From: a virus
Length of the DNA stretch: 64,000 bases
Reading direction: 5' to 3' (one strand)
Virus record (IMG/VR): IMGVR_UViG_3300027801_000011
Location: 32,001 to 96,000 of that record
This document shows, in pieces, positions 1-64,000 of this stretch. The translations under genes and the position numbers were made by a program. The number at the start of each line of letters is the position of its first letter. Within the stretch, counting starts at the first letter, position 1. Below the pieces are notes generated by a model. It did not search any database. It was given only the letters and a program-made list of their open reading frames with translations, and had not been told where the DNA came from.

Positions 1-1
1 G

Positions 2-865
2 ATCAATTTAGATAATGCACAGAATAAGGCTATTGTTTTTGGTAATGGTGAATCTAGAAAGTGGTGTGAAGGCAACCAGCATAATTGGAAAGATATACCT
101 ACATGGGGTTGTAATGCTATCTATCGTGACTTCTGGGTAGACAACTTAGTGGCTGTAGACTATGCCATGCAACAGGAAATATACACTTCTGATCTACTAG
201 AAGAGCAACACGATTCTGATGATGTTGAGCAGGGGTCAATGAAGTTTCACTTTGCTAACTGGAATCCTATTCCTGCTGAGATTGCAGATATGATGTTCAT
301 GGGACAAGACGTTCCAGAGGAATTTATCCATAGGACTCCTAGAAGTGGCAACCACACAGAGCAGTGTGTAGTGTCTGGTAAGGAACCTAGTAAGATACAG
401 GAGAGCATCGAATCGATGATCAAGCAGTTCCCCGATCTTGATGAGTTAGACCTAATGCTCAAAATGGGGAAGGATGTGGGTGTTTGGATCACCTATCTAA
501 GAGACGTTGATTTTGTTAAATCAATAGACTTCCCTGTGGGGTGGTCTGCTGGTAATACAGCCCTACATCTTGCATGTCAAGAAGGGCCAAAAGAAGTATA
601 CATGTTGGGATTTGACTTGTCATCATATGACGAGCCTCTAAACAACATATATAAGGGGTCAGATAACTATCTGCCCAGTGATGCAAAAGGTTTTAACACA
701 ATCAATTGGTTTAACCAGATGCAAACAGTGTTCAGCGAGTTTAAGGATATTACCTTTAATTGGGTAGACCCTATTCATCGTGCTGGAGAGATATCTAATG
801 TTAATAATAATAACATAAGGTACTTGACAAAAGAAGAACTCTGTGGTATATTACATATACGATAA
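2..865 (+). CDS. DUF115/MAF_flag10-like (sialyltransferase-fold) protein, 5'-truncated by window edge
   Basis: Frame is open from nt 2 (..AIVFGNGESR..TWGCNAIYRD..); WSAGNTALHLA and VYMLGFD motifs; lies directly upstream of gp32. Confidence 0.6.
   Translation: MNLDNAQNKAIVFGNGESRKWCEGNQHNWKDIPTWGCNAIYRDFWVDNLVAVDYAMQQEIYTSDLLEEQHDSDDVEQGSMKFHFANWNPIPAEIADMMFMGQDVPEEFIHRTPRSGNHTEQCVVSGKEPSKIQESIESMIKQFPDLDELDLMLKMGKDVGVWITYLRDVDFVKSIDFPVGWSAGNTALHLACQEGPKEVYMLGFDLSSYDEPLNNIYKGSDNYLPSDAKGFNTINWFNQMQTVFSEFKDITFNWVDPIHRAGEISNVNNNNIRYLTKEELCGILHIR
824..852 (+). promoter_or_regulatory. sigma70-type promoter for gp32
   Basis: (C)TTGACA-N17-TATATT; AAGGAG SD before ATG 899. Confidence 0.75.
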
Positions 866-898
866 CAAAAAAGCATATATTTACATAAGGAGATACAT

Positions 899-1789
899 AT
901 GTCGTTAAGTACACTAAAGAAGTCCAATTCTTTGGACAAACTGCTCGGTGCAGTCCAAGCAGAGAACGCCCCCCAAGAGAAGAAATCCTACGTGGATGAT
1001 CGTATCTGGAAGCCAGTAATGGATAAGACAGGTAACGGTTATGCCGTAATTCGTTTTCTACCAGCAGTCGATGGTGAAGATATGCCATGGGCAAAGGTTT
1101 GGAACCATGCGTTTCAAGGCCCTACTGGTCAGTGGTATATTGAGAACTCTCTCACTACCATCAATCAGAACGATCCAGTATCAGAATTGAATTCTAATTT
1201 CTGGAACTCTGGAGTAGAATCTGATAAGGAAATCGCTCGTAAGCAGAAGCGTAAGTTGCAATACTTCGCTAATATCTTGGTAGTTCAAGATAAGGCTAAT
1301 CCTGCCAATGAAGGTAAAGTTATGCTTTATCGTTTTGGTAAGAAAATCTTTGATAAGTGCATGGAAGCAATGCAACCAGCATTTGAAGATGAGACTCCTA
1401 TGAATCCTTTTGATTTCTGGGAAGGTGCAGACTTCAAGTTGAAGTTACGTAAGGTTGAAGGTTATTGGAACTATGATAAGTCAGAGTTCGCTGATCCATC
1501 ACCTGTCTTTGATAATGATGAAGAGATTGAAGCACTGTGGAAGAAGCAGTATCCGCTTTCGGAGTTTACTTCTGCTTCCAACTTCAAGTCTTATGATGAG
1601 TTGAAGACTCGTATGGAGACAGTCTTGTCTGGAACTACTAGTGTTAGTAAGGCTGCTGAGATGATGGTTGCAGAACCATCTACTACAGTTACAGTTGATA
1701 CTGTTGCTGTTCCTGCTCCGTCTGTGTCTGCTTCATCTGATGATGAGGACACTATGTCCTACTTTGAAAAACTTGCAGATAAGGGGTAA
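899..1789 (+). CDS. gp32: T4-like single-stranded DNA-binding protein
   Basis: DKTGNGYAVIRFLPA, WYIENSLTT, FGKKIFDK, NPFDFWEGADFKLK, acidic tail ..MSYFEKLA. Confidence 0.97.
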   Translation: MSLSTLKKSNSLDKLLGAVQAENAPQEKKSYVDDRIWKPVMDKTGNGYAVIRFLPAVDGEDMPWAKVWNHAFQGPTGQWYIENSLTTINQNDPVSELNSNFWNSGVESDKEIARKQKRKLQYFANILVVQDKANPANEGKVMLYRFGKKIFDKCMEAMQPAFEDETPMNPFDFWEGADFKLKLRKVEGYWNYDKSEFADPSPVFDNDEEIEALWKKQYPLSEFTSASNFKSYDELKTRMETVLSGTTSVSKAAEMMVAEPSTTVTVDTVAVPAPSVSASSDDEDTMSYFEKLADKG

Positions 1790-1796
1790 TCTGATA

Positions 1797-2294
1797 ATGC
1801 AAAACTATTTAGCATCGGCAATTGTCGTAGTTACTTTAGTGTCTCCAGCCATAAGTCTGGCTGGAGATAAAACTCTAACTGTTCCTGTGCCCAAGACCAT
1901 CACACTAGTTTGTTCTGATGATGTTGAGCAGGGGTCAGTTGTACTTACCAATCCACCTAAGTTTAGTTGTAAAGATTATGAAACTATTCAAGGAGTTGTT
2001 GGTTTGGGTATTACTATTGGGCCTGATTCTAAGGCGTTGGAAATCTCTCAAGCAATTAAAGATGCTAAGAAAGAACCAACCTTCGTAGCCAAACGTAATG
2101 TAATGCCTCCACTAACTGCTACTAAGGAGTTTGATATTGATCGTAGGGAGAGTAATCCTATTGTTCAACAGAAACGGTTGGAATTGGTTAGAGCTAACCG
2201 CCTAGAGTATTGGCGTGCTTGGGATCAGAACAACGGTACTTATACAGATAAGTTCGCTGGTATCAAGAGGAATCGGTCATTTTTCAATGACTGA
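1797..2294 (+). CDS. hypothetical exported protein
   Basis: ATG 1797 just after gp32 stop; signal-peptide-like MQNYLASAIVVVTLVSPAISLA. Confidence 0.7.
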   Translation: MQNYLASAIVVVTLVSPAISLAGDKTLTVPVPKTITLVCSDDVEQGSVVLTNPPKFSCKDYETIQGVVGLGITIGPDSKALEISQAIKDAKKEPTFVAKRNVMPPLTATKEFDIDRRESNPIVQQKRLELVRANRLEYWRAWDQNNGTYTDKFAGIKRNRSFFND

Positions 2295-2361
2295 TGGTAA
2301 GGCGAAACGTCTCCCTGTCGCTGAATAGGATTCGGGCTAAAAAGATCGCTGTAAAGAAGAG

Positions 2362-2387
2362 CCCCTCATGGAAACATGGGGGGTTTT
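2362..2387 (+). terminator. intrinsic terminator between convergent operons
   Basis: CCCCTCATG-GAAA-CATGGGGGG followed by TTTT. Confidence 0.75.
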
Positions 2388-2940
2388 ACTTAGCTACGTA
2401 CCACAAGTAACCCCAAATTAGGGCAACAACACCTATAACTATAATAGTACCACCAATGTTGTTTATCAGTTTAAGTAACTTCTGACGCTTCTTCTCTCGT
2501 TCCTCTTCGAATTTGAGTTTAGCAATCTTACGTCTCTCTTTATTCTCTTCTAATCTTTCATCTCTAAGGTCTAGTATCTCATTCCATGTATTGAAACCAA
2601 AGCGCTTGTTTATCATACGTGCCATCTGTGCTATAGATTCTTCTATCTGCTTCTTCTGAATAACTTCGGCAGTAATATCTGACATGGATTCTCCAGGCGT
2701 TTGACCATCATCTTTCCATTTTTTAGATAGGAAAGACTTCCACTGAGGATCGCCTTTATGGAGTTTATGTTCATTCTCTATATTGTATTGTGCTTGAAAT
2801 ACTTGATCTACATAACCAGCGACTTCTGAGGGGTCTTTACAATTAGAGATCATCCCCTTCACACCGGCGACTGCTGCTTTAGATAACGCAAGTGCGTCCA
2901 CACACATCTTTAGACCTAGAGCTACTTCTACTATGGCCAT
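2386..2940 (-). CDS. hypothetical coiled-coil protein with C-terminal TM helix
   Basis: 184 aa ORF, AGGA SD, hydrophobic C-terminus. Confidence 0.75.
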   Translation of the reverse strand: MAIVEVALGLKMCVDALALSKAAVAGVKGMISNCKDPSEVAGYVDQVFQAQYNIENEHKLHKGDPQWKSFLSKKWKDDGQTPGESMSDITAEVIQKKQIEESIAQMARMINKRFGFNTWNEILDLRDERLEENKERRKIAKLKFEEEREKKRQKLLKLINNIGGTIIVIGVVALIWGYLWYVAK

Positions 2941-2983
2941 ATGGGATTTCCTTTTCCTCTATGTCTATAGCAACCCCAATTTA

Positions 2984-5191
2984 TCAGCCCTGGCTGAATC
3001 TAGCATGTCCTTGCGCTGTAACTTGTACCTGAGTTTTTTTGTTTATAACGGTGTTGCTAGTGTTAAATTGACCACCACCACCACTTGCTGCACCTAGCAT
3101 CGCCACGGTAAGAGCGTCTATAGATTTTGTTAATTTCTCATTCCAAAGCGAATCACCAGTACTTGCACCATCACTTGGTGCTTCCACGGCGGGTGGAGCA
3201 CCAGGCATCGTTGTTTCCATACCAAGAGATGCTCTCAAGGTAGCTACATTTTTTGATGCCTCAGTGAACTTAATTTCTGGACTTGCTAAACCTTTAAGTT
3301 TTGATCCAGAACTAAACCAACCTTTACCTACCGTACCACCCATAATTGCTACTTCTAGGGCGGGGATAGATTTCATTAAATCTCCTGTAAATCTAGATAT
3401 TGACATTCTTGTCGTACCAAGACTACCTAATTTTGCGAACTCTTGTAATGCTTGTACATTCTTCTTGACCTTTAAAGGATCAATGTCTTTTTTAGCAAAT
3501 GTCTCTAGGTCGGTCATAGGGTCACGATCTTTTGTGAATATACTACCTATACCTGTCATGAGATTACCAATCATATCTCCAAATGTGGTTGGGATTTTAA
3601 GTCCAGTTAAACCACTCATTGCTGTAACATATGCTTTAATACCTTCTCCATTCGATTTGATTTTTACTACCTCTGCGTCTGTCACAGTTGTTTTAGCAAA
3701 CATCTTTAAATCATCTAGTGGGCTCTTAACCTTACCACCAAACATTTTTGTCAATCCATCAAATGCTCCACCAAGCATATTAAATACTGAACCTAATGCT
3801 TTACCACCACTACCAGCAGCGCCGGCTGCCATGGCACCAGCAAATGCAACCATCGCTTCAGCATTGGCCTTTATCTTAACTACATCGATACCTGTAGCTG
3901 CACTTAATTTCTGCATACCCAATATTTGGGCATCTAATACACCCTTACCACCAATTGCTTTACTAACTCCATCCATAATCTCAGAAACTGTATTGCCCGC
4001 ACTAGCAATGGCCTTTCCAACACTACCAACAGCGCCGGCTGCCATGGCACCAGAAAATGCAAGAGCAGCACCAGCAAAGATCAGAATCTTATCTTTGGAA
4101 ATACCTTGCGCTGCACTGATCTTTTGCATACCCGATATTTGGGCATCTAATACACCCTTACCACCAACTGCTTTACTAACGCCGTCTAGTACTGAACTAA
4201 CTGTATTAGCAAGTGCCGCAACAGCTTTCATACCCATCGCAGCAGCGCCGAGTGCCATTGCTTTAAGATATTCCATCATTGCTTCGGCGTTGTTTATAAC
4301 ACCCTCTTTGTTTACAACTGCAAGACCAAATTTTTGCATTGCTTCTAACGGTGGTACTCCACCTATAAGTTTACCAAGTCCACCAATAGCTCCAGATGCA
4401 AGAGTACCAACAGCAGCAAGGGTAGTTCCACCAGCACCCAGCGCCATGGCGCCACCGTATGCAACCATTGCTTCAGCGTTACTTTTAATGTTTTTAGCGT
4501 CCAGTTTAACCGCACCAAACTTCTCCATCTTTTTGAATAAAGTATCTTCCGATGCCTCAACACCAAATAATTTACCAATACCATCAGCGGCAGCACCAAT
4601 CAGATTACCAACTGCTCCCATTGCTCCACCAAAACCTTGGGCGCCTAGGCCAAGACCCATAGCACCCATACCGATACCAACTTCTTCAAGTTTCTTACCA
4701 TCTAAGACTTCAAACCCCTTCATTCCTGCTATAATAGTAGGGAAGGCCTTGGTGTATAGGGCCATACCAAGAACAAGTGGCGCCATAAATGCGGCGATAC
4801 CAACACCTAAACCACCCATGACCAAAATGAATGGGCCAATAGAAGCGACACCAGCAGCCATGCCAGTCATAAATCCACTTACTAGTCTACCTATTCCAGA
4901 ACCAATACCACCTACTGCTTTAGCAATAGATGCGAATATTCCACCAGACTTTTTATCACCAGAGGATTCTGAACCGGCGTCTGGGATTGATCCCATAGCT
5001 GCAGCAATGGTTGAAAGGTATGCGTTATTCTCTTTCGCCATCTGGTTGCCTTCACGCTTCTCTTCAGCGGAGGCAGAACCCTTACTTTTAGTTGACCTTG
5101 CTAATATCATAGCAGCTTTGTCTAATTTAGTTGCAGTATTAGCTAATTTGTCTATGGTGTCACTAAATTTTTTAGTATTGTCATCAGCCAT
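2984..5191 (-). CDS. tape-measure-like protein (gp29 position)
   Basis: 735 aa Ala/Gly-rich helical protein with ~71-aa repeats (GGKGVLDAQI twice) and a hydrophobic segment; downstream of gp26/gp51. Confidence 0.65.
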   Translation of the reverse strand: MADDNTKKFSDTIDKLANTATKLDKAAMILARSTKSKGSASAEEKREGNQMAKENNAYLSTIAAAMGSIPDAGSESSGDKKSGGIFASIAKAVGGIGSGIGRLVSGFMTGMAAGVASIGPFILVMGGLGVGIAAFMAPLVLGMALYTKAFPTIIAGMKGFEVLDGKKLEEVGIGMGAMGLGLGAQGFGGAMGAVGNLIGAAADGIGKLFGVEASEDTLFKKMEKFGAVKLDAKNIKSNAEAMVAYGGAMALGAGGTTLAAVGTLASGAIGGLGKLIGGVPPLEAMQKFGLAVVNKEGVINNAEAMMEYLKAMALGAAAMGMKAVAALANTVSSVLDGVSKAVGGKGVLDAQISGMQKISAAQGISKDKILIFAGAALAFSGAMAAGAVGSVGKAIASAGNTVSEIMDGVSKAIGGKGVLDAQILGMQKLSAATGIDVVKIKANAEAMVAFAGAMAAGAAGSGGKALGSVFNMLGGAFDGLTKMFGGKVKSPLDDLKMFAKTTVTDAEVVKIKSNGEGIKAYVTAMSGLTGLKIPTTFGDMIGNLMTGIGSIFTKDRDPMTDLETFAKKDIDPLKVKKNVQALQEFAKLGSLGTTRMSISRFTGDLMKSIPALEVAIMGGTVGKGWFSSGSKLKGLASPEIKFTEASKNVATLRASLGMETTMPGAPPAVEAPSDGASTGDSLWNEKLTKSIDALTVAMLGAASGGGGQFNTSNTVINKKTQVQVTAQGHARFSQG
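3912..4183. repeat. internal ~59-bp near-identical direct repeat, 213-bp period
   Basis: TGCATACCC(A/G)ATATTTGGGCATCTAATACACCCTTACCACCAA(T/C)TGCTTTACTAAC at 3912 and 4125. Confidence 0.85.
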
Positions 5192-5487
5192 TATTTGCTA
5201 TCCTTCTTTCCACCAGAACCAACATAAAGACCAAACCATGCGGCTCCTGCTCCTACAATGACACTTACAAATGCACTTTGAGGAGCAGTAGGTTCTGGGA
5301 TTGCCATGAACCATTCTGTAGTACGCCAGAACATGATACCATATAGAGTAATCAATGCCCTGGGCCAAATACGCCATTTGTCGATAACGGAAGAACTGAT
5401 ATGATTATACCATGAGGTTTCTTCTACTTCAGTAGTGCTACGATCCACTTCAACAATTGTGATAGGATCAGATTTTCTACTTGCCAT
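5191..5487 (-). CDS. small two-TM membrane protein
   Basis: KWRIWPRALITLYGIMFW and SAFVSVIVGAGAAWFGLYV hydrophobic segments. Confidence 0.75.
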   Translation of the reverse strand: MASRKSDPITIVEVDRSTTEVEETSWYNHISSSVIDKWRIWPRALITLYGIMFWRTTEWFMAIPEPTAPQSAFVSVIVGAGAAWFGLYVGSGGKKDSK

Positions 5488-5884
5488 TTTCTATCTCCGT
5501 TATGCGACTATCGTTGTTCTTTATCTGTACATTGTTATTTAGGGGAGTTCGGTCAAAAATTATCTTTTCTAATTTAAGAAAATCGATACGTTCATTCGGC
5601 ACATAACGCCATACATAATCCCCATCTAATTCACCACCTTTTTTAGTTACCCCAAATACGGTCTGTGATATACCTATCTTAACGATTAAGGCACGTTCTC
5701 CATCAATAAGAACATGATCACCCTCTTGAAACTGCTTATTCATGCTAAATGCAAGACCCTTGCTAAACTTAGTCGCAAAATCCTTTATCATAAACCCTAT
5801 GATGACGATCATTATCATACCAATGTATGGCAATAGGTATTGAGTCATCTCAATAGCAGCTGTGTTGGGTGTAGGTATTTCCAT
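5477..5884 (-). CDS. minimal MscS-like protein (one TM plus beta-domain)
   Basis: TM helix then FQEGDHVLIDGERALIVKIGISQT..YVPN, resembling the MscS beta-domain. Confidence 0.55.
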   Translation of the reverse strand: MEIPTPNTAAIEMTQYLLPYIGMIMIVIIGFMIKDFATKFSKGLAFSMNKQFQEGDHVLIDGERALIVKIGISQTVFGVTKKGGELDGDYVWRYVPNERIDFLKLEKIIFDRTPLNNNVQIKNNDSRITEIENGK

Positions 5885-6058
5885 TTAATTTCTCATCTTT
5901 CTTTCTTCAGCCGAAATTTTATCTCTTTCCTCTTTCAAATATTGCATTAACAGTCCTAAGTATATTTCCCTCTCCCATGGCATCATATCTTCTAATTCTG
6001 TTAGACTGTAATTGTGGTGTTGCATCATTGCAAAATTAGTTTTATAATAGTTCTCCAT
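5885..6058 (-). CDS. gp51: gp51-like baseplate hub assembly catalyst (not in ORF track)
   Basis: Manual translation MENYYKTNFAMMQHHNYSLTELEDMMPWEREIYLGLLMQYLKEE..; MMPWEREIY motif; stop abuts next ATG. Confidence 0.85.
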   Translation of the reverse strand: MENYYKTNFAMMQHHNYSLTELEDMMPWEREIYLGLLMQYLKEERDKISAEERKMRN

Positions 6059-6075
6059 ATTCTCATGTGAGAGGG

Positions 6076-6780
6076 CTATTCGAAAAAACTTTGCAGGCCC
6101 TCCACTACAATCTCATTCTTCTTCTTAGTCACGGGGTTGGTCACATTGATAATATGCCTTAGTTTTGGCATAGTCTCAAAGAAAGCACTAACCTTAGCGA
6201 ATTGATCTTGACTCATACTGTCGATGAAATCATCCAACTCTTTGTCTGTCATGTCTACCCTATTGTGAATAGAGGCACCATCGTGGATTTCACTAACACA
6301 TCGTTTGATCATATCGAAGATCATCTTGATCTGTCCACCGCCATCAAATAAGGCCATATCAGACAACATAGGATAACGCATGTGTATACTAATCTCATCA
6401 TTAATTTCAATGACATGACTATGATCCAAATCCATTTGAATCTTAACGTCTGTTAGATCGACTTCTTGTTCTACTCTAGTTACCTTATCATCATCGCACA
6501 GCAGACTTAGTTTAAGTTTCTCTCCTACTGATTTGCCTCGTAGTTGTAGAAAGATATATTCCACATCAAATAGAGGCACCTCGTAGGGATCAATCTTACC
6601 AAACGTGCAATCCCGTACAATAGATGCAAATGCACTTTCTACCTGTTTAGTGTCTTCAGACTCTTGGGCAATCATAAGAACCTTTTGTTCCTTTACAAGC
6701 CAAGGCCTGTACTTAATTTTCTTAGTGGTAGAAGGTAACTCCAACTCATATGTTAACGTACTCAGTTTAGGTAAAGCCAT
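6076..6780 (-). CDS. gp26: baseplate hub assembly chaperone
   Basis: MALPKL..YELELPST..KYRPWLVKEQKVL, LRGKSVGE, FFETMPKL, EGLQSFF. Confidence 0.9.
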   Translation of the reverse strand: MALPKLSTLTYELELPSTTKKIKYRPWLVKEQKVLMIAQESEDTKQVESAFASIVRDCTFGKIDPYEVPLFDVEYIFLQLRGKSVGEKLKLSLLCDDDKVTRVEQEVDLTDVKIQMDLDHSHVIEINDEISIHMRYPMLSDMALFDGGGQIKMIFDMIKRCVSEIHDGASIHNRVDMTDKELDDFIDSMSQDQFAKVSAFFETMPKLRHIINVTNPVTKKKNEIVVEGLQSFFE

Positions 6781-6807
6781 AATTTTTCATCCTTTAAAAT
6801 AATATGA

Positions 6808-7530
6808 TTAACGAAGACCGTTTCGCAATACAGCGGGTAAGGCCCTTGATATGTTTCTTTCGACTGTATTGATTACAGTCTGTCCAATTTTATCCATCAA
6901 ACTTGGTGGTTCTTGATTAAGGTCGGCGGTAGTCCAGTATCTAAAATTCATGTTCATTGTGAATTCTACGATTTGATTTCCACTCCCATACGACAAGGAC
7001 ACAGGGCCCACAGTCTTAGGGAAACACTCCCACAACTTCAGTCCATAACGTCTTTGCATCTGGTTGTCTAAAAGGTAGATGAACACAGTGCCGACATAAT
7101 CATTATAATAACCCATGTTCCATGTTTGTGGGTTATATGCTGCGTACTGCCATTTCTCAAATAAGACTCGTTCTGACAGGTCAGAACTACTCTGGAAATT
7201 GATAGAAATACCATCATCAAATATAACATTGTCTGCCACTTGTCGTTGCGGCCCATGTATGTTGGTGTCTGGGGATGTCGCTAAAGTTCTGCCAGGCAAT
7301 GTAATACTAGATGCTCGTAAGGATATGTTTGAGATATCCTGTTTGCTTACTCCCTGTACTAATCCCCTCATGGCATTTTCTGAAGTACCAGATGATGAAC
7401 CAGCGGGTGGGAAAATTTCTACTTCATAATGGTTGGGTGTAGCGTATCCTTCATTAGAATGAAACGATGACAGGATGTTATTCAATATCCCATAAGCGCC
7501 GCCTTCTAGAAACTTAGGTAATACAGACAT
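6808..7530 (-). CDS. gp54: tail-tube-fold protein, baseplate tail tube initiator (gp54-like)
   Basis: SITLPGRTL, FEKWQ, YYNDYVG, ECFPKTVGPVSLS, FRYW; synteny between gp2 and gp26. Confidence 0.7.
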   Translation of the reverse strand: MSVLPKFLEGGAYGILNNILSSFHSNEGYATPNHYEVEIFPPAGSSSGTSENAMRGLVQGVSKQDISNISLRASSITLPGRTLATSPDTNIHGPQRQVADNVIFDDGISINFQSSSDLSERVLFEKWQYAAYNPQTWNMGYYNDYVGTVFIYLLDNQMQRRYGLKLWECFPKTVGPVSLSYGSGNQIVEFTMNMNFRYWTTADLNQEPPSLMDKIGQTVINTVERNISRALPAVLRNGLR

Positions 7531-8087
7531 TAGATCATTCCCCTAGAGTCTTTCCATACAACAGACTCACTGCTCTTCTTGAATCTCTGTACGGGCAACA
7601 GTGTGGCCACAGTAAATTCATCAGCATCTATTCTACGGAATTGTGTTTTAACGTGACCAGCCAAATATCTCTTTAAGGTTGGCTTAATTTCTCTTATGTT
7701 TTTAAGGGCACTGTAGTCCACATCTAATTTCGTTGACTCATCAAATTTGGTGTTATTACTAAAGTCCACCAACTTATCCAACAACCTCATCCTCAAACCT
7801 AACGGCAGATAATGTAGATTACACCCTAGAAACCCATCCTTATACAGTTCAATAGGTAGAACTAGGGGGAATGAATCATAGTAAGGTAACGTCTTCTTAT
7901 GCTTTGGATCATAGATAAACATATTAAGTCTACCGAAGAATGGGGCGCTTGCCCTTTTACCGTCTCTAATTAAGTCCATAGCGCCTGGTTGCCCAAACTC
8001 TTTGATCTTGTCTTTGTACCAATTGGTTGAACGTGGTCTTCCACCTTGTGCCTTTAGTACTGATTGTATATATTTGCTCTGTGCCAT
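7530..8087 (-). CDS. gp2: DNA end protector protein
   Basis: YDPKHKKTLPYYDSFPLV, GFLGCNLHYLP, KRYLAGHV, VWKDSR. Confidence 0.92.
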   Translation of the reverse strand: MAQSKYIQSVLKAQGGRPRSTNWYKDKIKEFGQPGAMDLIRDGKRASAPFFGRLNMFIYDPKHKKTLPYYDSFPLVLPIELYKDGFLGCNLHYLPLGLRMRLLDKLVDFSNNTKFDESTKLDVDYSALKNIREIKPTLKRYLAGHVKTQFRRIDADEFTVATLLPVQRFKKSSESVVWKDSRGMI

Positions 8088-8091
8088 ACCT

Positions 8092-8535
8092 CTATTTATA
8101 CGATATGCCCAGATGATCCTCGTTTAGTATTTTAAACTCAATACCATTGATGTCACAAAATTCTGTAGCATACTTCCATTTTGCTTCATTAACAGCCCAC
8201 GTTTTGATGTCTCTATAGAATCTATTGGTCTTCCTTTGTGGTATCTTGGGTGGAGAGCATTGGGCCTTGGGTTTGATCTCTACAATAGACTTCTCTATTT
8301 TACCATCTGCCCTTTTCACTTTAATATAAAAATCTGGGAAGTATCTGTGGATTCTACCATCGACAGGTGATAAATAGGGGATGATGATCTCTTCACTACC
8401 CCATTCTAGTACTGCCTTGTTAGTGTCGCAGTACACCATGAACTTACGTTCCCATAGAGAGCGGTATACAATACGAGATAGATCACCCCGATATTTTCTT
8501 GGATTGATTGGTATATATTTCCCTTTGTATGCCAT
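8092..8535 (-). CDS. gp4: head completion nuclease (TnsA-like)
   Basis: MAYKGKY.P.NP.KY.GD, YRSLWERKFM, WGSEE, HRYFPDF, EIKP. Confidence 0.95.
   Translation of the reverse strand: MAYKGKYIPINPRKYRGDLSRIVYRSLWERKFMVYCDTNKAVLEWGSEEIIIPYLSPVDGRIHRYFPDFYIKVKRADGKIEKSIVEIKPKAQCSPPKIPQRKTNRFYRDIKTWAVNEAKWKYATEFCDINGIEFKILNEDHLGISYK
8093..8100 (-). promoter_or_regulatory. T4 late promoter for gp2
   Basis: TATAAATA on minus strand overlapping the end of gp4. Confidence 0.7.
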
Positions 8536-8545
8536 GACTAAGTTA

Positions 8546-8578
8546 CCTAAATAGTTGTGTATTATAAGGATATTTATA
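8546..8578. promoter_or_regulatory. crossed divergent late promoters for gp4 and gp48
   Basis: CCTAAATA (+, 8546) and TATAAATA (-, 8578-8571). Confidence 0.65.
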
Positions 8579-8579
8579 A

Positions 8580-9716
8580 ATGGCGTTTACATCAGCAATA
8601 TCTAACCAAGTCGCCCGAAGTGTTAATAGTAGGGTTTCGGGTGTTATCTCCAAAGGACTAAAAGATGTTTTTGGTACTAACGGTGGATCGAACTCTTCAG
8701 ACACACGAGCTCTTGCTGCCAATGGTGGTGCAACGACTAAGAATTTTCAATATCCTCTAAACGTAGAAGGTGATGAACAACAGGGTCATTACATTATGTT
8801 TATGATCAATACTGCCCAACAACCAAAGATTGGTAAGGGTAAGGGCGGAGCACCAGCTACCCCTAGTTCAAACCAACAACAAAATGGCCCATCCAAAACA
8901 AACCAAGAAGCATTTAGAAGTGGTAGTGGTGGTAACACGCTATCTGCTAAACGTCCACCTAGTACTAGATTAGATACTGCAATATCTCTTTACATGCCAC
9001 CTAGTGTTACTGTTGCATATAAGGCAGAATATGTTGATGATGAAATTGGTGGTATGGCAGAGGCTGGTGTGAAAGCGGGCAATAAGATTATTGAAGCATT
9101 TAGTAGTGGTGGCATTAAGAGTGCAATGAAAGAAGGTGCTAGTCAGATAACTGGCACAGTACTCCCAGCAGTTGGACAAGTCGCTGGACAAGCAGTACTG
9201 GGCATGATGGATAAAGTTGCTCAAGGTTCTGGTACATTGGTACAATTACAAAGTGGTGTGGTGTTTGGTAGTAAATTCGAATTGCTCTTTAAGAACATTG
9301 GACGTAGACAGTTTTCTTTCTCATTCAACTTCTTACCGAAGAGTGAACAGGAAGTTATTATGGTTGCTCAGATATGTGACACATTCAAACGGCATATGAT
9401 GCCTAGTGTTGCTGAGTCCATGAACGTAGGTAGTATTTCACTCAAACAACCAAAAGGACGCCTCCTGACAATTCCTGATACATTTGATATACAGTACATG
9501 TATCAAAGTAAAGAGAACCCATTTCTCAATAAGATTTCAACGTGCTATCTTACAGGTGTTGACGTATCGTATGGTGGTGATAAGTACTCCACATTCGAAC
9601 CAGTTCAACATCCAATTACTAAAGGTATTGGGCCTGCTCCACAGAAGACTAGTATTAAACTAGATTTCAATGAAATTGAGATCATGACTAAAGAACGTAT
9701 AGAGGAGGGCTACTAA
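8580..9716 (+). CDS. gp48: baseplate tail tube cap
   Basis: QYPL, GHYIMF, ISLYMPP, RQFSFSFNFLPKSEQE, PDTFDIQY, CYLTGVDVSY, FNEIEIMTKERIEEGY. Confidence 0.9.
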   Translation: MAFTSAISNQVARSVNSRVSGVISKGLKDVFGTNGGSNSSDTRALAANGGATTKNFQYPLNVEGDEQQGHYIMFMINTAQQPKIGKGKGGAPATPSSNQQQNGPSKTNQEAFRSGSGGNTLSAKRPPSTRLDTAISLYMPPSVTVAYKAEYVDDEIGGMAEAGVKAGNKIIEAFSSGGIKSAMKEGASQITGTVLPAVGQVAGQAVLGMMDKVAQGSGTLVQLQSGVVFGSKFELLFKNIGRRQFSFSFNFLPKSEQEVIMVAQICDTFKRHMMPSVAESMNVGSISLKQPKGRLLTIPDTFDIQYMYQSKENPFLNKISTCYLTGVDVSYGGDKYSTFEPVQHPITKGIGPAPQKTSIKLDFNEIEIMTKERIEEGY

Positions 9717-10240
9717 TGTATTTTGCAGCATTCCCTAAGATATATTACGATGGTAAAGGAGATGGACACTTCAAGGTAGTAACTAATTTCTTACGCCGAG
9801 TAGCAGTACGTACCAAACTAAAAACACATGGAGCCCTATTCGATACCTATGATGTTAAAGAGGGTGAAACTCCAGAGATGATTGCACACAAACTGTATGG
9901 AGATTCAGAGTACCATTGGGTGGTACTGCTTATGAATGATGTAGTTGATAGGTTCCACGGGTGGCCAATGTCTACTCCACAGTTCCTAGCATTTGTTGAA
10001 GAGAAGTACGACAGTGCAGATGATATACATCATTACGAAATAGATTCTGTGTCTGGGCCTGTTAAGAAGATCGACATAGGTAAGGACAATACAGATTACC
10101 CTATGGCTAGTATTGTTACTAACATAGAATTTGAAGAGGCAGAACAGGATAAGAAACGGAAGATTAAACTACTAGACCCACGATACTTAGAACAATTTAC
10201 GACAGAATATAAAGCAATAATGTCGGAGTCGCAGATATAA
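9716..10240 (+). CDS. gp53: baseplate wedge protein
   Basis: MYFAAFPKIYY, YDVKEGETPEMIAHKLYGDSEYHWVVLLMN, KRKIKLL. Confidence 0.93.
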   Translation: MYFAAFPKIYYDGKGDGHFKVVTNFLRRVAVRTKLKTHGALFDTYDVKEGETPEMIAHKLYGDSEYHWVVLLMNDVVDRFHGWPMSTPQFLAFVEEKYDSADDIHHYEIDSVSGPVKKIDIGKDNTDYPMASIVTNIEFEEAEQDKKRKIKLLDPRYLEQFTTEYKAIMSESQI

Positions 10241-10241
10241 A

Positions 10242-11690
10242 ATGGTTGATACTATTGGTAATGCCGGCGAATTCTCACTTGAATTAGTGCAGATAATCGC
10301 TGCAGACGGAACAGAACTAGACATTACATCAAATGTCATGGAGATCGATATATACGAAGATATTGAATCTCCATGCATTAGAGGTACAATAGCATTCAAT
10401 GATCCGATAAACTTTATGAACACACTGCCTGTTGTAGGGCAAGAGATGATTCGGGTACAGGTTAAAACTCCTTCATTCAAAACCTCAGAAGAAATCATAG
10501 AGTACCTATTCTACATGTACACGATTAGGTCTATGGTTGAAACCAATCCAAACAGCAATGTTGTTGTTATGGAATTCAGTTCTGTTGAATATATTGTCGA
10601 TGCTAGGAAGAGAGTCAACAGGACGTTAAAGGGTACGTGGTCAGATATAGTTACAGCCATAGTACGAGGTGATCTAGAAAGCACCAAAGATGTATGGGCT
10701 GAACCTACCGCAGGCATTAAACAAATAATGGCCCCAGACATTTCTCCATTAGCTGTTATTAAGAACGCTAAGAGGGAGGCTATATGTACTGAGTTCGGTT
10801 CGCCCACATATCATTTCTATGAGACAACACAGGCATTTCATTTCAGATCATTAGAGAGTTTGTACACAAAGGAAATTGCTGGATACTACACCACAGCACC
10901 ACAGGGCGGATTAGAGAAGAGAAATAAGGGTATGCCCAATGTCCTTGCAGACTTCCAGAAGATAAGAGAATGGACAATAGACCAGACACGTGATACCCTA
11001 TCTAACAGTGCAAATGGCATGTGGTCATCTGAAACCATTGAGCATGACATATTCAACAAGACGTTCACTACAACCAATTATAACTATTTCGATTCCTTTG
11101 AGACTGAGAAACATATAGACGATTTCGATGAGAAGACTACTTCACAGCCTCTCTTTAGTGCTGGTGCTGTAGATGATTCTAATGGTAGGTTGTCAGACTA
11201 CTATAAGAAGAGTTATCTGTTGCCAGTATCAATCAAGGATAAGACATCTGGTAGTGACTCACATTACACAAATTCCAAGGGTCGATATCCTTTCACTGGA
11301 TATAATCCCAGTAAGTGGATAGGTAGACGCACATCCACAGTAGAGCAAGTTAATGCAGGCCTTAGTATAACCATGACTGTTGATGGATACACTGCCATTC
11401 ATGCTGGTGATGTTGTAGAATTAGAACTGCCCTCCTCTAGTCAGAATAAGAGTGCAGACGGACAAACGGTTGATAGGTGGTTTCGTGGTAAATTCCTTAT
11501 TAGGAATATGAAACACTCATTTAGTGTGACTACGGGTAAGCATGAAATCATGATGCAATGTGTTAAGGACAGCACAGCATCTCAACCAGAAGGTGATCCC
11601 AAAGAACCTAGTCCACAACCAAAACAATACGGCAAGTCAAATCAATTGGCGCCGAAGACATATAACAAACGTAGCGATTTCTACGGATAA
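10242..11690 (+). CDS. baseplate hub protein (gp27-like)
   Basis: IDIYEDIESPCIRG, LPVVGQE, FYET..FHFRSLESL, GKFLIRNMKH; follows gp53. Confidence 0.65.
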   Translation: MVDTIGNAGEFSLELVQIIAADGTELDITSNVMEIDIYEDIESPCIRGTIAFNDPINFMNTLPVVGQEMIRVQVKTPSFKTSEEIIEYLFYMYTIRSMVETNPNSNVVVMEFSSVEYIVDARKRVNRTLKGTWSDIVTAIVRGDLESTKDVWAEPTAGIKQIMAPDISPLAVIKNAKREAICTEFGSPTYHFYETTQAFHFRSLESLYTKEIAGYYTTAPQGGLEKRNKGMPNVLADFQKIREWTIDQTRDTLSNSANGMWSSETIEHDIFNKTFTTTNYNYFDSFETEKHIDDFDEKTTSQPLFSAGAVDDSNGRLSDYYKKSYLLPVSIKDKTSGSDSHYTNSKGRYPFTGYNPSKWIGRRTSTVEQVNAGLSITMTVDGYTAIHAGDVVELELPSSSQNKSADGQTVDRWFRGKFLIRNMKHSFSVTTGKHEIMMQCVKDSTASQPEGDPKEPSPQPKQYGKSNQLAPKTYNKRSDFYG

Positions 11691-11760
11691 CCAAAGGAGA
11701 GTCCACATCAGTCAGCGTAACAAGTTTATCTCAGAACGAATTAAAGCAAAGGAACTCAAA

Positions 11761-11937
11761 ATGGCTAAAACAAAAAACAGAATCAAAAATATGACATTTC
11801 AGACCCAACCTCGCCAGATGGAACCGTTAACCCCCCTTTCAGAAAGTGATAAATATATTGCGAACCTACAGAGATACAGTTACAAAGAACTAGGACAATT
11901 AGATGAAAAGATACCACGAACTACTGCCCTTGCTTGA
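11761..11937 (+). CDS. small hypothetical protein
   Basis: AAGGA SD before ATG 11761; overlaps next start. Confidence 0.45.
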   Translation: MAKTKNRIKNMTFQTQPRQMEPLTPLSESDKYIANLQRYSYKELGQLDEKIPRTTALA

Positions 11938-12589
11938 AGGGGTGTACGACAAAAATATCTTTAAAGCAGTCTTCCTCGCTGGTGGGCCTGGTAGCGGCAA
12001 ATCTTATGTCGTTGGCCAGACCACTGGTGGGTTGGGCCTTAAAGTAGTCAATTCAGATGATAATTTTGAAAGACTATTAGATAAGGCAGGGCTGACTAAG
12101 AAGATGGATACTAAACGAGGTGAACGTGAGGCAGAAAAAAGAGATGTCGTGCGGGATCAGGCTAAGAGTATCACTGATAAACAGAAGAACACCTATGTTG
12201 ATGGTCGCCTTGGGTTGATCATTGATGGTACTGGACATGACTTTGAAAAGATTAACAGGATGTCTTCGAAACTGAGGATGTTAGGATATGAGACATATAT
12301 GGTCTTTGTTAACACTTCTCTAGACGTTGCACTACAATCCAATGCAGAAAGAGACAGAGTTGTACCTAGTGCTATTGTTGCTAAGTCCCATAAAGCAGTG
12401 CAGTCTAATCTAGGTAAATTCAGTAATCATTTCAGAGGCAATCTAGTCATCGTGGACAATAACGACAGAACACAGGAACCTATTAAGCTAGCCACTAAAC
12501 AGGTTAGACGTTTGCTTAAGAAACCAGTAAACACCTCAATATCAAAGAATTGGATCGCTGGTGAGATGGAGAAGAAAAGAGCTAAATAA
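11903..12589 (+). CDS. zeta-toxin-like P-loop kinase
   Basis: AVFLAGGPGSGKS Walker A, VNSD, LIIDGTG, MVFVNTSLDVAL, VDN. Confidence 0.75.
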   Translation: MKRYHELLPLLEGVYDKNIFKAVFLAGGPGSGKSYVVGQTTGGLGLKVVNSDDNFERLLDKAGLTKKMDTKRGEREAEKRDVVRDQAKSITDKQKNTYVDGRLGLIIDGTGHDFEKINRMSSKLRMLGYETYMVFVNTSLDVALQSNAERDRVVPSAIVAKSHKAVQSNLGKFSNHFRGNLVIVDNNDRTQEPIKLATKQVRRLLKKPVNTSISKNWIAGEMEKKRAK

Positions 12590-13152
12590 TGAATTTTTGG
12601 GAAACTCTTGACTCTTGGGCAGACAACGATCTAACAGACCTACTTCATGATCACGTAGACAATCACGCCACCATGCTCTCTGAGTGTGAGGCGTTTGAGC
12701 ATTGGACACGGGTAGATGAAAACTATGGATTCTGGACACCAGATTCAATAAAGAACCATATCAAAGGCATTGCACCTAATATCGCCAAGTCATCACCACA
12801 TGGCCCTTGGGATAGGTGGTTTGCTATGCCCACAGAAGAAGACTTCCCCACACTACACAAATACCTCTATTCACACAGTGAATACAAGAACCCCATCATA
12901 TCTAAGCTTGGCCCAGGAGCTCAACTAGCTCCCCATTCACATCCTAAACAAAAAATGCTTTATAATATGTCGATTAACTACCCAGAAGGGTGTCAATTTG
13001 CGGTGTATCCTACAGGACTTATACCATATAAGGCAGGAGATGTGTATAAAATCAAGGTTCAGCAGGAACATGCGGTATATAACCGCTCTAATAGTGACAG
13101 ATATCATGTTCAAATAGCAGATGTTGCAGATATGTCACGCATCTTCAGATAA
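12589..13152 (+). CDS. Asp/Asn beta-hydroxylase-like 2OG-Fe(II) oxygenase
   Basis: LGPGAQLAPHSH..EHAVYNRSNSDRYH double-stranded beta-helix motifs. Confidence 0.7.
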   Translation: MNFWETLDSWADNDLTDLLHDHVDNHATMLSECEAFEHWTRVDENYGFWTPDSIKNHIKGIAPNIAKSSPHGPWDRWFAMPTEEDFPTLHKYLYSHSEYKNPIISKLGPGAQLAPHSHPKQKMLYNMSINYPEGCQFAVYPTGLIPYKAGDVYKIKVQQEHAVYNRSNSDRYHVQIADVADMSRIFR

Positions 13153-13173
13153 TTTAAAAATAATGCATTTAAT

Positions 13174-13214
13174 GTACGATTTCGCTTGACATTACCCTTT
13201 GGATGGTCTATACT
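13174..13214 (+). promoter_or_regulatory. early sigma70 promoter with upstream GTACGATTTCGC box
   Basis: TTGACA(13186)-N17-TATACT(13209). Confidence 0.85.
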
Positions 13215-13243
13215 AAGGTATAAACTGAGAAAAGGAAGACAAG

Positions 13244-13543
13244 ATGTTAATTAGTAATTGGAAAGAGAATTTTAAAGGCACTGGCGTTTGGGAAGCAACT
13301 AACTGCATCTCAGGCAATATCTCGCAGAGTCCTAAACTTGTCGGCGATGCCCCCGATGGATGGGGTCATAAAACAAGCTTTACGGCATTTGGTGGTTTCG
13401 GTGAAATCATGAATATGGGTGAGGCGTTTGAGACTTTTGAGGAGGCCGCTGAATTTATGGAGGCGTGCTTCACTTGGGAAGTTGAACTCAACGGACGCTC
13501 CCTTACTCTAACAGGTGATAGGGTGAACCTCAATGATGAATAA
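13244..13543 (+). CDS. hypothetical early protein
   Basis: AAGGA SD; first gene after strong promoter. Confidence 0.7.
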   Translation: MLISNWKENFKGTGVWEATNCISGNISQSPKLVGDAPDGWGHKTSFTAFGGFGEIMNMGEAFETFEEAAEFMEACFTWEVELNGRSLTLTGDRVNLNDE

Positions 13544-13805
13544 TGAATTCGTATTCCTTTCCCCCGAAGTCTCTAGTAAGACTAGAGATGTCATGGGCTT
13601 TGATGACTGTGGCACAGGGGAGAATATCATGATAAACTCTTCTTGGATGATGGCTCATATCATGCACCGAATCGGTTTGTTCCCAAGTGTGGGAATCGCC
13701 CGTAAAAATGGGTGGAATAAGGCCATTCCAGAGGGCTTTTCGGAGTGGACGGTAGGAAAAAATAAAATAAAAGTTTGGATTCTCAATGAATTCAATGAGT
13801 TATAG
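13533..13805 (+). CDS. hypothetical early protein
   Basis: Overlapping start; MAHIMHRIGLFPSVGIARKNGW. Confidence 0.7.
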   Translation: MMNNEFVFLSPEVSSKTRDVMGFDDCGTGENIMINSSWMMAHIMHRIGLFPSVGIARKNGWNKAIPEGFSEWTVGKNKIKVWILNEFNEL

Positions 13806-13806
13806 G

Positions 13807-13847
13807 GTACGATTTCGCTTGACAAAACCCTTTAGTGCTGTTATACT
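13807..13847 (+). promoter_or_regulatory. early sigma70 promoter with the same upstream box
   Basis: GTACGATTTCGC-TTGACA(13819)-N17-TATACT(13842). Confidence 0.85.
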
Positions 13848-13880
13848 ATGTATATAATGAGAGTTAACAAAGAGAAAGAT

Positions 13881-14123
13881 ATGATTATGAAAAACGATTT
13901 TGCAATGTTTACCACTAAAGGTAATAATGAAGTTGGTAAGTTAGTTGATGCCGCTATCGCTGGTGAATGGAAGTGGGAAAAGACTTCTTATGCCTTGGCT
14001 TTACTTGGTGGAACTGAGATTGGTGGTGAATTTGAAGAAGCCACGGATACTGCTGTTAGAGAAGCAGTTTGGGAAGCCATGATTACTTACAATCCTGGCA
14101 TGGACTATGGAGTAACAAAATAA
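13881..14123 (+). CDS. hypothetical early protein
   Basis: Start moved downstream of -10 box; FAMFTTKGN..EATDTAVREAV. Confidence 0.7.
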   Translation: MIMKNDFAMFTTKGNNEVGKLVDAAIAGEWKWEKTSYALALLGGTEIGGEFEEATDTAVREAVWEAMITYNPGMDYGVTK

Positions 14124-14527
14124 TGGTTATGGTTAATAAAAAGTTCGACAATATCGATGACGGTATTGCAAATATGATCGCTGCTGCGAATTATGATTAT
14201 GATAATTTCAACGTGAGTGATGACATGAAGGCCGACTTTAAGAAGGGTTGGGAGATCAAGAAAGGTTCTAAGTACATCAAGATTAATACTAAGAACTCTG
14301 CTTGGGGATTCGTTGTCAACACTGATGACGATAAGAAGTTCATGAAGGGCGACTTGCTCATGTGTGCTGGTTATAAGGCCCCTGCTAGAAATGGTGCAAG
14401 AGGTAACGTCCTTGAAGGTGGTTTCGAAATCCGCTGGACTGGCCCTCTCTACTTGGTAGATAAAGGTCGAAAGGCCGCAAATTGGGGCAACCCTGCCGCA
14501 AAACTTAGCATTAACATTGGAGGTTAA
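14123..14527 (+). CDS. conserved phage hypothetical protein
   Basis: TAATG coupling; GSKYIKI..SAWGFV..KGDLL..KAPARN..RGNV..IRWTGPLYL. Confidence 0.75.
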   Translation: MVMVNKKFDNIDDGIANMIAAANYDYDNFNVSDDMKADFKKGWEIKKGSKYIKINTKNSAWGFVVNTDDDKKFMKGDLLMCAGYKAPARNGARGNVLEGGFEIRWTGPLYLVDKGRKAANWGNPAAKLSINIGG

Positions 14528-14529
14528 TT

Positions 14530-14658
14530 ATGGAAAACCCTAACACATTTCGAGAGAAATTCATCACGTTCAGCAGGATTGCTGGAGACACCCTTGCTAT
14601 CTTGTCTATCTTTGGCATGGGTTACGTTTGTTTGGTAGTTTTTGGAGATAGATATTAA
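14530..14658 (+). CDS. 42-aa single-TM peptide (not in ORF track)
   Basis: GGAGG SD; MENPNTFREKFITFSRIAGDTLAILSIFGMGYVCLVVFGDRY. Confidence 0.65.
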   Translation: MENPNTFREKFITFSRIAGDTLAILSIFGMGYVCLVVFGDRY

Positions 14659-14666
14659 AAAGGTAC

Positions 14667-14695
14667 TTGACATCTTGGTGATGTTATGGTAGTAT
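14667..14695 (+). promoter_or_regulatory. sigma70 promoter with extended -10
   Basis: CTTGACA-N17-TAGTAT with TG upstream of -10. Confidence 0.75.
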
Positions 14696-14701
14696 AATAA
14701 C

Positions 14702-14945
14702 ACTGAAGGAAGACTTCTGGAGATGGGTTTAGTGACTTTTCCCATCTAGGGCATAACGCCACTGTTAGTCTTTCATTCGGATTTCCTCTGGTAATCAAAC
14801 TACCCCCCAGAGGAATAGCAAGAGGGACGCAGCTCGAAACGCCAAAGATAAAATCAAGGCGACAACAAGGCGGGGTATTGGTGATGTACGTACTACCATT
14901 AAAGATGTACCGCTGTTGGGGGTCAGCGTTAACAAAACCCCCACT
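14702..14945 (+). ncRNA. candidate multi-stem structured RNA
   Basis: ORF-free; starts at predicted TSS; at least 7 stems plus possible pseudoknots. Confidence 0.65.
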
Positions 14946-14971
14946 TATTGGTTTCTAATGGAAGAAAGTAT

Positions 14972-15283
14972 ATGTCTAAAATTGACGCTCTAATGAAAAC
15001 TTACGAAGGTGTGGAAACTGTTTCTGTTATCCATGCCGCTATGGATGATGCAATCAGTCCAACTGTGGTTGCAATGGTCGAAGTCTCTAGTGGACTTAGC
15101 GATACTGCTAAGTTAGAGAAGGCCTTCATGTTGACGAACTCTATTAATGATGCATGGTGGAATAACAAAGATGTTACCCCTATGTTCAGCGAGAAAGGTT
15201 GTCGATCTACTATGGTTGGAGACATGGTGCTAATCGGTACTGTGAAATATAAATGTGACTCAATGGGATGGAGTAAAGTATAA
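14972..15283 (+). CDS. conserved phage hypothetical protein
   Basis: LEKAFMLTNSINDAWW..RSTMVGD motif. Confidence 0.7.
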   Translation: MSKIDALMKTYEGVETVSVIHAAMDDAISPTVVAMVEVSSGLSDTAKLEKAFMLTNSINDAWWNNKDVTPMFSEKGCRSTMVGDMVLIGTVKYKCDSMGWSKV

Positions 15284-15426
15284 TGTGGAAGTTTAAATCA
15301 AATGTGTATGGGGGGACTGCCCCTGCCGTAGTACGGCGGTTGAAGAGACAGGATGTCGATTTGTCTGATTCAGTTAGTCGGGCGAAGTTTGGATACAACT
15401 ATTTGGAGTATGTGTCCAATGATTAA
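15283..15426 (+). CDS. 47-aa hypothetical protein (not in ORF track)
   Basis: TAATG coupling; MWKFKSNVYGGTAPAVVRRLKRQ.. Confidence 0.5.
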   Translation: MWKFKSNVYGGTAPAVVRRLKRQDVDLSDSVSRAKFGYNYLEYVSND

Positions 15427-15706
15427 AGCGATGTTGATTGTTGCCTCTATGGGCATCAATACGGAGATGCCTGATATGGACTCTTGCTTAAAAGCAAGGG
15501 CCATGATCATGTCCCAAGATTCTTCAATCAAGAGTCTATGTGTACCAAAGGCGGCCGATAGTGATAAGATGAAGGAGATGTTCGGCGTCTTCATGGATAT
15601 GATTGATAGAATAAAGGAGTATGAAGAACTTGATAGATTCAATAGAGAAGAAGATAGACAGTGCTGTACGGATGAGGGAAATCTCGACTACAGACTGGGC
15701 TCGTAA
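15419..15706 (+). CDS. hypothetical protein
   Basis: MIKAMLIVASMG.. hydrophobic N-terminus, C..CVP pair. Confidence 0.6.
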   Translation: MIKAMLIVASMGINTEMPDMDSCLKARAMIMSQDSSIKSLCVPKAADSDKMKEMFGVFMDMIDRIKEYEELDRFNREEDRQCCTDEGNLDYRLGS

Positions 15707-15767
15707 TTACTGGACGATGGTAGTTAAACAACTCCTTGCAATCGCAACGAGGGTCGAACCTAAATAA
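15621..15767 (+). CDS. 48-aa hypothetical protein (not in ORF track)
   Basis: AAGGAG SD; MKNLIDSIEKKIDSAVRMREISTTDWARNYWTMVVKQLL. Confidence 0.65.
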   Translation: MKNLIDSIEKKIDSAVRMREISTTDWARNYWTMVVKQLLAIATRVEPK

Positions 15768-15785
15768 TAATGAAAGAACTATAGA

Positions 15786-16028
15786 ATGATCGATGACGAA
15801 AAGCTAATGGAACTCTATAATAAGAGTTTCGTTCAAACCGTACAATTATCAGAAGAGTACAGCGTTCTCGCTGTCGCTGCAACCTTGTTAGGTCAGTCGA
15901 TGAGATTGTATAAAACTGTTTTGGATGAAGATGAGTTTTATGATATGATTGAGGCGTTTACTGAAACGGTGGGAGAGATCAAACCGTATGACCCTCAAAT
16001 GATAGCAGAAGGGTCTACAATCCATTAA
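15786..16028 (+). CDS. hypothetical protein
   Basis: 80 aa ORF in operon. Confidence 0.7.
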   Translation: MIDDEKLMELYNKSFVQTVQLSEEYSVLAVAATLLGQSMRLYKTVLDEDEFYDMIEAFTETVGEIKPYDPQMIAEGSTIH

Positions 16029-16040
16029 AAAGGGGCGGAA

Positions 16041-16364
16041 ATGGTAACTATTACAGAAGCAGCACGAAAATATATGAAGAGTGTTATCTTATATGGTGAC
16101 TTTGTAACGCTTGGTGTTAAGGGCGGTGGGTGTTCAGGCTTTCAATATGTCTGGGGACTCAAGAATGGTGATCTGCAAGGTATGACTGAAAACGTGAAGT
16201 GGTCAGACCCTATTGATGAGGTACTAGTATTAGACCCATTGGCAGAGATGTATATCATGGGCAGCGAAATAGATTATGTCACCGAATTGGGTGGATCATA
16301 TCTCGCAGTCAAGAACCCCACTAGTAAGAGTAGCTGTGGTTGTGGCGAGAGTTTTGGAGTATAG
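16041..16364 (+). CDS. iscA: IscA/HesB A-type Fe-S carrier
   Basis: GVKGGGCSGFQY, GSEIDY, NP..SSCGCGESF. Confidence 0.93.
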   Translation: MVTITEAARKYMKSVILYGDFVTLGVKGGGCSGFQYVWGLKNGDLQGMTENVKWSDPIDEVLVLDPLAEMYIMGSEIDYVTELGGSYLAVKNPTSKSSCGCGESFGV

Positions 16365-16863
16365 CGTCTTGTGGCGTAGACTGAACATACAATATGATAT
16401 CGATCAGATCAAATGGGAATACGAAAATACCAAGAACATGTTGTCTTGGTATGACTCCATTGGCGGTTCGAAGCAACTGGCATTACAGTCCTATGATGGT
16501 GATCCTACCCCATATAAGAGTGGCTGTGGTAGCATGAAGCGTCAGCCAGGTATGACAGAGTACGATTATAATGTGATAAATCCCGCTTTCAATAAAGGCA
16601 TATTTTCTAGGATAATCACCCCATATCATCGTGCTAGATTCATGACAATGATTAAACACAGTACATATAGTGTACACAAGGATAAATCACCTCGCCTTCA
16701 TATGGCAATAGACACACACCCCCATGCATATTTCTTTTGGCCTGACACCAAAGAGGTTGTACATATACCAGCAGATGGTTTTGTGTATTGGGTGGACACT
16801 ACAGAGAATCACACATTTGTCAATGCAGGGCCAGATAGAACGCATTTAGTTATGGTCGAATAG
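16276..16863 (+). CDS. Asp/Asn beta-hydroxylase-like oxygenase (true start probably near 16340-16360)
   Basis: RARFM..YSVHKD.SPRLH..HIPADG.VYWVDTT..HTFVNAG.DRTHLV. Confidence 0.7.
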   Translation: MSPNWVDHISQSRTPLVRVAVVVARVLEYSVLWRRLNIQYDIDQIKWEYENTKNMLSWYDSIGGSKQLALQSYDGDPTPYKSGCGSMKRQPGMTEYDYNVINPAFNKGIFSRIITPYHRARFMTMIKHSTYSVHKDKSPRLHMAIDTHPHAYFFWPDTKEVVHIPADGFVYWVDTTENHTFVNAGPDRTHLVMVE

Positions 16864-16872
16864 GAGATTATT

Positions 16873-17190
16873 ATGGACATCAAGAGCAAGTACACATACG
16901 TGACTAACAATAAGGATGAGACTCAATGTATTGGACTCACGCCTGAAGCTAGTACATTCCAAGGTGTAATATACAAATACGGCAAGGTGTCAGCACCTAA
17001 CCCAGATGAATTAAATTCAGAAGGGGACTTGCCTTTACGGTTCGACTATGATATAGTAGATAATAATTCGCTTCCAGAAGAATGGTTGAGAAGCGATGAA
17101 TTTCATACACTCATTGGTGATATCCTTGTGGATATTATGGATGAACAACTAACTAAAGGAACATTGAATTTTGCCAACACAGACGATTGA
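16873..17190 (+). CDS. conserved T4-like hypothetical protein upstream of gp41
   Basis: GVIYKYGKV..LRFDYDI..F..LIGDILVDI; AGGAG SD. Confidence 0.75.
   Translation: MDIKSKYTYVTNNKDETQCIGLTPEASTFQGVIYKYGKVSAPNPDELNSEGDLPLRFDYDIVDNNSLPEEWLRSDEFHTLIGDILVDIMDEQLTKGTLNFANTDD
17029..17057 (+). promoter_or_regulatory. internal sigma70 promoter for helicase
   Basis: CTTGCCT-N17-TATAGT. Confidence 0.5.
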
Positions 17191-18565
17191 ACGAACGACT
17201 TTAAGTCAACTAGTATATAATGAAGAATATGCACGTAAGGTGCTTCCCCATATGAAGGCAGACTATTTCTCAGACAGGACTGAGAAGATCGTGTATCAAG
17301 AGATACAGAAGTTTGTAGAACGATACAATGCCCTACCTACCAAAGAAACCCTTGAGATAGAGATTGACACACGCCGTGATCTGAATGAAGATGACGTTAA
17401 GCGTGTGCTATTGGTGGTCAAGGACTTAGACCCAGATAAGGATGTCAATTTTGAGTGGTTGGTAGAGACTACTGAGAAATTCTGTAAAGACAAGGCTGTG
17501 TATAATGCCATTGTCGAGGGCATATCCATCATTGATGGCAAGGATAAGGATAGGTCAGCAGATGCTATACCTACCATATTGACAGATGCCCTTGCTGTGG
17601 GATTTGACAATAGAGTGGGCCATGATTATCTGCAAGATGCAGAAGAGCGTTTTGATTACTACCACACGATAGAAGAGAAGATACCATTTGATCTGGAATT
17701 CTTTAATAAGATCACGAAGGGTGGACTACCACCTAAGACATTGAACATTGCCCTCGCTGGTACAGGTGTAGGTAAATCGTTGTTTATGTGTCACGTTGCT
17801 GCCAATTGTATGACACAGGGAAAGAATGTCCTGTATATCACACTAGAGATGGCAGAAGAACGTATCGCTGAACGTATAGATGCCAATCTCATGAACATAT
17901 CAATGGAAGACTTACATGATCTACCTAAGACCATGTTTGATTCTAAGATTGGTCGTATCATGAAGAATACCACAGGTCAGCTCATTGTCAAGGAATACCC
18001 TACTGCTGCTGCCCATACAAATCATTTTCGTGGACTGCTTAAGGAATTAGCAGTCAAGAAATCATTTAAACCAGACATCATATTCATAGATTATCTGAAT
18101 ATTTGTGCATCATCACGACTCAAGGGAGCAGCGAATGTCAATTCTTACACGTATATTAAATCAATTGCAGAGGAACTTAGGGGACTTGCTGTTGAGACTA
18201 ACGTACCGATTATGTCTGCTACACAGACTACAAGGTCGGGGTTCTCTAACTCAGACGTTGGGTTGGAAGACACAAGTGAAAGTTTTGGACTTCCTGCTAC
18301 AGCAGACCTCATGTTTGCTCTTATTAGTAACGAAGAGCTTGACGCTCTCAATCAGATCGCAGTTAAACAGTTAAAGAATAGGTATAATGACCCAACTGCC
18401 AATAAGAGATTTGTGATTGGCATAGATCGTGCCAAGATGCGACTCTATGATGTGAAGTTGACTGAACAGGAAGGTATACTGGATGCTAATCTAACTGGTG
18501 ATGTACCAGATGCATTTAGTGAACCAGTATTCGATAAAACAGATTTCGGTGGATTCAAGGTATGA
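17171..18565 (+). CDS. gp41: DnaB-like replicative helicase
   Basis: LAGTGVGKSL, ITLEMAEERIAERIDAN, IFIDYLNIC, SESFGLPATAD, QLKNRY. Confidence 0.97.
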   Translation: MPTQTIERTTLSQLVYNEEYARKVLPHMKADYFSDRTEKIVYQEIQKFVERYNALPTKETLEIEIDTRRDLNEDDVKRVLLVVKDLDPDKDVNFEWLVETTEKFCKDKAVYNAIVEGISIIDGKDKDRSADAIPTILTDALAVGFDNRVGHDYLQDAEERFDYYHTIEEKIPFDLEFFNKITKGGLPPKTLNIALAGTGVGKSLFMCHVAANCMTQGKNVLYITLEMAEERIAERIDANLMNISMEDLHDLPKTMFDSKIGRIMKNTTGQLIVKEYPTAAAHTNHFRGLLKELAVKKSFKPDIIFIDYLNICASSRLKGAANVNSYTYIKSIAEELRGLAVETNVPIMSATQTTRSGFSNSDVGLEDTSESFGLPATADLMFALISNEELDALNQIAVKQLKNRYNDPTANKRFVIGIDRAKMRLYDVKLTEQEGILDANLTGDVPDAFSEPVFDKTDFGGFKV

Positions 18566-18574
18566 GGTTGCCCT

Positions 18575-19816
18575 TTACTTGTCCCAAGACTTGATGGCAG
18601 TAAAGTTATTGTAAGAGAATTCCATACGATCCACTAGTTTGACAGCATCACCAGAGATACGATCAATCGCAACATAACCCTCTGGGTTAGTCACCTTGAA
18701 GCCATCAGCAGTACGTACAAATGTACCCATACCCTTAACAGAATTCAATTTCTTAACAATCATCATCTTACCCTCAACCAATAGGTTCTGAAAGGTGATA
18801 ACCTGTACGAGATTGATGGTATGCTTCTTGACTTCTCTCATGAATTCTTTCTGAATATTCGTGTATTTCTTCTTACCGCCCTCTGATTTGGCTTTATCAA
18901 TCTGCTTCTGTATGCTGGTCATAACCCATTCCTCATATCCCTTGGCATGCTTGGCTGGATTAGTAATGATCTGACCAGCACGTACCTTAGAGTTATTGTA
19001 GGTTTTGAGGGATGCACCAGCAACGGCGCCTGTCATAGAGTTTTGTAGAGCAAGGAAAGATCGTAGTTTAACAGCACTAATCTTTTGGAATGTCTTACCA
19101 GTAGAGGATAGAATCGCTGTGATTTTCTCTGTCTCGCCCGTAGTGAATGTAGACGAACCAGACGTATCCTTATAAGTGGCATCATCCATCCATATAGAAG
19201 AGGGTTTCTTCAAAGAACTGATATTGGCACCAAATGATGCTTTCATTCCTTGGAGTGTACTACCTGTATATGTGGTATGCCATACGATACCTATTTTAGA
19301 CTTTTTTATATAATTACCAAGATCACTATCCACGGGTACAGCATAGACAATAGTGTTAGGTTGAAATGTGATATATTTAATGCCATCGATAGTCTTATTC
19401 TCAGTATCATCAGTCCACATAAGATCGCCCTGTAGAACGCCTTTGATACCAAGTTTAGAGAATTCAGTAAGTGCCACCTTGAATTTACTATTCAATGCAC
19501 CAGATAGATCATCATCAATTTCCTTAATAGACTTATACAATTTGGGATTAACATTAAACACAGACTTTTTGGCAACAAAGAACTTACCATCATCGGGGTC
19601 TATACCAGCAAAGATCGCTGGTGCGCCATCCCATTTGACAGTCATATTAACAGAAGAACGAGAAGAACCAGCCAACATATCACGTAGAGAACGAAGGAAG
19701 TTCAATGCTGCCCTACCACCATCAACACCAAAGTTAATGATCTCATCCTCTAAGTGTTCAAGATGTAAGTTCTTGCCACCTTTATCTTCAGTAATCATTG
19801 TATTAAATTTCATCAT
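18575..19816 (-). CDS. conserved T4-like protein (DUF6267-like) with ligase-type KxDG motif
   Basis: KNLHLEHLED, TVKWDGAPAI, VLQGDLM, FQPNTIVY, PEGYV, VKLVDRMEFS; start reset to 19816. Confidence 0.75.
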   Translation of the reverse strand: MMKFNTMITEDKGGKNLHLEHLEDEIINFGVDGGRAALNFLRSLRDMLAGSSRSSVNMTVKWDGAPAIFAGIDPDDGKFFVAKKSVFNVNPKLYKSIKEIDDDLSGALNSKFKVALTEFSKLGIKGVLQGDLMWTDDTENKTIDGIKYITFQPNTIVYAVPVDSDLGNYIKKSKIGIVWHTTYTGSTLQGMKASFGANISSLKKPSSIWMDDATYKDTSGSSTFTTGETEKITAILSSTGKTFQKISAVKLRSFLALQNSMTGAVAGASLKTYNNSKVRAGQIITNPAKHAKGYEEWVMTSIQKQIDKAKSEGGKKKYTNIQKEFMREVKKHTINLVQVITFQNLLVEGKMMIVKKLNSVKGMGTFVRTADGFKVTNPEGYVAIDRISGDAVKLVDRMEFSYNNFTAIKSWDK

Positions 19817-19821
19817 GCTTC

Positions 19822-19852
19822 TATTTATATCATAAACAATATAGTATGTCAA
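19822..19852 (-). promoter_or_regulatory. composite early/late promoter
   Basis: TTGACA-N17-TATAAA where the -10 is part of a perfect TATAAATA. Confidence 0.7.
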
Positions 19853-19870
19853 GTCACAATAAATAGAATA

Positions 19871-20074
19871 ATGCCAGATAGATACGGAGAAAATACAAGA
19901 GAATGGATGATCATGTATAGTGATATAGAGATGGATAAAGAGTGGCATACGACTGCCTGTATAGGGGTTTGCACGCTCGAGGATGACGTATGCATAGGGT
20001 GTAATAGGACTATGGATGAGATTAGAGAAGCGTATATAGAGAGTATGCGGAGAGATTCCCATATAATCCCATAG
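19871..20074 (+). CDS. DUF1289-like small Cys-rich protein (start may be 19931)
   Basis: CIGVCTL..CIGCNRTMDEI. Confidence 0.65.
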   Translation: MPDRYGENTREWMIMYSDIEMDKEWHTTACIGVCTLEDDVCIGCNRTMDEIREAYIESMRRDSHIIP

Positions 20075-20083
20075 GAACCCATA
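20058..20083 (+). repeat. three CCCATA direct repeats at 10-bp spacing
   Basis: CCCATA at 20058, 20068 and 20078. Confidence 0.7.
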
Positions 20084-20194
20084 AAATAGGGTATTTAAAT
20101 AAAGGTTAAAATAAACATGATGCCGTTGTGATATGAATTTGTAGACTCTCAGCATAAGCTCCACACAGCCCTCAGAATTATTATAGAAAGGGAC

Positions 20195-20223
20195 TTGACA
20201 ATGGCCCCATATAGGTGTATATT
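20195..20223 (+). promoter_or_regulatory. sigma70 promoter
   Basis: CTTGACA-N17-TATATT. Confidence 0.75.
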
Positions 20224-20310
20224 AGGCCATGCTGGGCTTTTAAGGGTAGCTATAGAGTGTAACATTAATACAACACAGAGATAATAAACACAAATAAGCT
20301 AAATGAGTGC

Positions 20311-20339
20311 TTGACATATCCCTGCCAGCCATGTATAGT
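20311..20339 (+). promoter_or_regulatory. sigma70 promoter
   Basis: CTTGACA-N17-TATAGT. Confidence 0.8.
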
Positions 20340-20375
20340 ATTACTATAATGAGGATTAACGGTAAGGATAGAGAG

Positions 20376-20594
20376 ATGACTGAATTAACACTAGTGGCAG
20401 ACGGCTGGATGGAGAAGGGTGTACGAGTGGTATGCTGGAGATATGGTTCATATGACTATGAGATAGAGATATACAATATGAAGCTAACATCTAAGGAGAC
20501 TAAGGTCACTATACCGTATAAGGCCTCCTATGAGGCGACTATCGCCCATGTTAAGGAGATGTGTGCAGCTACTAACGCCTGTTGTGTGTATTAA
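20376..20594 (+). CDS. hypothetical early protein
   Basis: Follows promoter 20311; AAGGA/GAGAG leader. Confidence 0.6.
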   Translation: MTELTLVADGWMEKGVRVVCWRYGSYDYEIEIYNMKLTSKETKVTIPYKASYEATIAHVKEMCAATNACCVY

Positions 20595-20604
20595 AAGAAA
20601 GTAC

Positions 20605-20633
20605 TTGACATATACCTTATAGTGTGTTATAGT
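20605..20633 (+). promoter_or_regulatory. sigma70 promoter
   Basis: CTTGACA-N17-TATAGT. Confidence 0.8.
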
Positions 20634-20639
20634 ACTAAT

Positions 20640-20731
20640 AGAATTGAGAGAGTGATTCGTTAAGGTTGGATGGGTCATGTTAAAGTTCCACAATGGTGGT
20701 GTGACAAGTGAGTCGATCCTCTCTCAGCTCT
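20640..20731 (+). ncRNA. candidate ~92-nt nested-stem small RNA
   Basis: Starts at predicted TSS; four nested helices; no ORF. Confidence 0.55.
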
Positions 20732-20797
20732 CTCTAAGAAGGGTGGCCCCTTTAAACTGGCCGCCAATGTCTAATCTATAAATGTAATAAGTATCCA

Positions 20798-21001
20798 ATG
20801 AAACATCTAACAGCAACTGAAAGGATCAACCCCCCAATGGCCAATTCCCCTATATCTTTAAGCTCCTCAGAGGCAATCACAATATCAGTATTAGAGAAGG
20901 AACTTGGTTCACCCTCTATAGATTCCCGATACAGAGAATGTATCATTAGGAGAATTGAGTACATCAAGGAGAACTTACAGGACAACATGGCCACCCCCTA
21001 A
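20798..21001 (+). CDS. hypothetical protein
   Basis: 67 aa ORF after CTATAAAT. Confidence 0.45.
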   Translation: MKHLTATERINPPMANSPISLSSSEAITISVLEKELGSPSIDSRYRECIIRRIEYIKENLQDNMATP

Positions 21002-21062
21002 AACTGGAAGGGGGCCATATCCCTTAACTGGGAATAAAAATTCAGCTGGCCCAAAAAAAGAC

Positions 21063-21091
21063 TTGACAAGGCTGTTTATATGTGTTACTAT
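21063..21091 (+). promoter_or_regulatory. sigma70 promoter
   Basis: A-tract then CTTGACA-N17-TACTAT. Confidence 0.75.
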
Positions 21092-21124
21092 AACACTTAA
21101 CAATTGAGAAGGAACTACTACACT

Positions 21125-21445
21125 ATGAATGAATACAATATTGGCGACACCGTGTCCTATCTGGACGAATATAACGGAATGAAGTCTGGAGTTATCGCAG
21201 AGGTTGCCTCTGATATGGACTCCTATAACGATATGAAGCTTGAGGATGGTATTCCTTACTATGCTTCGAAGAAGCTGACAGCAGCTGCGAATAAGAAGTT
21301 AAAAAATGAAGCGAAAGCTCCGTTAACCTCTCCCGTATATGCGAAGGTCAAGCCGAAGAACATGGAATCAGTCTTCCTTATTCTGAAGAAGGATTTGGCG
21401 GCTGTTGAGGAGGAGTTTATCATGATGGATGATGTTATTGGATAA
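21125..21445 (+). CDS. hypothetical protein
   Basis: AAGGA SD; YNIGDTVSY (KOW/SH3-like start). Confidence 0.7.
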   Translation: MNEYNIGDTVSYLDEYNGMKSGVIAEVASDMDSYNDMKLEDGIPYYASKKLTAAANKKLKNEAKAPLTSPVYAKVKPKNMESVFLILKKDLAAVEEEFIMMDDVIG

Positions 21446-21983
21446 CCTTATAAGGACTGTGGATGGCGCTCTTAGTGCTGAGCAGTGTGATTACCTTATC
21501 GATATGTTTGAGAGGAACGTAGCTCTTCAAGAGACGCAGATGAATGGCAAAGGCCAATCATTAACCCGTATGAATTTGATGGGTTCCTCTCATACCCCCT
21601 TTAGAGAAGACTTGGATTACTTAACCAAGGTCTTTAGTGCTGGTGTGGAGAAGTACAAGGCTGCATGTGGTATTCAGTCATGGCAGTTCCCGAAGAAGTA
21701 TGCCCTAGAGGCCATAAAAATCAAGCGATACGAGCCTGATACTAATGAGAGCTTCCCCGATCATATAGATGTGATGGATTTAGAGATGAGCCGCCGTTTT
21801 TTGGTGATGTTTATCTACCTTACTGACAATGAGGGTGGTCAGACGTTCGTACAGGACTTTGTAAGCCCCTGTAAGCAAGGCACTATGCTATTGTTCCCAC
21901 CTATGTGGCCTTGGGTTCATTCAGGCGAGTCTCCTGTGAAAACATCTAAGTATATTTTAGGGAGTTATCTGCATTATGTCTAG
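21429..21983 (+). CDS. 2OG-Fe(II) oxygenase (prolyl-4-hydroxylase-like)
   Basis: IKRY..HID..RRFLVMFIYL..GG.T..LLFPPMWPWVHSG..KYILGSYLHY. Confidence 0.88.
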   Translation: MMLLDNLIRTVDGALSAEQCDYLIDMFERNVALQETQMNGKGQSLTRMNLMGSSHTPFREDLDYLTKVFSAGVEKYKAACGIQSWQFPKKYALEAIKIKRYEPDTNESFPDHIDVMDLEMSRRFLVMFIYLTDNEGGQTFVQDFVSPCKQGTMLLFPPMWPWVHSGESPVKTSKYILGSYLHYV

Positions 21984-22626
21984 TTTATCTCGTTTGGCTG
22001 GTTCTGTGACGCCGGGCGCTACATTCAGTGAGAAGTTTAAGGCGAAAGTGGTTGACTTGGAACAGTCGATGCACTATAATACCGAACGAGCCACTGGAAC
22101 TTGCGTTGGTGGCACCGAAGGCTATACGATGGCCGAGATGAACGATGCCCTACGGAATGATATAAGAGAATCAGGCGATTCGTTTCAAGGTCGGAACTCT
22201 TCTACTGCCTCCTTTATGACAAGATGGGACATGCATCAAACCTATGGTTCATTTTCTCTTCTGGGTGATCTAGCAATAGAGGCAGCCGCAGACATACCCC
22301 TGGCGATACGGACGTTTGCTGATGGAAGTCCTAATCCTATATCTCTTTACGTTCAAGAGAGCTGGGGTTTGATATATAATAAGGGTCATACGTGTAAAAC
22401 GCATACGCATTGGCCTTCCACGTGGTCTTACACCTATTGTGTGGATGCATGTGAGAAATGTGCGCCTCTTTGTTTCCCAACAAATGATGGTGTTCATCCT
22501 ATACCCCCAAAGCAAGGGCAGTTAATACTCTTTCCTTCTTGGGTTAATCACTTTGTGCCAGAGCATGAGTGTGATCACGAAAGAATTATGATCTCTGGCA
22601 ACCTAGACGTAGATTGGAAAAAGTAA
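21976..22626 (+). CDS. putative 2OG-Fe(II) oxygenase
   Basis: ESWGLIY..HTHWPSTWS..GQLILFPSWVNHFV..RIMISGN. Confidence 0.85.
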   Translation: MSSLSRLAGSVTPGATFSEKFKAKVVDLEQSMHYNTERATGTCVGGTEGYTMAEMNDALRNDIRESGDSFQGRNSSTASFMTRWDMHQTYGSFSLLGDLAIEAAADIPLAIRTFADGSPNPISLYVQESWGLIYNKGHTCKTHTHWPSTWSYTYCVDACEKCAPLCFPTNDGVHPIPPKQGQLILFPSWVNHFVPEHECDHERIMISGNLDVDWKK

Positions 22627-23273
22627 TGCAAGGTAAAATGAGTTTAAAAGAATTAAGTGCTATGGTTAATGTCAACAATAAGGCGTTCGATGCTAATCGA
22701 CGGCCTGATATGTACCAGCATCCGAAGAACAGACCCTTTCAAGTGGGATATCCGCTCATTCAACAGCATGTTGATCTGCCAGAGGGTGTAGATGAGGAAC
22801 TTATACAGATTATCAAGGGCCGAGGTGATACACAACGTCACAAAACGAACGTCAAAGCGGATATGACGGATTGGTTCATGCAAAAACAGCACCCACAGTT
22901 TCAATTGGTGGGCGATGTAGCGATTGAACTCGCAAAACGTGAGTCTCCCTATGACATGGCGATGGAACTGTTCGATTGTTGGGGTGTCATCTATCAAAAA
23001 GACGATTGGACAAAGGCCCACGATCATTGGCCTCACCCGTGGTCGTTCGTTTATTACATAAGATGCGGAGTAGACGATTCGCCCCTAGCGTTCCCCGATG
23101 GATATCAAGGTGAGCATCATTTGAAGCCTGTTTCTGGTGACATGATCCTCTTTCCAGGCCATTTGAGGCACAAAGTACCCAGACAAACGCATGATTCAGA
23201 GAGAATCATAGTGGCAGGGAACATTTCACCCATGCTTTTACCTTTGGCACACCCTTTTAGAAGGTTTGATTAG
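22626..23273 (+). CDS. putative 2OG-Fe(II) oxygenase, paralog of previous gene
   Basis: DCWGVIY..HDHWPHPWS..GDMILFPGHLRHKV..RIIVAGN. Confidence 0.85.
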   Translation: MQGKMSLKELSAMVNVNNKAFDANRRPDMYQHPKNRPFQVGYPLIQQHVDLPEGVDEELIQIIKGRGDTQRHKTNVKADMTDWFMQKQHPQFQLVGDVAIELAKRESPYDMAMELFDCWGVIYQKDDWTKAHDHWPHPWSFVYYIRCGVDDSPLAFPDGYQGEHHLKPVSGDMILFPGHLRHKVPRQTHDSERIIVAGNISPMLLPLAHPFRRFD

Positions 23274-23289
23274 TCTAAATAAACTTCAC

Positions 23290-23508
23290 ATGACAATAAG
23301 AACCACAAAAACGGGAAACAAGTTTCGTGTAATGGTCTTAGAAGACCCTAATGTTCCAGATGTGTATCTGGAGTATCAGAGCGGACTGAGCTTTGAGGAG
23401 GCACATGAGATGTTAGCCTTCTACGCAGACCAAGGAAAGAATGACTTGGTACTTGAAGAATACTATCCAGATGCTAATCGTATAGGACGCAATCCCGAGC
23501 TCCATTAA
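23290..23508 (+). CDS. hypothetical protein
   Basis: C-terminal RIGRNPELH; precedes gp5. Confidence 0.6.
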   Translation: MTIRTTKTGNKFRVMVLEDPNVPDVYLEYQSGLSFEEAHEMLAFYADQGKNDLVLEEYYPDANRIGRNPELH

Positions 23509-23512
23509 TCCT

Positions 23513-23520
23513 TATAAATA
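23513..23520 (+). promoter_or_regulatory. T4 late promoter
   Basis: TATAAATA 5 nt before gp5 ATG. Confidence 0.75.
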
Positions 23521-23525
23521 GGTTT

Positions 23526-25040
23526 ATGGAAACAGAAAATCAATATTTTATGGGCATGGACGGATTCGTATGGTTCGTTGGTGTTGTTGAAGATCGTAAC
23601 GATCCAGACCAACAAGGCAGGGTTCGAATACGCTGTCTAGGATATCATAGTCAGAACCATCATGAGGTTCCAACAACTGATCTACCTTGGGCTCACGTTA
23701 TGCATCCCGTCACAGACCCTTCTATGCATGGAATGGGCAACAGTCCTTCTTGGCTTGTTGAAGGCTCTTGGATTATCGGATTCTTTCGAGATGCAATAGA
23801 GAAACAACAACCCATCATCATAGGTTCAATGCCTGGCCAACCTTCTGAGGTTGCGAACTACCGAACAGGGTTCAACGATCCTCGACACAAAGAGTCCACT
23901 CAGACAAATGATGCTGGTATTAAAGAATATGCAGCCAACCCAGAAGATGAGGCGGATTACGGCCCCTATCCTTTGGGAGCGATAAAGGATAACTCTCTAC
24001 CAGAAGACAAACAAACGAAATTCAGTAGGTTCTCTGGACACACTGTCGGAGAAACGGACACAAGTCGTTTGGGTAGAGGTATAACATCAGAAAATCATGC
24101 TGCACTATCACGAAGACGCAAGCAACGCCGTACGAAGATACCTACTGCCACCAAACCATTCATACCTACGGTTGAAAACCTTAGTGTAAATGGAACTAAT
24201 AAAGCAGATGTGATGAAACCGTGGGATGAATTGCATCCTAAAGGTCTAACCAAGGATGCATCTCCCTATATCTCAGCCGCTTATCCATACAACCACGTAT
24301 ATGAGAGCGAGTCTGGTCATCTTATGGAGATTGACGATACGCCAGGCGGAGAAAGACTCCACAGAGAGCATATGTCTGGTACGTTTGAAGAGATTCATCC
24401 AAAAGGAGATAAGGTTGTCAAGGTTGTCGGATCGAACTACGAGATTATCGCTGGTTCCTCTAATGTTATTATAACAGGAGATGTAAATCTTACAATAGAA
24501 GGCACGAAGAAAGAACTTATCAAGGGAGATTACGTTCTAGAGGTAGAAGGCGATTATACGAGGAAGATACATAAGAACGAGAGAATGAAAGTTGGGTCTG
24601 GAATAGGTGGCAACCTAGAACAAGAGATTGTTGGAAACAATTCCTTCAATATCAATGGTGCAGTAAAGGGCCGGATTAATAAAGACTCCGATACTACCAT
24701 TGTAGGAAACCAACAACACACCGTAGAGGGATTCCAACGTACTTCTATCACAGGAGACATCGGCAGGAAGTCTACTAAGGGTTCTATTATGGATGAGGCG
24801 TTTGTTAACTACTCTCAACTGTCGATATCTGGTATCATGTCTGTCAAGTCTGGTACAACAGGTAACTTTAAGACTGCTGATGTCATGACAATTCATTCAG
24901 AGGCCGCAACCAATTGGCGTTCCGAAGGCTTGGTTACAGAAACCTTCGAAGCAAGTCATACTAATAACACTACAGGGATTTTCGACTTGAACGTATCGAC
25001 TGAAGTTGATATCGACAGTGCGTTGATTAACTTAAACTAG
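23526..25040 (+). CDS. gp5: baseplate central spike (OB-fold plus beta-helix, no lysozyme domain seen)
   Basis: WFVGVVEDRNDP..GRVR.RC.GYH, DLPWA, YPYNHVYESESGH..DDTPG.ER, V.G repeats. Confidence 0.92.
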   Translation: METENQYFMGMDGFVWFVGVVEDRNDPDQQGRVRIRCLGYHSQNHHEVPTTDLPWAHVMHPVTDPSMHGMGNSPSWLVEGSWIIGFFRDAIEKQQPIIIGSMPGQPSEVANYRTGFNDPRHKESTQTNDAGIKEYAANPEDEADYGPYPLGAIKDNSLPEDKQTKFSRFSGHTVGETDTSRLGRGITSENHAALSRRRKQRRTKIPTATKPFIPTVENLSVNGTNKADVMKPWDELHPKGLTKDASPYISAAYPYNHVYESESGHLMEIDDTPGGERLHREHMSGTFEEIHPKGDKVVKVVGSNYEIIAGSSNVIITGDVNLTIEGTKKELIKGDYVLEVEGDYTRKIHKNERMKVGSGIGGNLEQEIVGNNSFNINGAVKGRINKDSDTTIVGNQQHTVEGFQRTSITGDIGRKSTKGSIMDEAFVNYSQLSISGIMSVKSGTTGNFKTADVMTIHSEAATNWRSEGLVTETFEASHTNNTTGIFDLNVSTEVDIDSALINLN

Positions 25041-25048
25041 GAGATGTT

Positions 25049-25345
25049 ATGCCAGAAGTAACAAGAGTGGAATCAGACCAGCATGTAGGACACGCAAGTC
25101 CTACGCCAGGCCCATTCCACAAAACAGCATATGCAACAGGTTCGCCAGATGTGTTTGTGAATGGTAAAAAGTGTACACGTATTACAGACACTACGGCTTG
25201 TGGTGATCCAGCTGTGGTAGGAAGTGCAACTGTATTTGCAAACGGTCTTAAAGTTCATCGTAAAGGTGACGGGACAGGTGGTCATGCTTCATGGGTTCCT
25301 AATGCTTCTGCATCTGGTTCACCTAATGTGTTTGCTGGAGGTTAA
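25049..25345 (+). CDS. gp5.4: PAAR spike-tip protein
   Basis: GSPDVFVNG..R..D.T.CG..GSATVFANG..HR.GD..GH..GSPNVF. Confidence 0.9.
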   Translation: MPEVTRVESDQHVGHASPTPGPFHKTAYATGSPDVFVNGKKCTRITDTTACGDPAVVGSATVFANGLKVHRKGDGTGGHASWVPNASASGSPNVFAGG

Positions 25346-25347
25346 CT

Positions 25348-26067
25348 ATGGATTTTAATGTACCTAATTTGCCAGGCGCTAGTGCCATATACAATAAGAT
25401 TGCAGCCAAAGTTGCGGATATCGAAAAGGATATTAAAGCAGCGCTAGATATTACGGCTTCTGAAATCAAAGCGATCATGGATGCTAACATGGTAGACCTT
25501 GTGGAAAGAACCAAAGGTCTTATTCCAGAGTTGCCGACTACCACTCCTGTAAATTTTCAAGCAGAGGTGGAAGGTTTGCTTTCTATGGCACCCACTAGTG
25601 CTATCTATGCGGAAAAGCTTGCATCACTAACAACAAGTTTTGGCCCAGGCCTAAAAGATGCTGGATATGCGTTAGATGATTTGGTAGTTGCTGGAGCAGC
25701 TGCATTGAAAGGTGATGCTGCCAGTCTGGCCGGAGCAATACCTAACTTTGAAATACCGCCTGGTTCTCTAGATGCAATTGAAGTTGCACACGCATCTTTA
25801 ATGCCAGACCTGTTAACCTTAAAAGAGGCCGCTCATAAATTTTCGGAAGATGTTTCGGAAGATGATATCAAAGGATTGTTTGGAGATAAGTTCTCTACGG
25901 AAGAATTAAATAAAACCAAAACTGCTATGGAAGCTCATGCGAAACAGATTGAAAAGGTATGGGGAGCTAAAATGAAAAGACTTGGAGTTGAAATTGAAGC
26001 AAGGGCAGAAGAAGTTAGAAAAGATTCACAAAACATCGGCACTTCAGCTGAAGTTATATCACTATAG
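25348..26067 (+). CDS. hypothetical Ala-rich helical protein
   Basis: 239 aa, GGAGG SD, directly after PAAR. Confidence 0.7.
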   Translation: MDFNVPNLPGASAIYNKIAAKVADIEKDIKAALDITASEIKAIMDANMVDLVERTKGLIPELPTTTPVNFQAEVEGLLSMAPTSAIYAEKLASLTTSFGPGLKDAGYALDDLVVAGAAALKGDAASLAGAIPNFEIPPGSLDAIEVAHASLMPDLLTLKEAAHKFSEDVSEDDIKGLFGDKFSTEELNKTKTAMEAHAKQIEKVWGAKMKRLGVEIEARAEEVRKDSQNIGTSAEVISL

Positions 26068-26075
26068 GATTAGTT

Positions 26076-26339
26076 ATGGGTAAGAAGAAATCAAGAGAAG
26101 GACAAACATCGAAAGGTGAGCGTAGGAATGTTGTTGCTGGGAAGGGCCCCGATTGGAGTCCCCTAGAAACTCTACATCATAAGGTAGATGCTTGGAAACG
26201 GGGGAAACCAGTAATGCTAACTATTGCTAACCCTATTAAGAGTGAAACGTCAAAACCATTTGTAAAAGTACAAGCAACAGACGTTTGGGGTAAATATACT
26301 CCTTATCTAATGAAGCACAATCCTGCCGCCGGAGTATAA
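26076..26339 (+). CDS. conserved basic hypothetical protein
   Basis: MGKKKSR..SKGERRNV..AWKRGK.V.LTI.NP. Confidence 0.75.
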   Translation: MGKKKSREGQTSKGERRNVVAGKGPDWSPLETLHHKVDAWKRGKPVMLTIANPIKSETSKPFVKVQATDVWGKYTPYLMKHNPAAGV

Positions 26340-26342
26340 ATA
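26335..26342 (+). promoter_or_regulatory. T4 late promoter
   Basis: TATAAATA overlapping stop codon, before gp25. Confidence 0.75.
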
Positions 26343-26359
26343 GAAGAAGGAGTTAATAA

Positions 26360-26824
26360 ATGTCTACTACGAATACAAATTATGCATGGCGAAATACCGA
26401 TGTTGCTCGTGATGCCGCTGGAGCAGGGGCATCCCGTAGTTCCAATTTGTATACAGACCTTGATTTATTCTTTAGTAAAAACAATACTACTGGTGACGTT
26501 AATACACTAACAGATGTTGCCGCTGTTAAGCGGTCTATACGTAATTTGGTATTGACCAATCAATATGAGAAACCCTTTCATCCAGAAATTTTCTCTGGGG
26601 TAAGGGGGCAGTTGTTTGAACTGATGACTCCTATAACAGCAGTCATTATAGCACGCCAAGTTGAAGATGTTATCACAAACTTTGAACCAAGGGCCAGACT
26701 AGTTGGTGTACGTGCTACACCAGACCTTGATCGTAATATGTATGAAATAACCGTAGAATTTTATATTGTTAATGCTCCTACTGAATTGGTTGACTTAACA
26801 CTAACATTAGAGAGAGTACGATAA
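26360..26824 (+). CDS. gp25: baseplate wedge subunit
   Basis: YTDLDL.F, AVKRSIRNLVLT..EKPFHP, NFEPRA, LERVR. Confidence 0.95.
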   Translation: MSTTNTNYAWRNTDVARDAAGAGASRSSNLYTDLDLFFSKNNTTGDVNTLTDVAAVKRSIRNLVLTNQYEKPFHPEIFSGVRGQLFELMTPITAVIIARQVEDVITNFEPRARLVGVRATPDLDRNMYEITVEFYIVNAPTELVDLTLTLERVR

Positions 26825-28734
26825 TGGCCACAGGAACAAATCGAAGATTAGATGTAACAGAGTTTGATTTTGATGAGGTAAAATCAAATCTAAAAACTTT
26901 CCTCAAAGGGCAGTCTCAGTTTAAAGATTATGACTTTGAAGGTGCTGGTATTAACGTGCTTCTAGATACTCTCGCTTACAACACTCACTACCTTGGTTAT
27001 AACTTGAACATGGTTGCTAATGAGATGTTCTTGGACAGTTCTACTCTACGTTCTAGTATAGTATCACATGCAAAGACACTAGGATACGAAGTTAGTTCTG
27101 CAAGGGCTTCTTATGCGGAAGTTAATATTGTCCTAAACGATGCTTCCAAGGCCTCCGCTGTTATGCCTGCTGGTACAAAGTTTTTAACCAAATTAGATAA
27201 TATAGATTATCAGTATGTCACTGTAGCAGATGTTGTGGCTTCAAGTACTGGAGTGGAGATTCCTTTTAACAATATTAAGATATATGAAGGATCGTATATA
27301 ACAACACGATACGTTGTAGACTCTACCGATCTTAATCAGAGATTTCTTATAAACGACAACTCTACTGATACGACAACTCTTACTGTTAAGGTACAGAACT
27401 CCGTATCTGATTCTACGACAACCAAATACACCAGAGCATCTGACATAACTCAATTGATAGGTGATTCTACAGTTTACTTCTTACAGGAAGTCGAGAACGG
27501 AAAGACGGAAATCTATTTCGGTGACGGTGTTACTAGTGCTAAAGTTCTGGACGGTAATGTAGTTTACCTTGAATATGTTATATCAAACAAGGCCGCTGGA
27601 AATGGTGCGAAAGACTTTACTCCATCTGGGGGTATTGATTCAGTAACAGACGTTACGGTCACTACACTTAACAGATCGATAGGTGGTGCAGAATCAGAAT
27701 CACTGGCTTCTATAAAACTAAATGCTCCCTTGGATTACGCTTCTCAAGGGCGATGTGTTACTACGGAAGACTATAAAGTTTATGCAAGGAAACTGTTTCC
27801 GCAAACTCAAGCGGTAATGGTGTTCGGCGGAGAAGCCGGTTCCTTTGATCCTAGTCTTGGTGTAACAAGTACAGCGTCTTATGGTAGAGTTTATATATCA
27901 ATCAAATCTACCACAGGAAATAATTTAACAATATCTCAGAAAGAGCTACTTGTATCTCAGTTAGGAAAATTTAATGTTGCTTCTATTACTCCTGTCATTA
28001 TTGACCCAGACGTAACCTCACTAATTTTGAATATTGGATTCAAATACGACTCCAGTAAAACCACCAAAGAAAAATCTGGCCTGCAAACTGCCGTTATCAA
28101 TGAGTTAAAAGATTATAACAACAAACAGCTAAAATCTTTTAACCAAGTATTCCGTTTCTCTAACGTGTCTGCTATTGTTGATAGTGTGGACACATCGATT
28201 TTAAATAATACAATGACTGTTACTATGTCTAAAAAAATCGAACCAGTGCTAAATGTTAAACGTGGTTACTTCCTATATTTCAATAACCCAATTTACAACC
28301 CCCATCCGACACATAACGAAGAGAATGGCGGTGTTACTACTTCATCAGGCTTCTATCAAGACGGGAATACTACTAACGAAATATTCTTTGATGATGATGG
28401 TGAGGGGAATATGAGAACATACTATATTTCTGGTATTACCAGATTATATACAAATCGTCTAGCAGGGAAAATTGATTACAATACAGGCTCAATCGTAATC
28501 AACTCTATCAACATTACGAAGATGTCTAAAGTGGATGGATTGAAAACAACTACAATCCGAATTACTGCTTTACCGACATCTAAAGATATTGTACCTGTTC
28601 GAAATCAGATATTAGAATTAGACATAGTGAACTTAGGATGCGTAGGAGAAATAGATACAATTGCTGTTGGGGATGCTGGTGCTAGTTCAACCTATACCAC
28701 CACACCTTCAGCTCCAGATAATAAGAGTTATTAA
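26824..28734 (+). CDS. gp6: baseplate wedge subunit
   Basis: DFDEVKSNLKTFL, DYDFEG, LAYNTHY, EMFLDS, YFGDG, NAP..SQGRCVT.EDY. Confidence 0.95.
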   Translation: MATGTNRRLDVTEFDFDEVKSNLKTFLKGQSQFKDYDFEGAGINVLLDTLAYNTHYLGYNLNMVANEMFLDSSTLRSSIVSHAKTLGYEVSSARASYAEVNIVLNDASKASAVMPAGTKFLTKLDNIDYQYVTVADVVASSTGVEIPFNNIKIYEGSYITTRYVVDSTDLNQRFLINDNSTDTTTLTVKVQNSVSDSTTTKYTRASDITQLIGDSTVYFLQEVENGKTEIYFGDGVTSAKVLDGNVVYLEYVISNKAAGNGAKDFTPSGGIDSVTDVTVTTLNRSIGGAESESLASIKLNAPLDYASQGRCVTTEDYKVYARKLFPQTQAVMVFGGEAGSFDPSLGVTSTASYGRVYISIKSTTGNNLTISQKELLVSQLGKFNVASITPVIIDPDVTSLILNIGFKYDSSKTTKEKSGLQTAVINELKDYNNKQLKSFNQVFRFSNVSAIVDSVDTSILNNTMTVTMSKKIEPVLNVKRGYFLYFNNPIYNPHPTHNEENGGVTTSSGFYQDGNTTNEIFFDDDGEGNMRTYYISGITRLYTNRLAGKIDYNTGSIVINSINITKMSKVDGLKTTTIRITALPTSKDIVPVRNQILELDIVNLGCVGEIDTIAVGDAGASSTYTTTPSAPDNKSY

Positions 28735-28737
28735 CAG

Positions 28738-31700
28738 ATGGCGCCCTTTGATGCAGAATTAACAACTAAAATTTCTCCACTGATAGAAGGCCAGGTGCCT
28801 GATTATCTTCAGGCAGAGAATCCAAAGTTTGTCGAATTTCTAAAACAGTATTATCAGTTTTTGGAAGCTGCTGAACTACGGGTCAGTGGTATTATTAATA
28901 ATATAGTTTTAGAGAATACTGATGTTCGATATCTACGTAGTGAAGATGGCACAAAGATTGTTGCTGAATCAGGCGTAGGTACTACTGGTAAATTTATCGA
29001 AGGTGAATTAATAACTGGTACTGATACCAAAGCTACAGCTACAGTTTTGATTGATGATCTAGATCAAGAAAAACCTAGATTGTTTATTTCCTCTACTCAG
29101 AAATTTAATATAGGTGAAACGGTCACGGGTGCAACTTCTGGTGCTTCTGCTCAGATCATTCAGTATCGTGCTAATCCTATTCAGAACATACAACAACTAT
29201 TAGATTACTCCAATGTGGACAATACTACTTCCACAGTATTAGATGAAATGCAACGGCAGTTTATGGATGCTATTCCAGAGACTTTGGCTAATGGAGTTTC
29301 TAAGAGAAATCTATTAAAGAATATTAAAGACCTCTATGCGGCTAAAGGAACTTCTGAAGGACATAAACTCTTTATGCGTTTGATGTTTGCTGAAGAGGCA
29401 GAAATCTTCTATCCTACACAATACATGTTAAGAGCATCAGATGGTAACTGGACTAAGAAATCTGTTATCCGTTGTGAAAATTCACAAGGAGCAAATGGTC
29501 AAGAAGTTATAGGACAGACACTAGTAGGACGATCCTCTGGTGCTTCAGTCTTTGTTATTAATGCAGTTACGTTTGCCCAAGGTAGTGCTTCCATAACAGA
29601 ATTCGATGTAGACTTACGATATGTTGTTGGTACTTTTATTGATGGTGAAACTCTAACGGCCGATGGACTACTAACCTTCACCGAACAAAATTTTACTATT
29701 CAAAAGATTATCGCAAGTGCCACAGTAGATAACGGTGGTATACTTTACAATGCTGGTGACATTATTTCTATTAGTGCTGGTGGTAACAATGCAGCTCGTG
29801 CTCAAGTCAACACTACTGGTGTTGGTACTGTGGATGGTGTTCATATCGATACTGGGGGTTCTGGTTATAGAGTTGGCGATAGATTTGTTTTCACTAGTGA
29901 TGCTACATCTCAACCAGCTGAGGGTTATGTCTCTTCTATTGGTGGATCGTTTCTTTTAGAAAACAATGAAAATATAGACGGTGTGATCAGCGAAGATTAC
30001 TTATCACAGGAAGAAAATACAACTTATCAATATGCAGATATTAATATAGGACTAGAAGAAGGTGGTTCACTATTAATAGATGCTACAGACTCCAGCGGGA
30101 CAGATGAGAATTGGTATTTTGATTATGAGGCCGCCGTTGAACGAAAGTTAATAGCGGACGGTAATGCTTCTAAAAGAATTACCTTTGAAGCTAACACCAA
30201 CTTAACGTATGGTGAAATCGCAAACGTGATAGTGACAACCAGAGGCGCTGGTTATATTAGGTTGCCTCAAATTTCAATAACATCTGTGAATGGTACAGGT
30301 GGTAAAATTATTCCTACTACAAATACTATTGGTACAATTCAAGATGTGTCTATTGTTGATGCTGGGTTTAACTATAAGGTTGTTCCCGAAGCAGCCGTTG
30401 ATGCTAAGTTTATTGTTAAACAAGTCTCTGGATCATTTTCTGCGGCAGAGAAATTAACAACTCACACAGGTACAGTTACGGGTTGGAGTTCCCAAGATCA
30501 AGTACTCTCAGTTTCAATTGAAGATGTTATCCGTATTAAGATGGAACAAGAGACTGCTGACATAAATGAGAATATCCAATTAGAAGTAAATACCGATAAT
30601 GAATTTAATAGAGTACTAGGTGAGAATGCTGTAGAAGGAAACACTGGCCCAGAACTAGTTGCTAGAGGTTTGGATGATGTAGACACTACTGGTATTGTAG
30701 TAAAAGAAGAATACAGATATGATATAGAAGATCAACTAGTACTTGATTCAGATGGTAGTACTAAGGTAACAATTCCTTTAGAACGGCCGTCTGCCCCAGG
30801 CCCTAGAGCAGTCTTCAATCAACCATCTGTGGCATCAGGCATGACGCCGTTTCCGCCTTTACGACATCAATTTCCAGACCCTGGCTTGGGGGGATATGAT
30901 AATGACGGCGCACTCTTTAGAGAGAACGTAGAACTTGAACAAAGATTTGTTGGCCCCGATGGTTTTGAGGATACTATTTTTGATGGTGTGACTAAGTTGC
31001 CTTCTCTTACTACTTACAGTGGTGCGTTTTCTGATGTTAACCTTCTATTAGAAGGTACTGCTGTGGGTGATGATCTACAATTAAATGGCACAGATGCAAG
31101 TCAGACTGACGCTGGTGATGATTTCCGTCAAGAAGATGGATCAACAGGCTCTGGTATGGGCGACAAGTTGATACAGGAATCCTTGGATGATGGTAATAGA
31201 GTTCGATACGAAACTCATGGCATGGTGGATAACCTCCAGTATAAGAAAGATAAGTTTCAATTAAACGGAACTAAAGAACAAGTATATACTAGTGGTGGTT
31301 GGGTTGATGCAGATCGAGCAACTTCTGAAGAGTTACAGATAGTCAGCAGTCACGTTGTTGTTGAACCTGGCAAAGAAGGTGATAGAATTATTACAGAAGA
31401 CGGCGTTGATCTTATAGTGCTGGATGGTACTAATGGTAAAGCGCTTTTTAGAATAGGGTCTGCTGCGACATTCTGGGAGAAGACACTTGACGAAGGTAGC
31501 TACCTTAGAAACGAACCATTGCCAGATCGATATGTTAATGTTGAACACCCATCATCTAGAATAGTAGATGATACAGATGGTATTTTACTAGAAGATGCAT
31601 CTGCTCAATCTACTGTTAACTGGACAGAGTATTTGATTCTACAGGGTCAAGATGGTACTTCTAATTCTGATGCTGACGGTTGGTATACTGAGTACACAGA

Positions 31701-34596
31701 TTATAAAGCTTCTCATGGTAACGATGATAGAGACATTTGGATTTTAGAAGATGGAGATTGTGTCTTATCAGAAGAGTCTGTAGATGACCCTAATGGTGGA
31801 TTTGATGCTGCCACATTATTGGCAAGGACTACTAATTCGGGAAGTAGAGTTATACTCGACAATAATATTGTGGGTGGTCTTGATGATATTCATATTGTTC
31901 TAGATGGGACAGATACAGAATTGACAAATGCCGGCGGGTATATGCTTCACGATGGTTTCTCTACAACAGAAAGAGGTGGAACAACTCTAGTACAAGAGAG
32001 TGGACTTGCTGCTGGTCTTTCGGCAGAAAGTGATGCTGTTCCTGGCGATGAATTAACTCACGAAACGCAAAGCTTTACATCTGGTAATATCGTAATGAAT
32101 GCTTACGATGATAATAATTTGTATGCTGGGTTTGATGTTGTAACCGAAAGCTTACAGAACTTTATTGGACAAACAATTTCTACTGGCCAAGGAACGGCAG
32201 TTATTATTGGTGCTAACCTTGGTAAAGTTTCTGTTAATATTGGATTTATAACAACAGACGTTGGTAGATATTCATCTACGAATAGTTTGATATCAGAAGA
32301 TGTTATTCGTATTCAAGATTCATATTACTATCAAGACTTCTCTTACGAAGTTCGTATTGGTCAATCTGTCAACACATACATGAATGAATTGAAACGTGCA
32401 GTTCATCCAGCTGGTTTCATTCCATTTGGTAGGGTTACTATTGCTAGTCTGATGTCTGTGTCTATGTCACCAGCTGGTATTGGTCGTGTCGATCCTCCGT
32501 TGGCGTCCTTCTCTCCAGTACTTGCTTCTTCTCTTAGAGAATTGTTTGAATTGAGAATCAATCACAGATTGGGTATACCTAAAGTATTTGAACAAGGTAG
32601 TTTGTTTGCTGAACTTAGATTAGAGAACGGCACTTCAGATTTCAACTTTGTTTTGGATGGTACTGAATATGGTACACTACTAGAAGCAGAAGAAGGCGGT
32701 GTTATCAGTCTTGAGGAATCTCATGACGATGGAGATAACATTTGTATTGTTGCTGGAGATGATGGATCACAAGTTGATGCTGGGGATAATATTTCATTAG
32801 ACGGTACGGACATATTCGGCACAGACAATGTAGATGTGCTTGGTGAAGTTAGTTCTATACTTCTAGATGGTTCTAATATTGTAGACGGTGCTGTACAGGA
32901 TGCTGGTTCTTCTTTATTGTTAGACGGTAGTGCTCTTGGTGTATACAATCTTATAGATGCCGATAGTAATCAACTAGTATTAAACGGTACTAGTGTTGAT
33001 GGAAATACTCCAAATAGTAAAGTAGTACATGAAGATGGAGATCATGTTGGTGCAAAAATAATAACAGATTCTATTCAAACTACAAGTGGCCAAGTATTTG
33101 ATTCCTCAGAAAATATAGTTTCAGAATCCTCTATGGGTGGCGCTCTTACATTACAAGATAGTTCTGGTAAACTAATGAGTGAGGCTGCAGCTGGTGTTTC
33201 CGATTCAGATCGTGAAAATCTTTTCATCAGAATGTTAAAGGTAAAAATTTCTGTACCGAAACCCAGAGCGCTTAACTCTGTTGGACTTAGTTCAATGGGT
33301 ATATCTGATATGTTCAGTGATGCCTTTGGTGCAACACACATACAATTAGAAGATGCCCTACGGAAACGTGGGCCAACGATTAACGCTTCTAGACTTGTTC
33401 TTGATGGTTTAGATGTTGGTGGTAAAGATGATCCATTAGATGTTAAAAACCAAGGCGAAGCAATTGAGATGGAAGTATCTCAAGCTGTTAACTTAGGTTC
33501 TGGTCTAAAGTTTTCTGACTTTAATAAGAAGAACACTTGGACTATTGATTTGGAAGATGGAACTGGAAGCATATACTTAGAAGATTATGCTGGCGGTTTC
33601 CTTGTTTCTGAAGATGAAATAGTTTCACCACTATTATCAAACTTCTTAGAACAAGATATTTTGTTGAGAGAAAATGATATTGATCACGTTTCTGATTGGG
33701 GGAGATTACAATTAAACAGAACTGCTGTCGATAGCGATGATGAATTTGATTTCATTGTTCTTAATGCTATTGATGCTACGGGCCGAGGTGATGGAGATTA
33801 TGTCTTAAAAGAAACTTACTCTGAATATCACAAGTCTGTAGATGGCGATCTTGGTGGACTAGGAATACTTACAGAAGATTCTGATCAGTCTGGTAAGTAT
33901 CAGTTAGAGAATCCAAGAAACTTCTTTATGTTATATGATGGTATATATTCTGAGACTCAAGGGTGGACAGATGATGGCACGCCGATGACGCTTGAAGATG
34001 GTTCCAACTTACTTACCGAAGTCACAGACCCATTTGGAATTAGTATACTTCTAGAAGAAGGTTCAGCTACAACGAGTGGTTCAAAGTTGTTGTTAGATTC
34101 TCAAAGACTTTCATTAGAAGATCATATTAACGATGGTCATGTGCCTGATAGTAACTGGGGTGATAATTCTTATTATCCAGAATTTACACGGCCAACAGAA
34201 ATTAAAATTCGTCCAGTAGGAAGAATATCCCTACAGGATGAAAGGGCTATTACAGAATTGGTTCTGGATAGTCACGAAGTATCAACGGGCCCACTGGTCG
34301 TAGATAGTCAAGGTGACAATATCATCTTTGATCGTACAACTTTATCTGGAGACGATATTGGGGATAAGGTTATGGTTGAATCCAATGCCGAAGTTATCCT
34401 TGATCAGTGTGCCGGCGGTATGTTACTAGATGCAGATGGCGGTATGGTTAGTTTTGAAGAAGGTACTCATGCTAGTCTAATTGCTACAGGTAAGGCGTTC
34501 TTACCTCTAGGTGCTGAGGCGGAAACTTTCGATAATGAGACTAGGACTACATTTGACAGTACCAATCAAACTTACGATGTTGTCGAAGGCAGCTAA
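28738..34596 (+). CDS. gp7: large gp7-like baseplate wedge protein with acidic repeat expansions
   Basis: FLKQYYQFLE, IKDLY.AKGT, IQDSYYYQDFSYEV, VHPAGF..FG; many (I/L)xLEDG/LDGT repeats. Confidence 0.75.
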   Translation: MAPFDAELTTKISPLIEGQVPDYLQAENPKFVEFLKQYYQFLEAAELRVSGIINNIVLENTDVRYLRSEDGTKIVAESGVGTTGKFIEGELITGTDTKATATVLIDDLDQEKPRLFISSTQKFNIGETVTGATSGASAQIIQYRANPIQNIQQLLDYSNVDNTTSTVLDEMQRQFMDAIPETLANGVSKRNLLKNIKDLYAAKGTSEGHKLFMRLMFAEEAEIFYPTQYMLRASDGNWTKKSVIRCENSQGANGQEVIGQTLVGRSSGASVFVINAVTFAQGSASITEFDVDLRYVVGTFIDGETLTADGLLTFTEQNFTIQKIIASATVDNGGILYNAGDIISISAGGNNAARAQVNTTGVGTVDGVHIDTGGSGYRVGDRFVFTSDATSQPAEGYVSSIGGSFLLENNENIDGVISEDYLSQEENTTYQYADINIGLEEGGSLLIDATDSSGTDENWYFDYEAAVERKLIADGNASKRITFEANTNLTYGEIANVIVTTRGAGYIRLPQISITSVNGTGGKIIPTTNTIGTIQDVSIVDAGFNYKVVPEAAVDAKFIVKQVSGSFSAAEKLTTHTGTVTGWSSQDQVLSVSIEDVIRIKMEQETADINENIQLEVNTDNEFNRVLGENAVEGNTGPELVARGLDDVDTTGIVVKEEYRYDIEDQLVLDSDGSTKVTIPLERPSAPGPRAVFNQPSVASGMTPFPPLRHQFPDPGLGGYDNDGALFRENVELEQRFVGPDGFEDTIFDGVTKLPSLTTYSGAFSDVNLLLEGTAVGDDLQLNGTDASQTDAGDDFRQEDGSTGSGMGDKLIQESLDDGNRVRYETHGMVDNLQYKKDKFQLNGTKEQVYTSGGWVDADRATSEELQIVSSHVVVEPGKEGDRIITEDGVDLIVLDGTNGKALFRIGSAATFWEKTLDEGSYLRNEPLPDRYVNVEHPSSRIVDDTDGILLEDASAQSTVNWTEYLILQGQDGTSNSDADGWYTEYTDYKASHGNDDRDIWILEDGDCVLSEESVDDPNGGFDAATLLARTTNSGSRVILDNNIVGGLDDIHIVLDGTDTELTNAGGYMLHDGFSTTERGGTTLVQESGLAAGLSAESDAVPGDELTHETQSFTSGNIVMNAYDDNNLYAGFDVVTESLQNFIGQTISTGQGTAVIIGANLGKVSVNIGFITTDVGRYSSTNSLISEDVIRIQDSYYYQDFSYEVRIGQSVNTYMNELKRAVHPAGFIPFGRVTIASLMSVSMSPAGIGRVDPPLASFSPVLASSLRELFELRINHRLGIPKVFEQGSLFAELRLENGTSDFNFVLDGTEYGTLLEAEEGGVISLEESHDDGDNICIVAGDDGSQVDAGDNISLDGTDIFGTDNVDVLGEVSSILLDGSNIVDGAVQDAGSSLLLDGSALGVYNLIDADSNQLVLNGTSVDGNTPNSKVVHEDGDHVGAKIITDSIQTTSGQVFDSSENIVSESSMGGALTLQDSSGKLMSEAAAGVSDSDRENLFIRMLKVKISVPKPRALNSVGLSSMGISDMFSDAFGATHIQLEDALRKRGPTINASRLVLDGLDVGGKDDPLDVKNQGEAIEMEVSQAVNLGSGLKFSDFNKKNTWTIDLEDGTGSIYLEDYAGGFLVSEDEIVSPLLSNFLEQDILLRENDIDHVSDWGRLQLNRTAVDSDDEFDFIVLNAIDATGRGDGDYVLKETYSEYHKSVDGDLGGLGILTEDSDQSGKYQLENPRNFFMLYDGIYSETQGWTDDGTPMTLEDGSNLLTEVTDPFGISILLEEGSATTSGSKLLLDSQRLSLEDHINDGHVPDSNWGDNSYYPEFTRPTEIKIRPVGRISLQDERAITELVLDSHEVSTGPLVVDSQGDNIIFDRTTLSGDDIGDKVMVESNAEVILDQCAGGMLLDADGGMVSFEEGTHASLIATGKAFLPLGAEAETFDNETRTTFDSTNQTYDVVEGS

Positions 34597-34604
34597 CGAC
34601 TTCG

Positions 34605-34612
34605 TATAAATA
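34605..34612 (+). promoter_or_regulatory. T4 late promoter
   Basis: TATAAATA. Confidence 0.75.
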
Positions 34613-34636
34613 GAAGAAGAGAAAGGGATCGTATTA

Positions 34637-35362
34637 ATGGCATATCAAACAATAGGGGTTGGTTTAGCAGCAGATGATGGGCAAGGAGATTCCTTACGTA
34701 TTGGTGCGGTAAAAATAAACTCCAACTTTAATGAGATATACACAACATTCGGAGATGGATCAAGTTTAACATCTGGTATCGGTGTTGACGGCTCTATAAT
34801 AACATTAACATCCCCAACAATCAACACTCCTACTATAGTAGGTGTTGTATTAGGTATTCAAACATCTGCAAATATTGTAACCCTTGCTACCACGACAGTT
34901 AACGGTACTACATTAAAAGCAGGCGGATTGACGTTGGCTGAAGGTTCAATAACGGACAGTACTGGTGCTATTAGTTTCTCAAATGAAAATCTTACGACAA
35001 CTGGTACTATTAACAGTGGACAGATATCAACAGATGGAGTTTTATATATTACTGGTGGTGTATCTGGTGGAGAAGTTAGTTTTCTTCAAGTAGAAGGTAC
35101 AGCTGACGGAAGTGAACTAAACTTTAAAGCAATCGATCCTACTGGAGATCGTACTCTAACCTTTCCAGACATTACGGGAACTATTATCACATCAGCTGAT
35201 ACAAACACGGTAACTGGAGTTATGCTTGCTGCTGATACGGTAGTGGAAGCAAACATGGCGAATGACTCAATAAGTTCAGTTGAATTGAAAAGTCTTTCTA
35301 CATTACTAATTAAAAATTCTGGCGGCACAACTTTAAAGACACATTACGGTGCTGGTGCATAA
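34637..35362 (+). CDS. gp9/gp10-type N-terminal baseplate/fibre protein
   Basis: IGVGLAADDGQGDSLR.G..KIN.NF.EIY. Confidence 0.75.
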   Translation: MAYQTIGVGLAADDGQGDSLRIGAVKINSNFNEIYTTFGDGSSLTSGIGVDGSIITLTSPTINTPTIVGVVLGIQTSANIVTLATTTVNGTTLKAGGLTLAEGSITDSTGAISFSNENLTTTGTINSGQISTDGVLYITGGVSGGEVSFLQVEGTADGSELNFKAIDPTGDRTLTFPDITGTIITSADTNTVTGVMLAADTVVEANMANDSISSVELKSLSTLLIKNSGGTTLKTHYGAGA

Positions 35363-35381
35363 ATAGAACGAGGATAAAAAA

Positions 35382-36878
35382 ATGACAGCAATAATTACGG
35401 AAAGATTTAGGCAACACAATGCGACTCAATTCTTTGAGTCCTTTAGTGAAGCTTCTGGGAACTCTTATTACCTTTTCATAGGTAAAGCGACTCCCTTCAC
35501 CACAGGAACATCTGGAGGCTCGGATGGCGCTCCACCTACACCAGTAGATGGAATAAGTGAAGAGTTTTATGTGTGGGATGATATGATTGCTGCTAAACAA
35601 ATTACTGGTAGTTTTATAAGTTATGCAATTCCTCGGCGTGACTTTGCTAACGGTACAATTTATGATATGTATGATCACGCAGTTAGTTCTTCTAATGTAA
35701 CTACTTCTGGTGCTACAAACATATACGACTCAAGTTTCTTCTTCTTAACTGCTGATTATCGTGTATATCAAATACTAGACAACAATGGCGGAGTTGCATT
35801 TAGTGGTTCTGCTCCTACATCAGAATCTACTGCCCCATTCGAATCTGGTGGATATGTTCTTCAGTATATGTACTCTCTCACATCTTCAGAAGTTGAGAAG
35901 TACTTGACAACAGACTTTATGCCTGTTAGTACAGACACAGCAGTTAGTTCGGCCGCAGTCGATGGATCGATTGTTTCCCTTAAAGTAACTGGTGGTTCTG
36001 GATATTCAGATGGAACTTACTACGCTGCCATATATGGAGATGGTACAAGTCAAGGAACTTCCTCTGGTGGTATTGTAAGAGTTACCGTTGTTAGTGGTGC
36101 TGTTGCATCTTTCGGTCTTACTGCTGGAACAGACACAACAATTCATGCTATCGGTTCTGGATACACTTACGGAAAAGTAAACCTTGCTTCTGGATATACC
36201 TTTTCAGATACATCCCTATCAACTGCCTCGGCAATGGGTGGTACTGGTGGAGTGGTAGAAGTTGTAATTAGTCCTAAAGGTGGTCATGGTTATAATGCTG
36301 TTGAACAACTTGGTGGACATTATCTTATGATGAACACAACTCTAACACAGTCTGAAGGCGATGACTTCACTACTGCTAACGATTTTCGAAGAGTGGGTGT
36401 TGTTGTAGACCCTTATATTTACGGTACATCTACATTATCTACTGCTTCAACTGTAAGACAAACATATGCTTTAAACTTAACAACCATCAGTGGTACTTTT
36501 GATATTGATGAGAAAATATCACAACAGACTACTGGTGCGATTGGCAAGGTTGTTGATTGGGACTCTAGTTTAAATATTCTTTATTACCAACAAGAAAGGT
36601 TTGGGGATTATGGAACGAATGGTTCTACTGGTTCCTATGTTGCTTTTAGTGGCGCAAACAGAGTTACTGGATCAACTTCAAATGCTTATGGTACTCCAGA
36701 TGCAGCTTCGGATAGTGCGGTTACTCTTGCTGGTGGCGCTACAATGTCATTTACAAATGGATATGCAAATCCAGAGTTACAACCAGATAGTGGCAATATA
36801 ATTTATATAGAAAATAGAAAACCGATTAGTCGATCATCTGACCAAACGGAAGACATTAAACTTATTGTGGAGTTCTAA
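35382..36878 (+). CDS. gp8: baseplate wedge subunit
   Basis: MTAIITERFR..NA..F, WDDMIAAK, YDMY, VY..LDN, SPKGGHG, SGNIIYIENR.PI.R..DQTEDIKLIVEF. Confidence 0.9.
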   Translation: MTAIITERFRQHNATQFFESFSEASGNSYYLFIGKATPFTTGTSGGSDGAPPTPVDGISEEFYVWDDMIAAKQITGSFISYAIPRRDFANGTIYDMYDHAVSSSNVTTSGATNIYDSSFFFLTADYRVYQILDNNGGVAFSGSAPTSESTAPFESGGYVLQYMYSLTSSEVEKYLTTDFMPVSTDTAVSSAAVDGSIVSLKVTGGSGYSDGTYYAAIYGDGTSQGTSSGGIVRVTVVSGAVASFGLTAGTDTTIHAIGSGYTYGKVNLASGYTFSDTSLSTASAMGGTGGVVEVVISPKGGHGYNAVEQLGGHYLMMNTTLTQSEGDDFTTANDFRRVGVVVDPYIYGTSTLSTASTVRQTYALNLTTISGTFDIDEKISQQTTGAIGKVVDWDSSLNILYYQQERFGDYGTNGSTGSYVAFSGANRVTGSTSNAYGTPDAASDSAVTLAGGATMSFTNGYANPELQPDSGNIIYIENRKPISRSSDQTEDIKLIVEF

Positions 36879-36881
36879 AAA

Positions 36882-39800
36882 ATGCCAATTAAAACCGATT
36901 TAAATGTAACGCCGTATTACGACGATTACAACGAAGAGAATAATTTTCATCAAATTCTCTCTAGGCCTGGTTATGCTATCCAAGCAAGAGAGTTAACTCA
37001 GATGCAATCCATCTTGAGGAATTCTGTAGAACATATTAGTAATTTTGTTTTGCAAGAAGGTTCCGTGGTGGTTCCTGGCCAACTGAGAGTTATGAATGAT
37101 TTTAGTTTCATTAAATTGGCGGCAGATTTCGGAGGAGAAGCAGTAGACGTTACTCAGTATCTTGGTACAGAAATTCAAGGTGTTACTTCTGGTGTTAAGG
37201 CACATGTACAACATGTGATTGCTGGAACAACTACAGAACAGCCAACTCTCTATCTACGTTATACTTCAACTGGTTCTGATAATACATCCACAGTATTTAA
37301 TGACGGTGAAATACTTAAAGCTAATTTAAAGTCTATAGTTAACGGTTCTACAACTTATGCTATCGGTGCTAATTCTGCTCAAGCACATAGTACTAAGGCA
37401 ACAGGTCAAGGATTAGGCGCTGTTATACAATCTGGTATCTATTATCTAAGAGGTTGTTTTGTACATGTTGCAGAACAGACACTAATCATATCTAAGTATA
37501 CTACCTTTGGGCCTGGAACTTCTGTACGGGTTGGTTTTACTGTTAAAGAAACTATTGTTACTCCAGAGACAAATACTACTCTACTAGACAATGCTTCTGG
37601 AACTTCCAACTATGCAGCCAAAGGTGCTCATAGATTGCACATCGATGCGAAGTTATCTTTCCTACCAAAAGGATCAACTGATGATGGTAATTTTACTGAA
37701 CTTATGATCACGGATAATGGAATATCTGTTTCTCCTATCGACAGGGCTCAGTTAGGTTCCATAATAGATACCCTTGCTCGTAGGACTTATGACGAATCTG
37801 GTGATTACACGGTTCGTAATTTCCAATATGAAAATATGGAATCGGTTACTCTTAATGAAAACCTTGGTGTTTATAATAAGGGTGATGTTACATCCGGCGG
37901 CAAAATAGCATCAAATGCTTTGCTTGCTCTTAAAGTATCGCCTGGTAAAGCATATATCAGAGGTTTCGAGATTGAAAAATTAACGAATACTTTTGTAGAC
38001 ATCCCCAAAGCTAGAACGGTTAGTTCAATCAACGCTGGTGTTACAACATACGATATTGGTAACTTCCTAAACGTAACTAACGTATTTGGAACGCCTGACG
38101 TTTCATTTATTAGTGGTGAGACTACTCCCTATAAACAAATCTCTTTGTTTGATGACGTTACCCAAATTAGGGGTGTATCATCTGGTAATCGTATTGGTGT
38201 GGCACGTGCAAGGACAATAGAATATTCTACTGGTACAGTTGGCCAAACGACTTCTGTGTTCAAGTGTTATTTGTTTGATATTCGCCCATTCACCCAATTA
38301 ACATTGAGTGATACTCCTAGTCCTACCCTTGAAGCAAATCATGTTCTGGGTGGTGTACAGGTTAAGGGTGAAACCTCTAAAGCAACTGGTTGGGTATTTG
38401 CTGATGGTACTTCTGGAGAAAACGTGTATCTCACAAATGTTTCTGGTATATTTAAAGATGGAGAAAAGATTACAGCCTCTGATTCAGTGGAATCAGACGG
38501 CATTGTAGAAAACTCTGGTAATGTAGACATTACTATCTTACGGTCACGTATTAACACGATTAGTGAAGCCCGTCAACTACACATGACAGATGTCGATAGT
38601 GGACAGAACTTCTCAGCTGATATTGTTTTAAATGCTCTACCAACCACGGAGTCTTATTTGACTTTGGATGGTACAAATGAATTTGGATTGAATGGTAATG
38701 AGAATATTGTCGGAGAATTAGATAATGTTCCTATCGGCCTTAACCGTGGTGCTACTGGTGGTACAGGTTCTACTCTACCTCAGGCTAAATTGAAATTATC
38801 AGAAAAGAATATTGGAGTATTTAAATTACCGAAGACAGGTATTAAAACTCATCTAACAACTGCTAATGCTGGTGCAAGTGATACTACTTATTACTTACGT
38901 AGACAATATGTCACAACCTCATCCTCAGTTGGTGTCGTAACAATTAGTGCTGGAACGAATGAGGTGTTTACCTCTCACAGTGAAGTTGACTATACAGTTT
39001 CTATTCTTTCACAAGGTTCTGGTGGTCTAGGACAAGCTGGTGATATAGTTAGTGCGTCTACTGGTTTCTCTGGTGCTGGTACATCTACTGCCACTATCAC
39101 GAATAATGACATTTTTGGTAACGGTGCCAAGTTAAAGATCACCGCTACTCTGCTTAAGAGTTCTGCTAATGCTAAGACTAAGACTGTTAAACTAATGAAA
39201 CAGATGAAAGTGGTTGGCGGCGCTACTGGTGCATATGGAACCAGACCAAAAGATAAAACTATCTCTCTAGGAAGGGCAGATTGTTTTAAACTTGTTGCCG
39301 TTCTAGACTCAGAGAGTGAGACTACTGATGCGGTTGCTCCATCTATGACACTGGGTACAATTATTGGTAACTTCATTAAAGGTGAAGAGATTATTGGTGA
39401 TCAATCTGGCGCAGTAGGTAGAATTATAACAACATCTAGTCCTATGAAATTTGTTCGAAAACGTGGTACTACGGCAATCTTTACGTCTGGTGAAACAATT
39501 ACAGGTTTCTCTAGTGGTGCGAAATGCCCAGTTCTTGTTGTAACAACTGGTGACACTAATATCACAGAACGATATGAACTTGATATGGGCCAACGAGATA
39601 ACTACTATGACATATCTAGAGTTGTTAGGAAACCAAATGTGGGTATGCCTCTTGGTAGAATTCTAGTTATTTATGACTATCTAGAACATGGTACAGGTGA
39701 CTTCTTTACAGTTGATTCCTATATTGATGTTGCTGACCAAATGACATATGAAGATATTCCAAAATACTCTGCTACAAAAGTCGATCCAGATGATCCAGCT

Positions 39801-42800
39801 CCAACTGGTGAGTATGATCTACAGGACGTTTTAGATATGCGGCCGAGGGTTGAAAATATTGCTGGAAGTTCTACAAACGTAGAATTAGTAGATTCGATAA
39901 CAGGAAGCTCATTTGATTTTGCCAACAGGCAGTTTGATGGTACGGGTGCTTCTACTGTTAACTTTATGAAACCTGGCGGTTTGATTATAACTGATTTTGA
40001 ATACTTCTTGCCTTATCGGGGTAGATTGTATCTAGAAAAATCTGGAAATATTAAATTTAAGGCTGGTACTGCTGATGAAAATCCAAGGATGCCTGATCCT
40101 GTAGCAGACACTATGCAACTTGCCACCATGCTTGTTCCTGCTTATACATTTAAACCTACAGATGTTAATGTTGTGAAAGAGAAGAATCGTAGATACACAA
40201 TGAGGGACATTGGTAAGTTAGACGAACGTCTTTCTCATGTAGAATACTATACTGCTCTAAGTCTACTGGAACGAGATGCTGAAAGTTTTCAGATACAGGA
40301 CGCTAACGGACTTGATAGATTTAAGTCTGGTTTCGTAGTCGATAGTTTCTCTGGTCATAAGATTGGTGATGCTAAACACAAAGATTATAAATGTTCTATT
40401 GATATGACTCTAAATGAACTGAGGCCTTTATGTTCTCCTAAGGCGATTAAGTTACAAGAGTCTATATCTACAGATGCTTTACGGACTTCTGCAAACTATT
40501 CTAAGAAGGGTGATCTTATTACTCTACCATATACAGAGGTTCTTTATCAAGAACAACCATATGCTTCTAGGGTGGAACGTGTTACACCATTGCTCATGTC
40601 TACTTGGACAGGTCAGATTGATCTTGATCCAGCTGGAGATGAGTGGTTTGAAACTGAAACTGCTCCAGATTTAATTATTAATGTCGAAGGTAATTTTGAT
40701 ACTTTCTCTGCTGCTAACGCTCGATCTGTTGGCACAGTGTGGGGTGCTTGGTCAACTGTTTGGGGTGGTTCATCTTCTTCATCAACTTCAACCTTTACTG
40801 GAAACGCCACGGTTACTCGTACAACTACAACTTCACGTGGAACAAGTAACCGTTCTGGTGTTCAGACGGACATTATACCACAGATTGACCTTGAGAGTCA
40901 AGGAACAAGAGTTATTCAACGTGCATTTATTCCTTTCATGAGGGCAGTTAATATAACCTTTACAGGGTTTGGGTTCTTCCCGAATATTAGATTGTATTGT
41001 TTCTTTGATCAGAAAAATGTCAACTTGTATTGTACTCCTCTATCTGGATTCACTACAGACGCTGCTGATGTTAGTGGTGTGCCTGTTGCGGCTACACCGT
41101 TAATTACAACTGCTTCTGGTGAGATTAAAGGTATACTCTCAATCCCCGATCCTAAAGTAACTGGTAATCCAAAATTTAGAACTGGTGAGATTGAATTTAG
41201 ATTGACTTCTAGTTCTACTGATGTTAGAACCAAAGACCCAGAAACTGCTGGTACTACTACATTCCAAGCAGTGGGTATCTTAGAAACGGAACAAGAAACT
41301 ATTATTGCTACTCGTAATGCAAGAATGGTTAGTTCTTCCGTTAGTCAGTCCACTAGTGTAACTTCTAGATCAACGCAGCAAAGTATAGTGCAGATGGCGA
41401 CGGGGGATGATGGCGGTGGTTGTGGTGGTAATGATCCACTTGCTCAGACGTTTATTGTTAGTCCAAACCCGAAGGTCAACGAAACTTTTGACAACATGAA
41501 CAACACTCGTTCATCTGGACGTTTCTTAACATCTATTGATGTATTTTTCTCTCATAAAGATGCTAACTTACCAGTGTGGATGGAAATCCATAATACAGAA
41601 AATGGTTTCCCAGGCAGTAAGATTTTGCCTTTTGCAAGAGTGGTTAAAAACCCAGCTGATATTAATATTTCTTCAGATGCCACAGTGGCGACTAGGTTTA
41701 CTTTCCCTGCTCCTGTTTATGTCATGAGTGACAAAGAATATGCGATATGTCTCATGGCAACAACTCCAGAGTATAAAGTATTTATTTCTAGAATGGGTGA
41801 GACTGATATTCTTGGTTCTCGTATGATTTCTAAACAACCTCACACGGGTACTTTATTTAAAGGACACAATAATAGAACTTGGGCTCCTTCTATGACGGAA
41901 GACCTCAAGTTTAGAATGAATGTTGCCAAATTTGATACTGGAACTATTGGTAATGTTACTCTACAGAATGCTGAGGTTCCTAAGAAAAACCTAGTGGTAA
42001 ACCCATTTGTCTTTACTAATGGTAATACTGCTGTTCACATTGAACACATGAACCACGGTATGTATCTGAATACTAATAATGTTGTCATCTCTGGAATGGA
42101 ATCTGGTGCTGAGACAACTCTTGCTTCTGCAATGGATGCTGCTGCAACAAGTTTAACATTAACTACCAGTACAGACTTTGATGATAGCTCTGGTAAATTT
42201 GCATATGACTCTAGTAGTCAGTGGTGGCTTAAAATTGGTGATGAGATTATGAAATATAGTACCATTTCTGGTACTGCTGTTTCTAGTATAACAAGGGCTC
42301 AAAGTAGTACCGCTGCTGTCTCTCATGCGGCTGGTAGTAAAGTTGAACTCTATATCTTGCATAAAGTTCCACTGCACGAAATAAATAAAACTCATGAGTC
42401 ACTTGATAATATTGGTATGGACTCATACACAGTATTGTTGACCACAGCACCTACAATTGTTGGTGGTGCATTAACTGCTACTAATGGTGGTCAAAATGTC
42501 TTTGCCACAGAGAATATAACTATGGATACAATCAATCCAATTATCTCTTCTATGGAATTGCCTGAAACAAATATGGCTGCAAATATTTTGCCGATGTCTG
42601 CTACTTCTCCAAGTGGCGATCAATCATCCTTTGTACCTACCTCAGCTGCAAATAAAATACCTATTGACTTCAATATCGATACAGATTTTGAGGAACCGTT
42701 TATGGTTGCTTCTGCGATTAATGAACAGAAAGAGAACGCTGCAAACAAATCTCTTAATATTGAAATTGCTCTAACTAGTGCTAACGAAGATGTTTCTCCC

Positions 42801-43304
42801 GTCATTGATATGGGAAGGGCATCATTAATGTGTGCCGCTAATAGACTTAATGTTATTGATTCTGCAACGGATGTTTATCCTCAATCAGATTGGAATTCCT
42901 CTCTTGATCCTATTGGTGATGATAATGCCGCAATTTATTTAACCAAGAAAATATCCCTAGAGAATCCTGCCACCGCTATAAAAGTATTCTTTGCTGGCCA
43001 TAGACATTCTAGTGCCGATATAGAAGTTTACTATAAGATTTTGAGATCAGATGATGCGTCTGAATTTGATGATTTGAGTTACGTTGCATTTAATGGAACT
43101 GGTGGCCCAGATCAACACACTAATGCATCTACGACAAAACAAAGTTTCACGGAATACTTGTACAGTGCTGGTGTGAATGACGATGGTGATGGAACTCCTT
43201 TGGATGAGTTTATATCTTTTCAGATTAAGATCGTCATGAAAGGAACTAATACAGCAGAACCGCCTAGGATTAAAGAACTTAGAGCAATAGCATTGGCGAT
43301 GTGA
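36882..43304 (+). CDS. VrlC/DUF4815-like large virion structural protein
   Basis: LNVTPYYDDY, PGYAIQARELTQ.QS, ARRTYDESGDY, RYTMRDIG.L..R, DRFKSGF.VD.F, DPLAQTF. Confidence 0.88.
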   Translation: MPIKTDLNVTPYYDDYNEENNFHQILSRPGYAIQARELTQMQSILRNSVEHISNFVLQEGSVVVPGQLRVMNDFSFIKLAADFGGEAVDVTQYLGTEIQGVTSGVKAHVQHVIAGTTTEQPTLYLRYTSTGSDNTSTVFNDGEILKANLKSIVNGSTTYAIGANSAQAHSTKATGQGLGAVIQSGIYYLRGCFVHVAEQTLIISKYTTFGPGTSVRVGFTVKETIVTPETNTTLLDNASGTSNYAAKGAHRLHIDAKLSFLPKGSTDDGNFTELMITDNGISVSPIDRAQLGSIIDTLARRTYDESGDYTVRNFQYENMESVTLNENLGVYNKGDVTSGGKIASNALLALKVSPGKAYIRGFEIEKLTNTFVDIPKARTVSSINAGVTTYDIGNFLNVTNVFGTPDVSFISGETTPYKQISLFDDVTQIRGVSSGNRIGVARARTIEYSTGTVGQTTSVFKCYLFDIRPFTQLTLSDTPSPTLEANHVLGGVQVKGETSKATGWVFADGTSGENVYLTNVSGIFKDGEKITASDSVESDGIVENSGNVDITILRSRINTISEARQLHMTDVDSGQNFSADIVLNALPTTESYLTLDGTNEFGLNGNENIVGELDNVPIGLNRGATGGTGSTLPQAKLKLSEKNIGVFKLPKTGIKTHLTTANAGASDTTYYLRRQYVTTSSSVGVVTISAGTNEVFTSHSEVDYTVSILSQGSGGLGQAGDIVSASTGFSGAGTSTATITNNDIFGNGAKLKITATLLKSSANAKTKTVKLMKQMKVVGGATGAYGTRPKDKTISLGRADCFKLVAVLDSESETTDAVAPSMTLGTIIGNFIKGEEIIGDQSGAVGRIITTSSPMKFVRKRGTTAIFTSGETITGFSSGAKCPVLVVTTGDTNITERYELDMGQRDNYYDISRVVRKPNVGMPLGRILVIYDYLEHGTGDFFTVDSYIDVADQMTYEDIPKYSATKVDPDDPAPTGEYDLQDVLDMRPRVENIAGSSTNVELVDSITGSSFDFANRQFDGTGASTVNFMKPGGLIITDFEYFLPYRGRLYLEKSGNIKFKAGTADENPRMPDPVADTMQLATMLVPAYTFKPTDVNVVKEKNRRYTMRDIGKLDERLSHVEYYTALSLLERDAESFQIQDANGLDRFKSGFVVDSFSGHKIGDAKHKDYKCSIDMTLNELRPLCSPKAIKLQESISTDALRTSANYSKKGDLITLPYTEVLYQEQPYASRVERVTPLLMSTWTGQIDLDPAGDEWFETETAPDLIINVEGNFDTFSAANARSVGTVWGAWSTVWGGSSSSSTSTFTGNATVTRTTTTSRGTSNRSGVQTDIIPQIDLESQGTRVIQRAFIPFMRAVNITFTGFGFFPNIRLYCFFDQKNVNLYCTPLSGFTTDAADVSGVPVAATPLITTASGEIKGILSIPDPKVTGNPKFRTGEIEFRLTSSSTDVRTKDPETAGTTTFQAVGILETEQETIIATRNARMVSSSVSQSTSVTSRSTQQSIVQMATGDDGGGCGGNDPLAQTFIVSPNPKVNETFDNMNNTRSSGRFLTSIDVFFSHKDANLPVWMEIHNTENGFPGSKILPFARVVKNPADINISSDATVATRFTFPAPVYVMSDKEYAICLMATTPEYKVFISRMGETDILGSRMISKQPHTGTLFKGHNNRTWAPSMTEDLKFRMNVAKFDTGTIGNVTLQNAEVPKKNLVVNPFVFTNGNTAVHIEHMNHGMYLNTNNVVISGMESGAETTLASAMDAAATSLTLTTSTDFDDSSGKFAYDSSSQWWLKIGDEIMKYSTISGTAVSSITRAQSSTAAVSHAAGSKVELYILHKVPLHEINKTHESLDNIGMDSYTVLLTTAPTIVGGALTATNGGQNVFATENITMDTINPIISSMELPETNMAANILPMSATSPSGDQSSFVPTSAANKIPIDFNIDTDFEEPFMVASAINEQKENAANKSLNIEIALTSANEDVSPVIDMGRASLMCAANRLNVIDSATDVYPQSDWNSSLDPIGDDNAAIYLTKKISLENPATAIKVFFAGHRHSSADIEVYYKILRSDDASEFDDLSYVAFNGTGGPDQHTNASTTKQSFTEYLYSAGVNDDGDGTPLDEFISFQIKIVMKGTNTAEPPRIKELRAIALAM

Positions 43305-43305
43305 T

Positions 43306-43542
43306 ATGAGCGAATCAAAATTAATATCTGTTGAAGGAAAACCTGCTCTTGTAAGAGAGGAAGCTTCTGGTGCAATTATAAATAGGGATAGAGATGCTTA
43401 TGATCAGGCAGTTAAGAGGGCTCGTTCAGCATCCGATCAAAGAGATGCTATAAGAGACACAACAAGAGAGATAAATACATTAAAGTGCGAAATGCATGAA
43501 ATTAAAAGTCTATTACAATCTCTAGTGGAAGGTAAAAATTAA
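43306..43542 (+). CDS. conserved small T4-like protein
   Basis: VEG...LVRE..SGAIIN..EIN.LK..M.EIK.LL. Confidence 0.8.
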   Translation: MSESKLISVEGKPALVREEASGAIINRDRDAYDQAVKRARSASDQRDAIRDTTREINTLKCEMHEIKSLLQSLVEGKN

Positions 43543-46500
43543 ATGGCTATTACAGCATCACAGTTAACGACATCTCAAACTCTAGAAGAGTTTAGATTAG
43601 AATATAACAAGCTTCAAGACGATGTGACTATCCTAAAAGATAATCCCACTTTTGGATCAAATCTCGTTTTCGAAGGTGCTATAGCTGATGCCCATGAAAC
43701 GACACTCTCTGTTGTAAACCCCACAGCGGATCGAACTGTACTTGTTCCAGATTCTAGTGGTACTATATTTCTATCAGACACAACCCCCCTAAGAATTGCT
43801 GATGGTGGTACTATTGGTTCTGTATCAGACGCTGACTCTATGACAATTGCTAGTACGGGTGTAATTACCTTTAGTCAGAAAAATAACTTCACACTAGGTA
43901 TGACTGTTAATGACGGTCAAACAATCGGTTCTGTTAGTACTGCCGCTGCAATGACAATTGCTTCTACAGGTATTGTAACATTTATTGATGATATCCTTAT
44001 CAAAGATGATGGAACTATTGGTTCTGCTTCGGCAACCACTGCCATGACAATTGGTTCTGGTGGTATAGTAACATTCGTAGATGACATCATAATCAAAGAC
44101 GTTGGAACAATTGGTTCTGCCACAACACCTGGCGCTATGACAATAGCTGCAAATGGAACCGTTACTTTTGCTGTAGGGCCCGTATATCCCGATGGTTCAA
44201 TAGTCCTTCTGGATATAGACATTGATGGTGGAACAGACATTGGTGCTGATCTTGTTGATGCCGATCTAATTATTGTCGATGATGGCGCTAATGGTACAAA
44301 CAGAAAAAGTGCTGTATCACGAATTAAAACCTATATTGCTGACGTTACACTAACAACGCCTGCTCAACCAAATATTACTTCACTAGGAACACTTACTACA
44401 CTTACTGTTGATAACGTAATTATCAATGGAGCGACAGTTGGACATACAGGTGATACTGATTTAATGACATTAGCAGATCAGTTGGTAACTGTTGCTGGCG
44501 CTTTAACTGCTACAGGAGTTGTGACTGCTGGTGGATTTACAATTGGTTCTGCTGTAATAAATGAAGCAGACCTAGAAGCGATTGATGGTATAACTGCCGG
44601 AACGGCTGCTGCTTCAAAAGCACTAGTACTAGATGCTAATGGTGATATCGTAATCGCAGACGGCGACAAGTTCAACTTCGGCGGTGGTAGTGATATGATA
44701 ATATACCATGACGCTGCAAATTCTTATATCACTAACAAAACGGGTATAATGAAACTTGCAACGGAAACTTCTGGTATTGCGGTGACGATTGGTCACACTA
44801 CATCTGAAGTAACAATCGGAGATAACCTAACTGTTGCTGGTAACTTAACAGTTCAAGGAACTCAGACTGTTGTTGATACCGTAACCATGAACGCAGCTAA
44901 TGCTATTATATTTGAGGGTGCTACGCCAGATGAATGGGAAACCACCCTAACAATAACAGACCCTACTGCTGATAGAACAATTACTCTACCAAATGAAACT
45001 GGTACTGTACATACTTCTGGTGGAAGTATTACAATCCCAGATGCTGGAACCATAGGTTCGGCCTCATCAACTAGTGCTATTACAATTGCTAGTAACGGTG
45101 TTGTTTCTTTTAGTAGTCACATCAAAATAGCTGATGCTGGTACAATCGGTTCTGCTAGTGCAACGGATGCGATGACAATTGCATCAACTGGTATCGTAAC
45201 ATTTAAAGACGATATTCTACTCAAAGATGCTGGCACAATCGGTGTCGCAAGTTCTACTTCTGCCATAACAATTGCTTCTACTGGTATTGTTTCTTTTGTA
45301 GACGATATCGCAATTAAAGACGGTGGAACAATAGGAACTGCTACTGATGCTGACTCAATTACGATTGCATCTGATGGTGTAGTTACACTCAGTCAAAGAA
45401 GTGTTCACAATGCTGGTATAACAATTAATAATGCTGGAGAAATTGGTTCTGTAGGTGATCCAGATGCAATGTCCATTACCAATGTTGGTGTAGTAACTTT
45501 CAGTCAAAGAGATATTCATAGTGCTGGTATAACACTTGCCGATGATGGTCAGATAGGTTCTGCCTCTGATGCAGATTCAATAGCAATCGCTTCAACAGGC
45601 CTTGTATCATTTAGTCAAGGTGTGTCCCTTATTGGTGACGAAATGGAATTACGTTGGTATGAAGGTTCGAACTATGTTGGATTTGCTGCACACAGTACAC
45701 TCGCTGGAAATCAGATTTGGAAATTGCCTGTTGCAGATGCTTCTTCTAGCGGTGACGCTTTGGTTTCTGATGGTGCTGGTAATCTTTCATTCTCTGGTAC
45801 AGTAGGAAGTAATGCCGCAAGCTTTACTCTGATTGCAACTAATACTACAGACGCAACTCATTTCCCAGTATTTGTTGATACTGCTACGGGTAATGAAAAT
45901 CCAAGAACAGACACAGGGTATACTTACAATCCTAATAGTGGAACATTAACATCCACAATATTTGCTGGTAACGTAACGGGTAACTTGACAGGTACAGTTA
46001 ATACCGCAGCTCAAGGAAGTATAACTTCATTGGGTACTCTAACAAGTCTCGTAATTGCAGATGCTGGAACCATAGGTTCAGCCTCTGATACAGATGCAAT
46101 GACGATCAGTTCTGCTGGTGTTGTTACATTCTCTTCTGATATTGTAGTTACAGGAACCACAACCCTTAACGGTAACTTGGTTCTGGGCGATGCGGCTGCC
46201 GATACATTAACAATCGGGGCAACAATTGCTGGTGCAACACCTCTAGTATTTGAGGGTGGTACTCCTAATGATCACGAAACATCTTTTGCCTTTACTAATC
46301 CTACTGCTGATCGTACTATCACTTTTCCAGATCAAACTGGTACTGTACATACTTCTGGTGGTAGTATCCAAATTCCAGACGGTGGAACAATAGGAACTGC
46401 TACTGATGCTGACTCTATGACAATTGCATCTGCTGGTGTAGTTACCTTTAGTCAGATACCAATTCTGCCAGCTTCTTCAATTCCCGTTGGCGCCTTGGTA

Positions 46501-46632
46501 GATGATTCAATAACAGAAGCAAAAATGGCCGATGATGCGATTAGTTCTGTACAGTTAAAAACTCTATCAACTCTGTTAATTAAAAATTCTAGTGGTACAA
46601 CACTGAAAACAATGCATACGGCGGGGGCATAA
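43543..46632 (+). CDS. Ser/Thr/Gly-rich tail fibre or whisker-like protein
   Basis: TLEEFR.EYN N-terminus; 12 DxGTIGS..A(M/I)TIAS.G.V.F repeats; 3 FEG..ET..PTADRT repeats. Confidence 0.75.
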   Translation: MAITASQLTTSQTLEEFRLEYNKLQDDVTILKDNPTFGSNLVFEGAIADAHETTLSVVNPTADRTVLVPDSSGTIFLSDTTPLRIADGGTIGSVSDADSMTIASTGVITFSQKNNFTLGMTVNDGQTIGSVSTAAAMTIASTGIVTFIDDILIKDDGTIGSASATTAMTIGSGGIVTFVDDIIIKDVGTIGSATTPGAMTIAANGTVTFAVGPVYPDGSIVLLDIDIDGGTDIGADLVDADLIIVDDGANGTNRKSAVSRIKTYIADVTLTTPAQPNITSLGTLTTLTVDNVIINGATVGHTGDTDLMTLADQLVTVAGALTATGVVTAGGFTIGSAVINEADLEAIDGITAGTAAASKALVLDANGDIVIADGDKFNFGGGSDMIIYHDAANSYITNKTGIMKLATETSGIAVTIGHTTSEVTIGDNLTVAGNLTVQGTQTVVDTVTMNAANAIIFEGATPDEWETTLTITDPTADRTITLPNETGTVHTSGGSITIPDAGTIGSASSTSAITIASNGVVSFSSHIKIADAGTIGSASATDAMTIASTGIVTFKDDILLKDAGTIGVASSTSAITIASTGIVSFVDDIAIKDGGTIGTATDADSITIASDGVVTLSQRSVHNAGITINNAGEIGSVGDPDAMSITNVGVVTFSQRDIHSAGITLADDGQIGSASDADSIAIASTGLVSFSQGVSLIGDEMELRWYEGSNYVGFAAHSTLAGNQIWKLPVADASSSGDALVSDGAGNLSFSGTVGSNAASFTLIATNTTDATHFPVFVDTATGNENPRTDTGYTYNPNSGTLTSTIFAGNVTGNLTGTVNTAAQGSITSLGTLTSLVIADAGTIGSASDTDAMTISSAGVVTFSSDIVVTGTTTLNGNLVLGDAAADTLTIGATIAGATPLVFEGGTPNDHETSFAFTNPTADRTITFPDQTGTVHTSGGSIQIPDGGTIGTATDADSMTIASAGVVTFSQIPILPASSIPVGALVDDSITEAKMADDAISSVQLKTLSTLLIKNSSGTTLKTMHTAGA
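45319..46415 (+). repeat. 38-bp identical direct repeat inside fibre gene
   Basis: GACGGTGGAACAATAGGAACTGCTACTGATGCTGACTC at 45319 and 46378. Confidence 0.85.
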
Positions 46633-46655
46633 ATAATGTATAAGGAGATTATCCA

Positions 46656-47609
46656 TTGACTGTTCGAACGCCATTAAAACTTGACGGAAGTAACGATCTT
46701 CAAGAAATGACTGCTGGTGAAATTCTTTTGGTACAACAAAAGATGATCTATACCTATGCTGGCAATCCTACTGCACAATTGACATATGTAAGTGCTAGTG
46801 GTGCTTTGATCGCTGCTATTAGTGATACAAGATTGCAAGCTGGTGCAAGGTCACAGTCTTCAACTGCTTTTGTTGCAGAAGGATCAACTGCTGAACCTTC
46901 TACTGTTACAGTGTCCCACGATAAAGTAAACTTGGGGTATGTTGTTACAGGAAGTATTGCCAACCCTGCCGATGATGGAACAACTTTCCCTGTGTATTAT
47001 GATTCCTCTACTTCTTCTATTCAAGCAATGACTTTAGCAGATACCTTAGATACCTTTGTGTATCCTGCTGTTGATCTAATGGTTGTTAGTTCTGAAAGTG
47101 GAAACACAGGTGGAACTTATACAATAACAACTTCTGCTACTGCTGCTTCTGGTTACACACAAGTAAGTGCCAATCCTATTTTTACCGACACAAGAGCAAA
47201 TACGGGCGCATATTCTGCTGCTGGTATTCCAGAAACATTAGATCAACCAACTACGATTACAAGTTATTACTTACACAGACGGAATGGTACAGATGTTACG
47301 GTCAATGCACCACCCTTAGTTATTAACGCTCAGAATGATCTTCAACAGATGAGTGATGCAACAATCGCTTCAGAACTTGCTAATTGGTTGAGATATACAG
47401 CGGCCCACAATGCTGCTGGTTACAAGATTAATTACCTCATGGCCTCAAGTGGAGGCGCTACAAGAGGAACTGCTATTGTTGATACTAGACTAAATGGTGC
47501 TGGTGCTTATGGAACATTACAAGTTGGTGATGATTACCGTTCACAAGAATTTCCAAATGGATCAGCTGCAACCATAGCTACGTATAACCTACGTATAGTT
47601 AAAGCATAA
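46656..47609 (+). CDS. virion structural protein with three LQxM repeats
   Basis: TTG start with AAGGAG SD; NDLQEMT, SIQAMT, NDLQQMS; DTR motifs. Confidence 0.7.
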   Translation: MTVRTPLKLDGSNDLQEMTAGEILLVQQKMIYTYAGNPTAQLTYVSASGALIAAISDTRLQAGARSQSSTAFVAEGSTAEPSTVTVSHDKVNLGYVVTGSIANPADDGTTFPVYYDSSTSSIQAMTLADTLDTFVYPAVDLMVVSSESGNTGGTYTITTSATAASGYTQVSANPIFTDTRANTGAYSAAGIPETLDQPTTITSYYLHRRNGTDVTVNAPPLVINAQNDLQQMSDATIASELANWLRYTAAHNAAGYKINYLMASSGGATRGTAIVDTRLNGAGAYGTLQVGDDYRSQEFPNGSAATIATYNLRIVKA

Positions 47610-47629
47610 ATAAAGGATAGGAGATAATA

Positions 47630-48205
47630 ATGGCTGATAACGACTATAAACCGATTGCCGGTGAACCTTTCCCTTTTTGTGGTAGGATCGTAGAGGCATA
47701 CTATACGAATCCAGAATTGGATACGGTAGCTGTTCTGTGGCATGATACAGGCGATTCAGCTGAAACACAAACATTGCGAGAGTATTACATTGCAGTTGAT
47801 GAGGAAAATGAACAATTTCAGTATCTACTGAAGGAATTTAGTTATGACTCTATTGATGAGTGTACACGTGATCGCAATGAAGCAACCAGAACAGAATTTA
47901 GAGATGCTTTTCATAGGTATGCTACAGAGAATAATTTATATGGTCATGGGGATGATGGAACCAATCGGGCGCCTGAACCAGAAGCAATGGTAGCGCCGGC
48001 AGAAGAAACTATGCCATCTGTAGATATTATGTTTGAGTATGATGAAGAAGATGAAGTCCAAAAAGAATCTTTGTTTAAAATGAAACTAAAAATGTTCGAA
48101 CAGGACGTAATCCAAAAAAGCAAAGCAAAGGTTAAAAAAGCTGCAATCCGTAAAGCAAAAACTCCATTGGAGGCTCTAGTAGCATATTCCGCTTTTATCA
48201 AATAG
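47630..48205 (+). CDS. hypothetical protein
   Basis: GGAG SD, CATAAATA upstream; C-terminal LFKMKL..FE..K..IRKAKTPLE. Confidence 0.75.
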   Translation: MADNDYKPIAGEPFPFCGRIVEAYYTNPELDTVAVLWHDTGDSAETQTLREYYIAVDEENEQFQYLLKEFSYDSIDECTRDRNEATRTEFRDAFHRYATENNLYGHGDDGTNRAPEPEAMVAPAEETMPSVDIMFEYDEEDEVQKESLFKMKLKMFEQDVIQKSKAKVKKAAIRKAKTPLEALVAYSAFIK

Positions 48206-48209
48206 GTAC

Positions 48210-48238
48210 TTGACTTTAATTATAACTTGTGATATGAT
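48210..48238 (+). promoter_or_regulatory. sigma70 promoter heading the enzyme cluster
   Basis: CTTGACT-N17-TATGAT. Confidence 0.65.
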
Positions 48239-48258
48239 GTTCTTATTTGTGGGAGTAG

Positions 48259-49599
48259 GTGATGAATATACTAGGGATATCTGAGGGATTTCATGATGCA
48301 AGCGTGTGTTTAATCAGAGGTCACACTATTGTACATGCTTCCCATGCTGAGAGATACAGCGGAGTCAAAAACGACAAATGGGTACATCCTTCCCAATGGC
48401 CTGTTTCAGATCGCAATCAACCAGACATAGTTGCATACTATGAGAAACCTTTTCGTAAAAACCTAAGACGTTTGTATGCTGGACAATCCTGGCAAACCCC
48501 CAGAGTTAATTATGACTTTAATTACGGACACCATGAATCTCATGCGGCCGCTGGGTATTATACGTCACCCTTCAATGAATGTAATATTCTAGTTATCGAT
48601 GCTATCGGTGAATGGGATACTATTTCTATATGGAAGGCAAAAGATGATAAGATGACTAAGTTGCAGTCATGGAAATATCCGTATTCTCTTGGCCTCCTCT
48701 ATTCTGCAATCACCCAACGTATAGGACTAAAACCCAACGAAGATGAATATATCACGATGGGGATGTCTGCTTATGGAGAACCCAAGTATAATTTAGAAGA
48801 TCAACTGTGGGAGAACAATCATAAGGGATGTGGAGACATATACCCAAAAGCCACCTCAGAAGACCTGGCAGCATCCGTTCAGCTGCTCTATGAGAGGGAG
48901 TTACTTAAACTTGTGGACTTATGTCCCAGTGAAAATCTAGTAATTATGGGAGGGTGTGCTTTAAATTGTGCAGCTAATTCTAAGATAAAAGGAAAGAATA
49001 TCTGGATCATGCCCGCCCCTGGCGATGCTGGTTCTGCTATTGGGGCAGCGGCCTTAGTTCTAAAGACAAAACTAAAGTGGCGAAATCCTTATCTTGGTTA
49101 TCCTATAATGCAAGGTTTACATTTGAACGAAATAATAGAAACATTAGAAACAAATAAGATTGTTGGTATTGCAAATGGTAGGGCAGAGTTTGGGCCCAGG
49201 GCATTAGGTAATCGATCTCTTCTTGCTGATCCACGATATGATATAAAGGATACTGTGAATAAGATCAAACGCAGACAGTTGTTTCGTCCTTTCGCACCAG
49301 CAATTCTGGAAGAGTATGCAGACGAATACTTTGAGGGCCCTATGAATGAGTACATGCAATTTGTCGCAAAAGCAAAGCATGACTATAGTTCTGTTACTCA
49401 TGTTGATGGCACTGCCAGAGTGCAAGTAGTGAAGAAAAATTGTGGTTCACAAATAAGACAAATATTAGAGGTGTGGTATGAAAAGACAGGATGTCCTATG
49501 TTACTCAATACCTCTTTAAATATTAAAGGCAAACCTATGGTTAATACGTGGGAAGACGCCCAACAATGGAGTAAGTTATATAATGTCCCTGTTTTCTAA
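48259..49599 (+). CDS. CmcH/NodU-family carbamoyltransferase
   Basis: ILGISEGFHDAS, HHESHAA, DAIGEWDT, GGCALNC, EFGPRALGNRS, FRPFAP, HVDGTARVQ, LLNTSLN. Confidence 0.95.
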   Translation: MMNILGISEGFHDASVCLIRGHTIVHASHAERYSGVKNDKWVHPSQWPVSDRNQPDIVAYYEKPFRKNLRRLYAGQSWQTPRVNYDFNYGHHESHAAAGYYTSPFNECNILVIDAIGEWDTISIWKAKDDKMTKLQSWKYPYSLGLLYSAITQRIGLKPNEDEYITMGMSAYGEPKYNLEDQLWENNHKGCGDIYPKATSEDLAASVQLLYERELLKLVDLCPSENLVIMGGCALNCAANSKIKGKNIWIMPAPGDAGSAIGAAALVLKTKLKWRNPYLGYPIMQGLHLNEIIETLETNKIVGIANGRAEFGPRALGNRSLLADPRYDIKDTVNKIKRRQLFRPFAPAILEEYADEYFEGPMNEYMQFVAKAKHDYSSVTHVDGTARVQVVKKNCGSQIRQILEVWYEKTGCPMLLNTSLNIKGKPMVNTWEDAQQWSKLYNVPVF

Positions 49600-50389
49600 A
49601 CGCAAGAAGTTAATTATAGGTGGTTGTTCCTACACAGACAACTATGCAGAAAAACAAAAGATGCCAGAGTTTCCTATATGGGGAGAAGTTCTAGCTGATA
49701 AGTTGGATATGGATTTGATTAATCTAGCATCGTGTGGTTATAGTAATAAAGCAATTTATCACACTCTTACAGAATCTATGCTAACCAATAAGAACGTAGG
49801 TCTAGTTGTTTCTATGTGGAGTGAATGGCAGAGGTTTGGAGCCTATGTAGATGTGAGCACGAAAATGTTAAACAGACACCCGTGGAGATGCTTTCTACCA
49901 GAAAGAACTGTTAAGGACGCTGAATGGCACGATCAATTTTATACGAATGGAACTATCAATCCAAAGAAGCAAGGACTAAAATACGATATAAGTAAAGCAA
50001 TTATTGCAAAGGGACTTGACTCTATTAAAGCCGGCACGGTTGAAACCTTGGGTTATATGTATGCTTTTCAAAACGCATGTGAACAAGAGGGAGTAGACTA
50101 CTTACAAATACAGGGATGTCAACCTCTGATGAGCAAATCAGAACCAATGAATGGTATGCAGTATAGAGAATTGTGCAATCATATTATTGAAAGTCCCTAC
50201 ATCGAAAGAATGAGTAGTGCCTTTATGGGTTGGCCGATTGATGAACGAATTGGTGGTTATAGTATCGACAACAAATTAAAAGACGAACACAGGTTCAGTC
50301 CAGAAGATACACACCCGAATGAAGAAGGCCACCTATTAATGGCAGAAAGGATATTTGAAGAATATGAAAAAATATATACTGAAACTTAA
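49583..50389 (+). CDS. SGNH-hydrolase-like protein
   Basis: GGCSYT, INLA..G.SN, WSEWQR, DTHPNEEGH. Confidence 0.7.
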   Translation: MSLFSKRKKLIIGGCSYTDNYAEKQKMPEFPIWGEVLADKLDMDLINLASCGYSNKAIYHTLTESMLTNKNVGLVVSMWSEWQRFGAYVDVSTKMLNRHPWRCFLPERTVKDAEWHDQFYTNGTINPKKQGLKYDISKAIIAKGLDSIKAGTVETLGYMYAFQNACEQEGVDYLQIQGCQPLMSKSEPMNGMQYRELCNHIIESPYIERMSSAFMGWPIDERIGGYSIDNKLKDEHRFSPEDTHPNEEGHLLMAERIFEEYEKIYTET

Positions 50390-50537
50390 ACTATTCTTAT
50401 CTGGATTTAAAAGGCAGAATAATAAAGAAGAAGCTGGATTCATATATGAATTTGATGATAAGAGATTTAAAGACCTTACACAAGAAGAACAGGGGATACA
50501 GGTTCAGAAAAACTGGAACAGGTATATGAAGAAATGA
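50364..50537 (+). CDS. small FIY-motif protein typical of carbamoyltransferase loci
   Basis: MKKYILKLKLF..AGFIYE. Confidence 0.6.
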   Translation: MKKYILKLKLFLSGFKRQNNKEEAGFIYEFDDKRFKDLTQEEQGIQVQKNWNRYMKK

Positions 50538-51259
50538 AATTAGTAGCAATAGGAGATAGTTATACTATTAATGGTTCATGGCCAGACCTGTTAGCTGAAA
50601 AACTTGATATGGAATGTATTAACTTTGGAGGCGATGGATCAGGCAATCAATTTATCATATCTAAAGTGTTAGATACTTTATTGCTTGAAGATGTTGGGTT
50701 GGTTGTTGTTCAATGGAGCGAATGGCAAAGGTTAGATTTCGAACATCACCCTAAGAGAAATAAGGGCTGGACTTCATTACACCCACATAGAGACAACTCT
50801 AGAGTAGAAAAATATCCCATGAGTTTAGAAGGAAGATGGACTATGATGGAGTATAGTAATTTTGTAGCATCTACTATGCTTTCCCTTAGACTCTTTGTCA
50901 TTGCTCAGAAACTATTAAAAGATATTCCTCACCTTATGATGCAAGGGCCATATCCCCTAATTCAACCACAATATGACATGGGTAGAGCCGAGAGTTATAA
51001 ATGGAACTATAGTGAGGAAATGAAAAAGGTGTATTCAAACTGCTTAGATCATCAGCTAATGAATCAGATAGAAGAGGACACGTTTATCGGTTGGCCAATA
51101 ATTGGAATGGGTGGATATAGTATGGACGGACTACTTGACGAAAATGATAGTACGAGACAAAAATACAGACAGGGCAACAACAACAGCACCCCCAATGATG
51201 CTGGAAATGAGATGATTTCGAAGGATATATATAAAGTATATAAGAAGGTTTATGGATGA
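50534..51259 (+). CDS. SGNH-hydrolase-like paralog
   Basis: IGDSYT, INFG..GSGN, WSEWQR; NSTPNDAGN replaces D.HPN..GH. Confidence 0.65.
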   Translation: MKLVAIGDSYTINGSWPDLLAEKLDMECINFGGDGSGNQFIISKVLDTLLLEDVGLVVVQWSEWQRLDFEHHPKRNKGWTSLHPHRDNSRVEKYPMSLEGRWTMMEYSNFVASTMLSLRLFVIAQKLLKDIPHLMMQGPYPLIQPQYDMGRAESYKWNYSEEMKKVYSNCLDHQLMNQIEEDTFIGWPIIGMGGYSMDGLLDENDSTRQKYRQGNNNSTPNDAGNEMISKDIYKVYKKVYG

Positions 51260-52008
51260 ATACAATATTATGCGTAAGGTGGGGTGACAAGTATGATCAT
51301 ACCTATGTTGAAAAACTAAAGGAACAGTGCGAACAAAATTGCTCTGTTCCATTTAACTTCTACTGTCTCACAGACAAACCAACTAAGCCATATGATATAA
51401 AACTTCCAACTGAGTTGGATGAGTACTACTTAGAGGATCGTGGATTCTTTTGGGCGTATAGGAAGTATTATGCATTTGCATTGGCTGGTGATGATAATAA
51501 ACTAAACGTAAAACATTTTTCTAGAATTAAGGGCGACAAATTCTTGCTGTTAGACCTTGATGTTATCATACACCAAGACCTTAAATATTTCTTTGATCTT
51601 CCTATGGACAAGCCTTGGATGGTACGTGGATGGTGGAATAACATAGATACAGTTAAACAAAACTTTGCTAAACACAAATCTACGCCTCTTAACTCTTCCG
51701 TGATACGATGGGATCGTGGGCAATTAGAAAGTGTCTATAAGAAAATCAAAACAAATGCTGAAGTAATCTTCTTTACATACCCCAGTGCCGATAACTATTT
51801 TAATCATCACTGGTATAACTGTTGGGATGAAGACAAGGGATTCTTTAAAGCTTTCCCCAAAGGTGACGTATACTCTTGGTATAAGGGTAATGTATATCCT
51901 CATGATATGGCACCAAAGAAAATAAGAGAAGATCATAAAATATGTCTATTCAATAACTCTGGATATGATGAAGGCGACAACGATGATGAGATAAAGGAAC
52001 TATGGTGA
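51256..52008 (+). CDS. GT-A fold glycosyltransferase-like protein
   Basis: CVRWGDKY..YV..L, F.CLTD, LDLDVII (DxD), NSSVIRW. Confidence 0.75.
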   Translation: MNTILCVRWGDKYDHTYVEKLKEQCEQNCSVPFNFYCLTDKPTKPYDIKLPTELDEYYLEDRGFFWAYRKYYAFALAGDDNKLNVKHFSRIKGDKFLLLDLDVIIHQDLKYFFDLPMDKPWMVRGWWNNIDTVKQNFAKHKSTPLNSSVIRWDRGQLESVYKKIKTNAEVIFFTYPSADNYFNHHWYNCWDEDKGFFKAFPKGDVYSWYKGNVYPHDMAPKKIREDHKICLFNNSGYDEGDNDDEIKELW

Positions 52009-52652
52009 ATTATATAAAGTACACGCCTGAACTGGCAAACGATTGGAAACAAGCAGCTGCAGATGTTAAGAAAGATTACCCCCATCAGTTCAGACGCACT
52101 TTAGACGCTAGTACGGAATCTCAATTAAAAAGTAAACTATGGCTCGTTAACACCTTAAAAGAATTGGCGATGGATTCGTTGATACCAGACAACCCCCGTG
52201 TTGCTTTGGTAGGTGGCTGGTTTGCGAACTACCTAACACCTTTATTGTTTGATGTAATGTATGCTAAACAGGTATTCAATTATGAGATTGATAATGATGC
52301 AAAAGAAATAAGCTACAAATACAATAAGAGATATAAGGATTCAGATAAATATCAATGTTCTGTTAAAGACGTTATGATGAAGTCTTTAGGAGACAACTAT
52401 GATATTATTATTAATTGTTCATGTGAACACATGTTTCCCATGACAAAATTCTATGAATGGAATCCAGACTTGCCTGATCCAGTGTATGTCTTACAATCCA
52501 CAGATGAAGACTGCTTTGATGATCATATCAATTGTGTGAGCTCCCCCGAAGAGTTAGCAAAACAAAACAGAATAACAGAAGTGTTATATTCGGGAACGAA
52601 GAAGTTACCTAACGGAATGAACCGTTTTATGGTTATAGGATATCCTTCATGA
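52002..52652 (+). CDS. class I SAM-dependent methyltransferase-like protein
   Basis: SKLWL, ALVGGWF, YEID, DIIINCSCEHM, DHINCV, RFMVIG. Confidence 0.7.
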   Translation: MVNYIKYTPELANDWKQAAADVKKDYPHQFRRTLDASTESQLKSKLWLVNTLKELAMDSLIPDNPRVALVGGWFANYLTPLLFDVMYAKQVFNYEIDNDAKEISYKYNKRYKDSDKYQCSVKDVMMKSLGDNYDIIINCSCEHMFPMTKFYEWNPDLPDPVYVLQSTDEDCFDDHINCVSSPEELAKQNRITEVLYSGTKKLPNGMNRFMVIGYPS

Positions 52653-53341
52653 CAATTGTCGAGTGGTGCAGAGAGAATGATGTTTGGTATCTTAAAATGG
52701 ATATAGAGATACCAGAAGTATGCATTAAAGAAGCACAAGCAGTATACGATGAAGGGTTCTTTGTAGATCACAGATATGGAGATGGAGATGGTTGGCGTTC
52801 TGCTGCAATACATAGCTTCGTCCACGAAGACGCAAAAGATACCAGCATGGGTTGGCATCATACTAAAAACCCAGATGGCCATGGCTTACACGAAAGCAAA
52901 GTTAAATGGGGGTGGACTGAAATTGCAGAAACTGCTCCAGAGACTAAGAGGTGGTTAGAAGACTTTCCACACAAGTCTTATAGACGTTTACGTTTCATGT
53001 TATTGGAACCACAGGGACGTATAGTAGCCCACAACGATTCTAATAAAAAAAGAGATGACGAAGGAAGAACTAGAAACATTGCTGGTGCAATAAACCTTGC
53101 GTTCTACCAACCAAAAAATTGTTATCTGAGAAGGGTAGATACTAAAGAAGAGTTGCCCTTTCAAAACTGTACAGGGTTTTGGTTCGACAATGGTGTACAC
53201 CACGAAGCATATAACGCCTCTGAAGAAAATAGATTTCACTTTATTATGCATGGTGGATTTAATTCAGAGCGTAAAGAACTTATGAAGAGGTCGCTTGCAA
53301 AGCAATTTGGCAACGATGTTCTGAAGGAAATTGATGAGTAA
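52649..53341 (+). CDS. Asp/Asn beta-hydroxylase-like oxygenase
   Basis: RLRFMLLEPQG.I..HND..H.AYN.S.ENRFHFI.HG. Confidence 0.75.
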   Translation: MTIVEWCRENDVWYLKMDIEIPEVCIKEAQAVYDEGFFVDHRYGDGDGWRSAAIHSFVHEDAKDTSMGWHHTKNPDGHGLHESKVKWGWTEIAETAPETKRWLEDFPHKSYRRLRFMLLEPQGRIVAHNDSNKKRDDEGRTRNIAGAINLAFYQPKNCYLRRVDTKEELPFQNCTGFWFDNGVHHEAYNASEENRFHFIMHGGFNSERKELMKRSLAKQFGNDVLKEIDE

Positions 53342-54587
53342 GCTTAAAGACTTGGAGTGGTTCTGTCCTCAGCCGTTCATGAACACTGTGATGAATCACG
53401 ATCTTATTCCAAAGGCATGTTGTGTGCTAAAGCAGTGGCCTGGAAATGAAATACGTGAAACTGGTAAGACATCTATTATGGAAGTTCATAATTCAGATTT
53501 TATGAAAGATTTCCGTAAAGAATTCTTAAACGGTGGCGGGCCAATATCTGATAAATTGTGCATGGTCTGTAAGGAACAAGAAAAACATTCCTCCACAGAA
53601 AGTCATCGACTAACGTATCTAGATAAGTTTGATGAAGAACATGGAGAGTATAGAGAACATCTAGAGGCTCTTGAGGAGTACATTGATACAGACCAAAGCG
53701 ATTCTATGTATTTGACGTTTGAATATAATGCTCCTAATAACTTCTGCAACCTCAAATGTAACATGTGTTCCCCCATGAATTCATCTACATACGCCAAAGA
53801 GAATAAAGCAATAGGTGTTTCTAATGGAGCTCTAAGGGATGAGACTTGGATCAATCTTGAAGATGATATGTCAAGATATGAGGATGTGCTTAAAAACCTT
53901 ATAGAATTGAAACTAGTTGGTGGTGAGACACTTGCTCTTCCTCAAAACTATGCGATGATGGATAAAGCAATAGAGATGGGCGTGTCTAAACAAATGAGAC
54001 TTGTTATGACTACAAATGCAACGCTGACTCCGAAGATGGGTAAGCATGGCGATGTGTTTGATTATGTCCCATACTTTAAAGATTGTCAAATGAATATCTC
54101 TATAGAATTTTGGGGAGAGAAGAATAACTATCTACGGTTCCCATCTAAATGGGAAAAGATTATGAAGAATGTTAAAAAGTTTGCTAAGATGCCCAGAACT
54201 AGGATACTATTTGCTACCTGTGTTAGTTCTCTAACGATAGGATATCTACACGAAGTAGCTATAGCTGTTGATGCTCTGATAGAAAAAGAACCACACATTT
54301 ACAATAGTTTTGCAACTGGCAGTTTGGTTATTGGTGGAACCAACTTATATACTGTAACAGCAATCCCAGAGGGAATTAGAGAAGAGTATCTTGAGACAAT
54401 TTATAGTCGTGCTCCCCGAAACCATGCTCCCACATTCTTGAAACTGGCCAACTATCTAACAGAGATGCCTTTTGATCAAGACCTACATAATAGAATGATG
54501 ATTGACGTAGCTAAGCGTGATAAATTTCGAGGAACCGTGTTGACAGATTTGTTCCCAGAGTGGAAACCATATTATGAAAAACTTTGA
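53334..54587 (+). CDS. radical SAM protein with N-terminal SPASM/twitch-like domain
   Basis: CNLKCNMC, LVGGE, TTNAT; N-terminal CPQPF..CC..C..C. Confidence 0.88.
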   Translation: MSKLKDLEWFCPQPFMNTVMNHDLIPKACCVLKQWPGNEIRETGKTSIMEVHNSDFMKDFRKEFLNGGGPISDKLCMVCKEQEKHSSTESHRLTYLDKFDEEHGEYREHLEALEEYIDTDQSDSMYLTFEYNAPNNFCNLKCNMCSPMNSSTYAKENKAIGVSNGALRDETWINLEDDMSRYEDVLKNLIELKLVGGETLALPQNYAMMDKAIEMGVSKQMRLVMTTNATLTPKMGKHGDVFDYVPYFKDCQMNISIEFWGEKNNYLRFPSKWEKIMKNVKKFAKMPRTRILFATCVSSLTIGYLHEVAIAVDALIEKEPHIYNSFATGSLVIGGTNLYTVTAIPEGIREEYLETIYSRAPRNHAPTFLKLANYLTEMPFDQDLHNRMMIDVAKRDKFRGTVLTDLFPEWKPYYEKL

Positions 54588-56148
54588 TGAGTTTGGCAAT
54601 GTAATAGTTGGGCGGGACGTAATGCCCTTCCGGCATCACGCCCTTGAACTATCAATTGTAGAACCATTTTTGGCATTTAAAGCTCTGTGGGAAAAAGAAA
54701 CCAAAGACATCAAAAATAAAAAAGAGTTAGAACACTTATTATTTGTAGTTGTATATCCAGACAAGTTGAAGTGGGCGTTTCATATTGAGAAACAACTACA
54801 AACAACTACAATACAAACCTCAGGCGGTGTCACTGGCGCTGGTACTGGTCACAATCAAATATTGTGTCTAGAGAGTGAACTCCATAATACCCTACAAAAC
54901 TCTAAAGCCTCCCATGCGATGATAGTAACGGTGGGTATGGTCTTTAATATGACTAAAGTAAATACTTCTATAACAAGATTTTATGAATTTGCAGAGACAG
55001 ACGTATACGCTAGAGGTCATATTATAGCCCGCCCAGAAGATAAGGCATATCTACATCATCAACATATAGAGATAAACTTAAACCAGTGGAAAGGTTTAGG
55101 ATCACCTAAAGTATATGAGAGGTGGCCTGTGTTTGAAAGATCAGAAGAAAACTTTCATGATGATTATACTCCACATTGGATTCTGCCTAAAGATCGCCCA
55201 TTGATTAATAACTTTACAGACGAAGAACGAAAAAATAAACATTTTGCATATCATATGGCGAACAGAAAAGATATACAGGAAATAAATTGGAGAGCGATGA
55301 CACCACAGTTGCCAGACTATTGGTGGAAAAGTGCCGCAACTTTTAAGCATACACCTAAAGGAAGAGGGTTCTATGGTTGGCGTCAAAGGGTGGATAGGAG
55401 TGATCCTTATTTTGATATCTTGATGAACAGGATGACTGAGGTTTTTTACGCTGAAAATACTGAAGAAGTTGGCCAACTCCCAACTGATAAATTTGATTTA
55501 ATTATTACACCAACAGCTGGTTATAGTGGAGAAGTGTTTGCTGAAAAACTAGATTTCGATGGAGAAATTATATTCTATGATTATTGTCATGAAAATGTTG
55601 AGATCAAAAAATCGATTGTTGATATGAATATGAGTCTTGATGAGATATCTATTTTGAAAAAGTATTGGAGTAAGGGCGTGGGTAATCGCAAAAATGGTAA
55701 AACTAGAACCCATATGATTACGTTTAATTCCAATCAACTTTCTAATGGCAAGGAACTTAAAAAACGATCTGAGACTTTTGGAACTTGGGAAGAACTACAA
55801 GCCCTACAAGGTAAAATGTCTGATAACTATAAAGTTGATTTTTGGTTGATGGATTTGGTGTGTATGTCTGATCCCGATTGGTATCGGCCGACCAATATTT
55901 ACTCAGATCACTCCGACATACACAACAAATCGGGATATACAACAACTGAGAATTTTATAGATAAGATAAAGGGGAAGCGTGTGTTTATGGATTGTAGTAA
56001 TATTTTCGGATATCATATAGTACATGCTTGTTGGTCTTTATCTCAACTAGTTGAAAGTTATGAAAGACTTGTTAAACTGCTACAAGAGAACACCGAATAT
56101 TTCTACTTAAAGGGAACTCGGCCCGGCAAACAGAAAATAAGAATATGA
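54574..56148 (+). CDS. hypothetical protein
   Basis: 524 aa, coupled to neighbours; GHI..YLHHQ..INL, RSEENFHDDYTPHW. Confidence 0.75.
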   Translation: MKNFDEFGNVIVGRDVMPFRHHALELSIVEPFLAFKALWEKETKDIKNKKELEHLLFVVVYPDKLKWAFHIEKQLQTTTIQTSGGVTGAGTGHNQILCLESELHNTLQNSKASHAMIVTVGMVFNMTKVNTSITRFYEFAETDVYARGHIIARPEDKAYLHHQHIEINLNQWKGLGSPKVYERWPVFERSEENFHDDYTPHWILPKDRPLINNFTDEERKNKHFAYHMANRKDIQEINWRAMTPQLPDYWWKSAATFKHTPKGRGFYGWRQRVDRSDPYFDILMNRMTEVFYAENTEEVGQLPTDKFDLIITPTAGYSGEVFAEKLDFDGEIIFYDYCHENVEIKKSIVDMNMSLDEISILKKYWSKGVGNRKNGKTRTHMITFNSNQLSNGKELKKRSETFGTWEELQALQGKMSDNYKVDFWLMDLVCMSDPDWYRPTNIYSDHSDIHNKSGYTTTENFIDKIKGKRVFMDCSNIFGYHIVHACWSLSQLVESYERLVKLLQENTEYFYLKGTRPGKQKIRI

Positions 56149-56849
56149 AGATATTAGCATTAAGAATTGGTGATAAGTATGGCCCAGAGTATGAAGACTA
56201 TTTGAATAAAAAACTATCCAAATATGACATACATTGGATGCATGAGCCGTATGATGAAAGAGTTACCTTACAGTGGAATAAGATGTGGGGTATGCAGTTG
56301 GATCAAAATGAGCCTATTTGTGTCATGGACATAGATGTTCTTCTCATGGGCGACTACGAAAGAATATTTGACTATCCTATTATGCGTGGACAATTCCTTG
56401 CAATGCCTGGCTGGTGGAGAGACACAAAGAAAGAAGGTTACTCTATCAACGGTGGATTCTTTAAGTACTATCCGAAGGACTGTAAGTATATCTACGATAA
56501 GTTTATGAAAGATATACACGGGTGGCAGAGACACTACATTGATAATGGGGTTACAAAAGGCCCTGTTAATGGAGAGCAGTACTTTGTCGAAGACTCAGTA
56601 TTACAAAAATTAGAACTTATCACATTACCCAAAGAATGGTTTACTCGCTGGGTTGTAGACTCCGATATTGTAGGTAGGAGTATGACTACATGGCAAGTAC
56701 AGATCACACGTAAGTATCGGGAGATAACAGGGAACGACTATATATTCCTTGGTGGTGAGTTTCATCCAGATATCAAATTCGTACACTTCACACACAGAAA
56801 TAACAAGCCTCATGAATGGGAATACTATGAACAAATTCGTTTACGTTAG
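56145..56849 (+). CDS. GT-A glycosyltransferase-like paralog
   Basis: LRIGDKYGPEYE, WNKM, MDIDV (DxD), INGGF, GEQ.FV, VHF. Confidence 0.75.
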   Translation: MKILALRIGDKYGPEYEDYLNKKLSKYDIHWMHEPYDERVTLQWNKMWGMQLDQNEPICVMDIDVLLMGDYERIFDYPIMRGQFLAMPGWWRDTKKEGYSINGGFFKYYPKDCKYIYDKFMKDIHGWQRHYIDNGVTKGPVNGEQYFVEDSVLQKLELITLPKEWFTRWVVDSDIVGRSMTTWQVQITRKYREITGNDYIFLGGEFHPDIKFVHFTHRNNKPHEWEYYEQIRLR

Positions 56850-57990
56850 TCATGAGTTTCGTACTCTATATCAGAGTATGTACTTCAAGAATACTCAGAA
56901 GGTCTGGGATACTTCTTGGGTAGATGAAGACTTTAAAGAACAACTTGAATTTAAACTTCAAGAAGAACAACATATGCTTAGAAAATACACAAGGCCTCAT
57001 ACTGCATACCTTAATGATATAGAAGGTGAGACTGAGCTTGTATTCAACATGAGTATGAAACATTTTGGTGAGCCCCAGAAATATGAATGGACTGCTGATC
57101 TGACAGAGAAATTTACAGACCTTCTTATGGAAAAAGCGATATCTATTAGAGACAAGGGTAGAAAAATTCAAGTATTATATTCTGGAGGAATTGACAGTTC
57201 TGCAGCACTACTTGCTTTATATGAGGTTTGTCCTAAAGATCAGATTGAAGTTGTCATGGGAAGAACTGGCGAAGGTGGTGCTGGTTTTAGAGCTAAAGAT
57301 CAGACTGATCCTGTAAAGCAAAATCCTTGGATGTTTGATAATATTGTAAAACATTTGGATCACACATTCACTGATGATTTAAATGGTTACTGTGATCCTA
57401 GCAAATATGTGTTTGTCACAGGCAATGAAGCAGATCGTTTATTCGGGTCTACTGGTTATACTCTAATGACTCAATACTCTAAACCAGATGGTGCTGATTA
57501 CCAAGAACATTGGGGAAAGGCTCCAACTGATGAACTTGATGAAAATTGGCAATGGAACCAAAACAGGTGGTGGGGTATAACTAGGTACACATATCTTATG
57601 CAATCTTTTCGTATGATGGCAAACATTTCATGTGATAAGATTGATATGGACAACTACCAGCCCATGTTCTTTGATAGAAAGATGTTACAATTTGCTATCA
57701 ATCTACATATCCAAAAGAAACATAAGTGGTACAACTGTGGAGCCTTAGCAGATGAGAAGAAATTTAGAGATGGAAAGATGTGGATACGTGACGCTATATT
57801 TGATATAACTAAAAATAGTTGGGTATCATATAACATGCATAAGACTATTTCATCTGCAACTGATCTTAATAAAAGGCAGTCTGTTCCTCTGCCATTGCGC
57901 TTGAAGGTGTTAGCAATAACAGAAGATGGTACAGTTGTTAATAGAAAAAATTTAATGGAATATGTCTGTAGGGAGTCTTTTACGATATGA
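56827..57990 (+). CDS. asparagine-synthetase-like PP-loop ATP pyrophosphatase, copy 1
   Basis: VLYSGGIDSS and TGNEADRLFG. Confidence 0.7.
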   Translation: MNKFVYVSHEFRTLYQSMYFKNTQKVWDTSWVDEDFKEQLEFKLQEEQHMLRKYTRPHTAYLNDIEGETELVFNMSMKHFGEPQKYEWTADLTEKFTDLLMEKAISIRDKGRKIQVLYSGGIDSSAALLALYEVCPKDQIEVVMGRTGEGGAGFRAKDQTDPVKQNPWMFDNIVKHLDHTFTDDLNGYCDPSKYVFVTGNEADRLFGSTGYTLMTQYSKPDGADYQEHWGKAPTDELDENWQWNQNRWWGITRYTYLMQSFRMMANISCDKIDMDNYQPMFFDRKMLQFAINLHIQKKHKWYNCGALADEKKFRDGKMWIRDAIFDITKNSWVSYNMHKTISSATDLNKRQSVPLPLRLKVLAITEDGTVVNRKNLMEYVCRESFTI

Positions 57991-59132
57991 AAAAATTCTG
58001 CTATGTAAGTAATGATTTCAAAAATGCTTGGAGAATATTTTTTGCCAATAAGAAGATGTTATGGGATACCTCTTGGGTAGACGAATCTGTTTTGAAGAGA
58101 TTCTTTGAACTTTATAATAAAGAGAATTCTGATCTGAAGAAGTACTCTCGCCCAGCTAACTGGTATCTTAATGACCTAGAACAAAAGGATACTTATTTGT
58201 TTCCTATGGCACAATCACATTTTAACGGTGCTGGCCAGAAGTATGAATATACAGAGGGGTTGCCTTCTCTTAAAGATATCTTATTAGAGAGAGCCGCTGA
58301 TATAAGGGATCAAGGAAAACCTATTGAAATATTGTATTCTGGTGGGATAGATAGTTCAGCTGTAGTTCTTGCTTTTAATGAAGTATGTCCCAAAGATCAG
58401 CTGAAGATTTGGATGGCAGGAGATCATTGCATTACCAACAACAAAAATCTTTTTGATAAAATTGTTAGTAATTTGGAATGGGAAATGACAACAAATCTAA
58501 ATGGTTGTTGTGACCCTAGTAAAAATGTATTCACATCTGGTAATGAAGCAGATAGATTGTTTGGTGCTGATGGTTACACTCAAATGATGGGACACTCAAA
58601 ACGAGATGAGAATAGTAAGAACGGATATAAGATACTAGGGCCAAATGAACCACCCACTACAGATCATCCAGACAACTGGCAGTGGAACCAAGACCGATGG
58701 TGGGGTATTACTAGTCACACATATCTAACACAGTCTTGGAGAATGTTACGTAATGTTGAATGTGATAAAATAGTTATGGATAATTTCCAGCCTTTGTTTT
58801 TTGATAAAAGAATATTACAGTATGCTATAAACATCCATATGGATGGAGAAATGAAGTGGTACAACTCTGGTCTATTGGCTGACCCTCAGAGATACAAAGA
58901 GGGCAAGATTTGGGTAAGAAATTTTGTTTATGAAATGTCGGGCGATAAAGAATATTCTTATAATATCGGTAAGACATTAACTACTGTATCAGATATAAAT
59001 GAAATGTTTAAGTTACCACTGGCTCCAGACTTTAATGTTCTTGGTGTTATGGACGATGGTACTGTTGTAAATAGAGACAATATGATGGAATATATGACCA
59101 AAGAACACACATTGTTCTCTAATGCTATATAA
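57987..59132 (+). CDS. asparagine-synthetase-like PP-loop ATP pyrophosphatase, copy 2
   Basis: ILYSGGIDSS, SGNEADRLFG; shares WDTSWVDE and NWQWNQ.RWWGIT with copy 1. Confidence 0.7.
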   Translation: MKKFCYVSNDFKNAWRIFFANKKMLWDTSWVDESVLKRFFELYNKENSDLKKYSRPANWYLNDLEQKDTYLFPMAQSHFNGAGQKYEYTEGLPSLKDILLERAADIRDQGKPIEILYSGGIDSSAVVLAFNEVCPKDQLKIWMAGDHCITNNKNLFDKIVSNLEWEMTTNLNGCCDPSKNVFTSGNEADRLFGADGYTQMMGHSKRDENSKNGYKILGPNEPPTTDHPDNWQWNQDRWWGITSHTYLTQSWRMLRNVECDKIVMDNFQPLFFDKRILQYAINIHMDGEMKWYNSGLLADPQRYKEGKIWVRNFVYEMSGDKEYSYNIGKTLTTVSDINEMFKLPLAPDFNVLGVMDDGTVVNRDNMMEYMTKEHTLFSNAI

Positions 59133-59141
59133 ATATAAATA
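59128..59141 (+). promoter_or_regulatory. tandem T4 late promoters
   Basis: TATAAATATAAATA. Confidence 0.7.
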
Positions 59142-59160
59142 GAACAAGAGGAGATTAATA

Positions 59161-59505
59161 ATGGCTTTTACATTAACTACAACGTCTGTCGCAGTTAGAG
59201 ATGACACAAGCACACCGTGGTTCCATGAAGTTGATAATGATGCAAGGACTGCCTTTTTAGCTTGGCGTGATACAAATTATATCGACACCAATAAAACTTC
59301 TGCATGGTCGGCTACTGAATCTGCTGATGAGACAACTCTTACTTCTGTACGACAATTTGTAGACAGGGATGGGATAAATGCATGGTTAGCGGAATCCAAT
59401 GTAAAAACTCAGATGGCTGCTCGAAAAGTGTATGAAGATGCAAACGGAATTACTAGAACAGGCACAAGGATGCTTTTAGGCAGTTACCTTGCTTTCTCTG
59501 GTTAG
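59161..59505 (+). CDS. small late protein homologous to C-terminal domain of adjacent kinase
   Basis: GAGGAG SD; R..TSTPWF..S.DE.TLTS...F.D..R..Y...NGI. Confidence 0.75.
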   Translation: MAFTLTTTSVAVRDDTSTPWFHEVDNDARTAFLAWRDTNYIDTNKTSAWSATESADETTLTSVRQFVDRDGINAWLAESNVKTQMAARKVYEDANGITRTGTRMLLGSYLAFSG

Positions 59506-59506
59506 T

Positions 59507-60415
59507 TTATTCAACAAATGATTCTATACCTTGTTCTTTATTATACTGAGACAGCAATTCTCTTCGTGCCACAATCACTGGGTCTTCTAGATAATCAATG
59601 TTGGCTGACTTGTCTTTAAATATAGTACGAGACGTTTTTGACAATCCATCCTTAGACATCATCGTATTGGTTGTAATCATTTTGCCAGTATCTCTATATG
59701 TTTCCATAATATGTGCTTTGTGATCTTCTGATTGCTCTGACCATTCTACATCAACACTTGGTCTAGTCTGGATCAGTATAGTCATATAACCTTTTACTTG
59801 AGCGTCAGTCATTTTCATTCGTTCAAATTTCTGTATAGCATCTGGTTCATCGTGACGCAGAAGGCCTCGCTCCTCTCGTATTCTAATAGAGTTAGCAATA
59901 GAAACTCTGTTCAATACTTCAACAACATCAATATCAATTTTCCAAGGGACATGCTTGTGGTAGTGAGTGAGCAATTCTTCTAGTCCATTCCAACCAATCC
60001 AACGGTGAACCATTCTAAATTCCCAGTGAGGATTACATTTGGATTTTGCTTCCCAATCTATTAGTCCAGTAAGATTTCCCTGCTCATCTACAAAAATATT
60101 CTGTCTCCACAAGTCTCCATGAATTATACACCGTTCTTCACCCAAAGGCCCTTTTAGTTCTGCTAAGTCAAACAAAGCATCTTCTATATATTCGTCTTTA
60201 GTTGCCATCGGCATTAAAGACTTTATTACAGAGTGCATTTGGTGTGGACGGATACCTTTGACTCTGAGATTGGTACTGTGTAATTCTCCCAACAAATTTC
60301 CAAGTTGCTCGTTGAATTTACGACTAGGCATTATAGGCCCACCCTTACCATAAGTATGAGCGAGCTGTTCGCCTGGCACGTGCTGGCCCTTTATCATTTG
60401 ATCTAAAGTAACCAT
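59507..60415 (-). CDS. aminoglycoside-phosphotransferase/choline-kinase-like protein with extra C-terminal domain
   Basis: LGELH, IHGDLWRQNI, GLIDWE. Confidence 0.8.
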   Translation of the reverse strand: MVTLDQMIKGQHVPGEQLAHTYGKGGPIMPSRKFNEQLGNLLGELHSTNLRVKGIRPHQMHSVIKSLMPMATKDEYIEDALFDLAELKGPLGEERCIIHGDLWRQNIFVDEQGNLTGLIDWEAKSKCNPHWEFRMVHRWIGWNGLEELLTHYHKHVPWKIDIDVVEVLNRVSIANSIRIREERGLLRHDEPDAIQKFERMKMTDAQVKGYMTILIQTRPSVDVEWSEQSEDHKAHIMETYRDTGKMITTNTMMSKDGLSKTSRTIFKDKSANIDYLEDPVIVARRELLSQYNKEQGIESFVE

Positions 60416-61086
60416 TCTTCTATCTCCTTGTAATTCGTAAATATTTCAGAATAATCTGGATAAGGTATTACTCCATCCTTATCTAATTCTTCATATGTAA
60501 CAACAGTATGCTCAAGTCTGGACATAAGCATGTTTGTGAATTCTTCTCTTGCCTTGTATTTATGCATCTGCTCGATTGAACCTGTAAAGGAATGTGGTTC
60601 TGGGGTTGTTCTCCATTCATAATTATACGTACAAAATTCTCTTGGAGCAGGATATCCAGGCATACTACAAAACATGGCCGTTTGTTCAAAACAAAAATGA
60701 GATACTTTATCGTGTTGTTGAAACCAAATTAGAGTGAAATCTTTCAGTATTTTCTCAGCAATGTCAAGTCTCTTTTCTACAGGAAGCTTCCATTTCTTGG
60801 GGGTATTGGTTAATTGTAATGGCATACACTTAACAACATATGGTAGGGGGAAATTGTGGAGATGATTTAGACGCACACGCATTTCAATATCTGTTAACAA
60901 ATCTTCATTAACATTCCAATTAATATCCACAGTCTTAGTTTTAAGCTCTGATTTTAGTTGGAGATTAACCATTTTGTTTCGGCCAAACCATTCATTACCA
61001 TTTACTAGGTCTTTGTCTTTAGCAAACTGCTTAAGAAAATAGTAAGAACCAGAACGGGGAGTACAGACGATGCAATATTCACTCAC
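60403..61086 (-). CDS. sulfotransferase-like protein
   Basis: CTPRSGSYY PAPS-binding loop, NEWF, VTYEEL, Y.EIF.NY.EI..W. Confidence 0.65.
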   Translation of the reverse strand: MSEYCIVCTPRSGSYYFLKQFAKDKDLVNGNEWFGRNKMVNLQLKSELKTKTVDINWNVNEDLLTDIEMRVRLNHLHNFPLPYVVKCMPLQLTNTPKKWKLPVEKRLDIAEKILKDFTLIWFQQHDKVSHFCFEQTAMFCSMPGYPAPREFCTYNYEWRTTPEPHSFTGSIEQMHKYKAREEFTNMLMSRLEHTVVTYEELDKDGVIPYPDYSEIFTNYKEIEEWLL

Positions 61087-61685
61087 TCAAACCACCCTTT
61101 AATCTCTTCAATATTTTCAAATTTCTTTTCATAGTCTATGCCCATCTTAATTGTTAACACAGTTTGCACAGTGTTATCAACCTCTAATCCATACTGCTCT
61201 TGTAGATGAGCAAGAGTACTTAAAGGATCATCTAGAAAATTCTCAAACGCTACTAGAGCTCCTTCATTGTGAGTATAATAGAAATCCCAGAACTGTTCTA
61301 GCTTAGTCATAAACCTATCATATTCTTCTTTGGTAGCTATGAGACTATTATCTTTAATCTCTGGCCTCTCAGATGCGTAATGAATGTGGTTGACTTTTGT
61401 TCGTAAACGTGTTATATGACTCAAAAATTGTGATAGTACGTCTTTTCTATACAACCAGATACAGGGAAATCCACTAATCATTTCCCCGAAGTGTTGATCT
61501 TCTGGTAGGTAGTGGGGAAGGATTTTAAGAAGGTGTGGTTGTGTTGCCCAGTTCTGCTCATCTATATCTTTATAGTCATTCTTCTTTAGCCATGAGGCAG
61601 GGTCATATAGTCCGAAGGTGTTGCAAAGGAACCTACGGAAATACGTGCTACCACTCCTAGACGTTGCAATTAACCCTATTCTCAT
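61083..61685 (-). CDS. sulfotransferase-like paralog
   Basis: ATSRSGSTY, LYRKD.L.QFLS, FENF, YEKKFEN..EI..W; start reset to 61685. Confidence 0.7.
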   Translation of the reverse strand: MRIGLIATSRSGSTYFRRFLCNTFGLYDPASWLKKNDYKDIDEQNWATQPHLLKILPHYLPEDQHFGEMISGFPCIWLYRKDVLSQFLSHITRLRTKVNHIHYASERPEIKDNSLIATKEEYDRFMTKLEQFWDFYYTHNEGALVAFENFLDDPLSTLAHLQEQYGLEVDNTVQTVLTIKMGIDYEKKFENIEEIKGWFE

Positions 61686-61701
61686 GTACCTATATATAAC
61701 T

Positions 61702-62175
61702 ATGAAAGTTATTGAATCTACATTCGAGGAAGTGTTTCCTGTCTGGCGTGACAGACTGTGGCCCAATAGGATTAGTGCAATTGAACCTATGAGTAGTCTG
61801 TGCTGGAGGCAACCAAAAGATATAATAAAGGACAGTTCGATATTCGATAAGTATGTCCCCAGTTTCTTTGCTTTGAAGATAGATGATGAAATTGTTGGAG
61901 TGAATAGTGGATTTAAAACAAGTGAGAAAGTTTATCGTTCTAGAGGATTGTGGGTAAGTGAACAACATAGAGGTAGGGGATTTGGCCAACTTCTTTTGTT
62001 ACAAGCAATAGTTCAAGGTAAAAGCGAAGACTGTCATTGGATATGGAGTATGCCACGAAAAACCGCTTTGGGGTCTTACGAGAAGGTAGGATTCAAAAAA
62101 AGAGGTAAGTGGATAGACCAAAAGGTAGAATTTGGGCCCAATTGTCTGGCTACCCGCCAGATAATATATAAATAG
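61702..62175 (+). CDS. GNAT acetyltransferase
   Basis: IVGVNSG, RSRGLWV...RGRGFG, WSMPR..A...YEKVGF; start reset to 61702. Confidence 0.85.
   Translation: MKVIESTFEEVFPVWRDRLWPNRISAIEPMSSLCWRQPKDIIKDSSIFDKYVPSFFALKIDDEIVGVNSGFKTSEKVYRSRGLWVSEQHRGRGFGQLLLLQAIVQGKSEDCHWIWSMPRKTALGSYEKVGFKKRGKWIDQKVEFGPNCLATRQIIYK
62167..62174 (+). promoter_or_regulatory. T4 late promoter for neck genes
   Basis: TATAAATA overlapping GNAT end. Confidence 0.75.
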
Positions 62176-62192
62176 AGGACAGGAGATAGTAT

Positions 62193-63011
62193 ATGGCCAT
62201 TCCAACAAGTAAGACTACTTTCAAAGAATACTGCTTACGCTCATTGGGTGATGGTGTTATTGATATTAACATATCAGATGCCCAAGCGGATGATCGAATT
62301 GATGAAGCGATTCAGTATTTCTCTCAATATCACTATGAGGGAATTGAAAGGATGTACTTAAAACATCTTATCACACAAGCAGATGTAACTAGAGCTACAT
62401 CTAACACAGCATCAACTGGAACCGATCCAGCAGATGACACTATTACTGCGAGTTGGTTAGAAGGTGGAAACTATATTCCTCTGCCAACTTCTGTCATTTC
62501 TGTCGTTCAAGTATTTCCTCTTACTGGTACTGGTACTGGGGCAAACATGTTTGATGCCCGTTATCAGTTACACCTAAACGAATTGTTTGATCTCTCATCT
62601 ACATCTGTTATTCAGTATGAGATGATGAAGAACAACCTAGATTTCCTAGAACACATTCTCATTGGTGAAGCACCTATCAGATTTAACCAACATCAAAATC
62701 GTTTATATATTGATGCCGATTGGTCTACTGATTTTGTTGCTGGTCAAGACTACATTGTTATTGAGTGTTTCCGAAAACTAGACCCAGCAACATTTACAAA
62801 TGTGTATGATGATGTTCTACTGAAACGATATGCGACTGCTCTTATTAAGAAACAATGGGGTGCAAACCTATCTAAGTTTAGTGGCGTTGCAATGCTAGGT
62901 GGTGTTACCATGAACGGTGAAACCATTTACTCCCAAGCGCTTGAGGAGATTACCAAGTTAGAGGAAACAATCTTCTTACACGAACCTCCAATACTTATGG
63001 CGGTAGGATAA
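62193..63011 (+). CDS. gp13: neck protein
   Basis: KEYCLR.LG..VI.IN, DRIDEA.QYF..YH, RFN...NRLYID, LKRYATALIKKQWG.NL.KF.GV.M.GGVT.NG. Confidence 0.95.
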   Translation: MAIPTSKTTFKEYCLRSLGDGVIDINISDAQADDRIDEAIQYFSQYHYEGIERMYLKHLITQADVTRATSNTASTGTDPADDTITASWLEGGNYIPLPTSVISVVQVFPLTGTGTGANMFDARYQLHLNELFDLSSTSVIQYEMMKNNLDFLEHILIGEAPIRFNQHQNRLYIDADWSTDFVAGQDYIVIECFRKLDPATFTNVYDDVLLKRYATALIKKQWGANLSKFSGVAMLGGVTMNGETIYSQALEEITKLEETIFLHEPPILMAVG

Positions 63012-63014
63012 AAA

Positions 63015-64000
63015 ATGGCCGTAAATAAACACTTTCACACCAGTGGGCGGACTGCTGTTACGTCAGAACAGAATCTATATGCTAACCTTGTATCTGAAGC
63101 AATTCAAATCCACGGGCATGATGTGTATTATCTAGATCGTACTCTTGTTGCAGAAGACACTGTGTTTGGTGAAGATTCTCTATCTAAGTTTCAAACACAG
63201 GTTCCTATAGAAATGTATATGGAAGACAATCAATCTGGATTTGCTGGCCAGCAAGAATTGATGAGCCAATTTGGTTTACAGAATTTGAGTGAGGCAACCT
63301 TTGTCGTAAGTAAGAATCGTTTTCAAGATAAGACTAAACAGATTACAATAGAGAGTGGAACAGACACTTCTTCATCTGGAGCAATTGAGATGGAGAGTGG
63401 AACGCTAACAACGCTAGACGGCGGGTTTCTTATTTCAGAGGCAGATGTTTCTGATTCCGACAGACCCCTAGAAGGCGATGCAATCTACCACCCTATCTTA
63501 AAGAAATTATTTGAGATCAACTTTGTGGATCATGACGATCCTTTCAATCAATTAGACAACAACCCTGTATATAAAATGCGTTGTCGTTTATATGAATACA
63601 GTTCAGAAGCACTGGATACTGGTATATCTGCAATTGATGCTATCGAAGATGCCTTGTCTACTGACACCCTTGGTTATCAAATTTCATTAGAACAAACTAC
63701 TGCTCAGAATGAACCATTCAGATTAGAATTATTTGCTGATAATGGTTTGATTGCAGATGAGGATGGCGATAATATTATAGGTGAGGATGACTCAACTTCA
63801 GTTGGTGAGAGTATTCTTATGGAACACAATATCGATACTGGTCATGGAGGCTGGTTAATTTCAGAGGACTATATAATAGGAACAGGTGGTGTAAACACTA
63901 ATAGTGTAGATAAGTCTGCACAAAATGAATTATTTGACGAATTGGATGATACGATCTTAGACTTCTCTGAGAAAAATCCATTCGGTGATGCTGGGAGTAG
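63015..64000 (+). CDS. gp14: neck protein (3' end at window edge) with acidic insertions
   Basis: Manual translation: EQNLY.NLV.E.IQIHG.DVYYL.R, FGED..SKF, IEMY, RPLEGD.IY.P, LFEI.FV.H..PF.QL, LDFSEKNPFG. Confidence 0.9.
   Translation, partial: MAVNKHFHTSGRTAVTSEQNLYANLVSEAIQIHGHDVYYLDRTLVAEDTVFGEDSLSKFQTQVPIEMYMEDNQSGFAGQQELMSQFGLQNLSEATFVVSKNRFQDKTKQITIESGTDTSSSGAIEMESGTLTTLDGGFLISEADVSDSDRPLEGDAIYHPILKKLFEINFVDHDDPFNQLDNNPVYKMRCRLYEYSSEALDTGISAIDAIEDALSTDTLGYQISLEQTTAQNEPFRLELFADNGLIADEDGDNIIGEDDSTSVGESILMEHNIDTGHGGWLISEDYIIGTGGVNTNSVDKSAQNELFDELDDTILDFSEKNPFGDAGS

Follow-up and report, generated by a model that had tools for sequence, protein, structure and literature searches.

The DNA of an uncultured, marine, T4-like phage, represented by an IMG/VR contig of 115,309 bp, probably carries a protective base modification that is laid down after replication at 5'-GC(C/T)-3' (GCY), as we infer from its footprint of missing and flank-dependent restriction targets. 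The window analysed here is the stretch of 64,000 nucleotides at contig positions 32001-96000. Expected counts were obtained from 200-300 shuffles of the whole contig which preserved every protein and the codon usage, and counts refer to the contig unless stated otherwise. A target was scored as flanked when a G stood 5' of its first C on either strand.

Several targets were purged from the contig. GGWCC, described before as missing from the window, was found neither there nor on the contig (0 versus 79 expected). All 60 Gly-Pro pairs of the contig were encoded with GGC (34) or GGG (26) and, as the preliminary description had stated, never with GGT or GGA, which together account for 74% of the Gly codons. 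CGCG (0 versus 65 expected), AACGTT (0 versus 33), GGTACC (0 versus 20), GTGCAC (0 versus 10.7) and RGATCY (1 versus 103) showed the same behavior. GACGTC, GTCGAC, CGATCG, GGTCTC and CACGTC had no copy at all, and CGWCG was reduced to 12 copies versus 79. AGCT, previously regarded as not purged, was depleted about twofold (235 versus 450), as were AGCC/GGCT; both contain GCY, which counts against the GCY explanation. GGCC was present in 236 copies versus 180 expected, and none of the palindromes containing GCC/GGC was depleted.

Targets with an initial CY followed a flank rule. For nine unrelated ones taken together (CCWGG, CCGG, CCATGG, CCTAGG, CTGCAG, CTTAAG, CTCGAG, CCTGA and CCGAG) we observed 10 unflanked copies versus 366 expected and 205 flanked copies versus 193. 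A dose-response to the number of flanks was observed, with 4 sites versus 184 expected for no flank, 93 versus 118 for one and 33 versus 17.6 for two, corresponding to observed/expected ratios of 0.02, 0.79 and 1.87. Unflanked CCWGG occurred 4 times versus 61 expected, CCGG 0 versus 70 and TCAGG/CCTGA 6 versus 144. In the window, 35 of the 38 CCWGG sites were GCCWGG or CCWGGC and three were offset (Table 1), while CCGG (19/19), CCATGG (6/6) and CCTAGG (2/2) were always flanked. The manual counts made earlier were thus confirmed, and the codon-preserving shuffles bear them out for the whole contig, where the pattern proved stronger than had been noted. All four unflanked CCWGG sites of the contig read GGCCCWGG; among the unflanked CCWGG sites of relatives, 15 of 37 had GC at -2/-1. 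Every surviving CTGCAG (5/5), CTTAAG (5/5), CTCGAG (3/3) and CTCGG (7/7) was preceded by G, giving GCT. Unflanked copies numbered 0 versus 17.7 expected for CTGCAG and 0 versus 13.9 for CTTAAG, and flanked copies 5 versus 17.8 and 5 versus 7.3, respectively. Arithmetic from the shuffle proportions puts the GCT rescue of the three palindromes at about 1e-5.

Table 1. Positions in the window of the compositional footprint, of surviving target sites and of two landmark genes.
Feature	Position	Strand	Remark
Compositional footprint	1..64000	.	Unprotectable targets absent; C-initial ones only with first C in 5'-GC(C/T), on one or both strands
Offset CCWGG, atgcCCTGGgcca	5359..5363	.	GpC one base beyond site; GGCCCWGG on minus strand
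Offset CCWGG, tggcCCAGGagct	12913..12917	.	Window site count
Offset CCWGG, gggcCCAGGgcat	49196..49200	.	Window site count
Surviving CTGCAG, g...c flanks, GCTGCAGC	4999..5004	.	Contig 36999
Other surviving CTGCAG	10300, 33185, 52057, 57200		All flanked; contig 42300, 65185, 84057, 89200
Surviving CTTAAG as GCTTAAG	12515..12520	.	G-preceded
Other surviving CTTAAG	18038, 39153, 61030		All G-preceded
Surviving CTCGAG as GCTCGAG	19976..19981	.	G-preceded
DnaB-like replicative helicase	17171..18565	+	Pfam
DUF6267	18575-20164	minus	Follows DnaB-like helicase; Pfam

Flanks that create GCG gave no rescue (flanked CGCG 0 versus 18 expected, CGATCG 0 versus 3.3, CGWCG 2 versus 25), and an internal GCA was not protective, as CTGCAG was purged unless flanked and GTGCAC was purged. 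Because a G that creates GCT protects as well as one that creates GCC, whereas GCG gives no protection, the protective motif is GpC[C/T] rather than the GGC/GCC proposed earlier. Of that earlier interpretation, immunity through overlap with a short motif and the loss of unprotectable sites alone stand, in line with the dose-response, while the motif and the favored chemistry are not supported. The motif equals the specificity measured for TET-associated phage C5-methyltransferases (Burke et al. 2021, PMC8256090). From the footprint alone, modification of the C cannot be told from modification of the G of the same base pair, nor can its chemistry.

In the simplest case, C5 of the cytosine in the G:C pair of 5'-GC(C/T)-3' (RGC on the opposite strand) would be modified. 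A host target with its outermost C in GCY would then contain one modified base and escape cleavage, and flanks on both sides would place two modified bases within the site. Targets that never overlap GCY (GGWCC, RGATCY, CGCG, AACGTT, GGTACC and others) would have been removed by synonymous-codon selection, and protectable ones would have been retained or turned into the flanked form. The leading candidate enzymes are an SPPC-clade C5-cytosine methyltransferase and a TET-like 5mC dioxygenase, as encoded beside the DNA polymerase of relatives; their cassette may lie on an unassembled part of the genome of perhaps 15-25 kb. We hold this enzyme assignment tentatively, as close to an even prospect but slightly below it.

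The earlier proposal to search for a C5-methyltransferase and a TET dioxygenase gave no hit on the contig. Profile searches detected no PF00145, Tet_JBP (PF12851), PF01555 or PF02086 member in its 115 kb, and tblastn found neither methyltransferase nor TET in an 11-kb extension (L187). Contig and extension are colinear with positions 24-136 kb of phage Melnitz. The genes for polymerase, clamp, clamp loader and UvsX are missing from both, and in Melnitz it is precisely this block that contains the cassette. Because the whole polymerase region is missing, the phage's own enzyme is not visible. In many relatives the methyltransferase-TET cassette is located 2-6 kb from the genes for the DnaB-like helicase and DUF6267, and methyltransferase-bearing loci match the contig at 49.2-51.8 kb in nucleotide and translated comparison; beside these two genes of our contig (Table 1) no such cassette was found.

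Melnitz is a cultured relative with a 72% identical major capsid protein. Its DNA polymerase gene is followed by those of a PF00145 methyltransferase and a Tet_JBP dioxygenase, and downstream of this cassette by two unknowns and a P-loop kinase. The best solved relative of the methyltransferase is the GC-motif enzyme SpCmoX (8YF3; E 6e-76). Melnitz has a footprint like that of the contig, with flanked CCWGG 68/68, CCGG 15/15, CTGCAG 14/14, CTTAAG 3/3 and no GGWCC. An SPPC-type C5-methyltransferase is encoded in Melnitz and at least 80 related IMG/VR contigs, and a Tet_JBP gene adjoins it in 53 of 64 judgeable loci, which fits the GpC-directed C5-methylation with hypermodification considered in the preliminary description. 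Across 80 IMG/VR loci with the Melnitz-type enzyme (75-100% identity, 668 kb), CCWGG was flanked in 145/149 and CCATGG in 39/40 cases. The complete genome of phage Mosig, with neither a PF00145-type methyltransferase nor a TET-like dioxygenase, does not follow the rule (flanked CCWGG 35/125), and contig G008, with a methyltransferase remnant of 23 residues, has 7 CCWGG sites versus 59 expected. Yet 30 of 62 judgeable polymerase loci of relatives were free of the methyltransferase and obeyed the rule, with flanked CCWGG 76/80, CCGG 16/16 and an unchanged density of flanked sites. The rule-obeying, methyltransferase-free long contigs G001, G002, G006, G010 and G011 jointly cover nearly the whole Melnitz map. 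Consequently, the Melnitz-type methyltransferase is not the universal cause.

A different, unrecognized phage enzyme conferring the same GCY protection is unlikely, but has a candidate in a cassette that replaces methyltransferase-TET after the DNA polymerase in several related loci. It encodes a 370-residue DUF4338/DruA-like (GNAT-fold) protein; in one contig, a cytidylyltransferase-like protein and a product weakly matching glycosyltransferases come next. DNA-modification genes occupy the slot after the polymerase in Melnitz (a C5-methyltransferase) and Mosig (an adenine methyltransferase by annotation), and the Mom protein of phage Mu is a sequence-specific DNA modifier of GNAT fold. In G002, G010 and G011 the DruA-like gene abuts the polymerase gene, PF00145, PF01555 and PF02086 are absent, and the rule is obeyed (flanked CCWGG 21/21, 20/21 and 13/13; CTGCAG 2/2, 7/7 and 2/2). 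The cultured phage HTVC008M also carries the gene; the same three families were not found in it, and its sites survive in a flank-dependent manner (GATC 83/83, CCGG 41/51, CTGCAG 9/11). DUF4338 has been described as a GNAT domain (PMC10853773). However, two unrelated enzymes would need one trinucleotide specificity, and the gene was not found in the contig, the extension or Melnitz. Mosig encodes a distant DUF4338 protein, yet shows no rule, and the structure model of the putative DUF4338 DNA modifier (pLDDT 53) was unusable. Far less probable is modification by a host methyltransferase, even though the rule holds in relatives whether or not they have the phage methyltransferase, and the Melnitz paper (PMC9004378) notes a type II methylase in the host as well. 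The rule follows the phage lineage, being absent in Mosig, with CCWGG almost fully purged in G008 (decayed phage methyltransferase), and no close relative of the Melnitz-type enzyme was found in 185,579 species genomes of bacteria and archaea. Moreover, orphan methylation by a host rarely matches the pace of T4-like replication.

Modification of every GpC cytosine in the style of M.CviPI or CmoX, with CGCG-, PstI- and ApaLI-type enzymes unblocked at GCG/GCA positions, is improbable, though less so than a host origin. SpCmoX accepts GC with every flank tested, the TET-associated methyltransferases include a subclade that methylates GpC in any context (PMC8256090), and CACGTG (GCA context) is flanked in 3/3 cases in Melnitz and 6/6 in S-B43. 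CGCG, with an internal GpC on both strands, is nevertheless purged, even when flanked, CTGCAG and GTGCAC are purged despite internal GCA, and Melnitz-type enzymes have Leu at the carboxymethyl-binding R350 of SpCmoX. Insertion of a 7-deazaguanine (dPreQ0-type) base at GGC by a DpdA transglycosylase, as suggested earlier after phage CAjan, has very little probability. A modified G in RGC would look the same in the footprint as a modified C in GCY, and GGC is one of two CAjan motifs (PMC7544227). The CAjan-like pattern of GA and GGC is excluded because RGATCY, which contains GA, is purged; moreover, AGC/GCT contexts rescue too. Neither the TGT/DpdA family (PF01702) nor QueC (PF06508) was detected in the 115 kb of this incomplete genome, so that this reading is unsupported; PF01702 is also absent from the complete genomes of Melnitz, with the same footprint, and Mosig, and relatives have C5-methyltransferase and TET instead. 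Equally hard to credit is an origin of the flank rule with no modification at all, whether through restriction enzymes that recognize longer sequences or through a bias in codon pairs or in mutation. Ala is commonly encoded by GCT and GCC, and TGCT shows a general enrichment, but the shuffles, which keep proteins and codon usage, still expect the 366 unflanked sites of which 10 were seen. Furthermore, one single-base rule is common to nine palindromic or asymmetric targets on either strand, with a dose-response, and the unavoided same-shape sites CAGCTG, CATATG, CATG and CTAG show no flank bias.

The proposed GCY-specific modification has its closest parallel in the phage C5-methyltransferase/TET hypermodification modules of PMC8256090. 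The GpC[C/T] motif of the contig is the measured consensus of their methyltransferases, Melnitz and the at least 80 IMG/VR contigs encode a homologous methyltransferase, mostly with Tet_JBP, and restriction evasion is their predicted role. Unlike these modules, our contig shows no C5-methyltransferase/TET genes, and half of the relatives' polymerase loci are devoid of them with the footprint present. The module clusters carry glycosyltransferases, in contrast to the genes downstream of the Melnitz cassette, and a genome-wide avoidance footprint is not among the module features in the part of that paper cited here. The SpCmoX/CmoA/CmoY system of Synechococcus phage S-B43 (PMC12783734; PDB 8YF3) also modifies a GC motif, as was demonstrated experimentally, and by our site count S-B43 keeps CCGG (8/8) and CACGTG (6/6) only when GpC-flanked. 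SpCmoX shares approximately 38-42% identity and the SPPC motif with the relatives' methyltransferase. Unlike our contig, S-B43 does not avoid CCWGG. A CmoX carboxymethylcytosine system was rejected, despite the SPPC motif, on account of the Leu in the R350 column and because tblastn found neither CmoA nor CmoY in contig, extension, Melnitz or Mosig; the TET partner in relatives points to methyl, not carboxymethyl. CAjan resembles the scheme proposed for the contig in a sequence-specific, post-replicative modification at short motifs which blocks enzymes at overlapping sites, and differs in its DpdA/dPreQ0 pathway and motifs (PMC7544227).

M.CviPI of a Chlorella virus is, like the candidate enzyme, an orphan viral C5-methyltransferase that shields sites overlapping GpC. 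It methylates every GpC, whereas here GCG and probably GCA contexts are unprotected, and an M.CviPI-like specificity was rejected on the CGCG and CGWCG counts. The Bacillus phages SPR and phi3T combine multispecific methyltransferases with restriction-site avoidance. As in such classical cases, host type II targets appear to be counter-selected in this phage unless a putative phage methyltransferase covers them. Unlike there, protection would come from a motif of three bases that only touches numerous distinct targets at their margin, and would give rise to a flank rule instead of site-specific immunity.

Site counts on the whole contig were compared with 200–300 shuffles in which synonymous codons were permuted inside each ORF. 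This comparison revealed a complete loss of GGWCC (0 observed vs 79 expected), CGCG (0 vs 65), AACGTT (0 vs 33) and GGTACC (0 vs 20), while RGATCY (1 vs 103), CTGCAG (5 vs 35) and CGWCG (12 vs 79) were strongly reduced. GTGCAC, GACGTC, GTCGAC, CGATCG, GGTCTC and CACGTC were also absent from the contig. The window counts of the preliminary description were all correct on recount. The coding bias it had reported for Gly-Pro pairs held for the contig, where 60 of 60 pairs used GGC or GGG, and GATC, GTAC and GAATTC, listed there as not purged, matched the shuffle expectation. AGCT had been placed in the same group, but this site is depleted about twofold on the contig (235 vs 450), as is AGCC/GGCT (280 vs 504), although both contain GpC[C/T] (GCY). 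The same depletion was seen in Methylophilales phage Melnitz and Synechococcus phage S-B43 and hardly in Pelagibacter phage Mosig; it could result from modification-dependent restriction or from poor modification of AGCY. Two further sequences were rare on the contig, namely GCCTAY/RTAGGC (8 vs 49 expected) and TCAGG/CCTGA, which is purged there and in Melnitz unless it occurs as GCCTGA (6 vs 144 on the contig). Neither is known to be the target of a restriction enzyme.

Survivors of the CY-initial targets were nearly all flanked, that is, they carried a G 5' of their first C. All remaining CTGCAG (5/5), CTTAAG (5/5), CTCGAG (3/3) and CTCGG (7/7) sites showed this flank, which creates GCT. Since GCT-flanked sites are thus among the survivors of partly purged targets, the rescue is not tied to GCC. 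The asymmetric CCTGA/TCAGG survived as GCCTGA in 51 of 57 cases, and every one of the 28 CCGAG survivors was GCCGAG or CCGAGC. Summed over nine CY-initial targets, 10 unflanked sites were observed (366 expected) and 205 flanked ones (193 expected). Among the seven palindromes, observed sites amounted to 0.02 times the expected number with no flank, 0.79 times with one and 1.87 times with two. A 5' G did not rescue CG-initial sites (CGCG 0 vs 18, CGATCG 0 vs 3.3, CGWCG 2 vs 25), and an internal GCA (CTGCAG, GTGCAC) or GCG (CGCG) gave no self-protection. Consequently, the protective context is GC followed by C or T. Palindromes containing GCC/GGC all occurred at or over expectation, and a flank bias was missing from similarly shaped sites that are not avoided (CAGCTG, CATATG, CATG, CTAG). 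The motif RGCY, as recognized by CviJI-type enzymes, was ruled out because TGCT contexts also rescue. Modification of the phage DNA at GCY is therefore well supported; of the earlier proposal the modification footprint stands, and its motif GGC/GCC has to be replaced by GpC[C/T]. The four unflanked CCWGG sites on the contig were all GGCCCWGG, and GC directly preceded 15 of 37 unflanked sites in relatives. Thus, a modified base beside the site also seems helpful, a hint of a bulky adduct.

The rule was also examined in other genomes. In Melnitz the DNA polymerase B gene is followed by a 405-residue C5-methyltransferase (PF00145), a Tet_JBP dioxygenase, two genes without assignment, a P-loop kinase and MazG, an order shared by a Melnitz-identical contig. 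All CCWGG (68/68), CCGG (15/15), CTGCAG (14/14) and CTTAAG (3/3) sites of Melnitz were flanked, with no GGWCC and a single CGCG left. Eighty IMG/VR loci (668 kb) carrying the same enzyme at 75–100% identity gave flanked fractions of 145/149 for CCWGG and 39/40 for CCATGG. Loci with a 38%-identical methyltransferase of another clade did not obey the rule, and in the complete genome of Mosig, which is devoid of PF00145, 35 of 125 CCWGG sites were flanked. S-B43 possesses CmoX, and its modification has been shown experimentally. There, CCGG (8/8) and CACGTG (6/6) follow the rule; CCWGG is not avoided, and S-B43 was therefore rejected as a full positive control. The related contig G008 contains a stretch which, judged from its sequence, looks like a decayed methyltransferase. 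CCWGG is scarce in G008 (7 vs 59 expected), as would be expected if protection had been lost while restriction went on; the same phage does not avoid CCGG or GGWCC.

GpC[C/T] is the main specificity measured for C5-methyltransferases co-occurring with phage TET dioxygenases by Burke et al. (PMC8256090). The closest solved relative of the Melnitz-type enzyme is 8YF3 (E 6e-76), the GC-motif carboxymethyltransferase SpCmoX. Both share the SPPC motif, but the position of R350 is occupied by Leu in the Melnitz-type enzyme. A near homologue of this methyltransferase was not found among 185,579 cellular species genomes. Most likely, the chemistry takes place on cytosine C5 and not, as had been considered at the outset, by 7-deazaguanine formation.

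The window corresponds to bases 32001–96000 of an IMG/VR viral contig. Pfam matches identified this linear contig of 115,309 bp (CheckV completeness estimate 64%) as part of a marine T4-like myovirus. They comprised gp5, gp23, portal, sheath and large terminase, further gp32, gp59, RNase H, PhoH, ThyX and class II ribonucleotide reductase, and many 2OG-Fe(II) oxygenase and TRAP-transporter genes. The closest isolates are Mosig and Melnitz, with a major capsid identity of about 72%. A family search of the contig (115 kb) revealed no PF00145, PF12851, PF01702, PF06508, PF01555 or PF02086. Exact-match scans with both contig ends yielded a single metagenome contig, Ga0308009_10000330 (37,331 bases, 13,313 examined), which overlaps the last 2,191 contig bases at 99.95%. 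It extends the contig by 11.1 kb encoding UvsY, UvsW, gp55, gp47 and gp46; no modification gene was found in this extension, and its far end had no match in viral or genome collections. The sole match of the contig 5' end was a relative at about 72–77% nucleotide identity. By translated comparison, contig and extension are colinear with Melnitz 24–136 kb and lack the Melnitz block of clamp, clamp loader, DNA polymerase, methyltransferase, TET and UvsX. The unassembled part of the genome must hold the essential replication genes, and the other 24 kb of Ga0308009_10000330 probably span the missing polymerase region. In 63 of 80 methyltransferase loci the methyltransferase–dioxygenase cassette lies in that replication block. 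The arrangement of genes near the replication genes varies strongly across the clade; the helicase and DUF6267 genes, placed between baseplate modules here, are part of the replication module, close to the polymerase, in Melnitz and in many of the relatives.

Two candidates on the contig itself were rejected. A Methyltransf_23 protein with a weak 2OG oxygenase (contig 6.0–7.9 kb) showed neither a Tet_JBP signal nor CmoA similarity. The Asn-synthetase-like ligases and the carbamoyltransferase/radical-SAM island, some proteins of which have a faint Asn-synthase match at most, showed no SpCmoY similarity that would suggest CmoY-type tailoring, and the island was discarded as a tailoring source because Mosig has a comparable one without the rule.

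The Melnitz-type methyltransferase is not the sole source of the modification in the clade, since relatives without it keep the rule. Of 80 polymerase loci sampled without bias, 32 had a methyltransferase match, 30 had none and 18 were not judgeable. The 30 methyltransferase-free loci follow the rule equally well (flanked CCWGG 76/80, CCGG 16/16, CTGCAG 12/13). Five related long contigs (G001, G002, G006, G010, G011), jointly spanning nearly the whole Melnitz map, obey it without PF00145, PF01555 or PF02086. In G002, G010, G011 and the cultured phage HTVC008M a 370-residue DUF4338/DruA-like protein (PF14236, E 1e-6) adjoins the polymerase, in the exact place of the C5-methyltransferase in Melnitz. 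In G011 the genes after it encode a 210-residue protein without assignment, a protein resembling cytidylyltransferases and one of 449 residues with a weak glycosyltransferase match. From its position, this gene set may be an alternative DNA-modification cassette, and a DUF4338 gene may also reside in the unassembled part of the present phage. DUF4338 has been described as a GNAT domain (PMC10853773). Homologues of the protein number more than 6000 in marine metagenomes, and its predicted structure (pLDDT 53) was too poor for use. The DUF4338 protein could be the modifier, acting by itself or together with the neighbouring cytidylyltransferase and glycosyltransferase, and would then found a new enzyme family that modifies DNA bases in a sequence-specific manner; we consider this unlikely.

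HTVC008M (KC465899.1), whose whole genome yielded no PF00145, PF01555 or PF02086 gene, showed GpC flanks at CCGG (41/51), CTGCAG (9/11) and CAGCTG (21/26); CCWGG is not avoided there, so this phage is uninformative on that part of the rule. All of its 83 GATC sites were GGATC or GATCC, and TCGA was found twice in the whole genome (441 expected). In the whole genome of Mosig (MT647606.1) GATC is reduced to 19 sites, all GGATCC, which is an overlap-rescue footprint of the same kind with another motif. ACGT is absent from Mosig (422 expected), and an annotated adenine methyltransferase adjoins its DNA polymerase.

Location of features in the window, related contigs and HTVC008M
Feature	Position	Source	Remarks
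Island between fibre and neck genes	48259-59132	window	carbamoyltransferase, radical-SAM, Asp/Arg-hydroxylase-like, DUF6071, several proteins without assignment
Replicative helicase and DUF6267	17171-20164	window	between baseplate modules
Putative methyltransferase remnant	G008:C1:1-147 (locus L171)	contig G008	23 residues at contig start, 87% identical to Melnitz-type motif I region, then divergence and stop
DUF4338/DruA-like gene	L368:10134-11246	contig G011	
DUF4338/DruA-like gene	31585-32709	contig G002	
DUF4338/DruA-like gene	26267-27358	contig G010	
DUF4338/DruA-like gene	99535-100656	HTVC008M	

This kind of modification system is already known. New are the genome-wide flank-rule footprint, its spread among the abundant marine phages of this clade and its retention in relatives that have no recognisable methyltransferase. 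For an abundant marine phage lineage that is uncultured, sequence alone gave the modification motif to single-base resolution, and this motif agrees with a specificity known so far only from heterologous expression. The footprint provides evidence from nature that GpC[C/T] modification guards against about nine different restriction specificities, also where the modification is confined to one half-site or to a base beside the site. Relatives that keep the footprint without the methyltransferase point to a further, unrecognised enzyme. If the DUF4338 protein were this enzyme, it would represent a new DNA base-modifying family in abundant ocean phages and offer a first biochemical clue to DruA of Druantia. 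Purged sites whose survival depends on their flanks provide a cheap metagenome screen for phage modifications and their motifs; applied to Mosig and HTVC008M, the same logic reveals protection linked to GGATCC or GGATC.

Follow-up and report, generated by a model that had tools for sequence, protein, structure and literature searches.

The question raised by this locus is whether the 313 bases (14659-14971) that separate a 42-aa ORF from a 103-aa gene starting at 14972 hold a self-contained RNA or belong to the message of that gene. A first-pass annotation had read positions 14702-14945 as a promoter-driven, multi-domain structured RNA of ~245 nt, possibly a new phage ncRNA, a ribozyme or a cis-regulator of ORF 14972. 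The reading favored here, to which we give a probability of roughly 0.55, is that 14702-14971 is the 5' leader of gene 14972-15283, and that its first ~77 nt are a conserved cis-acting module of a promoter-plus-leader cassette.

Host genome, promoter and predicted transcript

The window, the whole 64,000-nt stretch that was analyzed, corresponds to bases 32001-96000 of a 115-kb IMG/VR virus contig that is ~64% complete. Its products include the T4-type baseplate proteins gp5 and gp6, a tail-tube assembly protein and a DnaB-like helicase, which shares 69% identity with that of the Methylophilales (OM43) phage Melnitz and ~64% with its homologs from cyanomyoviruses. Judged by gp41 sequence, the nearest cultured relative is the OM43 phage Melnitz, and the clade that carries the RNA motif described below is one of uncultured marine T4-like myoviruses. 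The locus itself lies within a block of small plus-strand early genes (Table 1). The phage also encodes a homolog of ribosomal protein bS21 (G000:C1:16598-16756, locus L154, ~15.3 kb before the start of the window; PF01165, 44.4 bits, over the cut-off), which could have a bearing on the translation of phage leaders.

Table 1. Features of the locus, in window coordinates
Feature	Position	Strand	Support or remark
42-aa ORF	14530..14658	+	ORF listing; ends 9 nt 5' of the -35 box
Sigma70-type early promoter	14667..14695	+	-35 TTGACA, 17-nt spacer, TG-extended -10 TAGTAT
Three-way-junction leader motif, diverged but intact	14702..14778	+	covariance-model match, fold z -2.94, family covariation
P1 of this copy	14708-14715/14767-14774, extendable to 14703-14715/14767-14780 with one bulge	+	
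P1b of this copy	14718-14720/14762-14764	+	
P2 of this copy	14721-14727/14741-14747	+	13-nt loop, enlarged relative to other copies
P3 of this copy	14750-14752/14758-14760	+	
Perfect 9-bp hairpin with 15-nt loop, lineage-specific	14783..14815	+	inverted repeat, 100% complementary; z -3.95
Leader remainder with weak stems CGCC/GGCG, GCGG/CCGC and TGGGGGT/ACCCCCA	14818..14945	+	shuffle-like folding
Early gene, 103 aa, no Pfam family	14972..15283	+	weak SD GGAAG at 14960-14964

The annotated promoter is borne out by the promoter scan (10 of 12 consensus matches plus the TG), and the spacing from the -10 box places the predicted transcription start near A14702. The scan found no other strong promoter match before the ATG at 14972, and a terminator scan over the same interval found no canonical terminator, so the RNA is most simply the 5' UTR of gene 14972, which is presumably transcribed from the 14667 promoter. 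The leader (14702-14971) would thus be untranslated and unusually long. Homologs of gene 14972 are present in 11 viral contigs at 49-100% identity, and the spacer is found upstream of the gene only in the contig with identical sequence. In the other contigs small ORFs directly abut the gene, and the orthologs in 10 relatives have no cassette.

Every string quoted in the first-pass annotation is present at its position, and the claimed stems appear in the minimum free energy (MFE) fold: P1, AGATGGG/CCCATCT, GGC/GCC, TTCCTCTGG/CCAGAGGAA, CGCC/GGCG, the GCGG/CCGC stem and TGGGGGT/ACCCCCA. The fold of the whole 244 nt is nevertheless not beyond chance. The MFE of 14702-14945 is -72 kcal/mol, ~1.6 sd under dinucleotide shuffles (z = -1.59, with 16 of 200 shuffles equally good), and the minus strand of the region folds equally well (z = -1.73). 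Divided into parts, the region shows a fold z of -2.94 for 14702-14780 (1 of 200 shuffles as good) and of -3.95 for the hairpin 14783-14815 (0 of 200), while 14818-14915 (z -0.72) and 14912-14960 (z -0.67) fold like shuffled sequence. The argument from GC-rich stems in an AT-rich genome fails, the region being 44-47% GC against ~42% in its surroundings.

The absence of a recognizable family holds. Searched at gathering thresholds, the 64-kb window gave no match to Rfam 15, with its riboswitches, ribozymes, tmRNA and phage motifs like manA, wcaG and PhotoRC, and 14400-15200 gave none even at E<=10. ARAGORN found no tRNA or tmRNA, blastn of the region and of a cassette against 50,697 GenBank phages returned nothing relevant, and a literature search with the motif strings found unrelated primers only.

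A three-way-junction motif behind early promoters

The 5' domain of the proposed RNA is one copy of a repeated promoter-linked motif, a point overlooked in the first-pass annotation. Pattern scans recover the motif in ~10 IMG/VR contigs and ~45 marine metagenome contigs, every one of which belongs to a relative of the present phage; the patterns were built from strings shared by the copies, and chance matches without the closing stem were removed. A covariance model (R1) scores true copies at 59-95 bits and found further diverged copies within the same loci. The window copy scores 65.5 bits (E 3e-19). A second copy in the same genome (G000:C1:20144-20209), 26 kb upstream, follows immediately on a TTGACA-N17-TACTAT promoter, and 10 nt separate it from the SD-ATG of a 99-aa membrane protein, for which a 'SemiSWEET-like' label was rejected, as no Pfam family supports it. 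A search of window positions 10000-24000 with the model and filters off found no degenerate extra copies, and a covariance-model search found the motif to be absent from the Melnitz genome. Compared with this genome, the carrier contigs show 82-84% protein identity for gp41 and ~50% for the gp5-like protein, yet the motif is near-identical, which is conservation far beyond that to be expected of neutral intergenic DNA.

Some matches were set aside. A loose pattern gave two matches in bacterial and archaeal genomes, and these were judged to be chance because cmsearch with R1 over both loci found nothing at E<=0.001. A 20.9-bit match with R1 at G000:C1:5066-5097 (L135) is a simple hairpin only, with P1-like arms (GAGAGACUU-5 nt-AGUCUCUC); it apparently lies inside a coding stretch and is probably a chance match. 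At L126:1-40, the start of a metagenome contig is a Nextera-like adaptor string, TGTATAAGAGACAG, fused to the motif. This is probably an assembly or trimming artifact, and the contig was left out of the alignments.

The ~65-nt consensus is 5'-(G)AGAGACU-UC-UGG-[P2, 6 bp + 5-nt loop]-AG-[P3 GGC-loop-GCC]-A-CUG-YU-AGUCUC(UC)-3'. The closing stem P1 of the family is GAGAGACU/AGUCUCUC, followed by a 3-bp P1b (UGG/CUG), a 6-bp P2 and a 3-bp P3. The junction nucleotides UCUGG, AG and ACUGYU are invariant, although this is partly fixed by the search patterns, which required the strings CTTCTGG, TAGGG and CCAC. The window copy keeps all junction nucleotides and has a longer P1 than its relatives (GAAGACU/AGUCUUU). 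The directly following gene that is usual elsewhere is missing, and a tail of ~190 nt takes its place.

The helices covary. In an alignment of 29 sequences, 97.6% of the paired cells are standard pairs, and six pairs change on both sides; none of 500 shuffles reached this count or the covariation score. When the 3' partners are slid by 1-3 columns, pairing falls to 38-56%. P2 occurs in four forms (AGAUGG/CCAUCU, AGUGGG/CCCACU, AACAGG/CCUGUU and AGAUGG/CCGUCU) and P3 as GGC/GCC or GGA/UCC. The independent events behind these numbers are few, with roughly four types of P2, three of P1 and two or three of P3, all among related phages. The wobble substitutions (U-G, G-U) fit a sense-strand RNA only. 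The P2 and P3 loops differ in both sequence and length, including single-base indels, which excludes coding, and the P2 loop and P3 tolerate insertions. A pseudoknot that had been proposed between the loop TAGTG and CACTG is not a property of the family, since the P2 loops of other members (AACCA, AAUCA, AUUCG, AUUUG, AAACA) are never complementary to the conserved CACUG. The two other proposed pseudoknots are 5-6-nt complementarities.

Two variants depart from the common form. At L153:589-694 (minus strand; IMGVR_UViG_3300017773_005952), P3 of an outer copy is replaced by a complete inner copy, which has the same junction and another closing stem, GGAUU/AAUCC. In the nested fold all 34 of the 34 designed pairs are standard, with an energy of -30.9 kcal/mol versus -38.0 for the MFE. 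None of the 15 ORFs of >=70 aa at this locus matches the present genome. The second variant is a class of copies at L046:6660-6870 (minus strand), and also in L087, L117, L103 and L109, with P2 AACAGG/CCUGUU and P3 GGA/UCC. This L046-type class (L046b) heads a ~150-nt non-coding stretch that has no Rfam match, also at E<=10 around the L046 copies. A hairpin in its tail covaries between contigs (GGCAGCA/UGCUGUC versus GGUUGCAU/AUGCAGCC), and in some contigs a 32-aa hydrophobic ORF follows the stretch.

In all 37 distinct cassettes the motif lies downstream of TTGACA-N17-TAnnnT, within ~15-33 nt of the -10 box and in fixed orientation, with P1 starting ~0-8 nt past the transcription start predicted from the -10 spacing. 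An SD-preceded ATG follows 13-23 nt past the AGTC of the motif in 25 of the 37, so that the SD begins within ~10 nt of P1. The distance from motif to ATG is long in two classes, the window copy (197 nt) and the L046b class (~150 nt). What follows the cassettes is varied, with at least nine distinct contexts in which tiny unrelated ORFans predominate. The 70 nt upstream of the -35 box are unstructured in 31 distinct cassettes (mean z -0.07, none of the 31 below -2). The motif makes no difference to the predicted accessibility of the SD, which is 0.50 with the native motif and 0.48 with a shuffled one (p 0.46), a crude comparison given the approximate choices of start and ATG.

Cassettes also occur in tandem, with up to three in 700 bp (L090/L103). 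For many of them, e.g. in L087, L090, L059 and L134, the TGA stop of the upstream gene lies within the -35 hexamer TTGACA. The C-terminal coding sequences on the upstream side resemble one another, suggesting that units of gene plus cassette were duplicated in tandem.

The motif is not a general leader of this phage, since it is carried by only 2 of the ~15 strong early promoter matches in the genome. Several of the motif-free strong early promoters have short purine-rich leaders, e.g. ATAATGAGAG. Both in the window (promoters 13186, 13819, 20311 and 21063) and across the genome, these short unstructured purine-rich leaders are similar to the 5' flank that the motif has in its cassette. The motif gives the impression of having been inserted into a promoter-leader layout that is in common use.

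The repetition of the cassettes, sometimes three within 700 bp, and their location in variable regions between small ORFans, before different genes, could also indicate an element that acts on DNA. It could be a site for recombination and shuffling, as the promoter-early stem-loop (PeSL) cassettes of T4-type phages have been described (PMC2839356, PMC4122927), or an inverted-repeat operator, and the RNA fold would then be incidental. Such a reading is very unlikely as the whole explanation: the compensatory changes preserve pairing and not sequence, the G-U wobbles would be C-A mismatches on the opposite strand, the orientation to the promoter is fixed in all members, and the nested copy keeps the junction while swapping the closing stem. 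A DNA-level role in recombination of the cassette may coexist with the RNA role.

The 3' tail of the proposed leader

The ~190 nt between the motif and gene 14972 have a different character. An nhmmer search with 14781-14972 against all loci and the whole genome found identical contigs only, and no second site in the genome. The hairpin 14783-14815 likewise occurs in identical contigs only, and a pattern scan for it otherwise returned chance palindromes. Its 3' arm, CCAGAGGAA, contains an SD-like GAGGAA (14810-14815) with no start codon after it, and in the predicted fold this strong hairpin sequesters the SD-like sequence. The last hairpin, 14917-14943, was considered as a canonical intrinsic terminator, defined by a GC-rich stem, a loop of 3-8 nt and a U-run after it. 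It was rejected, having a 13-nt loop and no proper U-run (the sequence that follows is CUUAUUGGUUUCU), and it is not called by the scan.

These results bear on the reading of the whole ~245 nt as one discrete multi-domain non-coding RNA, an sRNA or ribozyme ending at the hairpin 14917-14943. All of its stems exist, the hairpin 14783-14815 is very stable, a U-rich stretch follows the last hairpin, and the L046-type class shows that a motif copy can head a longer non-coding stretch with a covarying hairpin of its own. Nonetheless, the fold as a whole is within reach of shuffles and equaled by the minus strand, 14818-14960 folds like shuffled sequence, and there is neither a canonical terminator nor a match to a ribozyme family. 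The 3' part has no homologs, and its similarity to the tail of the L046 type is not significant (13 of 300 shuffles reach the same score). In addition, gene 14972 would be left without a strong promoter match between motif and ATG, a weaker match being possible. A single RNA of this kind is thus quite unlikely.

The search for homologs and covariation, which had been suggested as a check, divides the region in the same manner: the 5' domain has both, and the rest of the 244 nt is found in identical contigs only. The conserved and covarying part is therefore only the first ~77 nt. Among the roles first proposed, the cis-regulator of ORF 14972 survives, and the discrete multi-domain ncRNA or ribozyme does not. 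The original observation is partly confirmed, in that its object shrinks to a 77-nt module and an unconserved leader, and the 245-nt multi-domain reading is unsupported. The tail is lineage-specific, with one strong hairpin and weak stems, and its membership of a larger folded RNA is unsupported. It may have arisen as an elaboration private to this phage, or it may be what a lost gene has left behind.

The latter possibility, that the 3' 190 nt (14783-14971) are what is left of a small gene or hold an unannotated small ORF, draws on the fact that in most members a gene begins right after the motif and here none does. The GAGGAA at 14810-14815 is also similar to the SD in L045 and L101, the motif variants closest to this copy. 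Two overlapping open frames without an ATG, GTG or TTG start cross the spacer on the plus strand, one of 83 codons (14707-14955) and one of 74 codons (14769-14990), and both are absent from the first-pass account. The 83-aa frame has no homolog among 1.84 billion representative proteins, though, the 74-aa frame has no candidate in a collection of 5.8 billion clusters, and tblastn of both frames against related loci gave no match. The region is indeed free of ORFs in the sense first claimed, with no start-codon ORF of >=30 aa on the plus strand of 14659-14971. Given this, the absence of homologs and the single-base loop indels among motif copies, the spacer was rejected as a coding sequence or pseudogene. 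Remains of a gene, or a small ORF such as the 24-codon frame at 14884-14957, are a highly improbable account of the tail. That 24-codon frame, on the plus strand, begins with ATG and has GGCGGGG upstream.

Comparison with known systems and possible function

Among the systems described so far, PeSL cassettes of T4-type phages come closest (Arbiol et al. 2010, PMC2839356; Comeau et al. 2014, PMC4122927). Like them, the present cassette is short and conserved and includes a strong sigma70-like early promoter, which reads TTGACA-N17-TAnnnT in all copies. Both kinds are repeated within a genome and sit between small ORFans in variable regions, before unrelated genes in related phages. The repeats and gene swaps expected of such cassettes are seen here in the two copies of this genome, the three copies in 700 bp and the cassette-free orthologs of 10 relatives. 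A PeSL ends with the SD and start of the next gene, which is so in 25 of the 37 cassettes but not in the window copy or the L046b class. A PeSL has as its stem-loop a simple terminator hairpin placed immediately 5' of the promoter, where the present cassettes are unstructured; their structure is instead a three-way junction within the transcript, between start site and SD.

The glutamine riboswitch (glnA RNA, RF01739) is reported in Melnitz-like and pelagimyophage genomes (PMC9004378). It too is a small three-stem RNA in marine phage 5' regions past early promoters, with multiple copies possible. Its junction sequence is different, and the genes associated with the present motif are unrelated ORFans. 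The RF01739 consensus, three stems with an E-loop and a pseudoknot, has no match at E<=10 in 14400-15200 or around the L046 copies.

The use of glutamine riboswitches by Melnitz-like phages (PMC9004378) raises the possibility that the three-way junction is a small-molecule riboswitch aptamer governing translation of the next gene. An invariant junction, covarying helices and loops of varying length would suit an aptamer, as would the position directly 5' of the SD in most members and the existence of a nested double copy. Against this, no metabolic or transport theme unites the downstream genes, which are small ORFans unrelated to one another, and the 99-aa membrane protein belongs to no Pfam family. 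There is also no conserved expression platform, the start codon is 150-270 nt away in two classes, neither glnA RNA nor any other riboswitch matches at E<=10, and the P1 sequence is unusually conserved for an aptamer. A metabolite-sensing function is therefore unlikely, and the diversity of the downstream ORFans together with the lack of a conserved expression platform points to a protein that regulates a set of early messages.

In the phage T7 gene 10 leader and the ompA 5' UTR of E. coli, 5'-terminal stabilizers take the form of simple hairpins that lack conserved junction nucleotides. The present motif resembles them in being a folded element at or near the 5' end of the mRNA, followed by an SD, with P1 pairing the first nucleotides of the predicted transcript. 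It differs in its conserved junction nucleotides, and in L153 the inner junction lies away from the 5' end, so that the conserved unit seems to be the junction and not the pairing of the end. A simple hairpin would be enough to protect a 5' end, so end protection does not explain the junction.

The put RNAs of phage HK022 are promoter-proximal cis-acting antitermination RNAs. The likeness, which is one of position and shape only, is to a ~65-70-nt two-hairpin RNA directly past early promoters, with more than one copy per genome and compensatory differences between copies. Unlike the put RNAs, the motif has no identified terminators to be read through, and in most members an SD and gene follow at once.

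The mechanism that we favor is a cassette, consisting of promoter and three-way-junction leader, that is mobile and is placed in front of different small early genes. Its RNA module would act in cis on the early mRNA, most likely as a folded 5'-terminal tag whose invariant junction is recognized by a trans-acting factor. The invariant junction, the covarying helices, the insertions in two arms and an inner copy that is not 5'-terminal argue for recognition by a factor and against simple end protection, although P1 may additionally bury the 5' end. Candidates for the factor are phage or host proteins, e.g. an RNase or a translational regulator, and it would determine how stable, or how well translated, a subset of the early messages is.

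The RegB and RegA sites on T4 early mRNAs would be functional counterparts, in that the motif would likewise label part of the early messages at the post-transcriptional level, by a common cis signal close to the SD. The T4 sites are short and unstructured, GGAG in the SD for RegB and AU-rich start regions for RegA (PMC3014915). GGAG is present in most motif copies (CUGGAG), and one class has GGAA instead (L090b, L046b). Pfam searches of the 64%-complete contig for RegA and RegB gave no match, but the controls were silent as well.

A bolder reading, which we put forward tentatively, is that the junction is a new kind of sensing or self-processing leader RNA. It could be a riboswitch-like aptamer, a natural 5' 'insulator' or an operator bound by an RNA-binding protein that the phage dedicates to it. 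If such a leader travels on a mobile cassette, any newly acquired early gene could be placed under the same post-transcriptional control. Should the junction bind a factor or ligand, the motif would be a new RNA family, matching none of those known, and it would define an early-gene regulon of the phage that is recognizable straight from the sequence. With its short length (~65 nt) and its place behind a consensus sigma70 promoter, the element is easy to test in E. coli.

The known gene-shuffling promoter cassettes of T4-type phages carry a terminator hairpin outside the transcript, whereas here a covarying junction is part of the mRNA leader itself. This suggests that abundant uncultured ocean phages related to those of OM43 and SAR11 have a portable module in which a promoter is combined with a regulatory RNA.
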